A stretch of DNA of 63,104 bases from Chiloscyllium plagiosum. Taxonomy: Eukaryota. The notes under the pieces were generated by a model. It had not been told where the DNA came from, did no database searches, and worked only from the letters and a program-made list of their open reading frames with translations. A program made the position numbers and the translations under genes. How positions within the stretch are numbered: the stretch's first letter is position 1; each line of letters starts with the position of its first letter. Location of the stretch: assembly GCF_004010195.1 (NCBI RefSeq), contig NC_057752.1:11469669-11532772 (forward strand). Reading direction: 5' to 3'. Positions 1 to 63,104 of this stretch are shown here, piece by piece.

Positions 1-2092
1 AGTGAAAAATGTGAGTAATTCCTCTACACTCCTTTTAGCTGTGATATTGCGGCCTCTGGAAATCTCATGGACACATGCATTATTGTTAACAAATACTGAT
101 TGTTTGAGGTAGGGGTCCTACGTAATCAGTTAAGACCCTTGTGAAAGGTTCCTCAAATGCAGGAATAGGTATTAAAGGTGTGGGTTTTATTACTGCCTGT
201 GTGTTTCCAATTACCTGACATGTATGACACGTCTGGCAAAACTCAACTACATCCGGTGCAGTCCAGGCCAGTAAAAATGTTTTTATTTGAGCTTGAGTTT
301 TTCTCGCTCCTGACTGACCCCTAGTGGCAGCTCATGCACCACTCGCAGCTCCTCTTTTCACAAACCCACTGGCAACATGATTTAATGAACTTCTGTCCAT
401 GTCCCATCTGCCTGAATATGTGATGGTCTCCATTTCCTCATTAAAACATCACTTTTAAGATAATAATATTCAGGGATACATTTGGATTCTTTTTCTGTCT
501 CTGCCTTTTGATACAATTGCTTTAAATTTTCATCTTTCTGCTGTAAATCAGTTAATTTCTCTGAGCTAAAGATATCTGCTGTGTCATCTATCTGCTCCTG
601 GTTTGTCTCCACCATCTGATCAAACAGGGTCTCTGCTAATTCCACTTCAACTTTCTTATCTGTATTCTTTGATCTCTCCTGTTTCAGCTGGTGACTTTGT
701 GACCTCATTACCACAGAGGCAGGAAAAATCCCAGGATATATGTCCTGCAATTGTTCCGTTGCCTGAGTTTCCACTGGCTTTTCAACCACAGTAGGCAGCA
801 CTCCTACCTGTGAACCAGCTACATCGTTAGCAAGGACAAATTATATTGCTGGAGCTGAGAGTTTGTTCAGTAAACTTACCACGACTTCTCCACTCTTCAC
901 TGCACACTCTAACCTCACTTTACATAATTCTTGACTCACTGTGAATTCCCGTCACCAGCACCTTTTGTTGCAATAGTCCTTCAGAGGTACATATCCCCTC
1001 ATCTTTCAGCATCACAGATTGAGAGGATCCTGTGTCTCTTAATATTATAACCTCTTTACCTGCTGCTCCTGGCCTATGTGAGTAAACTTTACCTTGACAG
1101 GTAAATGGTTTAAGAAGATCTGGCACTTCCTCCTTAACTAACCTCTGACCAGCTTGTACATTCTGGTGCAGCTTTCTAGTCTCCACTGTGCTTTCTGTTA
1201 CCACTCCAACACAATTCACTGGCTTATCCTGTTTTCCTACATCCGTCTTCCCAGTGATTTTCCTAACCCACCAACACTGTGATTTCATGTGACCTACTTT
1301 ATTGCAGTGAAAACACTGGAGCTTTTTAACTTCTCTTTCCCTTTCAAGGGTTTCTTTTTTACCCTGTGGTAAGTTATCCTCATGATCTTCACCAAGATCT
1401 ACCTTTCTATCTCTGCATGAGGATTTCTCTTTTCCCCAATTTCTATCGCTCACGGATTGAATTGATTTTGACCCTAACTTTGCTTGTTCTTTTAAGCAGT
1501 TATAATATGGATATTCCAGGAGGGATGCAGCTGGTCAAACCACTTCGTTTTCAACAAAACAGCATTTATTTTTCAATATTATCAAATGAAACACAACAAA
1601 AGAGAACTGAATATAGAATAACTTAACCATTCTGAAAACCCAACAGACTATCCCAACTTAATGATGCTGTTCCAAATACTTGCAACAATCCCCATAAACA
1701 CCCATTGGCACAAAAGTTAAAACCAAACACAGGGTCTTACAGGAGAGAGAGAGATGCCAGTGGGATTCAGCATAGAACACCTTCCATGGAGCTGTTTCTT
1801 TTACCAGCAGCCTCACTGACTGACAGCTTTCAGTGAACAGCCAGATTGCTAAATCCCAAACCAAACCAGAGGAAAGCTGAGCTGGGAGAAGTGACCACTC
1901 CCCTTTCACTGGACAAGTGTTTTTTTAAATTAAACTTGAAAGTCTTTTGCCTGAGGCAGTATCTGTTAGCTATAATCAAACTGGCCCTAAACCCCTTCAA
2001 ACCTAGATTTTTCAGACTCGTTGCTTTGACAACCTCTTTGAAAAGAAAAGCCAAGGATGGCATAACCTTGTTAAAGGAGCAGCATTGTCACA
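1..2092 (-). mobile_element. Gmr1-type Gypsy LTR retrotransposon, internally deleted 5' part (partial LTR, Gag zinc knuckle, protease, integrase start); continues beyond the window start
   Basis: ORF 920-1453 has CFHCNKVGHMKSQC and LRDTGSSQS; ORF 382-801 and the sequence below it are homologous to the 28368-35062 element up to the integrase. The LTR begins TGTGACA at 2092. Most of Gag and the PBS are missing near 1490. Confidence 0.85.
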
Positions 2093-3202
2093 GGACTGAT
2101 ACAATTACAACATTTAAAAGGCAACTGGGTGGGTATATGAATAGGAAGGGTTGAGAGGAATATGGGCCAAGTGCTGGCAAATGGGACTAGATTAGGTTAG
2201 GATATCTGGTCAGCATGGATGAGTTGGACCGAAGGGTCTGTTTCCGTGCTGTAGAGTTCTGCAACTCTTATGACTTTATTTCAGCATGGAGGACTGTGAA
2301 CCTTTCAGAGAGGGTAATGTGGAGACAGATAACGGAAGGTTTAGCAGCCATAGCAGTGACTAATTCTGCAGTTGCAGGTGACATGGACTGTTGCCCATGA
2401 CATAGAGGAGATAGTGGATGCCCATAAGGTCATTATTGTCTCCTTGTTGGTACAGGTGAGATATCAGAGAAATGCAAGACATTGATATTTTCTGATCATT
2501 AAGAAATCAAGAAACACTCCAAGAAATTGCTGGCTGGTCAATCTAACCACAAAAGTGTGGAAATTATTAAAGACATTCTGAGGAACGGAACTGGGGAGAA
2601 CCAGTCAATCATGGAAAGTCAATGTGAATTTGTTAAGGTTGTGTGTTTAATTTTGATCTTTATTTTTCTTTGACCAGGTAACCAGGAGAGTCGACAAGAG
2701 AAATGCATCTGATGCGGTCTGTAGGACTTTGGTAATGCCTGCCATGAAAGTAAGAAAGTAAGATCCCACGGGATCCAAGGCAAAGTGGCATGTCAGATCC
2801 ACAATCAGCTGAGGGGCAGGAATTAGGCGGTCATGTTAAAGGGATGTTTCTGTGACTGGACATCTGTTTCCAATGGGGTTTCACCAGACTCAGTGCTGGG
2901 GCACTTACTGTTTGTGGTATACATTCACAATTTGGACTGAAATGTAGCGTGTACACTGAAGAGGTTTGTGAATGACACAATAGTTGATAATGTCCTAAAG
3001 AATGAAGAGTGTAGCCATAAATTTCAGAAGGGGCAGCTTTGTAGAACAGTGCCATATGGAATTCAACCCAGAAACATGTGAGGTAATGCATTCAGGGGAG
3101 GCTAATTATGTCGTGGGTTTACCTACAGAGAGGACTGAAAATAACTTTGACCTTGGCATGCACATCATCCAATCTCCAATGGTAAGGGGGCAAGTGCTCT
3201 TC

Positions 3203-3516
3203 TAGAATCCCTACAGAGTGGAAGCTGGCCATTCAACCCATTGAGTGCACACTAACCCTCCAACGAGCATCCCACCCATACCCACCTTATCCCTGTAACC
3301 CTGCATTTCCCATGGCTAACCCACCTAACCCGCACACAATGGGGCAATTTAGCATGGCCGATCCACCCTAACCTGCACATCTTTGGATTGTGGGAGGAAA
3401 ACGGAGACACGGGGAGAATGTGCAAACTCCGCACAGACAGTCGCCCGAGGCTGGAATCGAACCTGTGTCCCTGGGGCTGTGAGGCAACCGTGCTAACCAC
3501 TGAGCCACCGTGCGGC
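3203..3516 (-). mobile_element. HE1/V-SINE-type tRNA-derived SINE
   Basis: Head GCACGGTGGCTCAGTGGTTAGCAC..GGTTCGATTCC, central GGAGTTTGCACATTCTCCCCGTG domain, CR1-like tail. Confidence 0.9.
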
Positions 3517-3804
3517 ACCCAAGTAGATAAGGTGGCTGAGAAAACACACCAGATATGGGCCAGTTTTAGGTGAGGCATTTGAAACAAGCGTAAGGATGTG
3601 AAGATGTCACTTTCTCGGATACTAGTGAGGCTTTCATGTTTTCTTTGAAGCAATGAAGATTTGGAGGGGATCCAATGGAGGTGTATACAATTATGTGTGG
3701 CATAGATAGGGCAGTTACAAACCGTTATTGGAGAAGGAGTACTCTTTAGCCTGTGTTTTTTTGTTTGACTCTAGAGCCATTCTCCAACCAACCAACATCC
3801 CATG

Positions 3805-4145
3805 AGGCCTGATGAAGAATTATCTAGACTGGAAACATTAGCTTGCTCTCTCCATGGATGCTGCCAGACCCGCTGTGATCTCCAGCATTTGTTGTTTTCA
3901 GTACAGCTTCCAGCAGCTGCAGTCATTTGCTCCAACCTCTCAAGAGGTTTCCTTCTCTCTCTCTCTCTTTCCTCCCGTTTAAAGTATCATTGTTTTTCAT
4001 TTCTTTTATTAACTTTCAAAAACAAAGCACCAACTTACAGCAAACAGTTATTACTGCTCCAAGAAATCAAGGAAATCAGCTCCAAACATCGACTCTCCTG
4101 CTCCTTGGATGCTGCCTGACTGGCTGTGCTTTTCCAGCACCACAC
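3805..4145 (+). mobile_element. Penelope-like terminal repeat fragments (3805-3935 with degenerate CTGATGA...GAAAC; 4085-4145)
   Basis: Similarity to 49222-49355; related pieces at 14140-14305 and 15228-15345. Confidence 0.6.
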
Positions 4146-4821
4146 TTGCAACCTTCATTTGGTCAGTGCATCGAGTACAGGAGTTGGGATGTCATGTTGC
4201 GGCTGTACAGGACATCGGTTAGGCCACTTTTGGAATACCGCATTCAATTCTGGTCTCCCTGCAGAATTGAAGGATGTTGTGAAACTTGAGAGGGTTCAGA
4301 AAAGATTTCCAAGGATGTTCCTGGGGTTGGAAGGTTTGAGCAATAGAGAGGGGCTGAACAGGCTGGGGCTATTTTCCCTGGAGTGTCGGAGGCTGAGGGA
4401 TGACCTTCTAGAGGTTTATAAAACCATGAGGGGCATGGATAGGGTGAATAGCCAAGGTCTTTTCCTCAGCGTTGGGGTGTCCAAAACTAGACACCCCAAT
4501 GCTGAGGAGGTGAGAGGGGAAAGATTTGGAAGGGACCTAGGGCAATGTTTTCATGCAGAGGGTGGTATGTGTATGGAATGAGCTGACAGAGGAAGTGATG
4601 GAGGCTGGTACAATTACAATATTTAAAAGGCACCTGGATGGGTATATGAATAGGAAGGATTTAGAAAGATATGGGCCAAATGCTGGCAAATGGGACGAGA
4701 TTAGGTTAGGATATCTGGTCAGCCTTAATGAGTTGGACTAAAGGGTCTGTTTCCATGTTGCACATCCCTATGACTCTTTGTTACCAAGTTTAGCCTAATT
4801 GAATTAACGGAGAAGTCAAGG

Positions 4822-4827
4822 TTTATT
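4822..4827 (-). terminator. Candidate polyadenylation signal (AATAAA) of gene A
   Basis: tttatt on the + strand, about 100 nt past the stop codon, in non-repeat sequence. Confidence 0.4.
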
Positions 4828-4929
4828 TCAAAGCATGCAAGGCAGAAGTAATTGAGGCAACATTTGAAACTGGAAAAATAACAGAGCAAAGCAAATGTTG
4901 AGTCAATTGAGTTAGAGAAAAATTCAAAT

Positions 4930-5876
4930 TCAGATCAGACAGCAGAAACTGAAATGCTGGAGTGATTGATTGATTCGTGATTTGATTAATTGATTGATTT
5001 GAAGAAAGGGATATTTTAGCACACTCTTTAACTGCTGTCTGAACTTAGCCTGGATTCCTGCATAAATCACAGTATTTGTGCAGCAACTGAGGAGCTGCAG
5101 CATGAAGCCTAATTCCTTAACAAAATAACTTAGACGTATGGACCGATACCTAAAATTGAACATCCTGTTCCATATCAAATAAACCGTGAGCATTGACCAT
5201 AACAGGATGAAATTGGTTGAGATAACAAACAGTAAGCTAATGGATTTCCTCCGACTCTCCATCTCTGGGTCTCTGGGATTCTTCCCAATGGTGTGCGCCT
5301 GGAGTCTCCTGTGGGCTGTGCTGGTCACTAAAATGTGTCTGACGGTGAGAACATTGAGCAGCAGAATCAGGAGAAATGGGACACACGGGGTTAGAATGTA
5401 GTGGAGGAACTCGATTGTGACCCAGACACTGGAGTAATAAACATCCATTGTGACATAGCAAAACCAAGGGCTGTTCCATGGCAAATACTGATTCGTGAGC
5501 ATAAAATACCAGGAAATGTTCTTTAAACAGCTCAGCACAGTCACTGCTCCCAGAACCACAGCCGCCGTCTTCTCACTGCAATATTTACTTTTCAGCTTCT
5601 GGCAACAAATGGCCACAAACCGATCAAAGGTGAAAGTGACGGTGAACCAGACAGAGCAGTCAGTGGCTGCATAAAGCAGGACGGCATGGATACTACACAT
5701 GGGGATGGACAGCAGGAAATAAAACTGTTCCCGATAAACAATAGGAATGTGTCTTAATATCAGGTCGAAGATAATGACCAGTAGGTCCGCTGCTGCCATG
5801 GCCACCAGGTAACAACTGACACATGGAGACAATCCACAGCTTTTGGAAAGCAGGGTGAATATTGTAACTATGTTAA
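4930..5876 (-). CDS. GPR139/GPR142-like class A GPCR, gene A, exon 2 (TM1 end to C-terminus); with exon 1 gives 361 aa
   Basis: Open ORF with 7TM hydrophobic pattern: MAAADLL (D2.50), TM3 FDRFVAIC, ECL2 Cys (PWFC), TM5 TPCVPF, TM7 LSCCTNTVIY. Acceptor tttgctttccttgcAG|TTAAC (AG at 5878-5877). Splicing gives GGP-L-NIVTI, restoring the TM1 Asn. Confidence 0.9.
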
Positions 5877-6229
5877 CTGCAAGGAAAGCAAACAAGCTGA
5901 ATTACACATCACTCTAGGGGCAATATCTGCAGTTTGATTGAGGACTACTGAGATTTCCAAACGTGCTGCTGACTGATTGAAAAGTCTCTCTATGATTGCA
6001 TTTTGGAAGTCGATTCCTTTTCAATAAAATGGAAGGGGCTTCACCTTGCTAGATACATGTTGAGATGGGAGTCACGGACAAAGGCCATTGGTGGCTGGGC
6101 GCAGACCAAATTACAGCTCAACATCACTCCAGGAGGTGAACAGAAAGAAACTTCCCATTGCAGAGAAGTGCAGAACTTCTTCAAGGTGGACAAACCCCAG
6201 TAGAGAATTGCCAGTCAACGAAAGCAAGC

Positions 6230-8650
6230 TACCGCAACAAATCAAACAGAAACTACTGGAGAAACTCAGCAGGTTCTGTGGGAAGAGAAAGTGAGTTCGT
6301 GTCTCAAATCCCACGTGGCTTGTCAGCTCAGAAATGACCTTGAAGAAGAGCGATCCTTCTCTGTGATGGGATTTGTGTTTGAACGTTTCAGCGTGCACCG
6401 CCTTCATTGTTGTTTCCTCCTGCCGTTTGATCAAGCATTTGCAAAAACTGGCGTTCACAGCTACACCTCCTTCCTGAGCGACTGTGTCTCCTGTTCTGGC
6501 CTATCCCACATGGATTCCAACTGCAGTTCGTGATTTGAAAACCGATACCAGCATCTTCCGGTTAGATCACCCTCCTCTTCGAGTAGCTCCTGGGACCCAC
6601 AGCCAGTGTCATGGTTGCTGCTTGCAACACCCTCAACCTATCCATCAGCACCACCTCACGTTATTCTCAAAGCTGCCTTAGTCTGCCGTTACATCTCATT
6701 CTTCACCTCATTTGGTGCTTCTACAATCAGCTTTCTTTTTACCTCTTCCCCTCAGGTGCCAATGAAGGCGAGTTCCCAAAACTCAAGTGGACTGAAGTCC
6801 CTCTGACTTCATCTCCCCTTCCCTTTCCTCCAACTCCATCTCTTCTTCCAATCTCACCCCTTACAATATCCTCTGACCTTCCCTCTCTGATGTCAAAAGA
6901 TCTGTGCTAAACAAAAGGCTCGGCTTTCTCCCCAGACACCCCCCCCCCCCCACCGCCACAACGGATTTCAGTCATGACATGACGTTAATTCCCTTCAGTT
7001 GCTCTCCTCACCTACATTCCCACTCCTTCGCACAGGAGACCTCACAGCCCTCCACAGATCAGTCACCCACCTTCGAAATGCTACCTTCCCATGGAAAGCT
7101 CCCTTTCTCCTCTCGTGTGATCTCTCCATCGAGAAATGTTGACCATGACAGCGGCTGCCTTAATTTCTCTGCTCCCCTCATTCACTCTAACCAATATCCC
7201 CTTTGAACTCGCTGCTCTCCATTCTCTCTGGTCCAAACCTGACTTGTTGTCAGTCTCAACCTGGCAGAAACTGAGTGCCAAATTCCTTCCGCTGGTCCAG
7301 GAGCCCATCATTGAGCACCAAGCTATTGATTCCAGGATGGTCACTGATCTCATCTCCTCAGGAGATTTCCCCTCCATGATTCCCTACCTTATAGGCCCCC
7401 ACATCTATCCTTCGAAAAACCACAGACACAACCCTGGGAAATCCAGCATTTCAGAGTGCTCCTGCCACATTGAACAGCCCTCCTTGTATCTCAATGTGAT
7501 CTTTTTCCCACCTCGTTCAGTCTCATGGAATCCCCACAGCGTGGAAGCAGGCCATTTGGCCCATCAAGTCAACGCTGACCCTCCAGAGAGCATCCACCCC
7601 CACCACATAACCCTACATTTCCCATGGCTGTAATACATAACTGACACATCCCTGAACACTATGGGTAATTGAGCATGGCCAATCCACCCTAACCTGCACA
7701 TCTTTATAGTGTGGAAGGAAACCAGAGGACAGTGGGAAAACCACGCAGACATGGGGAGAATGTGCAAACTCCACACAGACAATCACTAGAGGCAGTAATC
7801 GAACCCAGGACCCTGGCGCTGTGAGGCAGCAGTGCTAACCACTGAGCCACCGTGCTGACCCCCCTTCCCATTTACATTTGTGACCCTCCAATGCATTACA
7901 TCAGTTCCAACAGTTTCCAGTTTCTGGGTCCTCTTCATCCTGCATGAGTCATCATTCCACACATCAATCTCCCATTTGTATCGGTTGGAGACTCTCTGGT
8001 CCTTCCTTGAAAAGCTGCCTGAACAGTACACCTCCACCACTCGCCCTCCTTCAACTTCAGAACTCCTTCCTACTTTGAACAACTGCTTCCTGTAACTTGT
8101 CTCCCATGTTCTCCCCAGTCAGTGGGTGTGACTATGGGTAACATGTAGCCCCCACTTATGGCTGTCTTTTTGCGTGTTATGGGAAGCATTCCATTCACTT
8201 GCACTCGATCTGACCATCGAGAATTGTTGATGTGACGTTGCCTTCCTCAGCTAAAGCTCGCTCTGAAACATCCATTATGTAGTTGGTGTTGGTTCCTACT
8301 CTTGCCCAGAACTGGGACAAAAAGGTTGGCAGTTTCCCTTCAAAATTCCATCTTTCTCTCATCTTCATCTGGTCCCTCTCTGACTCTTCCCTTCCTTGCC
8401 CTAAATTTCATTTCCATTTTTGGGAATAGGCTATCCACTGATATCCCTTACAAACCCATCCAATCTTATAGTCACCCTGACTACAATTCCTTACTCCGTG
8501 CTTCCTGCATTTCTCCATTCCATTCTCCTAGTTTCTCCATCTCCGTCATGTCTCTTCTGATGATGCCGCGTTTCACTAGGATGCCTCTGACTGTGCTTCT
8601 GTTTCCTGAACCAACCCTCCCAGCACAATGACGGGGTTCCCAAACTTTCT
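6230..8650 (+). mobile_element. Degenerate Penelope-like element (RT region), with a SINE inserted at 7524-7857
   Basis: GNRLSTDIPYKPIQSYSHPDY (ORF 8302-8631) resembles the Penelope RT C-terminal motif; a repeat-end-like piece lies at 6236-6310. Confidence 0.65.
7524..7857 (-). mobile_element. HE1/V-SINE-type SINE
   Basis: Same head, central domain and tail as 3203-3516. Confidence 0.9.
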
Positions 8651-8998
8651 TTCCACACCACCGGTCTCTGCATTCCCATCATCCTCTCTTTCCACACCAC
8701 CGGTCTCTGCATTCCCATCATCCTCACTTTCCACACCACTAGTGTCTGCATTCCCATCATCCTCTCTTTCCACACCACTGGTCTCTGCATTCCCATCATC
8801 CTCTCTTTCCACACCACCAGTTTCTGCATTCCCATCATCCTCTCTTCCCACACCACCGGTGTCTGCATTCCCATAATCCTCTCTTTCCACACCACGAGTC
8901 TCTGCATTCTCATTATCCTCTCTTTCCACACCACTGGTCTATGCATTCCCATCATCCTCTCTTTCCACACCACCGGTCTCTGCATTCCCATCATCCTC
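8650..8998. repeat. 39-bp minisatellite (TTCCACACCACCGGTCTCTGCATTCCCATCATCCTCTCT), about 9 visible copies, running into the gap
   Basis: Direct inspection. Confidence 0.95.
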
Positions 8999-9863
8999 NN
9001 NNNNNNNNNNNNNNNNNNNNNNNNNNNNNNNNNNNNNNNNNNNNNNNNNNNNNNNNNNNNNNNNNNNNNNNNNNNNNNNNNNNNNNNNNNNNNNNNNNNN
9101 NNNNNNNNNNNNNNNNNNNNNNNNNNNNNNNNNNNNNNNNNNNNNNNNNNNNNNNNNNNNNNNNNNNNNNNNNNNNNNNNNNNNNNNNNNNNNNNNNNNN
9201 NNNNNNNNNNNNNNNNNNNNNNNNNNNNNNNNNNNNNNNNNNNNNNNNNNNNNNNNNNNNNNNNNNNNNNNNNNNNNNNNNNNNNNNNNNNNNNNNNNNN
9301 NNNNNNNNNNNNNNNNNNNNNNNNNNNNNNNNNNNNNNNNNNNNNNNNNNNNNNNNNNNNNNNNNNNNNNNNNNNNNNNNNNNNNNNNNNNNNNNNNNNN
9401 NNNNNNNNNNNNNNNNNNNNNNNNNNNNNNNNNNNNNNNNNNNNNNNNNNNNNNNNNNNNNNNNNNNNNNNNNNNNNNNNNNNNNNNNNNNNNNNNNNNN
9501 NNNNNNNNNNNNNNNNNNNNNNNNNNNNNNNNNNNNNNNNNNNNNNNNNNNNNNNNNNNNNNNNNNNNNNNNNNNNNNNNNNNNNNNNNNNNNNNNNNNN
9601 NNNNNNNNNNNNNNNNNNNNNNNNNNNNNNNNNNNNNNNNNNNNNNNNNNNNNNNNNNNNNNNNNNNNNNNNNNNNNNNNNNNNNNNNNNNNNNNNNNNN
9701 NNNNNNNNNNNNNNNNNNNNNNNNNNNNNNNNNNNNNNNNNNNNNNNNNNNNNNNNNNNNNNNNNNNNNNNNNNNNNNNNNNNNNNNNNNNNNNNNNNNN
9801 NNNNNNNNNNNNNNNNNNNNNNNNNNNNNNNNNNNNNNNNNNNNNNNNNNNNNNNNNNNNNNN
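8999..9863. other. Assembly gap (865 N)
   Basis: Run of n. Confidence 1.
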
Positions 9864-10044
9864 TGCTGCACATCTCTATGACTCGATAATAACCTCACTC
9901 TCCCAACCTCTAATGATGACACTGGCTCAAATCCCCAGGCCTCGAGGCCTGTGCCATCGTTAACCCTGGGTCCTAATTAAGGCCTGGTCGGGGGATACAG
10001 GGCCTAAACCACACTGGTGCCCAGTGCCACAGACACACGGCTCT

Positions 10045-10530
10045 ATGCTATCTCAGCAGTAGGCCGGAAGTGAAGCCTGGGCCTTTCCAACCCCATTTGC
10101 CTGGGATTGAACACCACACTGGGTCTCAGATCCAGGACGGTCAGCAGCAGGCTGGAAATGAAGCCTGGGTCTTTCCTTCCCTTGGCGCCTGTGCTGGGTT
10201 GAGATCCGGCCTCGATCCGAGCTAACACAGCGCTAGGCCGGAAATGAGGCCTGGATCTTTCCTGCTCTCAGCACCCATGCTGGTTTGAGATCCGGCCTCA
10301 GTCTGAGCTAACTCAGCAGCAGGCCGATAATTAAGCCTGGGTATTCCCTTTCCTTGGCGCCCACGCTGCGGTGAGATCTGGCCTCGGTCCGAGCTCACTC
10401 GACGCTAGGCCGGAAATGAAGCCTGGGTCTTTCCTTCCCTGTGTGCGCATGGAACTTGGCGCCACAGTGGGAGCGACATGCAGGCTCGCTCAGCGCCTAG
10501 GCCGGAAGTCAAAATCCGGGCCTTTCCTGA
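10045..10530 (+). repeat. GC/CpG-rich tandem repeat, about 86-bp unit, 5-6 copies
   Basis: AGGCCGGAA-like anchors at 10061, 10149, 10235, 10321, 10407 and 10499. Confidence 0.9.
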
Positions 10531-10935
10531 AGGTAGGGCAAAGAACTGCGGAGGTCAGGAACAAGGAGAGAAAATGCTGGAGAAACTCAGCAAGGTGTGG
10601 CAGCATCTGTGAAGGGAGAGAGAGAAAGAGAGAGAAAGCAGAGATTCGGGTCCAGTTACCGTTCCTCAGACCGGCCAGGTTTGTAAAGAAGGTTTCTAAA
10701 GGACAGAGATAGGGAGGGGGTGTAGGGGCTGGAGGGTTACAGAGGTAGGGAGCGGGTTAGGGGGTTACAGAGATAGGAAGGGGGTGATTTCCTGAGACTG
10801 AGAGATGGATCCCTCTCCCTGGGGTGTGTGACTGTGACAGTGCGAGGTTTTTGAAGGTGGGAGCCTGTGTGAGAGAGGATTACATCGGTAATCCCCTCAG
10901 ACCCGCCACGATAGCAAATCCTTCACAGACCGAAA

Positions 10936-13215
10936 GAGAGAGAGAGGGACAGAGAGGGACGGGGGAGAGACAGGGTGAGTGAGAGAGAGAGAGAGAGAGA
11001 GAGAGACGGGGCCCGTGACAGAGAGAGAGAGAGAGGGAGAGAGGGGGGGGGGAGAGAGAGACAGAGGCAGAGAGAGAGTGAGGGAGAGGGGAGAGTGAGA
11101 GTGAGGGAGGGAGAGAGAGAGAGACAGAGGGAGAGTAGGATGGAGATGGAGACATTCCCATATCCCTGTCCCCAGTCTCTCTCCCATCCCATATCCCTGT
11201 CTCATGTTTCTCTCCCATTCCCATATCCCTGACTCTGGTCTCTCTCCCATCCCCATATCCCTGTCTCATGTCTCTCTCCCATCCCATATCCCTGTCTCGT
11301 GTGTCTCTCTCTCTCCCATTCCCATATCCCTGTCTCCTGTCTCTATCCCATTCCCATATCCCTGTCTCCTGTCGCTCTCCCCATCCCAATATCCCTGTAT
11401 CCTGTCTCTCCCGATTCCCATATCTCTGCCTCCTGTCTCTCTCCAATCCCCATATTCCTGTCTCCTGTCTCTTTCTCCATTTCCCATATGCCTGCCTCCT
11501 GTCTCTATCCCATTCCCATATCCCAGTCTCCTGTCTCTTTCTCCCATTCCCATATCACTGTCTCTCTCTCTCCCCATTCCCATATTCCTGCCTCCTGTCT
11601 CTATCCCATTCCCATATCCCTGTCTCCTGTCTCTCTCCCTATTCCCATATCCCTGTCTCCTGTCTATCCCATTCCCATATCCCTGCCTCCTGTCTCTCTC
11701 CCATTCCTTTATCCCTGCCTCCTGTCTCTCTCCCCCATCCCCATATCCCTGGTTCCTGTCTCTCTCTCCCCATTCCCATATCACTGTTTCCTGTCTCTCT
11801 CTCCCCATTCCCATATCCCGGTCTCCCGTCTCTCCCATTCCCATATCCATGTTGCCTGTCTCTCCCCAATTCTCATATCCCTGTCTCCAGTCTCTCTCCC
11901 ATCCCATATCCCTGTCTCCTGTCTCTCCCCCATTCCCTATGCCTGTCTCCTGTCTCTCCCCCATTCACATATCCCTGTATCTTGTCTCTCTCTCCTTATA
12001 TCCCTGTCTACTGTCTCTCCCATTCCCATATCCCTATCTCCTGGCTCTCTTCCCCATCCTGATATCTCTCTCGTCTTTCTCCCTCTCCCCATCCCCATAT
12101 CCCTGTCTCCCCATTCCCATATCCCTGTCTCCTGTCTCTCTGCCCCATTCCCATATCCCTGTCTCCTGTCTCTATCCCATTCCCATATCCCTGTCTCCTG
12201 TCTCTCTCCCCATTCCCATATCCCTGCCTTCTGTCTCTCTCTCCCCTTTCCCATATCCCTGTCTCCTGTCTCTCTCCCCCATTCCCATATCCCTGTCTCC
12301 TGTCTCTCTCCCCATTCCCATATCCCTGTCTCCTGTCTCTCTCTCCCCTTTCCCATATCCCTGTCTCCTGTCTCTCCCCCATTCCCATATCCCTGTCTTC
12401 TGTCTCTATCCCATTCCCATATCCCTGTCTCCTGTCTCTCTCCCCCATTCCCATATCCCTGTCTCCTGTCTCTCTCCCCATTGCCATATCCCTGTCTCTG
12501 GTCTCTCCCCCCCATTCCCATATCCCTGTCTCCTGTCTCTCCCATTCTCATATCCCTGCATCCTGTCTCTCTCTCTCCCCATTCCCATATCCCTGTCTCC
12601 TGTCTCTCTCTCTCCCCATTCCCATATTCCTGCCTCCTGTCTCTCCCCATTCCCATATCCCTGTCTCCTGCCTCTCCCATTCTCATATCTCTGTCTCCTG
12701 TCTCTATCCCATTCCCTCATCCCTGCCTCCTGTCGCTCTCCCCCATTCCATATCCCTGTCTCCTGTCTCTATCCCATTTCCATATCCCTGTCTCTCTCTC
12801 TCCCATTCCCATATCCCTGTGTCCTGTCTCTCTCCCCATCCCCATATCCCTGTCTCCTGTCTCCCCCATTCCCATATCCCTGTCTCTGGTCTCTCTCCCA
12901 TTCCAATATCCCTGTCTCTGGTCTCTATCCTATCCCTATATCCCTGTCTCCTGTCTCTCTCCCCATTCCCATATCCCTGTCTCCTGTCTCTCTCTCTCCC
13001 CATTCCCATATCACTGTCTCCTGTCTCTATCCCATCCCCATATCCCTGTCTCCTGTCTCTCTCCCCATTCCCATATCCCTGTCTCCTGTCTCTCCCCCAT
13101 TCCCATATCCCTGCCTCCTGTCTCTATCCCATTCCCATATCCCTGTCTCCTGTCTCTCCCCCCATCCCCATATCCCTGCCTCCTGTCTCTATCCCATTCC
13201 CATATCCCTGCCTCC
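10936..13215. repeat. (GA)n tract (10936-11150) followed by a ~2-kb satellite, unit about 30-36 bp CCCATTCCCATATCCCTGTCTCCTGT(CT)n
   Basis: Direct inspection; strong pyrimidine/purine strand asymmetry. Confidence 0.95.
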
Positions 13216-13677
13216 CTGTCTGCTGGTGTGCAGGGCCGTGGGGTAAGGACGGGGGCCTGGCCCCTGGGGAATTCTTGGACCAGACACAATGGGCCATTCA
13301 GCCTTGCTCCCCTGTTCCGTACCCATTGTCCGACCCAACCCCGTGTTCCCGCGCTCTCCCCCATAATCCTTTGACACCTGAGAACTGGATCGGACAACTT
13401 CCTGAAAACAACGCTTTAGTCTCAACCACTTCCTGTCTCCCCCAACTCTCTGGTGAAGACATTTCACCCCCCCACCCCCCCCATTTCAGTCCGATCCTGT
13501 ATCCTTAGACCATGAACCCCACCCCCCGACACTGGTCATTAGGAACATCCTTCCTGTGTTTCCCCTGACCCGAATCTCTGCTTTCTCTCTCTCTCCCTTC
13601 ACAGATGCTGCCACACCTGGCTGAGTTTCTCCAGCATTTCATCTCCTTGTTCCTGACCTCCGCAGTTCTTTGCTCTA

Positions 13678-13868
13678 GTCTCTGCATTCCCATCATCCTC
13701 GCTTTCCACACCACCAGTCTCTGCATTCCCATCATCCTCACTTTCCACACCATTGGTCTCTGCATTCCCATCATCCTCTCTTTCCACACCACCGGTCTCT
13801 GCATTCCCATCATCCTCTCTTTCCACACCACCGGTCTCTGCATGCCCATCATCCTCTCTTTCCACACC
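13678..13868. repeat. Second array of the 39-bp minisatellite, about 5 copies, same orientation
   Basis: Same unit as 8650-8998. Confidence 0.95.
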
Positions 13869-14610
13869 TCCTCTCTCCTGAAAAATATACCTCCGAGTTT
13901 TGAACTTTGCTGCGCGAAGGAAAAGACCCTGGCTATTCCCCTTATGTGTGCCCCTCATGATTTTATAAACCTCTAAAAGGTCATGTAGACTGGTGCCAAT
14001 AAACTGCCCATTCTGTGGCACGAGGTTTCTGCCAAGCCTGGCGAGCTAAGCAGGCCATAGTTGTGTTTTGGGTGGTGAGAAGCGATGGTTTAAAACTCCA
14101 CGCTGTGAGCTGTGTAGAGACCAAGCTAAAGAATTCTTCACAAATCGCAACAGAAATTGCTGGAACAACTCAGCAGGTCTGGCTATATCTGTGGAGAGAA
14201 ATCAAAGTTAATGTTTCAGGTTCAGTGATGTTGTTTCAGAACTGGACTGGAAACATTCCGAATTTTGGTTTTCATTTCTGATTTCCAGCATCCGCAGTTC
14301 TTTGGGCTTCTTTTTTTAAGCAAAGTATTCTTCATTTCGGTGAGTGACACATGTCTCAAATGTATGCAATTCAAGCTTGTGCAAGGCACAGCTAGTACAA
14401 TCAAACCTACCCAAGACAAGATGGCCTCGTGGTATTATCACTAGGCTATTACTCTAGAGGACCCTGGTAATGTTCTGGGGACCTGGGTTCAAATCCTGCG
14501 ATGCCAGATGGCGGAATTTGAAATCTAATGCATATTTGTAATTAGGAGAAACATGAAACAGTTATCAGGAAAGAAGCTCCCTTCCTTACCTGGACTACAA
14601 TCACAACAAA

Positions 14611-14910
14611 GCAGCTCAGTGGTTAGCACTGCTATCTCAGCGCCAGGGACCCGGGTTCAATTCCAGCCTTGGGTGACTGTTTGTGTGGAGTTTGCACATT
14701 CTCCCCGTGTCTGCGTCCAAAGATGTGCATGTTAGGCGGATTGGCTGTGCTAAATTGCTTACAGTTTCCAGGGAATGTGTAGGTTAAATGGATTGGCCGT
14801 GGGAAATGCAGGGAGAGGTTAAGGGGTTGGGTTTGAGTGGAATGCCCTATAGAGAGATGGTGTGAACTCAATTGGTTAACTGGCCTGCTTTCACACTGTA
14901 CAGATTCCAT
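14611..14910 (+). mobile_element. HE1/V-SINE-type SINE
   Basis: GCTCAGTGGTTAGCACTGC..GGGTTCAATTCC head and central domain. Confidence 0.88.
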
Positions 14911-15454
14911 GTCAGCAAGTGGAACGTGTTTTGCAAGAGCAACTGTTTAATAACAATCCCTGGACAATGCGAAATGCATCTGAAAATAGATAAGGGGATA
15001 ATATGATGGGCTGAGCTGCTCACTGTTTTGAGAGTATGAAAATTGATGCACATATATGAACATGCCAATGAAAAGCATAACCCCTTGAAACAACAAAAAA
15101 AAGAAAATGCCCTAATTTCCGTCTTAAAAAGATGACCGTGCATTTTAACTCAGCGGCCTCCTTGTTCTACACTAACCCACAAGAGAAAACATCATTTCGA
15201 CATCAACTTGGCAAGACTCCTCAGGCAAAAGTGAGGACTGCAGATGCTGGAGATCAGAGTCGAGAGGGTGGTGCTGGGTAAGCACAGCAGGTCAGACAGC
15301 ATCCGAGGCGCAGGAGAGTTGATGTTTCAGGTAAAAGCCCTTCCTTACCAACTTCAGTCAAATCTGAAGGGATGAGTGTGTGTTCAATTACATGGAAAAT
15401 TATGGGAAACATTCAAGTAGGGGAAGGCTCAGCAGAGGTTATTAAAGTTTCCAG

Positions 15455-16165
15455 AACAAGGGAGGGTTTGAACTATAGCGAGAGGTTGAATAGGCTGGGG
15501 CTGTTTTCCCTAGAGTGTCAGCTCGGACCGAGGCCAGATCTCACCGCAGCGTGGGCGCCAAGGAAAGGAAAGACCCAGGCTTCATTTCCGGCCTTGTGCT
15601 GAGTTAGCTCGGATCGATGCCGGATCTCAACCCAGCGGGGGCACCAAGGGGAGGAAAGACCCAGGCTTCATTTCCGGCCTAGCGCTGAGTGAGCTCAGAC
15701 CGAGGCCGGATCTCAACCCAGCCTGGGCGCCGAGAGCAGGAAAGACCCAGGCTTCATTTCGGGCCTAGCACTGATTGACCTGGATCTGACACCCAGACTG
15801 GGACTGGGTGCGACACTGAGAGAAAAGGCAAGACTCAGGTTTTGTGAGGGGGTCGTGGATAGGGTGAATAGCCAAGGTCTTTAACCTGGGGTAGGTGGGG
15901 TGATGTCCGGGACTCGAGGGGAAAGATATGAAAGAGACCTAAGGGGCAACTTTTTCACACAGAGGGTGGTACGTGTATGGAATGAGCTGCCAAAGGAAGT
16001 GGTGGAGGCTGGTACAATGACAGCATTTAAGTGGCATCTGGATGGGTATATGAATAAGAAGGGTTTAGAGGGATATGGGCCAAGTGCTGGCAAATGGGAC
16101 TAGGTTAGGTTAGGATATCTGGTCGGTATGGATGAGTTGGACCAAAGGGTCTGTTTCCGTGCTAT
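15455..16165 (+). mobile_element. CR1 3' fragment interrupted by the 86-bp GC-rich array
   Basis: LNRLGLFSLE before 15519; RGNFFTQRVV..WNELP after 15845. Confidence 0.8.
15520..15840 (-). repeat. Inverted array of the same 86-bp repeat, about 3.5 copies
   Basis: AAAGACCCAGGCTTCATTTCCGGCCT is the reverse complement of the 10045-10530 unit. Confidence 0.9.
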
Positions 16166-16169
16166 ATAT

Positions 16170-18475
16170 TCTGAATTTGGTGATGAGGCAGACTTGATTA
16201 GGCAGCTTAAGGTGAAGAAACCCTTAGAGAACAGTGAACATAATATAATAGGAATCTCCTTGCAGTTTGAGTGGGAGAAGCTGGAATCAGATGTAACAGG
16301 ATTACAATTGAGTAAAGGGACATGAGCGAGGAGCTGGTCAGAGTGGATTGGAAGGGAGGCCTAGTGGTGAAGACAGTGGAGCAGCAATGATAGGGGTTTC
16401 TGGGGGTAATTTGGGAGGGTCAGCAGAAATGCACCCCAAGGAAAAAGAAACAGACTAAGGGGAGGATGAGGCAGCCGTGCCTGACAAGGGAAGTCAGGGA
16501 CAGCATAAAAGCAAAAGAAAATGCATACAATGAGGTAAAGCTAAGTGGGAAGCCAGAGGATTGGGTAGCCTTTAAAAACCAGCAGATAACAGCTAAAAAC
16601 AGCAATAAAGGGGGAAAAAGATGAAATATGAGAATAAGCTAGCCAGTAATAGAAATGAAGATTGCAAGAGTTTTGTTTGATATATGAAAAGTAAGAGAGA
16701 GGCAAGAGTGGACGTTGGACCGCTGGAGAATGAGACTAGAAAAGTAGCACTAGGGAACAAAGAAATGGTGCAGGAACTGAACAGGAACTTTGCATCAGGT
16801 TACACAGCGGAAGACACCAGCAGCATACCAGAACTTCAAGAGAGTCAGGGGACAGAGGTGAGTGCAGTGGCCATCACTAAGGAGAAGGTGCTGGGGAGGC
16901 TGAAGGTGGATAAATCACCCAGACCAGATGGACTACATCCCAGAGTTCTGAAGGAGAGAGCTGAGGAGATTGCAGAGGCATTGGTGGTGATCTTCCAGGA
17001 ATCACTGGGGTCAGGGAGGGTCCCAGAGGACTGGAAAATGGTTAATATAACACCCCCCCCCCCCTCAGTTTAAGAAGGGAGGGAGGCAGAAGATAGAAAA
17101 CTATAGGTTGGTTAGCCTGACATCAGTCATTGGTAAGATGTTAGAGTCCGTTATTAAGGGTGAGATTGTGGAGTACTTAGATGTGCACATTAAAATAGGG
17201 CTTAATCAGCACGGCTTCATCAAGGGGAGGTCATGCCTGATAAATCTGTTAGCATTCTTTGAGAAAGTAATGAGCAAGTCAGACAAAGGAGAGCCAATGG
17301 CCATGACCAATATGAATTTCCAGAAGGCCTTTGACGAGGTGCCGCACAGGAGGCTGCTCAATAGGATAAGAGCCCATGGTGTGAGGGGCAAGGTACTGGT
17401 ATGGAAAGAGGATTGGCTGATGGGCAGGAGGCCGAGAGTGGAGATAAAGGGGTCTTTTTCAGGATGGCAGCTGGTGACTATTGGTGATCTGCAGGGGAAC
17501 TGTGTTGGGATCACAACTAGTCACGTTATTCATTAATGATCTGGAAAACAACTGAAGGCATTATTACTAAGTTTGCCGATGACACAAGGGTAGGTGAAGG
17601 GACAGAGTGTTGAGGAAGTGGGGACGCTGCAGAAGGTCTTGGACAGGCTAGGGGAGTGGGCAAAGAAGTGGCAGATGGAATACAATGTGGGAAAGGGTGA
17701 GGTTATGCACTTTGATTGGAAGAAGAGAAGTATAGACTATTTTCTCAGTGGGGAAAGGCTTTGGAAATATGAAACACAAAGAGGCTTGGGAACGCCAGCT
17801 CAGCTTTCTCTGAAGGTTAACATGTAGGTTCAGTCGGCAGTTAGGAAGGCAAATGCAATGTTAGCGTTCATTGTGAGAGGGCTAGAATACAAGAGCAGGG
17901 ATGTACTGCTGAGGCTGTATAAGGCTCCTGTCAGACCATATTTGGAATATTGTGAGCAGTGTTGGGCCCTGTATCTAAGGAAGGATGTCCTGGCCTTGGA
18001 GGGGGTTTACAAGAATGATCCTGGGGATGAGGGACTTGTCATATGAGGAGGGGTTGAGGACTCTAGGTCTGTACTCAATGGAGTTTGGAATGATGAAGGG
18101 GATCTGATTGAAACTTGCAGAATACTGAGAGACCTGGATAGAGTGGACATGGAGAAGATATTTCCACTGGTGGGAGAGACTGGGACCTGAGGGCACAGCC
18201 TCAGAGTGAAGGGATGACCCTTTCGAACTGAGATAGGGAGGAAGTTCTTCAGCCAGAGGGTGGGGAATCTGTGGGACCCATTGCCGCAGAGGGCTGTGGA
18301 GGCCAAGTCACTGTGTGTATTTATGACAGAGATAGATAGGTACTTGATTGGTACGGGGATCAAGGGTTTTGGGAGCAAGACAGGAGAACGGGGTTGAGAA
18401 GCATACCAACCATGAGCAAATGGTCATGCAGACTCGATGGGCCAAATGGCCTAGTGCTACTCCGACATCTTATGG
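16170..18475 (+). mobile_element. CR1 LINE, 5'-truncated (RT to 3' tail)
   Basis: ORFs 16684-18046 with KSPRPDGLHPRVLKE, QHGFIKGRSCL, FQKAFD and WQMEYN motifs. Confidence 0.9.
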
Positions 18476-18999
18476 AATCACCCCTCACTCTTCCAAAACT
18501 CCAGTGACCAACAAATTCTGTCTGTCCAGTGTTTTCCTCATGAGACAACCTGCTGATTGCAGGTATTAATCACCTCCTCACCTCCTTCAATACACTTCCT
18601 CTCTTCCTTAAGTAAGGAGACCAAAGCTGTACGTAGTATTCAAGCAACAAAGTCCTGTGGAAACGAAGCACAACCTGTTCCATTTTATTTTCCAGATTTT
18701 TTTTCATCAACCTGTTCAGAGATATTCTGTTCTGGAGCAAGTGGGATTTGAACCTGGATCTTATGACCCACTTTATATTCTATTCCTACTGTAATAAAGG
18801 CTAGCATCCCATTAGCTCTGTTTAGAACCTGTTGGACCAGCATGCTAACGTTAGTGATTCACACACTGCAAGAGCATGATCCCTTGCCACTTCGGAATTT
18901 CGAAGTCGTTTACCATGTAAAAACAAAAGTGCTTTTCTTTTGTTATTCGTATAAAAGTGAACAACTTTACACTTGGCCCAATCATAATCCAGAAGGGCT

Positions 19000-19222
19000 C
19001 ACAGTGAGGGAGTTGGTTCGCTGAGACAGTTGGTTTGTAATGCAGAGTGCCACTAATAGCATGGGTTCAAATCCCTTACCAGCTGAAGTTACCATGAAGG
19101 ACTCTCCTTCTCAACCTCTCCCCTCACCTGAGACATGGTGGCCCTCAGATTAAACCACCACCCATTGCCTCTGCCTCTGTCTCTCTTAAATGATAGAGTG
19201 GGACTCTGGTGACTTTACCTTT
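19000..19222 (+). mobile_element. Third old tRNA-like SINE family (second copy at about 28172-28362)
   Basis: Shared GGTTTG.AATG..GAGT..GGTT..CTGA..TCTCAAC.TCTCCCCTC.CCTGA..GGTGACTT.ACCTT. Confidence 0.5.
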
Positions 19223-19449
19223 CAGCAATGTGAGTGGAGAAATAATGGAATGGCTGGGTTTGCTGATGTATGGCTAAGGTCAGCATTTTGGGTGTACTGT
19301 TGGTCAGACACCATTGGTAGCTTGGAGGCTGACCAACAGAGGATTGTAACAGCGAAATCTGGCTTTCCCAACAAAGGTATAAACAACAGAAGCTTGAGCC
19401 GGTGGGAGATATTATGGTGGTGGTCGTACATTGGATTTCTTTATTCTTT

Positions 19450-19772
19450 CACAAGATGAGGGCCTTGCTGGCGAGACCAGCATTCCTTGCCCATCCCTAA
19501 TTGCCCAGAGGGCAGTTAAGAGTCAGCCACATTGCTGTGGGTCTGGAGTCACGTGAAGGCCAAACCAAGTAAGGATGGCAATTTCCATCCCTAAAAGGAC
19601 GTTAGTGAACCAGACGGGTCTTTCCAACCATCAGCTATGGTCATTACTTGATTCTTAATTTCCAGATTTGTTTTTTTGAATTCAAACAGGATTTGAACCC
19701 AGGTCCCCAGAACATTACCTGGGTTTCTAGATTAACAGTCCAGAGATAATACCACCTCCCCATCGCCTCCCC
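19450..19772 (-). mobile_element. Second tRNA-derived SINE family (related 5' piece at 14420-14600 +)
   Basis: Head GATGG..GTGGTATTATC..TAATGTTCTGGGGACCTGGGTTCAAATCC on the - strand; tail AATTAGGGATGGGCAAG.AATGCTGG. Confidence 0.65.
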
Positions 19773-20123
19773 TGTGAGGGGCCATATCAGGGCCAAATAC
19801 AGAAATAGAGACCTTGGGATTGGGAACACAGTTTATCAAGAACAAGAGACAATAACTCAATGTTCCCAACGTGTAAATAACTAATAACAGTGATGCAATG
19901 AATTTTGACTTCTATTAGTCTACTTGTGCAGGACCCCACTGGAAGCAAAGAAGCCAGAATGAACAAGATCACTAATACCGTTAGCAGTCTGTAGGGTGAA
20001 TAACTGATTACAGAGATTCACCAGGAGCGACAGAAGCAGTAAGGAGAATGAAGTAAATTTCAGGCGTAGTTATACAGTTAAACAAAGAAGACAGGATGAA
20101 TAATTGTATAGAGAGAGACTTAC

Positions 20124-20262
20124 GAGGACCGCCAACAATAGCCAGGATAGGATAGTAGAAGTATTGAATAATATAAAGTGTGACTTCAATCCGATATGGT
20201 ATTGACATCACGTTATAAAATGTAGCAAGTTCGTTCAGAAACAGGGAAAAACTCTTGTCCAT
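20124..20262 (-). CDS. Gene A exon 1 (N-terminus and first half of TM1: MDKSFSLF...YYPILAIVGGP)
   Basis: ATG at 20262; 46 codons plus 1 nt, then donor C|GTAAGT. Phase matches the exon-2 acceptor. YPxLAxVGxP matches gene B exon 1. The 14.2-kb intron spans an assembly gap, so the pairing is inferred. Confidence 0.8.
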
Positions 20263-20359
20263 TGTTGGAAAGTTCGCACCTACTGCTTTCAGATTCTCCT
20301 CGTGTCCTCCAGATCTGCTGTGCCCTCAGGCCCAGGCTTGAGAGTCCCACTGATGCAAT

Positions 20360-20500
20360 GGCACTGCACATTGAGAAAGGAGTCTTTCATTAATGTCAGA
20401 GGGAACGCTCTCACAGGCACACTTCAGGCTCCTGAGACAGCCATTTATTCCAGTTCACTGAACAAACACTGTTCACGTCTTTCAATTCATCACGTTTTAT
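20360..20500 (-). promoter_or_regulatory. Conserved upstream non-coding block of gene A (putative core promoter)
   Basis: Aligns by eye with 45650-45791 (GAAAG(G)AGTC..ATTAA..GGAA..CTCTC..CACA..AGG..GAGA..CAGT..CTGAACAAA..TTTCAAT..TTTTAT) at a similar distance from the shared MD start. Confidence 0.6.
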
Positions 20501-20509
20501 AAGGTAATA

Positions 20510-21245
20510 AAGTGAAGACATTTCTCCTCATCTCAGTCCGAAATAGTCAATCTGTATCTTAAGACTGTGACTCCTGAGTTCTGGACTCCCCCACCATCGG
20601 GAACATCCTCCTTGCATCGACCAAGTCTAGTCCTGTTCGAAGTTCATTGGTTCCTATGAGAGTCCCCCCTCATTCTCCTAAACTCTAGTGAATATAATCC
20701 TAACTGATCCAGTCTCTTCATACGTCAGTCTTGCCATCCCAGGAATCAGTCTGGGAAACCTTTGCTGTACTCCCTCCATCACCAGAACATCCTTCCTCAG
20801 ATAAGGAGACCCAAACTGCACACAATATCACCAAGGCCCTGTCCAACTGCAGCAAGACATCCCTGCTCCTGTACTCGAACCCTCTCGCTATGAAGGCCCA
20901 ACATCCCATTGGCTTTCTTCACCTCCTGCTGCCCCCTGCAGGCTTACTTACAGTGACTGGTGTACAAGGGCACCCAGGTCTCATTGCCTTTCCCAATCTA
21001 TCACCACTCAGAGAATAATCCGCCTTCCTGTTTTTGCTCCCAAGTGGATGCCCCCACATTTATCCACATTATACTGCATCTGCCACGCATGTGCAATTCA
21101 CTCACTGTGGCCCAATCACACTGCAACACCTCTGCATCCTCCTGACAACTCACCCTCCCACCGAGCTTTGTGTCATCTGCAAACGTGGAGATATTGCATT
21201 GAGTTCCCACGTCTAAATCATTAATATATATTGGGAATAGTGGTG
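20510..21245 (-). mobile_element. CR1 RT/3' fragment
   Basis: FADDTKLGG and ARGFEYRSRDVLLQL peptides. Confidence 0.8.
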
Positions 21246-21289
21246 GTTCTCCACTTTATTTTTGGCGCAACAGAAACTGAAGTGGACTG

Positions 21290-21800
21290 ACCACGTCAAA
21301 TACAGTGGCTGCAAGAGGTTGGCACATCTGCAGAATGTACCTATCCAGAAGGCACAAATGCGAAGGGTGCTGGAATACTCTTCTCTTTTCTAGATGGATA
21401 CGTCTCCAAAGACAAAACATCAACAAGTTCAACAGTGTCAAGAACAGAGCAGGTCACTTGATGGACACCTTCATCATTCACTCCCTCCACAGTAAGGCAT
21501 CTTAAACAACTTCTGCCAAGCACACACGTCCTCAGCAACTGAGAAGGGCAAGGACAAATCTTGCAGGTGACACCACCAGCTACCGTGTCCCCTCAAAGCT
21601 GCACAGAGTGGGAATAGGCAGCCATTGCTTGACTGACATTGGTTCAAAACCCTGGAATGCCTTCCCGAACAGCACTGTTGAGGTAAAAAAATCACATGAA
21701 TCTCATTTGTCCAGAAAGGGAGCTCCACACCACCTTCTCAAAGGCCATTTAGGAATGGCCAATGAATGTAGGCCCAGCGAGCGTGGCTCATATTCTATGA
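21290..21800 (+). mobile_element. Old LINE 3' fragment of a different CR1/L2-like family
   Basis: Tail CACCACCTTCTCAAAGGCCATTTAGGAATGGCCAATGAATG resembles the tail of the SINE at 19450-19772. Confidence 0.5.
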
Positions 21801-22040
21801 AAAGTGAATGCCACATCTGGTTCCAGAACATAACAGTGAAGTGGAACGTGATGCTTTATCTCAGTGCCAACCTGTAAGTCACCTTTAGTGTGTTCTGTAT
21901 GTCTCACTCAGATTGAGGAGGGCACTAATGTTCATTGTACCACTTGGTTTAAGGCTATGTCAGGCCCCTCTCTTATGAACTTTGAGCAATGATTTTCATT
22001 TATCTGACAAACTGAATGCTTTCAGCTCTCTTGCATTTCG

Positions 22041-22350
22041 TAGAATAGAATCCCTACATTGTGGAAGCAAGCCACTTGGCCCATCAAGTCTGCACCGACC
22101 CTTCAAAGAGGGCCCCACCCAGACCCACACCATCCCTGTAACCCTTTGTTTCCCATGGATACTTCTGTGTGACACAATGGGTAATTTAGCATGGCCAATT
22201 CACCCTAATCTGCACATCTTTGGACTGGGGGAGAAAAACCCACACAGACACATGGAGATTGTGCAAACTCCACAGAGACAGTCACCCAAGGCTGGATTTG
22301 AACCCAGGTCCCTGGCACCGTGAGGCAGCAGTGCTAACCACTGAGCCATC
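22041..22350 (-). mobile_element. HE1/V-SINE-type SINE
   Basis: Same family sequence. Confidence 0.88.
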
Positions 22351-22649
22351 ATTGGTTTCACTCAAATTCTTCTCCTTAAATTAACTTGTTGTTACTTTCT
22401 GTCAGATCTGTAATGGCCTCTCAAGTGGTGGCTAATCCACCATCAGAAATATCTGGGTTAAACTTTGTCTCCTGAAACCTGTGTTTGATGTTTGCTTTTT
22501 CTTCCTATTTGGTGTTCAATTCACCGGGACAGATAAATCAGAGGCTGAGGGGATTTATGGTCTACAGTGTTTTGCACTAATTCCCAAATTTTATCCAGAG
22601 TAAGTGTCTGTACTGTTGATGTAATTAATAGTGAGCAGATAAGGGTCAG

Positions 22650-25600
22650 ACACAGAATATAGATCATAGAACAAAACAGCACAGATGAGGCCCATTAGCC
22701 CTCGATGTTGTGCCGACAAGATCAAACTAACCTATCTACCCTTCATTTTACTATCATCCATGTGCCTATCCAAGAGTTGCTTAAATGTCCCTCATGTCTC
22801 TGACTCCATTACCACTGCTGGCAGTGAATTCCACACACCCACCACTCTCTGTGTAAAGAACTGACCTCTGACATCTCCCCTATACCTTCCTCCAATCACC
22901 TTAAAACTATGCCCCCTTGTGACAGCCATTTCTGCTCTGGGAAAATGTCTCTGGCCATCCACTCTATCTATGTCTCCCATCATCTTGTACACCTCTATCC
23001 AGTCGCCTCTCATCCTTCTTCACTCCAATGAGAAAAGCCCTAGCTCCCTGAACCTTTCTTCATAAGACATGCCCTCCAGTCCAGGCAGTATCCTGGAAAA
23101 TCTCCTCTGCACCCTCTCTAAAGCTTCCACATCCTTCCTATAATGAGGTGACTAGAACTGAACTCAAGTGATCTAACCAGGGCTTTATAGAGCTGCAGCA
23201 TAACCTTGCAGCTCTTAAACTCAATCCCCCTGCTAATGAAAGCCAACACACTATATGCCTTCTTAACAACCCCATCAACTTGGGTGGCAACTTTGAGGGA
23301 TCTATAGAGATGGAACGCCAAGATCCCTCTGTTCCTCTGCACTGCCAAGAATCCTGTCTTTAACCCTGTAATTTGCGTTCAAATTCAACCTTTCAAAATT
23401 AATCACTTCACACTTTTCCAGGTTGAACTCCATCTGCCACTTGTCAGCTCAGTTTTGTACCCTGCCAATGTCTTGTTGCAACCTACAACAGCCCTCCACA
23501 TTATCTACAACTCTATAAACTTTCAGCAAACTTACTAACCCACTGTTCCACTTCCTCATCCAAGTCATTTATAAAAATCACAAACAGCAGAGGTGCTAGA
23601 ACTGATCCCTGCAGAACACCACTGGTCACCGGCAGAGGTGCTAGAACTGATCCCTGCAGAACACCACTGGTCACCGAGCTCCAGGTGGGATACTTTCCAT
23701 CTACCACCACCCTCTGTCTTCTATGGGCCAGCCAATTCTGTATCCAGACAGCCACATTTCCCTGTATCCCATGCCTCCTTACTTTCTGAATGAGCCTACC
23801 ATGGGGAACCTTATCAAACACCTTGTTGAAATCCATATACACCACATTCACTGCTTTATCTTCATCAATGTGTTTTGTCATGTCCTCAAACAATTCAATA
23901 AGGCTTGTGAGGCATGATCTGCCCCTCAAAAAGCCATGCTGACTATCTCTAATCACATTATGTTTTTCCAAATAATCATAAATCCTGTCTCTCAGAATCC
24001 TCTCCAATAATTTGTCCACCACTGATGTAAGACTGATTGGTCTGTAATTCCCGGTGTTATCCCTATTCCCTTTCTTGAATAAGGAAATAACATTTGCCAC
24101 CCTCCAATCATCAGGTGCAACTCCAGTGGACAGTGAGGATGCAAAGATCATCGCCAAAGGCACAACAATCTCTTCCCTCACTTCCAGTATGACCATTGGG
24201 TATATTCCGTCTGGCCCGGGGGATTTATCTATCCTCATGTTTTCCAAAATTTCCAGCACATCCTCCTTCTTAATATCAATCCGTTCGAGCCGATCAGCCT
24301 GTTTCACGCTGCCCTCACAAACGTCAAGGTCCGTCTCAATAATGAACACTGAAGCACAGTATTCATTAATGACCTCCCCTACCTCCTCCAACTCCAGGCA
24401 CAAGTTCCCTCCACTACACCTGATTGACCCTACCCTCACTCTGGCCGTCCTCTTGTTCCTCACGTAAGTGTAGAACGTCTTGGGGTTTTCCATAATCCTA
24501 GCCGCCAAGGCTTTTTTATTCTTCCCTCTAGCTCTCCTAAGTCCATTCTTCAGTTCCTCCCTGGCTATCTTCTAACCCTCTAGAGCCCTGTCTGATCCTT
24601 GCTTCCTCAGCCTTAAGTAAAGTTTCCTTTTCCCTCTTGACTAGATGTTCCACATCCCTTGTCATCCAAGGTTCCTTTACCCTACCATCCCTTCTTGCCT
24701 CAGTGGGACAAACCTATCCAGCACTGGCATCAAATGCTCCACATTTCTAATGTATGTTTTCCCAAGAATATCTGTTCTCAATTTATGCTCCACAGTTCCT
24801 GCATTATAGCATTGTAAGTCCCGCTCCCCTAATTAAATACTTTCCCATATGTCTGCTCCTGTCCCTCTCCATGACTATAGTAAGGGTCAGGGAGTTGTGA
24901 TCACTATCACCAAAATGCTTTTCCACTGAGAGATCTGACACCTGGCCTGGTTCGTTGCCAAGCACCAAATCCAATATGGCCTCCCCTCTAGTCGGCCTAC
25001 TCACATATTGAGTCAGGAATCCATCCTGGACACACCTGACAAAGTCTGCTCCATCCAAACTATTTGTACGAAGGAGGTTCCAATCAATATTAGGGAAGTT
25101 GAAGTCACCGATGACAACAACCCTGTTACTTCGCATGTCCAAACTCTGCCTCCCAATCTGCTCCTCTGTGTCTCTGCTGCTATTGGCAGATCTATGGAAA
25201 ACCCCCAATAAAGTGACGGCTTCTTTCCTGTTTCTGACTTCCATCCATAGTGACTCTGTAGACAAACTCTCCTCGACAACCTCCCTTTCTGCAGCTGTGA
25301 TACTATCCCTGATTAGCAATGCCACTCCTCCACCTCTTTTATCTCCCTCCCTTTTCCTTTTGAAACATCTAAACCCCGGAACATCCAACAACCATTCCTG
25401 CCCCTGTGATATCCAAGTCTCCCTAATGGTCACAACATCATAGCTCCAATTACTGATCCATACTCCCAGTTCATCACCCGCATTCCTGACACCTCTTGCG
25501 TTAAAATGGACACACTTCAACCCAATACATTGACTGCAACGTTGCCCTATCAACTGTCTATCCTTCCTCACAGTCTCTCTGCACGCTGCATCTGCCTGTT

Positions 25601-26800
25601 CACCAGCTGCCCCATTCTCTGATCTGTAGCTCTAGTTCCCAACCCCTGCCAAACTAGTTTAAACCTTCCCGAAGAGGCCTAGCCAACCTCCCACCCAGGA
25701 TATTGGTATCCCTCCAGTTCAGGTGCAACCTGTCCTCCTTGTACAGGTCCCACCTTCCCCAGAAGGTATCCTAATGATCCACATATCTGAAGCCCTCCCT
25801 CCTACACCAGCCCTGCATCCATGTGTTCAGTTGCACTTGCTCTCAATTCCTATCCTCACCAGCATGTACTAAGGTTACTACTCTGCTTGTCCTGCCTTTT
25901 AGCTTCCAACCTAACTCCCTATATCCACTTTTCAGATCCTCAACCCTTTCCTACCTATGTACCACAACTGCTGGCTGCTCTCCCTCTCCCTTAAGAATTC
26001 TGTAGACTCGATCTGAGACATCTCTGACCCTGGCACCCGGGAGGCAAAACACCATCCGGGAGTCTCGTTTGCGACCACAGGATCTCTTATCAGTTCCTCT
26101 CACCAGTGAATCTCCTATTCTTATCGCTGTCCTATTCTCTCCCTTCCCTTTTGAGCCATAGATCCAGGCTCAGTGCCAGACACCTGTCCGCTGTGGATTT
26201 CCCTGTAGCAGTATCCAAAACTGTATACTCATCATTGAGGGGAACGGCCACAGGGGATCCCTGCACTGACTGCCTATTCCCTCTCCCTCTCCTGACAGTC
26301 ACCCAGCTCCCTTTATCCTGTAACCTAGGTTTGACTATCTCCTCATAACTCCTCTCTATCATCCCCTCAGCCGCCTGAATGATCCGAAGTTCATCCAGCT
26401 CCAGTTCCCTAACACGGTCAGTGAGGAGCTGGAGTTGGACAATGAAGTCAGCAGGGACACTCGTGGTGACCCCTTTCCTCCCACATCCTGCAAGAGGAAA
26501 ATGCAGCTCCCCTAGCTTCCATCCCCAATGAGATAAAAAGATTTAAAAAAAGAACCTTAATTGACCTCACCTTACCAAACCTCTACACAGAGTCTTTTTG
26601 TTTTGCTTTGAGGAGGAGGACAGGTGAGAGACACAACATGCATGGTGTTTCGGGTTTAGCCACTACCCGAATCTATTATCACCCAGCAGTCCCCGTGTCC
26701 ACTTCTGCTCCGCCAATTCACGAGGGAAGTATTTAATATTCAAATTTACCTTCCCAGCAGCCCCTTGGCTCGTGCTGTCTTGACTCCCGGTGCTGAAATG
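22650..26800 (-). mobile_element. Near full-length CR1 LINE (ORF1 with SGNH esterase domain; ORF2 APE endonuclease plus RT), decayed
   Basis: ORF1 segment reads CLPGARVRDVSDRVYRILKGEGEQPAVVVH (about 25960-26050). Endonuclease 24804-25571 (GDFN, SDH); RT 23513-24508 (NYRPISLTS, QGSVL); CR1 3' tail near 22650. Confidence 0.92.
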
Positions 26801-27445
26801 GGAACCTAGAATTGGACAGTACAGTTTCAAGTTCTTCAGCCCATTGGGCTTACCCTAGCTCTTTTGAACAGCGATCCCATAAGTCCCACTGTCGCACTTT
26901 CCCCCATGATCCTGCATTTTTATTTATCTTTGAACAATGCATCCAATTCCCTTCAAGGGCAGTTAATTTATTGAATCTATTGACCTTTTGAATCGATCGA
27001 AACCTTTCCTAATGTTTGAGCAGCTCTTTTCTTAACTTTTGTTGCTCTAAGGAGAACAACACCAGCTTCTCTGTGTGACTATTCGAATCATTCCTGGAAA
27101 GATTCCAATAAATCTTTTCTGTCAATTCAACAACACCTTCCTGTTTAACCAGAAAGTGCAGAATTCCTCCAGCTGGGCCGGGCTTAATGTTTGAGAGAAG
27201 ATTTGGGTCACTTCATGGTTTTTGTCCTCAAGACATCAGTTTCCAAAGCTTTATCACCCTATTTGGCAACTATTCGCCGAACCCCCTGATGGTTCACTTG
27301 GACATGAACCCATGAGTTGGGAAGGTACACTGACTGGTCAGGAGGGATTGTAGTCCACAGTGAAGATGAAAATCCATCACTCTATTGGAATTGATGACTT
27401 TGGAGGGGGTTTGTTAATAATGGCGATATTCCCCAGATATGAACG

Positions 27446-28006
27446 CATGAGGGGCATGGATAGGGTAAATAGGGTCTTTTCCCTGGGATGGGGGACTCCA
27501 AATCTAGAGGGCATGATTTTAGGGTGAGAAGGGAAAGATTTAAAAGGGACGTAAGGGGCAACGTTTTCAAGCAGAGGGTGTATGGAATGAGCTGCCAGAG
27601 GAAGTGGTGGAGGCTGGTACAATTACAACATTTAAAAGGCATGATTTGGAGATGCCGGTGTTGGACTGGGGTGTACAAAGTTACAAATCACACAACACCA
27701 GGTTATAGTCCAACAGGTTTAATTGGAAGCACACTAGCTTTCGGAGTGATGCTCCTTAATCACCTGATGAAGGAGCGTCGCTCCGAAAGCTAGTGTGCTT
27801 CCAATTAAACCTGTTGGACTATAACCTGGTGTTGTGTGATTTTTAACATTTAAAAGGCACCTGGATAGGTATATGAATAGGAAGGGTTTAGAGGGATATG
27901 TTACCAAGTGCTGGCAAATGGGACTAGATTAAGTTAGGATATCTGGTAGGCATGAACAAGTTGGACAGAAGGGTCTGTTTCTGTGCTGTACATCTCTATA
28001 ACTCTG
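27446..28006 (+). mobile_element. CR1 3' fragment carrying a palindromic insertion
   Basis: CR1 tail sequence interrupted at 27642-27844. Confidence 0.85.
27642..27844. mobile_element. Palindromic Penelope-derived (MITE-like) insertion with a hammerhead core
   Basis: About 83-bp inverted arms (27680-27762 and 27765-27847); CTGATGA-AGGAGC-GTC-GCTCC-GAAA at 27764-27788; flanking 15-bp direct repeat AACATTTAAAAGGCA. Confidence 0.8.
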
Positions 28007-29084
28007 TGAGTGGATGTAGGATTTAAATTTTATTCCCAGTCCACCTCAGTCACTGCAGACTGAAGAACGGGTTGTGAACTCTGCACTGAGAAGAACTACT
28101 GGTAAAGTAAAGCTCGCTCCGTGTCTGGGTCACTTATATAACTCCATCTTTGGCTGATGGGAAGGGAGAATGCCAGGTAGCTCAGTTGGCTGGACAGCTG
28201 GTTTGCAATGTGGAGTAATGCCAACTGGACAGGTTTAGTACCTGCACTGGCTGAGATGATCACAAAGCATTCCTCGTCTCAACGTCTCCCCTCGCCTGAA
28301 GCTGCCGGTTGGCTCTCTGAGGAGAGAGTGGCCCTCGGGTACATCAGGGTGACTTGACCTTCAATGCTGTTATGAAGATGTGGGTGTACTGTACCTTTAA
28401 GAGAGTTAAAATTTAACAGTGACAGCACCAAGTGTTCTCAATATGATATGATGTAAACATGTGCTCCAGCGACTGGGGTAGCTAGAGTAGCTTGTTGTCT
28501 GGAGACAAAAAAAAACAGATTTGGATTAGACCAATCCATTTAGATATACCCCAAAACAAATACCAAATTCCAATCAGGTTTGAATTGAGTATATTGACAA
28601 TCTTAAAAGCCAATGACATAATCCAATGCTTTGGGGTATAAGACAGGAGAACATTGAACAGTTGAGAGGAGAACTGCCAAGCCAACGACATCTGCACACT
28701 GCCCAGAAAAATAGCTCTCTTAAAGGTACCTTTTTCAAACAGTAACCTGTGAAGCAGAATCCCCAAGAAGAAAAGAAGACAAGAATACAAAGAAAACTGA
28801 AAACGGCCTGGTTTTGAGATAAGAAGTTTTATTTTGTAAATCTTAATCAGGGGTTTTCTCAAACTAGTATTGTAGAAGGGGGAAGGAAAAAGATAGGTTA
28901 GAGGAAGGAGTTGTAAATAGTTGTTCGTTAATTATTCTCTGTTATACTTTAAGAAATAAAGTTGTTAATTTTTACTTTAAATCGTTCTTGGCCTTTCAAA
29001 TTTTCAGATTACTGAACAGGATAAATCTTTTCTGTGTTGCTGTTTTAAATTAAGCAGGAGTGTTTACCCCGTGTCGTGACAGTT

Positions 29085-29110
29085 TGAGGGCTCATCGTTG
29101 GCATTTGAAC
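29085..29110 (+). promoter_or_regulatory. Primer-binding site complementary to the tRNA-Pro 3' end (degenerate)
   Basis: TGAGGGCTCATCGTTGGCATTTGAAC versus the tRNA-Pro complement TGGGGGCTCGTCCGGGATTTGAAC, directly after the 5' LTR. Confidence 0.7.
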
Positions 29111-32100
29111 TGGTTTAGACAGATTTGAATAGATTTAGAGGGATGAACAATCCCAGCAGATTTAAACACTGATAGGCTAGTGTCCTAGATCATTAAATAA
29201 AACATAGTTGAGACAATTTGTTTAATTTCAGTGACTTGTGGTTGATTAAATTAAAAGTGAGAGAATGGGCTCTTAAAATTGCTAAAGAGGCTCTGGGATT
29301 TGAAGATGATTTTCAGATTTGCCAAGAAAGTTTAGAAGGAAAGAAAAAGGCCATGCTTTTAGAATTAGCAAATAAGTTTGATTTGGGTTCAACCAAAGAC
29401 AAACATAACGCTGGAATTGTAAGGGAGTTACTCAAGCACTTCGATGTATCAGCGAAACAGACAAGTGCAGTTAGGTAGAAAAGCTTCAGTTACAATTGAA
29501 GAAAATGGAGTTAGAAGATAAACAGAGGGAGAGAGAAAGAGAAAGAGAGAGAGAAGGAAGAGAGGAAAGAGAGAGAGAAAGAGAGAGAGAGAGATGGTTC
29601 TTAGCTGAGCAAAGAGAGAGAGAAGAAAGGGAGAGACAAAAAAAGAGAATTTGAACTTGAGATGTTGCGACTTAGTCAGCAAAGTCAAGTTAACAGGATG
29701 GAGATTAAAAGAGAAGGTAATGATATCTACAAATATGTCAAAACTCTGCCACATTTTGATGAGAAAGATATTGAAGCTTTCTTTATTTCCTTTGAAAAAT
29801 TGGCTAGGTAGATGGAGTGGTCCAAGGATTTATGGGTAATGCTAGTTCAGACTAAACTGGTAGATAGAGCTAGTGAGGTATTTGCTGCACTGTCAGATGA
29901 GGGTTCAAGAGATTATGAAGAGGTTAAACAGGCTATTTTAAGTGGTAATGAATAGGTACCAGAAGCATATAGACAGCAGTTCAGAAACACAAAGAAGGAA
30001 CCAGGTCAGACCTATGTTGAGTTTGAAAGAATTAAAAATTCATTTTGATCAATGGGTGCGTGCTTTGAAAATAGAAAAGACCTTTGAGGCTCGAAGAGAG
30101 ATTATTCTGCTGGAGGAGTTTAAAAACTCACTTCCAGAGATGGTAAGAATTCACATGGAGGAGCAGAAGGTTCAGGAAGTGAGAAGGGCAGCAGAATTAG
30201 CAGATGAGTACACGTTGGTACATAAGACAAGCTTCCTGCCAGAATTTCGTCCAGTGAGGGATAGAAGTTGGGGGAAGGTGAGAGCCTATACTACAAAACC
30301 AAGAATAGAGAGCACTGGTAAGAATTTACCACAGCATGGAAAAGAAACCCAAGAGGGTGGAAAGGAGGCAAAAGGTCTCAGGTGCTTCCACTGTGGTAAA
30401 GTGGGACACGTAAAGTCATAGTGCTGGTCGTTAAAGAAAGGCACTGTGGGAAAAGATGTGGTAAAAGAAGCTAAGCCAATGGAATTAGTGAAGGTAGTAA
30501 AGGAGGTCCCAAGAAGAGCCGAGGAGCTGCAGGAGAGTGCACAGTCTAGGCAAGGGCTGAATAAGGAGTTAGGACCTGATCTCCACGAACAATTCGTCTC
30601 TGTGGGTAAAGTTTACTTAGAAAGACCATGGGGAGAAGGATAAGAGGTTATAATTTTGAGAGGTCCAGGATCCAACCAGTCAATGATAGTAAGGGATGAA
30701 CAAATATGCACTCTTTCTAATCTGTTACCCGAGAGTGTGGTCATTTGTGGGATAGATAGACAGAAATCTTGCGTTCATCTATGTAAGGTCGGGTTGGAGT
30801 GCCAACTCAAAACAGGGGGGATTACAGTGATTGACACAGTGTCAGTTCCAGGAATTCAGTTTGTTCCTGGGAATGATTTGGCAGGATCCAAGGTGGGAGT
30901 GACACCCCTTGTGATGGAGAAGCCCAAGGAAGACCAAGAAACTGAGGAGTTAAAAAAGAAATATCCTGATATTTTCCAAGACTGCGTGGTAACCAGATCC
31001 CACTATCAAAAGTGACAGCACAAAGCGAAAAGTAAGGAGAAAGCTGAAGGAGTTGAGGTTCAGTTAGCGGATACCCTGTTTGAAGTAATGGTCCAGGAAA
31101 AACCTGAACAGGCAGAGGGTCAGACAGAAGTGTTTACTCCTGAAAGACTAAGAGACTTACAACAGCAAGACAAGACAATAAAAGATATATATGTGGATGG
31201 GTACTCTGAAAAGGAGGCAGAGAATATTCCGGAAGATTATTATCTGAAACATAGAATCCTAAGACAGAAATGGAGACCACCGCAGGTTAGTGCAGAGGAG
31301 AAATGGGCCAAAGTGCACCGGACTGTTTTACCGATAGCATACAGACAGGAAGTGTTATGGGTAGCACATGAACTACCTGTAGGAGGTCACCAAGTGGCAC
31401 GAAAGGCTCAGGCTAAGGTACAAAAATATTTTCATTGGCCTGGCATGCACAAGGATGTGGTTAACTTTTGCCAAACGTGTCATACGTGCCAAATGGTAAG
31501 TAAGCCACAGGCGGTAATAAAACCAGCACCTTTGTTGCAACTTCCCGCATTTGAAGAACCTCTCATGGGGGTTATAATTGATTGTGTAGGTCCCCTCCCA
31601 AGAACTAAAAGTGGGAACCAGTACTTGTTCGCCATAATGGATGTGTCCATCAGATTTCCGGAGGCAATTCCATTATGGGGTTTCAAGGCAAACAGGGTAG
31701 TAGAGGGGTTAATGGCTTTCTTCACATGGCATGGGCTACCCTGAGAGATTCAATCAGACCAAGGGTCACATTTTACTGCTAGGCTGTTTAAGGAAGTTAT
31801 GGACAGCTTAGGTATACAGCACATTAAATCCAGTGCGTATCATCCTGAATCCCAGGGAGCATTAGAAAGGTGACATCAGACCTTGAAGACCATGTTGAGA
31901 ACATACTGTCAGGATTATCCGAATGATTGGGATAAAGGTATCCCATTCGTATCTCTTGCCATTAGAGATGCCCCAAACCAATCACTCAGTTCACTCCCTT
32001 TGAGTTAATATTCGGTCATGAAGTGAGAGGCCCTTTGAAATTAATTAAAGAAAAATTGATAGACCAAAGTTGGAGATCTCACACTTAGATTATGTATCAG

Positions 32101-33790
32101 AGATGAGGGGGGAAATTAAATAGAGTTGGTGAGTTAGCTAAAAAGCACCTAAAGAGGGCGTGGTGTAGAATGAAGCAAGTGGCAGATAAAAACTCTGAGA
32201 TGTGGATGTTTTCCCGAGGGGATAACTTGTTAGTACTGTTACCAGTGATAGGAGATCCCTTCAAAGCCAGGTTTAGTGGTCCCTATCAAATTGAACTAGC
32301 TAGTAAAGATGCCAGGTTGGAAAAAACGATATCGAGTATATTGTGTGAACATATTGAAACCGTATTACACTAGAGAGAAAAACCAGAGAAACAGGTGTTA
32401 GTTACTGCCCCTCAGAGTGAGGTCTCAAATCCAGATGATGTGGATTTTGAGGGGCCTCAAAATAGATTTAAAAATGACGACGTCCTTGAGGAGTGGGATA
32501 GGTTAGTAAGCTATCTGTCCCGGGAGCATAGAACACAGTTGAAAGGTTTTTGTTACTACAGTACAAGGACATATATAAGAATCAGATGATGAGGACTAAT
32601 GCTATTGTACATGAAGTAGACGCAGGGAATACTGCTCCAATAAAACAACACCACTATCGGCTTAACCCTTTCACAGCCAGACAGGTCCAGATGAAGGTGG
32701 AGGCCATGCTCGACGAGAATATCATCAAACCAAGCCAGAGCGAGTGGAGTTCGCCGATTGTCTTAGTTCCCAAACCTGATGGGACTCAACGATTCTGTGT
32801 GGAATAGTGGAAAGTCAATGGCATTACAAAATCAGACTCATATCCAATTCCTAGATTGGAGGACTGTATCGAGAAAGTCGGACAAGCCAGTTACATCACC
32901 AAGTTGGACTTAATGTGTGGTTACTGGCAGGTACCTTTATCAGAGATGGTGAAAGACATTTCTGTGTTTGTAACCCCAAATGGTCTATATCAGTTTAAAG
33001 TGATGTCCTTTGGAATGAAGAATACACCCGCCACATTCCAAAGACTCATGAACTTAGTTGTGGCTGGGTTAACAAACTGCGCAGTCTATTTGGACAATGT
33101 AGTGTTCTTTAGTAAGTCCTGGAAAGATCATGTGGTTCAGTTGGCAGAGCTCTTTGAACGGCTAGGAGAAGCAAAACTGGTGATAAACTTAAATAAAACT
33201 GAATTCGCGAGAGCAGAGGTGACGTTCTTGGGACATAACATCTGTCATGGAAGGTTGACCCCACGGAATGCAAAACAAAGGTCATCTAGGAATTTCCATA
33301 ATCAACATTGAAGAAAGAGGTGCTTTGATTCTTCGGACTCAACGGATTCTATCGGAAATTGGCTCCAAACTTCAGCAGTGTAGTGGCACAATTAACAGAT
33401 TTGATGAAGAAGAACACAAAATTTCAGTGGGCAGAACCACACCAGGAGGCATTCGATCACTTGAGATCAGTATTAACACTAAACCAGTTTTGGCTACACC
33501 AAGTCTTTCAAAACCTTTTAAAGTCGCCATCAATGCTAGTGACATTGGAGTTGGAGCTGTACGTCCATAGGAAGATGAGGATGGGATTGAATTGCCAGTT
33601 GGTTACTTTTCGAAGAAGATCAAAATCCACCAGAGGAAATACAATCGAAAAGGAATTATTGAGTTTGGTACTGGCCTTACAACATTTTAATGTGTATGTC
33701 ACGAGCAATGTGATGGAGACGATGCTGTAAGGATCACAATCCTCTTACTTTCTTAGAATGCTTTAAAGACAAGACTATGAGACTATTTTG

Positions 33791-34101
33791 ATTAGATTAG
33801 ATTACTTACAGTGTGGAAACAGGCCCTTCGGCCCAACAAGTCCACACCGACCCTCTGAAGAGCAACCCACCCAGACCTATTCCTCTACATTTACCCCCTC
33901 ACCTAACACTACGGGCAATTTAGCATGGCCAATTTACCTAACCTGCATGTTTTTGGACTGTAGGAGGAAATGGAGCACCCAGAGGAAACCCACGCAGACC
34001 GGGGAGAATGTGCAAACTCCACACAGACAATTGCCTGAGACGGGAATTGAACCCAGGTCTCTGGCGCTGTGAGGCACCATTGCGCCACCGTGCCATCCAA
34101 A
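33791..34101 (-). mobile_element. HE1/V-SINE-type SINE inserted in the Gypsy RNase H
   Basis: ATTTTG duplicated at 33785-33790 and 34102-34107; removing the insert restores RLFCWSFLLQ. Confidence 0.9.
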
Positions 34102-35835
34102 ATTTTGTTGGAGTTTTTTGTTACAGACTTTTAATTTAAAAATCATACTTGTTGCGGGTCGTAAGAATGTAAGCACAGATGCGTTAACGTGGATTTAACT
34201 GGTAATGTTTAGATGAGATATAGGTATATGGGAAGAAATTATGGTGAACGTATATTAAAGCAATTTGTATGTTCGGGTAATTTGTTTTAAAAAAATAGAA
34301 AAAAGAAACCATCTTTTCATTATGATGGTTCATTTTTTCTTAAGGGGAAAGGTGTTATGAAGTGGTGGGTGTACTGTACCTTTAAGAGAGTTAAAAGCTT
34401 ACAGTGACAGCACCAAGTGTTCTCAATAAGATACAATGTAAACATGTGCTCCAGAGACTGGGGTAGTTAGGTTCGCCTGTTGCCTGGAGACAAAAAAAAT
34501 ATTTGAATTAAGCCAATCAATTTAGATACACCCCAAAACAAATAACAAATTCCAATCAAGTTTGAATTAAGTATATTGACAATCTTAAAAGCCAATGACA
34601 CAATCTGATGCTTTGGGGGAGGTGTAAGACAGGGGAAAATTGAACAGTTGAGAGGAGAATTGCTAAGCCAATGACATCTGCACACTGCCCAGAAAAAAAA
34701 GCTGTCTTAAAGGTACCTTTATCGATTAGTAACCTGTGAAGCAGAATCCCCAAAAAGAAGAAAAGAAGACAGGAATACAGAGAAAACTGAAAATTGCCTG
34801 GTTTAGAGATAAGAAGTTTTATTTTGTAAATCTTAATCAGGGGTTTTATCAAACTAGTATTGTAGAAGGGGAAGGTAAAAGATAGGCTAGAGGAAGGAAT
34901 TGTTTGTTAATTATTCTCTGTTATACTTTAAGAAACATAGTTGTCAATTTTTACTTTAAATAATTCTTGGCCTCTCAAAGTTTCACAGAGTACTGCATGG
35001 GATAAATCTTTTCTGTGTTGTTATTTTAAAATAAGCTAGAGTGTTTACCCCGTGCCGTGACAATGGGGAGTACCAGTGCATCACTTGGTGAAGTGTCTGA
35101 AGCTGTCATCTCATGTCTCACCATCATCTTTGCAAGTAAATGAATGCAGTGGGTGGCGATGGGAGGGAGTGGACCAAGCAGAGGCACAGTTTGCACATAG
35201 TGCTTGTCGCAGAGTCAATCAATGAAAGGTGAGTGAAAGAGCTTGATACCATGAAATGAGAAAGACGACAACAGTTTTGGACCCAACGAGTCCTCCAAAG
35301 AGGAGGCATACAAGACTCAAAGCTGTTTCTCACTCCTCTGAGGCCGCCAGACCCGCCAAGTTCTTCAAGCACGTTCTGTGCTTGTCGGGGCATTTGTTGC
35401 CCAGCTTGAGTTGCCCTTGAGAAGGTCATGCTTTCGCAAACTGCTGCCGTCCCTTCACTGTTAGTTGCACCTCCCAAACCTCCTGGTGGGGTGACAGGGA
35501 AAGAGGAAGGTGAGTCGGAGCAAGGTGCGCAGCCAGTCTCTCGCTCTCATGAAGTGTGAGAAGAGCAGGGCAGCGGTAGGGAACGGGAGCAGCAACCTGC
35601 CACTACTTTGCCAAGGTACCAATGTGCAGATGGGAAGCATGGACATTGCTGAGCAAGTTGGTAAATGGCAATTGGTGGCAGAACAGCGCCCTGGAGACCT
35701 GAGTGAAGAATCTGATCGATATCTATTAAGTTTCAAAGCCAGGGAGACATGGTGAACTTGGTCAGCTGGTCACGGGACAGTCTCTGTTCGTATTCCACTA
35801 AATAATTGGTGAAAGGGACTTGTTGCCTCCAGCTC

Positions 35836-36138
35836 TTAGATTACTTACAGTGTGAAAACAGGCCCTTCAGCCCAACAAGTCCACACCAGCCCTCTGTAAG
35901 AGCAGCCCACCCAGACCCATTCCCCAACACCTAACACTACGGGCAATTTAGCATGGCTAATTCACTTAACCTGCACATCTTTGGACTGTGGGAGGAAACA
36001 GAAGCAGCCGGAGGAAACCCACGCAGACATGGGGAGAATGTGCAAACTCCACACAAACAGTTGCCCGAGGTAGGGATTGAACCCAGGTCTCTGGCGCTGT
36101 GAGGTAACAGTGCTAACCACTGTGCCACCGTGCTGCCC
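35836..36138 (-). mobile_element. HE1/V-SINE-type SINE
   Basis: Same family sequence. Confidence 0.9.
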
Positions 36139-36194
36139 CTTGGAAATGTGTTACATCTCGGAGTTAAGCCTTTCCATTAATGGTTGCAGAAGCC

Positions 36195-38523
36195 CTGACA
36201 ACGGTGGGAAAAATGAGCCTGCGTTTACAAGAAAAGTTTCTGATTCAGTATGTGGATGTACCTACTAGAGAAGGTGCAAAACCTGACCTACTCTTGGGAA
36301 ATAAGGCAGGGCAGGTGACTGAGGTGTCAATGGGGGAGCACTTTGGGGCCAGCGACCATAATTCTGTTAGTTGTAAAATTGTGATGGAAAAGGATAGACC
36401 AGATCTAAAAGTTGAAGTTCTAAATTGGAGGAAGGCTAATTTTGACAGTATTAGGCAAGAACTTTCAAAAGCTGAATGGGGGCAGATGTTTGCAGGTAAA
36501 GGGATGGCTGGAAAACGGGAAGCCTTCAGAAATGAGGTAAGTGTAAGGAATGCTAGATGACGAGAGAAATTGAGGGTTTGTTAAAGCAAAAGAAGGAAGC
36601 ATATGTCAGGTAGCAACAGGAGAGATCGAATGAATCCTTAGAGTATAAAGGCAGTAGGAGTATACTTAAGAGGGAAATCAGGTGGGCAAAAAGGGGACAT
36701 GAGATAGCTTTGGCAAATAGGGTTAAGGAGAATCCAAAGAATTTTTGCAAATGTGTTAAGGACAAAAGGTAACTAGGGAGAGAATAGGGTCCCTCAAAAA
36801 TCAACAAGGCTGTGGAGCTGCAAGAGGTGGGGGAGATACTCAACTAGTATTTTGCATCAGTGTTTACTGTGGAGAAGGACACGAAAGATATAGAATGTTG
36901 GGAAATAGCTGGTAATATCTTGAAAAATGTCCATATTACAGAGGAGGAAGTGCTGATGTCTTGAAGCACATAAAGGTGGATAAATTCCCAAGACCTGATC
37001 AGGTGTATCCTAGAACTCCGTGTGAGGCTAAGGAAGTGATTGCTGGGCCCCTTACTAAGAAAATTGTGTCAGCGCTAGTCACAGGTGAGGTGGTCACTGG
37101 ATGTTGGCTAATGTGGTGCCACTGTTTAAGAAGGGTGCTAAGGACTAGCCAGGGAACTATAGACCAGTGAGCCTGGCGTCGGTGGTGGGCAAGTTGTTGG
37201 AGGGAATCCTGAGGGACAGGATTTACACATATTTGGAAAGACAAGGACTGATTAGGGATAGTTAGCATGGATTTGTGCAACGGAAATCAGGTCTCTTGAT
37301 TGAGTTTTTTGAAGAATTAACAAAGAATATTGATGAGGACAGAGCGGTGGATGTGATCTATATGGACTTCAGTAAGGCGTTCAACGAGGTTCCCCATGGG
37401 ACACTGGTGAGCAAGGTTAGATCTCATGGAATACAGGGAGAACTAGTCATGTGGATACAGAATTGGCTCAAAGGTAGAAGACAGAGGGTGGTGGTGGAGG
37501 ATTGCTTTTCAGACTGGAGGCCTGTGACCAGTGGTATGCCACAAGGATCAGTGTTGGGTCCACTACTTTTCATCATTTATATAAATGATTTGGATATGAA
37601 CATAGGAGGTATAATTAGTAAGTTTGCAGATGACAGCAAAAGGGGAGATGTTGTGGACAGCGAAGAAGGTTACCTCAGGACCTTGATCAGATGGACCAAT
37701 GGGCTGAGGAGTGGCAGATGGAATTTCATTTAGATAAACGTGAGGTGCTGCATTTTGGGAAAGCAAATCAGAGCAGGACTTATGCACTTAATGGTAAGGT
37801 CCTGGGGATTGTTGCTGAACAAAGAGACCTTGGAGTGTAGGTTCATATATTCTTGAAAGTAGAGTCACAGGTAGATAGGATAGTGAAAAGGGTGTTTGGT
37901 AAGCTTTCCTTTATTGGTCAGAGCATTGAGTATGGGAGTTGGGAGGTCATGTTGCGGCTGTACAGGTCATTGATTAGGCCACTTTTGGAATATTGTGTGC
38001 AATTCTGGTCTGCTTCCTATCGGAAGGATGTTGTGGAACATGAAAGGGTTCAGAAAAGATTTACAAGGATGTTGCCAGGGTTGGAGGATTTGAGCTATCG
38101 GGCGAAGCTGAATAGGCTGGGGCTGTTTTCCCTGGAGCATCGGAGGCTGAGGGGTGACCTTATGGAGGTTTCTAAAATCATGAGGGGCACGGACACTATA
38201 AATAGACAAAGTCTCTTTCCTGGGGTGGGGGAGTCCAGAACGAGAGGGCATAGGTTTAGGGTGAGAGGGGAAATATTTAAAAGGGACTATGGGGCAACTT
38301 TTTCACACAGAGGGTGGTATGTGTATGGAATGAGCGGCCAGAAGAGGTGGTGGAGGCTGGTACAATTACAGCATTTAAGATGCATCTGGATGGGTATATG
38401 AATAGGAAGGATTTGGAGGGATATGGGCCAAGTGCTGGCAGGTGGGACTAGACTGGGTTGGGATATGTGGTCGGCATGGACAATTTGGACTGAAGGGTGC
38501 TGTACATTTCTATGACTCTATGA
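36195..38523 (+). mobile_element. CR1 (HER1-type) LINE, 5'-truncated
   Basis: ORFs 36180-38401 ([24 protein letters not shown]); tail ending in CTATGACTCTATGAC. Confidence 0.92.
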
Positions 38524-38524
38524 C

Positions 38525-40550
38525 AAAAGACTTAATCATTTATTAAGCACACAATAACTTTAGCAGGGGGGACAATTAAACAACAAGATGATCTGATTAA
38601 TGTTTATGCATTAAACCCAAAACACTTGCTTTTAGCCCCCACACAGACAAACACAGTTAAGTGATAAATAAAGAAAATTGGTCAGATTGCTTAAATGGTT
38701 TTCATGATGCATTTTCATAGGTATAAGTGTGGACCTCTTGGCTGCTTTTCTGGAGCCGCTGCTCAGTGTAACCTTCTCAGTTCACTCAGGTAAAGATAGT
38801 AAGAGCTCTCACTCAGCTTTCTACTCTTTGGACCCAGTGTGGCAGATTAGTCAGGGGGTGTTCAAATCTTCATGTTGTTTTGTCAGCAGCCAAGCTCATC
38901 TCCTCCAGAAAAGACAGTTCAAATGCAGCTCTAACTCTGATTCCACCCTGATCAGTGACCATCTTCTCCTGAGGTCTCAATGACCATTTAACCTCTGCCA
39001 TCTGCTTGAACGTAGGGTCTCTTCCAGACTTGTCAGAACCAATTCCCAGCAACTGACTTTGTTAATCGCCAGTTACTACGATATTCCTTAAACAAGGTGC
39101 TCTTGCCAGGGTCAGTGTGTCTGTAGGAACCTTTCCAATCAATAATCAGCCTGTAATTACCCTCAAGGACTGGCCTCATAAACAAACAAAAGCTGGTTTA
39201 TTCTGTTCTTTTCCTTTTACCACAGCTGTTTCCCAGAGTCCAATGGTCATTTTCAGCTCATAAGTTCACAGCTCCAAACCAAAATTGATAAAATAGCAAT
39301 ATTAAAAATAATGAAAAATTGCAAGGTTTGTGACGGTTTGTAGCCGAGGTTGAGGTTTAGAGTGTAGGTATAAATATAAATAGAAACATATAAATAGAAA
39401 GCAGGAGACAACAGCTTTGCTTCACTTGGAGGTCGCCATTGATGATGTTACCTAGCCAGGATATCAAACCTACAGCTCAGCGAGCAAGCCTACACCCATA
39501 ATGAAAAATGTGTGAGGATTCGAACATGACTCCAACCTCAAAACAAGAAATGCCATTTTAATAAAAAAAATACATTTCCTGACAAAGTTAGAAACACTTA
39601 AATGGTAAACAAGACATAAATAGCTCCCAGCCATTCACTCTCCTCCCCTACCACCAAATTATTATTCATTATTCCACCATCTTGGTTATGTCCTTAACTT
39701 TATGACAGTTTACATTCGGGATAAGATGCTACATTATTTTTCACAAATGTTTATGTTAAACAGCTGCAGATCTAAGCTCCAGCTAAACAAGCTCAGAGTC
39801 TTATATTTAAATCATTCCACGAATCCCAGTGGATTATGATCGGTTGAATCAGTTTCAAAGTCTCTCTATTTTGTACTTTAACTTGGAAGTGTTGAAAAGC
39901 TGTTAACACTGCCGGTGCTTCCTTTTCAATCATTTACTCTGTTGATGTCTGTTCAATTTCTTCAGAAAATTGACCGCAGCTTTCTCACATCAATGTGTCA
40001 GAGTACTGCTCCAATTCCAAAGTCGCTAGCATCTACTGCTAATTAAAATCACTTGTTAAAGTTAGGAGCAATTCATATGGTTCATTCTTTTAGTTTATCA
40101 AAGGCTAGCATGGTTACTGTCATCAAATTAGGTACAAATGTTTGATAAAATCCATACATTCCCAAGAACCTCATTATCTCTGATTTTGTTTTCGCGACGG
40201 CAAAGTCAATTTGAGCTTTTACTTCTGCTATATCAGGTGACACCTGTCCTTGTCTTACACTATACCCTAAGTATGCCACCTTGGCTTTTGCCAATTCACT
40301 TTTTGCGAGATTTCATACCAACCCGGCTGACTGTAACAAATTTTCTCACTGTTCTAAATGTTCCTTCCATGTCGTACTATGATGTAATTCAAGAAAACTA
40401 CACAATTAGATACTTTTCAGTTATAACCCTACTCATTCATTGTTGAAATGTGGCATTCTTAATTCCAAATGGCACAACCTTACATAAGTACAATCCATTA
40501 GGCATAACAAATGCGGAAATTTCCTCAACTCTCATTGTCAGTGGTACTCA
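38525..40550 (-). mobile_element. Old Gypsy remnant: RT/RNase H fragment (about 39780-40550) plus probable 3' LTR (about 38525-39530)
   Basis: ORF 40082-40294 (VAYLGY...IMRFLGMYGFYQTFVPN) and an RT-like SAFVMPNGLY..VPFGIKNA segment; the PPT-proximal region resembles that of the 28368 element. Confidence 0.7.
39320..39497. mobile_element. Short Penelope-like insertion in the Gypsy LTR
   Basis: 12-bp TSD ATAATGAAAAAT (39308-39319 and 39498-39509); partly inverted ends and a TGATGATGTTACC remnant. Confidence 0.6.
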
Positions 40551-40670
40551 GAGTGACAGATGGAGTCTGTGATCTCATTTTGTCCCGTTAGTCTCATTTT
40601 CTTGCCCAGACATCCTCCCTAAGACTTCACTTTGCCACTGATCAAAATCAGAAGCCGGTGAAATAATTGC

Positions 40671-41578
40671 TTAATGAGTGCAGTCAACTAATCGATTAAT
40701 ACGAGCAAAGGGAAATTTTAACACATTCTTCCACTGCTCTCTGAATTTAGATTGGGTGACAACATAAATCACGGTGTTTGTGCAGCAACTCAGGAGTTGC
40801 AGGATGAAGCCTAATTCCTGGACGTACCAGTCTATCTGGACAGACTCATACCCTAAGAACCACATCCTTCTCCATATAGAATAGAACATGAACGTTGACC
40901 ATAAGAGGATAAAATTGGCCGAGATAACAAACAGTAAAATGATGGATTTCCTTCGGCTCTCCATCTCTGGATCTCTGGGACTGTCCCCATTGGTGGGAGC
41001 CCGGAGTCTCTTGCGGGCTCTGCTGCTCACTAAGATGTGCTTGACTGTGAAAACATTGAGCAACAGAATCAGGAGAAATGGGACCCCTGGGGTTAGAATG
41101 TTGTAGAGGAACTCGACTGTGACCCAGACCTGAGATAGCAAAACGTCGGTTGTAAAATCGCAAAACCATGGGAGGTTCGCCAGTGAATAGTGACTTGTTA
41201 ACATAAAATACCAGGTGATGTTCTTCAAACAGCTCACCACAGTCACTGCGCCCAGAACCACAGCAGCCATTTTCTCACTGCAATATTTAGTTTTCAGCTT
41301 CTGGCAACAGATGGCCACAAATCGATCGAAGGTGAAAGTGACGGTGAACCAGACAGAACAGTCAGTGGCTGCATAAAGCAGGATGGCATGGATATTACAC
41401 ACGGGGATGGACTCCAGGAAATAAAATTGCTCCGAATAAACAATTGGAATATGTCTCAATATCAGGTCCAGAATAATGACCAAGAGATCCGTGATGGCCA
41501 TGGACAGCAGGTAACTTGTGACACATTTGGAAAGACCACATTTGTTGCGAAACAGGATAACAATCGTCACTGCATTAA
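40671..41578 (-). CDS. GPR139/GPR142-like class A GPCR, gene B, exon 2; with exon 1 gives 363 aa
   Basis: Open 7TM ORF colinear with gene A, no indels (FDRFVAICC, PWFC, LSCCTNTVIY). Acceptor ccattcctcacAG|TTAAT (AG at 41580-41579). Spliced junction reads GIP-V-NAVTI. Confidence 0.9.
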
Positions 41579-42714
41579 CTGTGAGGAATGGAAACAAGTG
41601 GTGAAATTACACTACTGAGTGTGTGTGAAAATAACAACTCTGTTGATGAATTATTGAGACTTTCAAAAGATTCCATTCATCCACTTGAACACAATTGTTT
41701 TTAGACAAGCAAAGAGGATGATCTGTGATACAGTACAAGATCAGAAAAAAAAGGATGACTTAAGCTAAAGATGTGGAGGCAATGGAAGCAAGATTAATAT
41801 GGCACCAGGGGGGACTGTGGGCCAACTATGTGTAAAGGGCTATAGCTGGGTGCCTGGGAGAGCTGGTGGTTGTGGAGGACCAGCTTATGTTGAACAATAC
41901 CCACCTCACTCTCTTTCCTGGGTTAGGTGTAGTTTGCCAATGTGTTTCTGAAAATCCTGGGGTGGTTATTGCAGATTATGCCACTCTTCCTTCTTCATTG
42001 AGCCTTCCCTTTCTGCAGCCTCTGCACAATATTTTGATCACCAGATGAGAGTACTGAGCCCCTTCAGCATGTTACACTTGGACAGGAGCAATCCACAATG
42101 ACCCTGCAGGTTCTTACCTGTCTGCCAAAGAGGACAATCAACATTCAATGGATCCCACAAGCATTGGCTCAGACATAAAGTCTGCAGTATCGTCACTTCC
42201 AGCGGTGAATGAGAAACGAAACAGTGAACATGAGATGGAGCTCCCAGAAGTGTCCTCATCTCAACATTGGGGGACCCCAGTCTTGCATCTATCTTTAGAC
42301 CAACCTGGTCTCCTCCTGAGGCCCCCATCCTCATCCATTTTCAAGTAATTCCATTCCTTCTGCATGACGTCAGGAAAAAGGGCAAAACGCCCCGGGTGCT
42401 ACAAAGACTGTGGGCCCTTGAGACGTTGTGGCATTGGCACTGAAAGGGGCACGCAGTGGGTCACTAGATTCCAGTCCGGCCATCGTCAGGGCAGCTGACC
42501 GGCACGTCGGAAACTTGTGCGGGGAAGGAAGACTGCAACAAACCCAGGACAGGTTACAGCCAGACTAGTCCACTCTCGATCATCAGCCACGCATTCTTGC
42601 ATGAGTACAGAGGTCTGCATGCTCTGAACGAGTAACTAAACACACAGAGGTCCTTCAGTCATTTGACCCTGTGCTAGAGAGTTGAGAAGAGGCCGGATTG
42701 CATACAACACCTGC

Positions 42715-44950
42715 TCATAGAATCATCAAATCATGCACCGCAGAAGAGGCCCTTCGGCCCCACGAGTCCCTCCTGCTAAAAATACACAACTACCTCTAAT
42801 TGTCCCTCTTTCCCACAGTAGACCCTTAGCCTTGAATGTTATGACATTTCAAGGACTCATTGAAGTACTTTTTAAAGGTTGTGAGGTTTCCCACCTCAAC
42901 TGCACTCCCAGGAAATTCCAGACCCCCATCACCCTCTGGGTGAAAACATTTTTCCTCAAATCCCATCTAAACCTCCTCGCTTTCACTTTAAAATGATGCC
43001 TCCTTATTACTGACCGTTTGACTAAAGGGAACAGCTGCTTCCTATCCACCATGTTCCTGCCCCTCATAATCTTATACACCTCTATCAGGTCCCCCCCTCA
43101 ACCTTCGCTGCTCTAAAGAAAACAGCCCAAGCTTGTCCAGCCTCTCTTTATTGCTAAACTACTCCATCCCAGGCAACATCCTGGTGAATCTCTGAACTCC
43201 GTATGGTACAATCCCAACCTTCCTATAGTATGGGGACCAGAACTGCACACAGTTCTCCAGTTGGGGCCTGACCAGAGTCCTGTACAGCTGCAACATCACC
43301 TCCCTGCTCTTATAATCTTTGCCATGACAGAGAAAAACACTGTTACACTGTCTGCACATGATTTTTAAGGGCACGTTTGCATCATGGAACTCCTCAGTCT
43401 CATTTATGTATTCATCAAAATTGACCTTGTGCAGACCTGCCTGATAGACATCACCATATTGTCCTACCGATATCAGAATTCAGTGAAAAATCCCCTCACA
43501 AACACATCACTCTCTCACTGTTCATCGAAACATTCCCCTCCCTCTCTCACTCGCTTGGACAAATTAAAGCACTCCATCTCCCCACTCCCACGCCGAACTC
43601 AGAAAGCTGAGTCAGAAACTGTTTCTTTCGAGATAAGAAGATGCAGACAGTGTCACCCAGAACATTTCTGGTTATCTGTATCTCCAGCACCAGTGGCATG
43701 AGACATCACAACCAGGGAGGGCTACATTGACTTTAAACAGGGTCTTAGATAAATACTTGATGGGAAAAGATTTATAGAATCATGGGGAGTAGACAGTGAA
43801 ATTCGGTTAATAGGAATGTCATTTGGAATACTGCGTACAGTTCAGGTTGCCACATTACCGAAAGGATGTGGATGCTTTAGAGAGGGTGCAGAGGAGGTTC
43901 ACCAGGATGTTGCCTGGTATGGAGGGCACTAGCTATGAAGAAGGGTTGAGTAGATTAGGATTATTTTCATTCGAAAGACGGAGGTTGAGGGGGACAAAAT
44001 CATGAGAGGTATAGACAGGATGGATAGTAAGAAGCTTTGTCCCAGAGTGGGGGACTCAATTACTCGGGGCCACGAGTTCAACATGAGAGGGGAAGAGTTT
44101 AAGGGAGATATGCATGGAAAGGTCTTTATGCAGAGAGTGATGGGTACCTGGAACACGTTGCCAGCGGAGGTGGTAGAGGCAGGTACGATAGCATCATTTA
44201 AGATATATCTAGACAGATACATGAATGGACAGGAAGCAGAGGGATACAGACTCTTAGAAAATAGGCGACAGGTTTAGGTAGAGGATCTGGATCAGCGCAG
44301 ACTTGGAGGGCCGAAAGACATGTTCCTGTGCTGTAATTTACTTTATTCTTGTTGGAATGTTAAATTGGAGGTATTAATACAACAGGAGTCAGAGAGTTAT
44401 ATTGTCATACAGCACAGAAACAGACCCTTCGGCCCAACCAGCCCACACCGACGGAAATCGCAAACTAAACTAGTCCCACCTGCTTGCACTTGGCCCATAT
44501 CCCTCCAAACTTTTCCTATTCATGAATTTATCTAAAACCTTGTAAATGTTGTAACTGTACCTGCATCCACCACTTCCACTGGCAGTTCATTCCACACACG
44601 AACCACTCTCTGTCGAAAAAAGTTGCCCCTCATGCCCTTTTGAAATCTTTCTCTTTTCGCCTTAAAAAATATGCCCCTGTTTTGAACTCCCCCACCCCAG
44701 GGAAGAGGCCCCACCTCTGCCCCTTATGATGTTATAAACCTCAATAAGATAATCCCCTCAACCTCTTGTGCTCTAGTGAGAGAAGTTCCAGCCTATTTTT
44801 ATATCTCAAACCTTCCTTTCCTGACAAAATCCTGGTAAATCTCTTCTGAATCCTCTCCAGTTTTATAATATCCTCCCTATGACAGGGTGACCAGAACTGG
44901 ACACGGTTCTCCAGAACAGGCCTCGCCAACATCCTGTACAACCTCAACAG
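42715..44950. mobile_element. Three CR1 3' fragments in gene B's intron (42715-43330 -, 43820-44350 +, 44395-44950 -)
   Basis: LYRTLVRPQLE.CVQFWSP, ERVQRRFTRMLPG and FTQRVM..WN peptides, plus CR1 tails. Confidence 0.85.
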
Positions 44951-45409
44951 GAGTCAAAGCAGGTCAATGACCACAGGGTCAATGAGTGCATGGAGCTTAT
45001 TATAAATTGGGATCCGGATTGAAGCGTTTTGGCCGATAATGTTTCCAAGTTTGCTGAAGTCACAAAACTGGGTGGGCTTGTGAGTTGTGAGGTGGATGCA
45101 AAGAGGCTTTATGAATGTTTATAACTGGGAGGGTGACTGGCAAAAATTACAAAATGGTATTGTCGAGTCAGGAGTTAACAAAGGCACAGCTTTGAATTTT
45201 GGCTGGAGCTGAACAGGAATTGAGAAGGAATGGGGATGGAGAGAGGACAGGAAATCAGAAATCTGCGCTCATTCAAGGGGATTGTGAACAGTCCCGATCA
45301 GCCTCAGAAATTCGAAGAGAAGGACTTTGCATTTCCCAGATTTTAATTGACAAGGACATCAATGCAATAACATGGTTTGTCGAATCAATAACCATTCAGA
45401 GAGCCTTAC

Positions 45410-45593
45410 CAGGGATGCCAACAACAGCCAGTACTGGGTAGAAACCTGCTTGAATGACCTCAATTATGTATCGGATGCGCCATGATAATGATATCCAGTC
45501 AAGAGAAAGCATGTAAAGACTCCAGGCTAAACCCCTGTCCATTGATGATCCATTCCAGGCTGTGGTTGTCAGATTCTGATCTCTCCTCTCCAT
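45410..45593 (-). CDS. Gene B exon 1 (MERRDQNLTT...FYPVLAVVGIP)
   Basis: 61 codons plus 1 nt, then donor G|GTAAGG; same phase-1 position as gene A. N-glycosylation sequons NLT and NGS. An alternative in-frame start MDRG aligns with gene A MDKS. Confidence 0.85.
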
Positions 45594-45649
45594 CTATCGG
45601 CATCTGCTGATCCCTGTTGGTAACAGATATGATGTTCCCTCTGCTTCTG

Positions 45650-45791
45650 TGGCATCATGCATCGAAAGAGTCCCTTATTAAGAGAAAAGGAATCCCTCTC
45701 GTGACACAATTAGGATCTATGGAGAGTGATATTAATTACAGTCGCTGAACAAATAGGCACGATTAAAGCATTTCAATCCAACAGATTTTAT
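45650..45791 (-). promoter_or_regulatory. Conserved upstream non-coding block of gene B (putative core promoter; TTAATAAG TATA-like word on the gene strand)
   Basis: Homologous to 20360-20500; not recognisable as any repeat in the window. Confidence 0.6.
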
Positions 45792-45809
45792 TCAACAACA
45801 TATCGCAGA

Positions 45810-47220
45810 TGTGGTCTCTCCAAGGCCCTGTATCACTGCAGTGAGACATCCTGACCTTTGAACCCAAATCCTCTACAATGAAGGCCTGTATATTATTTGC
45901 TTTGCTGGATCGGCCTGTCTACTTTCATTGACTGGTACACAAAGACACTCAGATCTCTTTGTACATCCACACTTCTCAGTACATTGCCATTTAAATCGTT
46001 CCCTGCCTTTCCACTTTGCATATTGAACTGTATAACTTTGCATTTGCACATGTTGTAGCCATGTGTTTGCCCACTCACTCAATTTGCCTAAATCACCATA
46101 AGGCCTCTTTGCATCCACCTCACAAGTCACAATCCCACCCAGTTTTGTCACTTCAACAAACTTGGAAACATTGTATTTGGTTCATTCATCCAAGTCATTT
46201 ATGTGTTGTAACACATAGGCCTCTCGTAGTAGTGTCCATACCTCAAGCCGAGGAGGCCTGGATTCAAGTTCCACCTTCTCCTGAGGTTTTATCACATCAT
46301 CTCTGCTCAGGTTGATGAGGAAAATATCTCCATCTCATAAACAGCTGGGGCCCAATCACTGACCCTGGTGGGACCCATTATTTACTGCTACCACTTAGGA
46401 AACTAAACAAAAAACATTCATTTCCTCTCTCTGTTTCCCGTCTGTTCAACAATTCTCAATCCAGATCAATTGCTCCCTATCCCATGTACTTTAACTGTGC
46501 TCACTAACCTTGTATGAAAATCCTTGCCAAAACTATTCTTCAAGTCCAAATACACTGCATCCATTGGTTCACCCTCATCTATTTGACTAGCACCATCCTC
46601 AAAAAAAAAGCTGTAGTACATTTGGTCTGGATCATTTGTCTTTCATACACCTATGCTAGCTTTGTCCAATCCATTAATGCTCACAAATGTTTTGTTATCA
46701 TGTCTTTTAGAATAGACTCTAGCATTTCACCCACTCCTATAATGCTCTGTTGTTTACTCTGTCTCTCCCATTTTTAAATAGTGGGGTCAGGTTTGGCACC
46801 GCCACCACCACCAGTCTGTCGGAACTGCTCCAGAGTCAATAGAATTTTGGAAGGTGACCACCAAATGCATCTAATATTTCCAAGGCCACTTCCTTTACTC
46901 TGCGATGTAGATGGTCAAGCTCTGTTGATTTGTAAGCCTTTAACCCCATTAAGTTTCCCATCATCATTTTCTTACCGACATAATTTCCTTCAATTTCACC
47001 CTCTCAATGGAACAAAGGAACAGGAGTGGGTCATTCAGATCCCTCGAGCCTGTTCCACCACGTAACAAGATCATGGCTGATCTGTGTAGACCTGCCTTTG
47101 GCCCAAATCTCTTAATACCTTCACTTCACAAGAAAGTACTGATCCCAGATTTAAAATTAACAACTGATGCAGCATCCATTGCTATCTGTGGATAAGAGTT
47201 CCAACCATTTCCCACCCTTG
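45810..47220 (-). mobile_element. Old CR1 RT and tail fragments
   Basis: TKLGGIV..EVDAKR..GDL.KLSEWA peptide and degenerate CR1 sequence. Confidence 0.7.
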
Positions 47221-47959
47221 GATCCTTAATTTTCTAACATTTCTGGGAGCTCATTTGTGTCTGCTTTTGTGAATTCAGAACCAAAGCTATGTGCTCAATT
47301 CTTCTGCCATCATAATTGTCCTGGCTTCTGACTGTGAGGAACCTTTACTTATTTATGCCAATTCTTTTTCCTCTTCTCGTACTTTTGGAAGCTTTTAAGG
47401 CCAGTTTTAGGGACAGAGAAAAGAAATCAGATGCAGAAATCGACAGAGAGAGAGACAGCCAGAGGAGGGGGGCAGAGACAGAGGCAACAGCACAGACAGA
47501 GACAAACAGAACTGGGGAGACACAGGCAGATAAAGAGAGGCAAATACTTGAACAGAGTCTTATAGGCAGAAGGAAGGAGGCAGGTTGATTCTAAAGGCTT
47601 TGTTTGAAATCCTACCACAGTCGATGACTGAACTTAAAGTCGAATGACAAAAATTGGAATGAAATTTCACTGATGGAAAAAAATAAACAATCAGGATTTC
47701 TTTTAATATTTCACTGATAGCCTTTGGTAAAGAAACTTAACATTATTGCCCGGTCTGGACTAAGGGCGATTTCAGTTCCACAATAAAATAGTTGGCTCCA
47801 TGTTGTCTTGACAAATGGCCTCACAGTCAAGGGCAATTTGGATGGACAACACATGCTGCCTTTACCAGTGATGCTGACATATCATGAAACAACAACATTA
47901 AAGGTGAAATAAAGAAGAAAGTGTGGATAACGGAGATCTGAAATAAAATTCTCCAGTGT

Positions 47960-48975
47960 AGAGAGAGAGAGAGAGAGAGAGTGAATGAAAGAGATAGAAA
48001 GACAGACATGAATGGTCAAGAGGCAGAGATAGACAGAACTGGAAATGGACAGGCATGGAGACTGATAGAGAGACAACGCATCAAACAGATAGAGAGAGAC
48101 ACAGAGAGAGAGAGAGAGGGAGAGAGAGAGAAAGGCTAAGGTGGAGGGTTGGAAAGAAAGACCAATTAGTTGAGACTGTTACTCAGGGACAAAAAGAGGC
48201 AGTCAGGCAGGGACGCTTACAGAGAGAGAGAGAGAGAGACTGTGAGAGAGTGAGATAACGAGAAAGAATTGAAGATAGAGGGACAAAGAGAGACAGTGAG
48301 CCAGACAGACAGAGGCAGAATATTGGAAAGACAGAAACTTAAAGAAATACATGAATAGAGAAACAGCAGCAGAGAGCAACATATAAAGACAAGGCCAGAC
48401 CTGAAAGGACAGACAGAAGCTGATATAGCCAAAGACGTGGGGAGAAATACATTTACAGATAGAGACAGGCAAAGAGAGAGACTGCAACAGAGAGACTGAG
48501 GCTGAGAAAGAGAGAGAGGAAGGCAGCGAAAGAAAAGCAGGGACCTGCAGAGGGCAATACAGCGACAGTTTGAAACAGAAACAGAGATAGTCACAAGCAC
48601 AGAGAAAGTGTCAGAAGGAGACAAATAGAGAGAGAGAGACCAGGATGGACTGACTGAGATAGACAGAGACAACGAGTGAGAGAGAGACAGACAGAGATCC
48701 AGGCTGAGGCACATACTGAGAAGCACACACATATAAGGATAGATACACTGAACATTAGACAGACAAGCAGAAAGGCATAGAGACAGAAAAAGGAAGAGAC
48801 AGACAGTCACAGACACAGGTACAGACATAGTGACAGACACACAGAGAGAATGATAGATATAGAGAGAGGCAGACTGGCAGAAGTAGACAAAATGACAAAG
48901 GTACAGAGAGAAAGACATTCAGCAAGGTGGAAGGAGAATCATTGAGACTGAACTGGAAAGAAAGATAGATCAAGA
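47960..48975. repeat. Degenerate (GA/GACA)n low-complexity region (also 47410-47580)
   Basis: Purine-rich AGAGAC-type repeats. Confidence 0.85.
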
Positions 48976-49221
48976 TAGAACATAGAACAGTACAGCACAG
49001 AAACAGGCCTTTCAGTCCATGCTGTTGTGCTGTACATGATGCCAAGTTAAACTAATCCCTTCTGCCTGCCCTTGGTCCATATCTCTCCATTTCTTGCATA
49101 TTCATGAGCTTATCTAAAAGTCCCTGAAATGCCCCTATCGTATCTGCCTCCACCACCATCCCAGGCAGCACATTCCAGACTCCTACCACTCTCTGTGTAA
49201 AAAACGTGCCCCTCATATTCC

Positions 49222-49355
49222 TCTATTCCTGATGAAGGGCTTTTGCCCGAAACGTCGATTTTCCTGCTCCTTGGATGTTGCCTGAACTGCTGTGCTTTTC
49301 CAGCACCACTAATCCAGAATCTGGTTTCCAGCATCTTCAGTCATTGTTTTTACCT
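49222..49355 (+). ncRNA. Minimal type I hammerhead ribozyme core within a Penelope-like terminal repeat
   Basis: CTGATGA (49229-49235), A-GGGC-TTTT-GCCC stem II, GAAAC, then the GTC cleavage triplet (49254-49256). Confidence 0.7.
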
Positions 49356-49356
49356 T

Positions 49357-49601
49357 CACAACTGCCTGTCTGCTTTCAGTGGCCAGACTGCCAAAACCCC
49401 AATCAAACCAGAGAAAAGCTGAGCTGGGAGAACTTTTTTTAAACTTGAAAGCCTTTTTACTGAGGCAGTATCTGTTAGCTATAATCAAATTGTCCCTAAA
49501 ACGCTTGAAACTTAGTCTTTTCGGAGTCTGTGTCTTTTATGACCTCTCTGAAAAAAAAAGCCAAAGACACAATTACCTTGTTAAAGAGGCAGCATCATCA
49601 C
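49357..49601 (-). mobile_element. LTR fragment of the same family as 1800-2092
   Basis: Direct similarity (CCAGAG.AAAGCTGAGCTGGGAGAA, GAGGCAGTATCTGTTAGCTATAATCAAA) and the same TCACA terminus. Confidence 0.8.
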
Positions 49602-50891
49602 ATCTTCCTATCTACTTGTGTGGCCACTTTCAGGGAATTATGGACTTGAAACCCAAGATCCCTTTGTTCATCAATATTGTTCAGGGTCCTGCCATTAACT
49701 ATGCACTTTTCCTTAACATTTGACCTCCCAAAGTGCAGCATCTCACACTTATCCGGATTAAACTCCATCTGCAATTCCAATTCCACTTCAACTGATCTCT
49801 ATCCTTTGACAACCTTCTACGCTATCCACAACTCCACCGATCTTTGTGTCATCTGCAAATTTACTAATCCACTCTCTACATTTTCATCCAAGTCATTTAT
49901 ATACATCACTAACAACAGAGGTCCCAGTACGGATCCCTGTGGGGCATCACTAGTCATGGACCTCCAGCCTGAAAAATACCCTTCTGCCACTACCCTCTGT
50001 CTTCTCTGGGCAAGCCAATTCTGAATCCAAATGGCCAAGTCACTGTGGATCCCATGGACCTTAATCTTCTGGATGAGCCTACCATGAGGGACCTTGTTGA
50101 AAGCCTTCCTAAACTCCAAGTAGACAACATCCACTGTTCTACCCTTATCGACCACCTTCGTCACCCTCTCGAAAAATTCAATCAAGTCAATAAGACTTGA
50201 CCTGCCCTGCACAAAGCCATGCTGACTGTCCCTAATTGGGCCATGCTTTTCCAAATGCACGTAAATCCTATCCCTAAAAGTTCTCTCCAAAAGCTTCCCA
50301 ACCCCGGATGTGAGACTCACCGCTCCACAGTTTCCTGGATTATCCCTATTTCCCTTCTTCAACAGAAGAACAACCGTAGCTACTGGCCAGTTCTCAGGGA
50401 CCTCGCCAGTGGCTAGTGAGGATACAGAGATCTTGGTCAAGGCCCCAGCAATCTCCTCCCTTGCCTCTCTCGATAACCCGGGGTAGATACCATCAGGCTG
50501 TAAAGACTTATCCACTTAATGCTCTTCAAGTGACTCAACACCACTTCTTTCTTGACCTCAACATGCCCAAGCATATTAGCATGCTCCCCACTAATCTCAC
50601 TGCCCTCCATATCCTTCTCTTGGGTGAATATAGATATAAAGTATTCATTTCGGATCTCACCCACAGCCTCTGCCTCCAAGCACAAGTTCCCTTCTTTATC
50701 TTTGAGTGGTCCTTCTGTCTCCCTAGTTCTCATCTTGTTTTTAATGCATGTATAGAATGCCTTGGGATTCTCTTTAACCTTACAGACATTTCTTCTTGCT
50801 GTCCTAATTCCCTGCTTGAGTTGTTTCCTGCTTTCTTTATATTCCTCACAGGCCCTGTACGATGTTAGCTTCCTAAACCTTACATTTGATT

Positions 50892-53800
50892 CTTCTTTTT
50901 TGTAAATATATTTATTAGCAATTTTTTAAATTTTACCAACATCTAAAATTATTGAAAAAAACAATCAATCACAAATATCAGTATAATAAAAAGAAAAAAA
51001 AACACAAATTACAATACAACTACTATCTACTAACTACTAACCTACTCTATAATACAAAGCAAACCCTAACACTGTGCAAAGCAACATCAAAAACCAGCAA
51101 AAGCAAAAAAAAACCCCAAAAAACCCAACAGAATACAGAACAGCTATGCTTGGCGCAATGCTCCCAAACAAAGGAACGGAAGCATTGTATACATACCCGT
51201 ATTAACTCGGGAGATGCCCTCCAGGGCCCAGGGCTTGACAAATCTAATCATCCTGGTTAAACAAATGCCCTAGTTAAGATAACTGACAAATCTATATCCA
51301 AATAACTCAAGTAGGGCTGCCATGTCTTATAAAAATTGTCTGTTGTGTGGTGCACCATGTTTGTGAAAAAGTCCAAGGGAATGTGCTCCATAATTAATTT
51401 CTGCCATCCCAGCAAGCCCGGCGGCTTCTCAGACACCCAGTTCATCAGAATATTCTTCCGTGCACAGTATGCAAGAATATTAAATAGTTTCTTCCCATTC
51501 CCATCTAAAGATGGTAAATTTGGTAGATCTAAGAGGAGAGATATCGGGTCGACTTTGACTTCAGTCCCCAATACCCTCCCTATCTCTCCCACCACAGTGC
51601 TCCAATAAACACAGAGCCTGTGGCATGTCCAGAAGCAATGGGTAAGAGTGCCTACACTTATTTTACATTTGGGGCACACTGAAGATGCTCCTTTTTTAAA
51701 CTTCGCCAGATGGTCAGGTGCCAGATGAGCCCTGTGCAGAACCTTTAACTGCGTAGCACATGTCCTGTTACAGATTGAGATCTTTCGAGTATTCTCCTAT
51801 CTGTTCTCCCATGTTTCAGAAGAGATCTCCACTCCCAGCTCTTGCTCCCATGCCTCACATAACCAGTTAATATCCTGCCAGGCCCTGCCACCCAGTAGGC
51901 GATAGAGGGCACTAACTGAAAGGGTGTTGGTGGAACGTAGCAACAACCTCTCTGTATCGGGCTTATGGGGCTTAGTGAGGAGCATAGTCTTCTTCTGAAT
52001 GAAATCCCTAACCTGAAAAAAATGGAAAAGGTCTCTGCTGGGTAACCTGTATTTGCGGCTCAGTTGCTCAAAAAAGATCATAACCTCCCCCTCAAACAAG
52101 TCTCCCAAACTAGAAACTCCTCTCGCTGCCCATAGTTTGAACCCTGAGTCCATCATCCCTGGTCGGAACCCTGGCATGCCAACTATAGGTTTAAGTGGCG
52201 AAGTCTTGGATAAACAACCCTCACTTTGATGCATCGCCCTCCATGCCTTGACTGTACTAATGACAATGGGGTTCCAGCAGTGGTCCATAACTGTCCTCAT
52301 CTTATCCATGAACAATAGGTTAATAAGAGGGCACTTTGCCTGGGAGGCCTCGATATCTAGCCATATTGAGTTTGGGTCGTAACCTACCCAATCACAGACA
52401 AAGGACAGCAGGGAACTCAATTGATACCTCCTGATGTCTGGGAAATCAACTCCTCCCCCTCCTTGAGGCAACTGCAATTTAGTAAGTTTGATGAGGGGCC
52501 ACCCACGATGCTAGACAAAGGAACCAAACCACCCCATAAGCTTCTGCAGCGTTGACCTGGGAAACATTATAGGGAGCATACGCATGGGATAAAGCAAACG
52601 AGGAATAACATTCATCTTAATGAGAGATATTCGGCCCAGCCATGAAATTGGAAGAGCCTCCCATCTCTGGAGATCTCGCCTAATATTGTCGAGCAAGTGA
52701 GCAAAGTTAGTCCGAAATAACAGATCAAACTTGGGGGTAATAAAAATGCCTAGGTACTGGAACCCTGCGTGTGACCACTTAAAAGGGAACTTAGAGCCAC
52801 CTTCTGGCACATCCTTAAGGTTCCCCAAAGGCATAGCCTCCGATTTTGCAAAGTCAATCTTATAGCCCCAAATGAATTGATACATTGTATCAAATGGGGT
52901 ACAGAGGTGATCGGGTTTGATAAAAACAGGACATCACCCGCATACAATGTAATCTTGTGTGCCCTCGATCCCACTTCCGAAGCGGTTATGTGGACGTTCT
53001 GACGAATAGCCACTGCCAGCGGTTCTATCACCAATGTAAACAACAATGGTGAGAAGGGGCAGCCTTGCCGACTACCCCGACCAATTGTAAAATTCCCAGG
53101 CTTCACCCCGTTGGTGATGACTGCGGCCAGAGGGTGGTGATATAAACCCTCCACCCACCTAGCAAAGATTCCACCCAACCCGAACTGTTCTAAGACATAA
53201 AAAAGATATGGCCGTTCCAAAAGATGGTGGTAGACGTTCATGCATATTGGAGTGATTGTACATCTCCAACATCGGCCCTGACAGAACTCCTATAAACTCT
53301 TGATAAAACTCACCCGGGAGACCATCAGGGCCATGCGCTTTCCCACTCTGAAGTTGCCTAGCTGCCTCCTGTATTTCCTGAACTGTCAAGGGGGCATTAA
53401 GGAGAGAGGCCTGTTCCAAAGTTACCCCTGGGAGGTCCAGGTTCTTAAAAAAGGTTTCCATTTTAGCCCTCCTGTCTTCGCAACCTTCAGACCGATACAA
53501 TTCAGAGTAAAAGCTCCGAAAAGCCTCATTAATCTCTTTAGCATCGTATGTAAGGACCCCGGCGCTGTCTCTGATTGCAGTAATAGATTGGGGAGCACGC
53601 TTTTTCCTGGTCAGGTACGCTAAATACTTCCCTGGCCTACCCCCATATTCGAACAGCCTCTGTCTAGCAAAAGCAAGTTCTTTCTTTGCGTTTTGTGTCA
53701 GTATTGAATTCAAGGCAGCCTGAAGGGCTGTTATCCGCTGTAGCTTAGTCACCGAAGGCCGCACAAAATGTGCTGCCTCCCCGGCTTTCAACCGCGTCTC

Positions 53801-56444
53801 AAATAGACGCTGCTGTTCCTCCTTCTGTCGTTTCCACTAGCCGAATAGGAAATAGCTAATCTCTTAGCAAAGGCCTTAGCAGTCTCCCACAGCATGAACA
53901 GACTACTAGCTGTGCCTGAGTTGATAGTCAAGAATTCCCGAAACTCCTTCAAAACGTATTCCTCAAATTTGGAATCCTAAAGGAGAAAGGGGTCCAAACG
54001 CCAGTGCCGCAAACCTAGCCCTTCACTCTTGGCCTTAACCTCCAAATATACTGCCGCATGATCAGAGATAGATATATTCCCAATTTTACAACTAATAATT
54101 AAATCCAGGAGGGCCGAGGGAGCCAGAAAGAGGTCAATCCTCGTGTGACATTTATGTGGGTTTGAAAAAAAAGTGAAGTCCCCTGCCGGTAGGGTGAAAA
54201 CATCTCCAAATATCCACCAGTCTCGACTCCTCGCATAAGTCTGTGAAGAAATAGTTGGGGGCCCACAAGGCATCCTGTCCACTGTTGGATCAAAAAGACA
54301 ATTAAAATCCCCCCTAGAAATAATGTGCCATGTTCCAAAAGCACTTAACTTAGAGAAAGCACTAATCAAAAATTTGAGAGGATGCGCCGGAGGACAGTAG
54401 ACATTTAAAATGCCATATTCCTCCCAATGTATCAGGACTTTAAGTATCACAAACCGTCCCTGCTCCTCTTTCACCTGCTCTAATAATGTGAACGGAACAT
54501 TGTTCTGGATAAGTACCGCCACTCCCCTACTTTTAGTAGTAAAGGATGAAAAAAATACCCAGTCATAACCCCCCTGTTGTAATTTCAGGTGTTCCCCATC
54601 ATCAAGATGGGTTTCCTGCAACAAAGCGATATCAACCCTTTCCCTCTTAAGGCCAGAAAGGACTTTTTTTCCTTTTAATAGGCGAATGACTTCCCTTAAT
54701 GTTCCAGGTGCACCATTTAATTCGACACTTCGTCATATCCCCTTTCAGACAGCCTTGAACCCCTCGGGGGGAGAACCTTGCTTACAAAGCACCGAGCATA
54801 AGTAAATAAAGACTCATAGAATCGAAAAACTATATATACAAAAACTACTCTACCATAACTATAAACAACTATTACTACCAAAAAGCTACAAAGAAAACCA
54901 ACTATAGAACCTTGAATGGAAGACTCTTCCCCCTGCCCATAGGGGGCACTCACCCTACCCATCCCCTCCTTCATAGCTCCTTCAAACCTGGACTGTGCCC
55001 CAAACTTAGGCCAGAAAAAAAAAACAAGGAGATGATCCTTAAATCAAAAGACAAAGTCAGGATGAGCAGTACACCCATCCCTGGCTTCATGACACCCCTA
55101 CTTGTGACTAAAAGACAAGCAGAAGAAACATAAAAAAGGGAGAGAGACAACAAAGAACATCCACAAAATTTCCCATCAGAAAATCCAGTTATTAAAATAA
55201 ATAGGAACAACTTATTCCAAAGTCTTTTCCCCCCTTTCCAAAAATGAAATTATTAGGGAGAAAGAAAGGAATAAAAATAAAGGAAGGGAAAACGTGGGGA
55301 AAAATAGAAAAGAGAACAAACATTAACCGTATTCTTCAGGCCAATCCGTCTATTTTAAAGTGTTCACAAAGATTTTAGCCTTATCCGCCTAGTCAAATGT
55401 ATAAACTGAGTCCTCGTGGCTGAAACGTACTACGGGGTATCTCATAGAGTACTGGATGCCCAGGTTCCTCAGCCTCTTTTTAACTTCATCGAAGGACTTC
55501 CTCTTACAGCTGCAGAGAAATCCTGGAAAAACATAATTTTTGACCCCTTGTACAGCAGTGCCTGCGGATCTTTTCCCAGGGATCTGGAAGCTTCTATGAC
55601 TTTTTGCTTGTCCTCATATGAGTGGAAGTGCACTCGGACTGGGTGGGGATGCTGCACCAGCCCTGACCTGTGCACTGTAACCCGATACGCCCTTTCAATC
55701 TGCAGCCAGCTGGATGTGAAGACCCAAAAACCTTGGCAGCCAGTTTTCAAAGAAACTGACTGGCTGCTCACCTTCCTCACCTTTAGGGAGCCCGACAATT
55801 CAGAGATTTATCCTCTGATTTCGATTTTCGAGGTCGTCGATATGGTTTTGCAAGGCCCGCACCTCTCGCTCCAGCACCTGGATCCGACTGGATGAGGACT
55901 CCATTGCAGCTTCCGAGGCCTTAGTTCGACCCTCCACCTCCTCCAGCCTCTCCCTGAGGCCCTGGATCTCCTGCTCATGCTTCTGCAGCATGGATGCGAT
56001 AGGTTGGACCTGGGCCCAAATCTCCCCACGGATTTCCTCAATCGCGGCCCCAACTTTCAAGGTAAGTCTCTCCATCGCCGCAGCCAATTCCTGTGAGTCT
56101 GTCAGGTCCCCGGGGTCAATTCCTGTGAGTCTGTCAGGTCCCCGGGGTCAATTCCTGTGAGTCTATCAGGTCCCCGGGGGTTCAGGAGAGGCTGCTGCTG
56201 CTGCAGTCTCTGGTGTGGTAGGTGTTGCAGGGGACTGTCCTCCCTGCTGCTGTTTGCTCACTCCTTTTCCCTTTGGTATCCTTCCCACTCCCAAATATTA
56301 ACAAATATGTGTTCTGTAAGGTTTTAAATTAATAATTCCACCACATAAGTTGGCCAGGGATGGCAAAAAACACCGGTATGCCTTGGCTGTTAGGCAGAGC
56401 TGTCCACAGCAGTCCTACAGAATCGCCGCCATCTTGCCGAGTCC
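50892..56444 (-). mobile_element. Full-length, decayed L1-clade LINE (ORF1 coiled-coil/RRM; ORF2 APE-RT-Cys-rich)
   Basis: 10-bp TSD ACATTTGATT at 50882-50891 and 56445-56454. ORF1 pieces 55469-56087; ORF2 pieces LQETHL/GDFN/SDH (53977-54624), GSRQGCPFSPLLF and LYAGD (52750-53241), CPKC..HCFWTC (51257-51679). AATAAA and an A-rich tail at the left end. Confidence 0.93.
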
Positions 56445-56964
56445 ACATTTGATTGTTTTCTACCGCTTGACTAAATTCACAACCACCCTCGTTATCCAAG
56501 GGTCCCTGACCTTGCTATCCTTACTGGAACATACCAGTCCTGAACTTTCATCAGCAGGTCTTTAAACAACTCCCACGTGGACTTGCCCCATAACAGCTCC
56601 TTCCAATTAATACTCGCTAGCTCCTGCTTAATACTGACTTAATTTGCCTTCCCCCAGTTTAGTACCTTCCTGCAAGATCCTGACTTATCCTTATTCATAG
56701 CTACCTTAAAACTTTAGAAGTTGTGATCACGGTTTACAAAATGGTCTCCCATTGAAAGGTCATTCACCTGGCCAGGCTCATTAGCCGATACAAGTCTGAC
56801 ATGGCTCCTTCTCTTGTTGGACTATCCACATCCTGTTTCAAGAGACCCTCTCGGATGCATCCAACAAATTCTGACCCATCTAAGCCTCTTGCTCTAAGGG
56901 AGTCCCAGTCAATATTGGGGAAGTTAAAGTCACCCACTATGCCAACCCTGTTGCTATTGCCCAC

Positions 56965-57545
56965 ACCAGCGCCCTTACCTCTGTCCAAGGCCCCAAAGGA
57001 GCCTTCCACATCCATCAGAGTTTTACCTACATTTCCACACATGTCATTTACTGTATTCGTTGATTCCGATGCGGTCTCCTCTGCACTGGGGAGACAGTAT
57101 GCCTACTTGCAGAGTGCTTCAGAGAACATCTCCGGGACACCCGCACCAACCAACCCCACTGCCCCATGGCCGAACACTTTACCTCCCCCTCCCCTTCCCA
57201 CTCCACCAAGATCATGCAGGTCCTGGGCCTCTTCCATCACCACACTGTCACCACCCGATACCTGGAGGAAGAGCACCTCATCTTTTGCCTCGGGATCCTC
57301 CAACCTCACGGCATCAATGTGGACTCCACCAGTTTCCTCATTTCCCCTCCTTCCACCTTATCCCAGTTCCAACCTTCCAACTCGGCACTGCCCTCCTGAA
57401 CTGTCCTACCTGCCCAATTTCCTTCCCACCTATCTGCTCCACCCTCCTCTCTGACCTAGTCAATTCTCCTGCTTCTTGGATGCTGTGCTTTTCCAGCACC
57501 ACACCCTTGACTCTAACTCCAGCATCTGCAGTCCTCACTTTCTCT
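56965..57545 (+). mobile_element. Penelope-like element 3' fragment (GIY-YIG endonuclease end and terminal repeat tail)
   Basis: RYLEEEHLIFCLGILQPHGINVD peptide, followed by the GGATGCTG..GTGCTTTTCCAGCA..CTCCAGCATCTGCAGTCCTCACTTTCTC tail. Confidence 0.8.
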
Positions 57546-57912
57546 TTCCATAATCTGCTGACATATCAGTTCCTCAATGTCTCGATGGCTGTTGGGGTAT
57601 AATCCTATCAGAGTGATTGCACCTGTCTCACTTGAGCTCGGCCTATACTGTCTCAGTGGGCAAGCCCTCCTGTATGCCCTCTCTGAGTGCAGATGTGACA
57701 TTCTCCCTGATGAGTAATGCAACTCCTTCACCTCTTTTGCCTTCCTCGTGACCTCATCTAAAACAATGAAACCCTGGAATGTTGAGCAATCGGTCCTGTC
57801 CCTCGCTCAACCAAGTCTCTGTAATGGCCACAACATCATGGTTCCATGTACTGATCCAGCCTTTAAGTCATCTACCTTACCTATAATACTGCTTGCATTG
57901 AAATAAACACTT

Positions 57913-58695
57913 CTTTTTTAAATTTCAAAAATATGTTTTATTCATTAAAAAATGCATACATTCAAAGTCACTAAATCAGTTCAGTTCTGTATAGTAGCAT
58001 ATGAAGAAAACAAACATTGGAGTTGGACTCGATCCAGCAAATGACCAAAGGCATCTCTTACTTGTGCAAGATTAGATTTACATATTATGGAGGTACTGGG
58101 AGGGTCTGAATGCACCTCTGTTTATCTTCAGCAGAAAGACCTCAGGCTGAGATTTCTCCCCACTGCGCCTTGGTGGCAGCTGTCCCAAGCTTTAAAGAGT
58201 CCCTCAACATGTAGTCCTGGACCTTGGGATGTGCCAGTCCGCACTAGTCGTTCAGGGTCAACTCCTTGTTCTGGAAGACCGAAAAGCTTTGGGCACACCA
58301 AAGAGCGTCTTTCGTCGAATTGCTGGTCCTCCAGGTGCGGTCGATGTTTCTCTTGGTGTCCGCCCGGAGTACAGACCATAGAACACAGAGTTCTGCATCA
58401 CAGAGCTGCTTGGGACATAACTTGACAAAAAAGACCACTGCATTTTTCTCCAGACTTTCTCATCACCCTTCTTACCACCAGCTGAGCAATGTCTTGGCGC
58501 TTGTTGGTAAGGTCTTGAGATGAGGCGATCTGCCAAATGACTTTGACAGTCTGCTCAGGGAACCACGAGACAGGATTCACCCTCTCCTTTACCCACAGGG
58601 TATCAAGGACGCGACGTACTGACCATTTCCTGATGGGCTGTAGTCAAAGGGGTTTCTCTTTGTAAATTTCTCCACGAGGGACAAGCGATACGGCT
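57913..58695 (-). mobile_element. Tx1-like LINE, 3' fragment
   Basis: WFPEQTVKVIWQIASSQDL... peptide, homologous to 61360-62090; AATAAA and A-rich tail at the left end. Confidence 0.8.
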
Positions 58696-58779
58696 GTCTG
58701 TTTACCTGTTTCATCACTGGGGGGATCTTCCTATATCCCTATGGTGTGGGCGAATTCGTGGACCCTTGCAGAGCTGAGG

Positions 58780-61340
58780 GTTGAGATGGAGAAGAATTTG
58801 TTAAGCGTGTACAAGAAAGTTTTCTGATTCAGTATGTGGATGTACCAACTAGGGAAGGTGTAAAACTTGACCTACTCTTGGGAAATAAGGCAGGGCAGGT
58901 GACTGAGGTGTCAGTGGGGGAGCACTTTGGGGCCAACGACCATAATTCTACTAGTCTTAAAATTGTGATGGAAAAGGATAGACCAGATCTAAAAGTTGAA
59001 GTTCGAGATTGGAGAAAGGCCAATTTTGATGGCATTTGGCAAGGACTTTCAAAAGCTGATTGGGGACAGATGTTCGCAGGTAAAGGGATGGCTGGCAAAT
59101 GGGAAACTTTCAAAAATGAGATAATGAGAGTTACAGAGACAGTATATTCCTGTTAGGGAGAAAGGAAAGGCTGGTGGGTGCAAGGAATGCTGGATGACAA
59201 GAGAAATTGAGGGGTTGGTCAAGAAAAAGAAGGAAGCATAGGTCAGGAAAAGACAGTAGAGATCGAGTGAATCCCAAGAAGATTATAAAGGCAGGAGAGT
59301 ATACTTGAGGGAAATCAGGAGGGCAAAAAAGGGGACATGATGTAGCTTTGGCAAATAGAGTTAAGGAGAATCCAAAAGGCTTTTACAAATACATTAAGGA
59401 CAAAAGGGCAACTAGGGCGAGAATAGAGCCCCTCAAAGATCAGCAAGGTGGCCTATGTGTGGAACCACAGGAGATGGGGAGATATTAAATGATTATTTTG
59501 CACTAGTGTTTACTGTGGAGAAGGACATGGAAGATATAGAATGTAGGGAAATAGATGGCGACATCTTGAAAAATGTCCATATCACAGAGGAGGAGGTGAT
59601 GGATATCTTAAAACACATAAAAGTGGATAAATCCCCAGGACCGTATGAGGTGTACCCTGGAACTCTGTGGGAAGCTAGGGAAGTGATTGCTGGGCCTCTT
59701 GCTGAGATATTTGTATCATCGATAATCACAGGTGAGGTGCTGGAATATTGGAGGTTGGCTAACGTGGTGCCATTGTTTAAGAAAGATGGTAGGGACAAGC
59801 CAGGGAACTATAGACCAGTGAGCCTGACCTTGGTGGTATGTTGTTGGAGGGAATCCTGAGGGACAGGATGTACATGTATTTGGAAAGTCAAGGACTGATT
59901 AGAGATAGTCTGTGGGAAATCATGTCTCACGAACTTGATCGAGTTTTTTGAAGAAGGAACAAAGAGGATTGAGGAGGGCAGAGCGGTAGATGTGATCTAT
60001 GTGGACTTCAGTAAGGCGTTCGACAAGGTTCCCCATGGGAGACTGGTTAGCAAGGTTAGATCTCATGGGTTACAGGGAGAACTAGCCATTTGGACACAGA
60101 ACTGGCTCAAAGGTAGAAGACAGAGGGTAGTGGTGGAGGGTTGTTTTTCAGACTGGAGGCCTGTGACCAGTGGAATGCCACAAGGATTGGTGATGGGTCC
60201 ACTACTTTTCATCATTTATATAAATGATTTGGATATGAACATAGGAGATATGGTTAGGAAGTTTGCAGATGTCGCCAAAATTGGAGGTGTAGTGGACAGC
60301 GAAGAGGGTTACCTCAGATTACAACAGGATCTGGACCAGATGGGCCAATCGGTTGAGGAGTGGCAGATGGAGTTTAATTTAGATAAATGTGAGGTGCTGC
60401 ATTTTGGAATGGCAAATCTTAACACGACTTACGCACTTAATGGTAAGGTCCTGGGGGGTGTTGCTGAACAAAGAGACCTTGGGGTGCAGGTTCATAGTTC
60501 CTTGAAAGTGGAATCATAGGTAGATAGGATAGTGAGCTGACAAATGTGTTGCTGGAAAAGCGCAGCAGATCAGGCAGCATCAAAGGAGCAGGAGAATCGA
60601 CGTTTCGGGCATAAGCCCTTCTGTAGAGGGAGGAGGAGAGCTTCTTCAAGGAAGGCATCCTTGCAAGAGGATTCGCAGTAGGTTAAAATCAACAAGGAGA
60701 AAGTGAGGACTGCAGATGCTGGAGATCAGAGCTGAAAATATGTTTCCCGCAACACATTTTTCAGCTCTGATCTCCAGCATTTGCAGTCCTCACTTTCTCC
60801 TAGATAGGATAGTGATGAAGGCATTTAGTATGCTTGCCTTTATTGGTCAGAGTATTGAGTATAGGAGTTGATAGGTCATGTTGCGGCTATACAAGACATT
60901 AGTTCGGCTACTTTTGGAATATTGCGTGCAATTCTCGTCTCCTTCCTATCGGAAAGATGTTGTGAAACTTGAAAGGGTTCAGAAAAGATTTACAAGGATT
61001 CTGCCATGATTGGAGGAGTTGAGTTATAAGGAGAGGTTGAACAGGTTGGGGCTGTTTTTCTAGGAGCGTCAGAGGCTGAGGGGTGACCTTATCGAGTTTA
61101 TAAAATTATGAGGGACATGGACAGGGTAAACAGGCAAGGTATTTTTCCTGGGGTGGGGGAGTCGAAAACTAGAGGGCATAGGTTTAGGGTGAGAGGGGAA
61201 AGATATAAAAGGGATCTAAGGGGCAACTTTTTCACACAGAGGGTGGTGCATGTGTGGAATGAGCTGCCAGAGGAAGTGGTGGAGGCTGGTACAACTACAA
61301 CATGTCAAAGGCATCTGGATGGGGTATATGAATAGGAAGT
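58780..61340 (+). mobile_element. CR1 (HER1-type) LINE, same subfamily as 36195-38523, interrupted at 60536-60800
   Basis: ORFs 58836-60519 and 61108-61335; high nucleotide similarity to 36195-38523. Confidence 0.92.
60536..60800. mobile_element. Penelope-like terminal-repeat insertion with an internal hairpin
   Basis: 15-bp TSD TAGATAGGATAGTGA (60521-60535 and 60801-60815); about 49-bp inverted arms spanning 60696-60800; truncated hammerhead GGGCTTATGCCCGAAACGTC on the - strand. Confidence 0.8.
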
Positions 61341-61359
61341 GTTCGGCACATTCCAGAGT

Positions 61360-62090
61360 CTTTTTTATTTCAAAAATATATTTTATTCATAAAAATATTT
61401 TGATGATCTGTACAATTGGTTATGCCATATATACGTAAACATTCCATTTCTTTGCATACAGAGATCGAGTAATCATTCATATATATGTCTGTACGTTTAC
61501 TATGCATATATTTACCAGAGGCGTCAGGGGAGCCCACTTACTGTGTGGGCACCCTATTCTTAGGTAGGCAGATGTTACACAGTGGTCTTTCCCCACCGTG
61601 CCTTGGCGGCAGCTGCCCCAAGCTTCAGCGCGTCCCTCAGCACATAGTCCTGGACCTTGGAATGTGCCAGTCTGCAACACTCAGTCATGGTCAACTCCTT
61701 CAGCTGGAAGATCAACAGGTCTCGGACCGCCCAGAGAACGTCCTTCACCGAGTTGATGATCCTCCAGGCACAGTTGATGTTCGTCTCGGTGTGCGTCCCG
61801 GGGAACAGGCCGTAGAGCACGGAGTCCCGCGTCACGGCGCTGCTCGGGACGAACCTCAACAAACACCACTGTATTCCTCTCCAGACTTCTTCTGCGTAGG
61901 CACATTCCAGAAGGAGGTGTGTGACAGTCTCATCACCCCTGCAGCCGCTGAGAGTCCGGGCGTGCATAAAGGATCTCACAGGCAGAGCCCTTCTCACCAC
62001 CAGCCAAGCCATGTCTTGATGCTTGTTGGAAAGTTCTGGTGATGAGGCATTCTGCCAAATGGCTTTGACAGTCTGTTCAGGGAACCACTC
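61360..62090 (-). mobile_element. Tx1-like LINE, ORF2 C-terminus (zf-RVT region) and 3' UTR/poly(A)
   Basis: ORF 61575-62012 (GCRGDETVTHLLLEC..VW...YVLRDALKLG); AATAAA and A-tail at 61360-61395. Confidence 0.85.
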
Positions 62091-62096
62091 GGAGCT

Positions 62097-63104
62097 ATGG
62101 CCTCAGCAGCCGCTCGCAGCCCTGGCCAGGGCATTCGCAACACAGTCAGGGTGACTGTGAAGAAGGTGGAGGAGCGCACGCCGGTCGATCGGACGGTGTT
62201 CGTGGAGAAGACTTTGCTGGAGTGCTGCGGGCTCGAAGCAGCGGACATGTACTGCCTGCAGGATTTCCCTGCGGCAGGCTATTTCGATGTGACCTTCAGG
62301 AGCGTGAAGAATTGCGAGCAGCTCCTGAAGGTCTTCAAGGAGAAGGAAGGGGAACCTCTGTTCTCCATCTTGTCGGCGGTCCCGTGGTGTGTGCTTCCTG
62401 CGCAGAGGAGTCGGGTTGTAACAATCCAGATGTACAACCCCTACGTCCCAGCAGCAGATGGCCTGACCTTCCTGAGAAGATACGTCCAGGTCGAGGGAGA
62501 GAGTACCGATGTGGTCGATCCTTTCGGGATCTGGACCAGCAAACGACAGGTCAGGGTAACCCTGAGGGTCGATGCCAGTGGGAACATCTTCCACCACCCT
62601 CCAGCTTTGCCATCGGAGGAAGCAGAGGTTACCTGACATACGCAGGGCAGCCGAAAGTGTGCCGAACCTGCGGGAGGTCAGGCCACATGGCGGCGGATTG
62701 CAAGGTGACCGTCTGCCGAAACTGCAAGCAGGAAGGCCACTCAACCAAGGAATGTAAGGAGGCCAAGAACTGTAATCTGTGCGGAGAGGCGGGCCACATG
62801 TACAAGGCCTGCCCAAGACGAGGGGCCGCCACCTATGCACAGATGGCCGGAGGTGGCAACACGAGCCATGGACCAAGTAAGACCAGCAAGGTACCACAAA
62901 CCAGCACGGGAACGGTGTCTGGAGGTGCCCAGAGGGAAGGGCAGGCTGTAGCGGAGCAGACGGCAGACAGCGGGGAGTTGCAGCAGTCGATCTAAGCTCC
63001 TTCAGGACAGACGGAGGAAATGGAAGAGAAGGGACCAAAGGAAGCAGAGGATTGGATTACTGTGAAAAGCAGGAAGAGGAAACCTCCCAAAGCCACCCAG
63101 CGAG
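62097..63104 (+). mobile_element. Tx1-like LINE ORF1 (three CCHC knuckles, ZCCHC3-like), frameshifted near 62595; runs off the window end
   Basis: ORFs 62097-62636 and 62222-62995 join into DPFGIWTSKRQVRV...PSSFAIGGSRGYLTYAGQPKVCRTCGRSGHMAADC...CRNCKQEGHSTKEC...CNLCGEAGHMYKAC. Confidence 0.85.

Follow-up and report, generated by a model that had tools for sequence, protein, structure and literature searches.

GPR139 is reported to be encoded by a two-exon gene whose orthologues are 70–96% identical between zebrafish and mouse, the human protein being 70% identical with that of zebrafish and 92% identical with that of chicken, and GPR142, its closest relative, is reported to be activated by aromatic amino acids too (PMC7318219). 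The contacts reported for GPR139 agonists are F109(3x33), H187(5x43), W241(6x48) and N271(7x38) (PMC5430874). As regards chemical sensing, cartilaginous fishes are credited with few GPCRs and a very small number of smell receptors, although their chemical senses are keen (PMC8455134; PMC10116579), and the known receptors that shark noses are reported to employ are few, with V2R foremost (PMC10116579; PMC8455134). In the account given by PMC10116579, V2R, which is dynamic in number and modest in size, is the only receptor family with demonstrated expression in shark olfactory epithelium, and the olfactory neurons of the catshark, with V2R as the expressed family, are all microvillous. The 50 most specific genes of a catshark brain-and-olfactory library, as given in PMC11979771, include no GPCR.

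The whole stretch of DNA that we analysed (the window) comprises 63,104 nucleotides of the Chiloscyllium plagiosum genome and carries two two-exon class A GPCR genes, A and B, both on the minus strand. A same-strand pair of two-exon paralogues had been proposed in an earlier note on this DNA, and both the strand and the splice sites bear this out. Exon 2 of gene A scores 64.5 bits and exon 2 of gene B 72.6 bits against Pfam 7tm_1 (cut-off 30.5), scores by which A and B are assigned to the class A (rhodopsin-like) GPCRs.

Exon 2 of gene A (4930..5876) contains 315 codons and a stop codon (4930–4932), encodes the protein from the end of TM1 to the C-terminus and lies in an open frame of 323 amino acids (4930..5901, minus strand). 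Its acceptor, CCTTGCAG (also given as TTGCTTTCCTTGCAG), lies directly before 5876. The C-terminus is approx. 12 residues longer than the usual family stop, and the alignments of paralogues over this part read through their own stop codon. Coding exon 1 (20124..20262), with 46 codons plus one base for the N-terminus and most of TM1, was located by tblastn with the exon 1 peptide of gene B (20301–20125, 33% identity, E 3.9e-7), and it also matches the N-termini of the annotated shark homologues P0011 (54%) and P0103 (48%). The ATG at 20262 aligns with that of the core copies at a family-conserved position and is preceded by an in-frame TGA (20328–20326), and the donor after 20124 reads CCTC/GTAAGT (the slash marks the junction). 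Between the exons lies an intron of 14.2 kb (5877..20123) containing satellite arrays, a reverse-transcriptase fragment and an assembly gap (8999–9863), in which we found no further exon-like match. We infer that the two exons belong together across these 14 kb and the gap, with a predicted spliced product of 361 amino acids. Upstream, a conserved region of approx. 215 bp (20263..20480) is the likely promoter and 5′ UTR; the homology common to A, B and 29 other copies begins approx. 215 bp ahead of the start codon.

Gene B is similarly built, but with a much shorter intron of 3.8 kb (41579..45409). Exon 2 (40671..41578) has 302 codons and a stop codon (40671–40673) within an open frame of 311 amino acids (40671..41606, minus strand), directly preceded at 41578 by the acceptor CCTCACAG (also given as CATTCCTCACAG). 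Coding exon 1 (45410..45593; 61 codons plus one base) is 56% identical with the N-terminus of P0003 and ends in the donor CCTG/GTAAGG after 45410, giving a spliced product of 363 amino acids. The first ATG lies at 45593 and extends the protein by 17 residues, including the sequons NLT and NGS, before the family-conserved ATG at 45542. The conserved 5′ region (45594..45810), again a likely promoter and 5′ UTR, carries TAATTAAT, CTAATTG and a TATA-like box, TTAATAAG. A 351-nt query made from this region and exon 1 matched at 70–75% identity in the 40 loci scored of 1190 first-look candidates, and recovered copies where a protein search with exon 1 had mostly failed, finding exon 1 of the near copies in only two of ten upstream regions of 9.5 kb.

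The introns of A and B are both of phase 1, because each exon 1 stops one base into a codon, and both sit one residue ahead of N1.50, which agrees with the identical TM1 intron described earlier. A distance of 35.7 kb separates the exon 2 starts (approx. 36 kb had been given), and BLASTP aligned the two exon 2 products at 218 of 305 identical residues (71%), with the 87 mismatches and absence of gaps already counted in the earlier note (E 6e-152). The contrast drawn there between these open frames and broken transposon frames also holds, as the transposon reading frames of the window (reverse transcriptase, endonuclease and integrase) are all fragments of at most 352 amino acids, and in a neutral simulation at 0.17–0.25 substitutions per site only 0.1–0.8% of copies of either exon 2 stayed free of stop codons. 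Between A and B, dN is 0.188 and dS 0.508, a ratio of 0.37 and not the value near 1 that the earlier note had set against its own reading. What does not stand is the picture of a recent tandem pair: the two are same-strand paralogues, but they are not sisters in the tree, dS is 0.51, and the closest paralogues in their own genome reach no more than 78% identity with A and 76% with B. These comparisons indicate that each of the two genes is an old lineage of its own. Of 45 loop residues, 21 are not shared between A and B, and the same holds for 8 of the 29 canonical pocket positions.

By sequence comparison, neither gene is an orthologue of GPR139, as the earlier note had argued, nor probably of GPR142. 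Against human GPR139, gene B scored only 22.9 bits (E 5e-4), which ranked fifth, with NMUR1, CCKBR and LPAR6 among those ahead; its nearest single-sequence matches are the peptide receptors NMUR1 and CCKBR. At the four agonist contacts of GPR139, B has Y, N, W and F and A has Y, Y, W and F, so that one in four, the tryptophan, is identical, in an alignment that is weak in TM5. When a profile of 26 family sequences was compared with solved structures, however, GPR139 (human 7VUG–7VUJ and 9M42) came first with 82 bits and an E value of 2.5e-22, the next match being at 2.8e-15, and chemokine receptors were among the better matches. This profile points to GPR139 as the nearest characterized, although distant, relative of the family. 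Both are class A receptors with a two-exon gene (reported for GPR139 in PMC7318219), both have W3.41 and an asparagine in place of the usual tyrosine at 5.58 in the HMMER alignment, and both lack the proline of the NPxxY motif (NFFLY in GPR139 and NTVIY in the shark family). Unlike GPR139, the shark family runs to hundreds of copies and carries a threonine in place of P6.50. It would lie beside the GPR139/GPR142 pair; neither receptor appeared among the 150 representative relatives listed, 30 of which were looked up by name, and the family tree was built without true GPR139 or GPR142 sequences.

In that tree, single genes of the coelacanth, of salamanders and of a teleost fall with the family. 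The examples P0244 (coelacanth), P0249 (salamander) and P0250 (teleost), labelled ‘probable GPR139’, are 28–32% identical with gene B over the full length and lie inside the elasmobranch radiation, on long branches that leave their placement unsure, with an SH-aLRT value of 100 for the branch from the outgroup. The best solved match of P0244 is GPR139, and because it reaches only 70 bits (E 1.8e-18) these orphans, too, are GPR139-related non-orthologues. In the 90%-identity clusters examined, each species record has a single such gene, compared with hundreds in sharks, and the orphans are possibly the ‘GPR210A/B’ of PMC6504862.

A protein search found 2167 database proteins at E≤1e-3, and the 120 matches listed all came from ten shark species at 53–78% identity. 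In the C. plagiosum genome, the protein search gave 8586 first-look candidates, and the 131 of these that were scored all had E values of at most 6.2e-135, with 112 free of internal stop codons; a 23-nt family motif had 687 exact matches, compared with none for the reversed control. Beyond the right end of the window, the next 100 kb hold four further full-length paralogues as well as two fragments, whereas no paralogue was found in the 100 kb to its left. Many copies are on small unplaced contigs. On these counts, the cartilaginous-fish family of A and B is very large, with at least several hundred related genes, and the lineage-specific, clustered expansion suspected in the earlier note is far larger than was guessed there, with hundreds of copies instead of the one or two genome-wide that were weighed as its opposite. 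The description as a shark repertoire fits in part: sharks hold it, but members were also found in a skate, a stingray and a chimaera, in addition to the single bony-vertebrate genes, and this distribution indicates a family older than the shark–chimaera split. A systematic sample of 20 motif loci comprised five with an intact exon 2, 11 broken and four cut by assembly gaps, i.e. 5 of 16 judgeable copies were intact and 11 of 16 broken, and the tree contains species-specific clades. The family thus turns over by birth and death. Our literature searches found no paper describing the family, matches in the ESM Atlas were to generic GPCR clusters only, and the only database label of its members is ‘probable GPR139’.

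An AlphaFold model of P0003, which is 75% identical with B, has seven transmembrane helices, a β-hairpin in ECL2 and a helix 8 (pLDDT 82.4, pTM 0.81), and the fold of A and B is predicted from this model of P0003. Class A receptors share a set of switches, namely N1.50, D2.50, C3.25 with the ECL2 cysteine, D/ERY, CWxP and NPxxY. From the sequences and alignments, A and B retain N1.50, D2.50, C3.25, the ECL2 cysteine, D-R and W6.48, and depart from the set with T for P6.50, D-R-F for DRY (Y3.51 being F) and N-T-x-x-Y (NTVIY, P7.50 being T) for NPxxY. As the family departs from the class A switches, its signalling competence is therefore an assumption.

Selection was assessed in 23 near copies, which are roughly equidistant, with 88–92% protein identity and a dS of 0.13. 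Their median dN/dS is 0.51; a ratio of 0.24 is obtained when the extracellular loops are left out, with a loop partition that was chosen when the entropy profile had already been seen, and none of the 253 pairs exceeds 1, whereas the loops have a ratio of 1.08. With loops defined from the model, the loops have nonsynonymous/synonymous counts of 138/51, compared with 226/223 for the remainder (Fisher p 1e-7). Purifying selection acts on the helices and intracellular parts, and the loops change at a near-neutral rate. Positive selection on the loops was considered and not adopted, as the ratio is approx. 1 and pairwise counts do not separate such selection from lack of constraint; near-neutral loops are common in GPCRs generally and are no proof of diversifying selection. 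In a set of 26 sequences from across the family, variability is higher at the 29 canonical pocket positions than at other helix positions (mean entropy 2.17 compared with 1.23, p 3e-6), but in the 125 sequences of the A/B subfamily they are no more variable than the others (p 0.53). No variation occurs among these 125 members at D2.57, R2.61 and D3.37, and almost none at H3.28, E5.39, E7.36 and Q7.42. These alignments indicate a ligand pocket that differs between subfamilies and is fixed within the A/B subfamily.

We also scanned 31 promoters with an 8-nt O/E (EBF) query, TCCCNNGGGA, and with TAATTR. The EBF query had no match in the 5′ region of A or of B even with two of eight mismatches allowed, whereas all 29 other copies matched at this setting, for which the background is 0.9 per 230 nt; five of the 31 promoters matched at one mismatch and none perfectly. 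TAATTR sites, of which 0.18 are expected per 230 nt, numbered none in A and two in B. An olfactory-type promoter for A and B was rejected on the lack of an O/E site in either.

Given these data, our preferred reading, held tentatively and with a little less than even confidence, is that A and B, intact members of a huge family distantly related to GPR139, serve as chemical sensors for compounds from outside or ingested. A ligand would bind in an extracellular vestibule over the conserved polar pocket formed by D2.57, R2.61 and D3.37 with the near-invariant H3.28, E5.39, E7.36 and Q7.42, and a G-protein might then be activated through the D-R-F motif and W6.48, copy-specific specificity being set by differences in the loops and vestibule. 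To judge by its residues alone, and this is a guess, the charged pocket would fit zwitterionic ligands, for example amino acids or short peptides. In working mode, and not in membership, the family resembles the OR and TAAR families, which are likewise large, clustered class A families, rich in pseudogenes and lineage-specific clades and with pockets that vary from one subfamily to another. Each OR or TAAR gene has a single coding exon, whereas the coding region of the shark family is split by an intron, and OR52c matched gene B only at E 0.79. Other differences count against a chemosensory role: the largest shark subfamily varies in its loops and not in its helix pocket, the deep pocket is conserved within the A/B subfamily, unlike that of odorant receptors, and the promoters of A and B lack an EBF site, that of A lacking TAATTR as well. 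The catshark reports of purely microvillous olfactory neurons that express V2R, and of a brain-and-olfactory library with no GPCR among its 50 most specific genes, weigh on the same side, as do the altered class A switches. Shark V2R/OlfC receptors are a possible functional counterpart, yet they are class C and unrelated in sequence. A bolder form of the chemosensory reading, which we regard as possible but rather unlikely, is that the family constitutes the missing main chemoreceptor repertoire of sharks, a class A system independent of OR, TAAR, V1R and V2R with hundreds of intact receptors tuned at the vestibule to amino acids or peptides. If true, it would upset the notion that a few dozen receptors suffice sharks for smell and taste.

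The foremost rival, in our view improbable, is that the family serves internal signalling: its members would respond in brain, gut or endocrine cells to the body's own peptides, amino acids or metabolites, as GPR139 and GPR142 do, and were multiplied in cartilaginous fishes. The profile match to GPR139 (2.5e-22 compared with 2.8e-15), the proximity of NMUR1 and CCKBR, the conserved deep polar pocket within the A/B subfamily and the lack of an O/E site in A and B would all suit such a role, but receptors for endogenous ligands do not normally occur in hundreds of copies of which approximately two thirds are pseudogenes, species-specific clades are unusual for them, and here the pocket differs strongly between subfamilies. 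More doubtful still is a function as immune or barrier sensors of microbial or parasite products, on leucocytes or epithelia, with loops driven by pathogens. Loops that evolve near-neutrally or faster (1.08 compared with 0.24 elsewhere), birth-and-death turnover and chemokine receptors among the better profile matches are consistent with it; loop variability, however, is not specific to immunity, and we know of no immune GPCR family that approaches this one in size.

The copies were also compared as DNA units, using 29 copies with 1.5-kb flanks and ten with 10-kb flanks. In the ten, the limits of the shared unit are alike, from the promoter to 400–600 bp past the stop codon, followed by CT/GA-rich low-complexity DNA and gaps. 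An apparent sharp 3′ end 126 bp past the stop is a break in one copy only, and the 39-mer satellite of gene A showed no likeness by eye to a 40-bp repeat in the introns of near copies. Neither terminal repeats nor a poly(A) tail nor a transposase was seen at the ends of the unit. A transposon-carried cassette is not supported, though the gaps keep it conceivable. That repeat-driven amplification of such a cassette left mostly functionless copies, with A and B as mere survivors without a distinct role, is very unlikely: the burst-like near-equidistance of the 23 sampled copies (88–92% identity, dS 0.13), the shared unit limits, the 11 of 16 broken copies and the many on unplaced contigs would fit it, but the unit ends just described, the purifying selection on helices and intracellular parts (0.24), the open frames of A and B over a dS of 0.5 (neutral probability <0.01) and the persistence of the family since before the shark–chimaera split all speak against it.

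Automated names hide the family, and assembly gaps lead to its undercounting. Even if non-sensory, it would be among the largest lineage-specific receptor expansions known in a vertebrate. With at least hundreds of loci per genome, selection acting on it and a chemoreceptor-like turnover, this class A family is a concrete candidate for the missing receptors of cartilaginous fishes.

The exon-2 open frames of the two minus-strand receptor genes, at 4930..5901 (A) and 40671..41606 (B), encode products identical at 218 of 305 positions (71%), with 87 mismatches and no gaps by BLASTP, as the earlier note had claimed for two intact paralogues. Both score above the Pfam 7tm_1 cut-off of 30.5 bits (A, 64.5; B, 72.6), and the products are rhodopsin-family seven-transmembrane proteins, each open frame supplying the second of two predicted coding exons of its gene. 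Exon 1 of gene B runs from the ATG at 45593 to 45410 (donor G/GTAAGG) and exon 2, preceded by a pyrimidine tract and CAG, from 41578 to the stop codon at 40671-40673; the corresponding minus-strand exons of gene A run from the ATG at 20262 to 20124 (donor C/GTAAGT) and from 5876 to the stop codon at 4930-4932. Gene A exon 1 was located with the B exon 1 peptide (33% identity, E 3.9e-7), and the N-termini of annotated shark homologues match it with 48-54% identity. Both introns are in phase 1, one residue ahead of N1.50, which bears out the identical TM1 intron proposed earlier, and the spliced products have 361 (A) and 363 (B) residues. As the 14.2 kb gene A intron holds an assembly gap (8999-9863), the pairing of its exons is a predicted one; we found no further exon-like match between them. 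The A start codon occupies the family-conserved position and the first ATG of B lies 17 codons upstream of that position, adding two N-glycosylation sequons. Several ATGs occur just 5′ of the B start (45594-45680), one of them in a different reading frame at a distance of 10 nt. At 4930-4968 the A frame continues for approximately 12 residues beyond the stop point of most paralogues and alignments of A run through the TAA of these paralogues, so that gene A seems to have lost the family's usual stop codon.

A single-sequence search with B placed human GPR139 only fifth (22.9 bits, E 5e-4), with NMUR1, CCKBR and LPAR6 among those ahead of it, whereas a profile built from 26 sequences of sharks and rays gave GPR139 as the top match (E 2.5e-22; next match, 2.8e-15). 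GPR139 was also the top match of a coelacanth relative, at only 70 bits. A passage in PMC7318219 gives an identity of 70-96% between true GPR139 orthologues of different vertebrates and describes a two-exon gene. The residues that part of PMC5430874 names as important for GPR139 activation, F109, H187, W241 and N271, align with Y, N, W and F in B, one of the four being identical. Unusual features common to both receptors in this alignment are W3.41, N5.58 and an NPxxY motif without its proline. Given the 22.9-bit match, the changed activation residues and the profile result, A and B are GPR139-related yet not GPR139, in keeping with the earlier view that they are not true orthologues. For coelacanth, gar and fishes, a section of PMC6504862 describes orphan receptors adjacent to GPR139/142 under the name 'GPR210A/B'.

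The public protein search with B returned 2,167 proteins at E ≤ 1e-3 from 3,343 candidates; the 120 matches listed all come from ten shark species (53-78% identity), nearly all automatically named 'probable G-protein coupled receptor 139'. In a 50%-identity representative library 733 clusters reached E ≤ 1e-3, of which 113 also reached E ≤ 1e-30, and 30 representatives looked up by name included relatives in the skate Leucoraja (38% identity), the stingray Hypanus (38%) and the chimaera Callorhinchus (47%), and in coelacanth (32%), a teleost (31%) and salamanders (28%). The C. plagiosum genome itself (3.56 Gb, 101,977 contigs) yielded 8,586 first-look candidates, and all 131 matches scored had E ≤ 6.2e-135, 112 of them lacking an internal stop by our count from the listing. 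The earlier note had expected more than one or two copies, and a 23-nt degenerate TM3 motif (residues TDCSVWFT) matched at 687 sites (334 + 353; reversed control, 0), a lower bound, since a single mismatch loses a copy. In the first 100 listed matches, which are sorted by contig and span C4 to C8 only, 83 lie on the 108 Mb contig C8, between 0.28 and 59.7 Mb, in both orientations and spread along the contig, often 10-40 kb apart; C8 thus has the look of a chromosome with an exceptional number of family members. Sampling every fifth of these 100 matches gave 20 loci, in which exon 2 was intact in five, broken by stops, frameshifts or truncation in 11 and cut by assembly gaps in four, i.e. intact in 5/16 judgeable copies of a sample that was limited to loci with an intact motif on three contigs. 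An assembly gap lay within the coding exon in 5 of the 20 (loci L103, L108, L109, L110 and L120; contigs C7 and C8), indicating that the assembly undercounts and fragments the family, and many copies are on small unplaced contigs. The annotated N-termini of P0133, P0137, P0234, P0174, P0100 and other database proteins match retroelement debris and no receptor exon 1, so many public gene models probably have wrong first exons. Our literature search, beyond which subscription journals and supplements may contain one, found no paper on this expansion, and the term 'GPR139-like' was absent from the literature searched.

A neutral simulation at 0.17-0.25 substitutions per site left either exon 2 stop-free in no more than 0.1-0.8% of copies, and A and B differ with a dN of 0.188 and a dS of 0.508, a ratio of 0.37 and not the value near 1 that the earlier note had set against its proposal. 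With this dS and no own-genome paralogue closer than 76% (B) or 78% (A) identity, both are old single lineages kept open. A quick maximum-likelihood analysis of 69 rows put A and B within a 32-row clade (100 SH-aLRT) in which every shark species in the tree labels is represented, with species-specific groups in Heterodontus, Heptranchias and Pristiophorus; bony-vertebrate genes are nested within the cartilaginous-fish radiation on long branches. The suggested tandem expansion holds as a large clustered family, but A and B are not sisters: B splits off first and A next, both beneath the copies from carpet sharks and the own genome (93 SH-aLRT, unstarred). Twenty-three of 27 further own-genome copies examined form a core, mutually 88-92% identical and approximately equidistant (dS 0.13), a pattern that fits a recent burst.

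The 100 kb to the right of the window hold another four full-length paralogues, 44-53% identical to A and B, at approximately 72.6-73.5 kb (minus), 99.0-99.9 kb (plus), 108.2-109.0 kb (minus, truncated in TM7) and 129.6-130.4 kb (minus) in window coordinates, together with fragments at 75.3 and 150.9-151.6 kb; no family copy was found in the 100 kb on the left side. Three intact flank copies were put in the tree and belong to a well-supported subfamily other than that of A and B (99 SH-aLRT). Three second-subfamily copies between +72.6 and +130.4 kb (G000:C43:11542280-11600117, in the own genome) share one strand, are 21-36 kb apart and, by eye, approximately 90% or more mutually identical, the middle one being truncated in TM7; they are a recent local triplication next to the older A and B. 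Likely first exons lie at +77.6 and +111.0 kb. The gene A intron also carries a composite satellite block (8648-15778) adjoining its gap, with 39-mer arrays (8648-8998 and 13678-13868), a 2 kb CT-rich 32-mer array of 64 copies (11153-13221) and 86-mer arrays in opposite orientation (10141-10440 and 15520-15778), and similar CT/GA-rich tracts followed by gaps occur downstream of other family copies. The surrounding transposon frames are all fragments, as previously remarked alongside the open receptor frames: broken retroelement pieces lie at 382-1534, 17051-17536, 23513-25631, 29942-33311, 37266-38401, 49817-54732 and 59899-63056, none exceeding 352 amino acids. They include LINE-type endonuclease and reverse transcriptase (24804-25631 with 23513-24571; 51257-54732), an LTR-element-like group (29942-33311) in which a SCAN-like gag piece accompanies integrase and reverse transcriptase, a zinc-knuckle gag-like frame (62069-62995) and lone reverse-transcriptase fragments.

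The AlphaFold model of the shark homologue P0003, 75% identical to B (pLDDT 82.4, pTM 0.81), has seven helices, an ECL2 β-hairpin and helix 8. Among 125 A/B subfamily sequences, variability at the 29 canonical pocket positions did not exceed that in the rest of the helices (p 0.53). No variation was seen at D2.57, R2.61 and D3.37 and next to none at H3.28, T3.36, E5.39, E7.36 and Q7.42; it is found mostly in ECL1, ECL2, ECL3 and the helix tops (5.43, 6.51, 6.58, 7.32 and 7.35). Across subfamilies, pocket entropy was 2.17 compared with 1.23 at other helix positions (p 3e-6), the difference from other extracellular-half positions being marginal (p 0.05). In the 23 core copies dN/dS was 1.08 in loops and helix tops and 0.24 in the remainder, with nonsynonymous/synonymous counts of 138/51 in model-defined loops and 226/223 outside (p 1e-7); this loop ratio near 1 may reflect either diversifying selection or a mere lack of constraint on the loops. 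A and B themselves differ at 21/45 loop residues compared with 59/244 elsewhere, and at 8/29 pocket positions. A ligand would be held above the conserved polar anchor, with the vestibule setting specificity and G-protein coupling proceeding via D-R-F.

Homology among A, B and 29 other copies starts approximately 215 bp ahead of the start codon, and a TTAATNA box is present in this region, as are AT-rich words resembling homeodomain sites. TAATTR sites number none in A and two in B (background 0.18). No EBF/O-E-like site was found in the A or B promoter, even at two mismatches, and other copies matched only at two mismatches (background at that level, 0.9 per 230 nt). Against a chemosensory role, part of PMC10116579 reports catshark olfactory neurons to be microvillous and V2R-expressing, and, according to a passage of PMC11979771, the top 50 genes by specificity in a catshark brain-and-olfactory library include no GPCR. 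The family nevertheless resembles chemoreceptor families in copy number, clustering, pseudogene load, lineage-specific clades and between-subfamily pocket diversity, and on these grounds we rank a chemosensory role first, tentatively and at a little under even chances.
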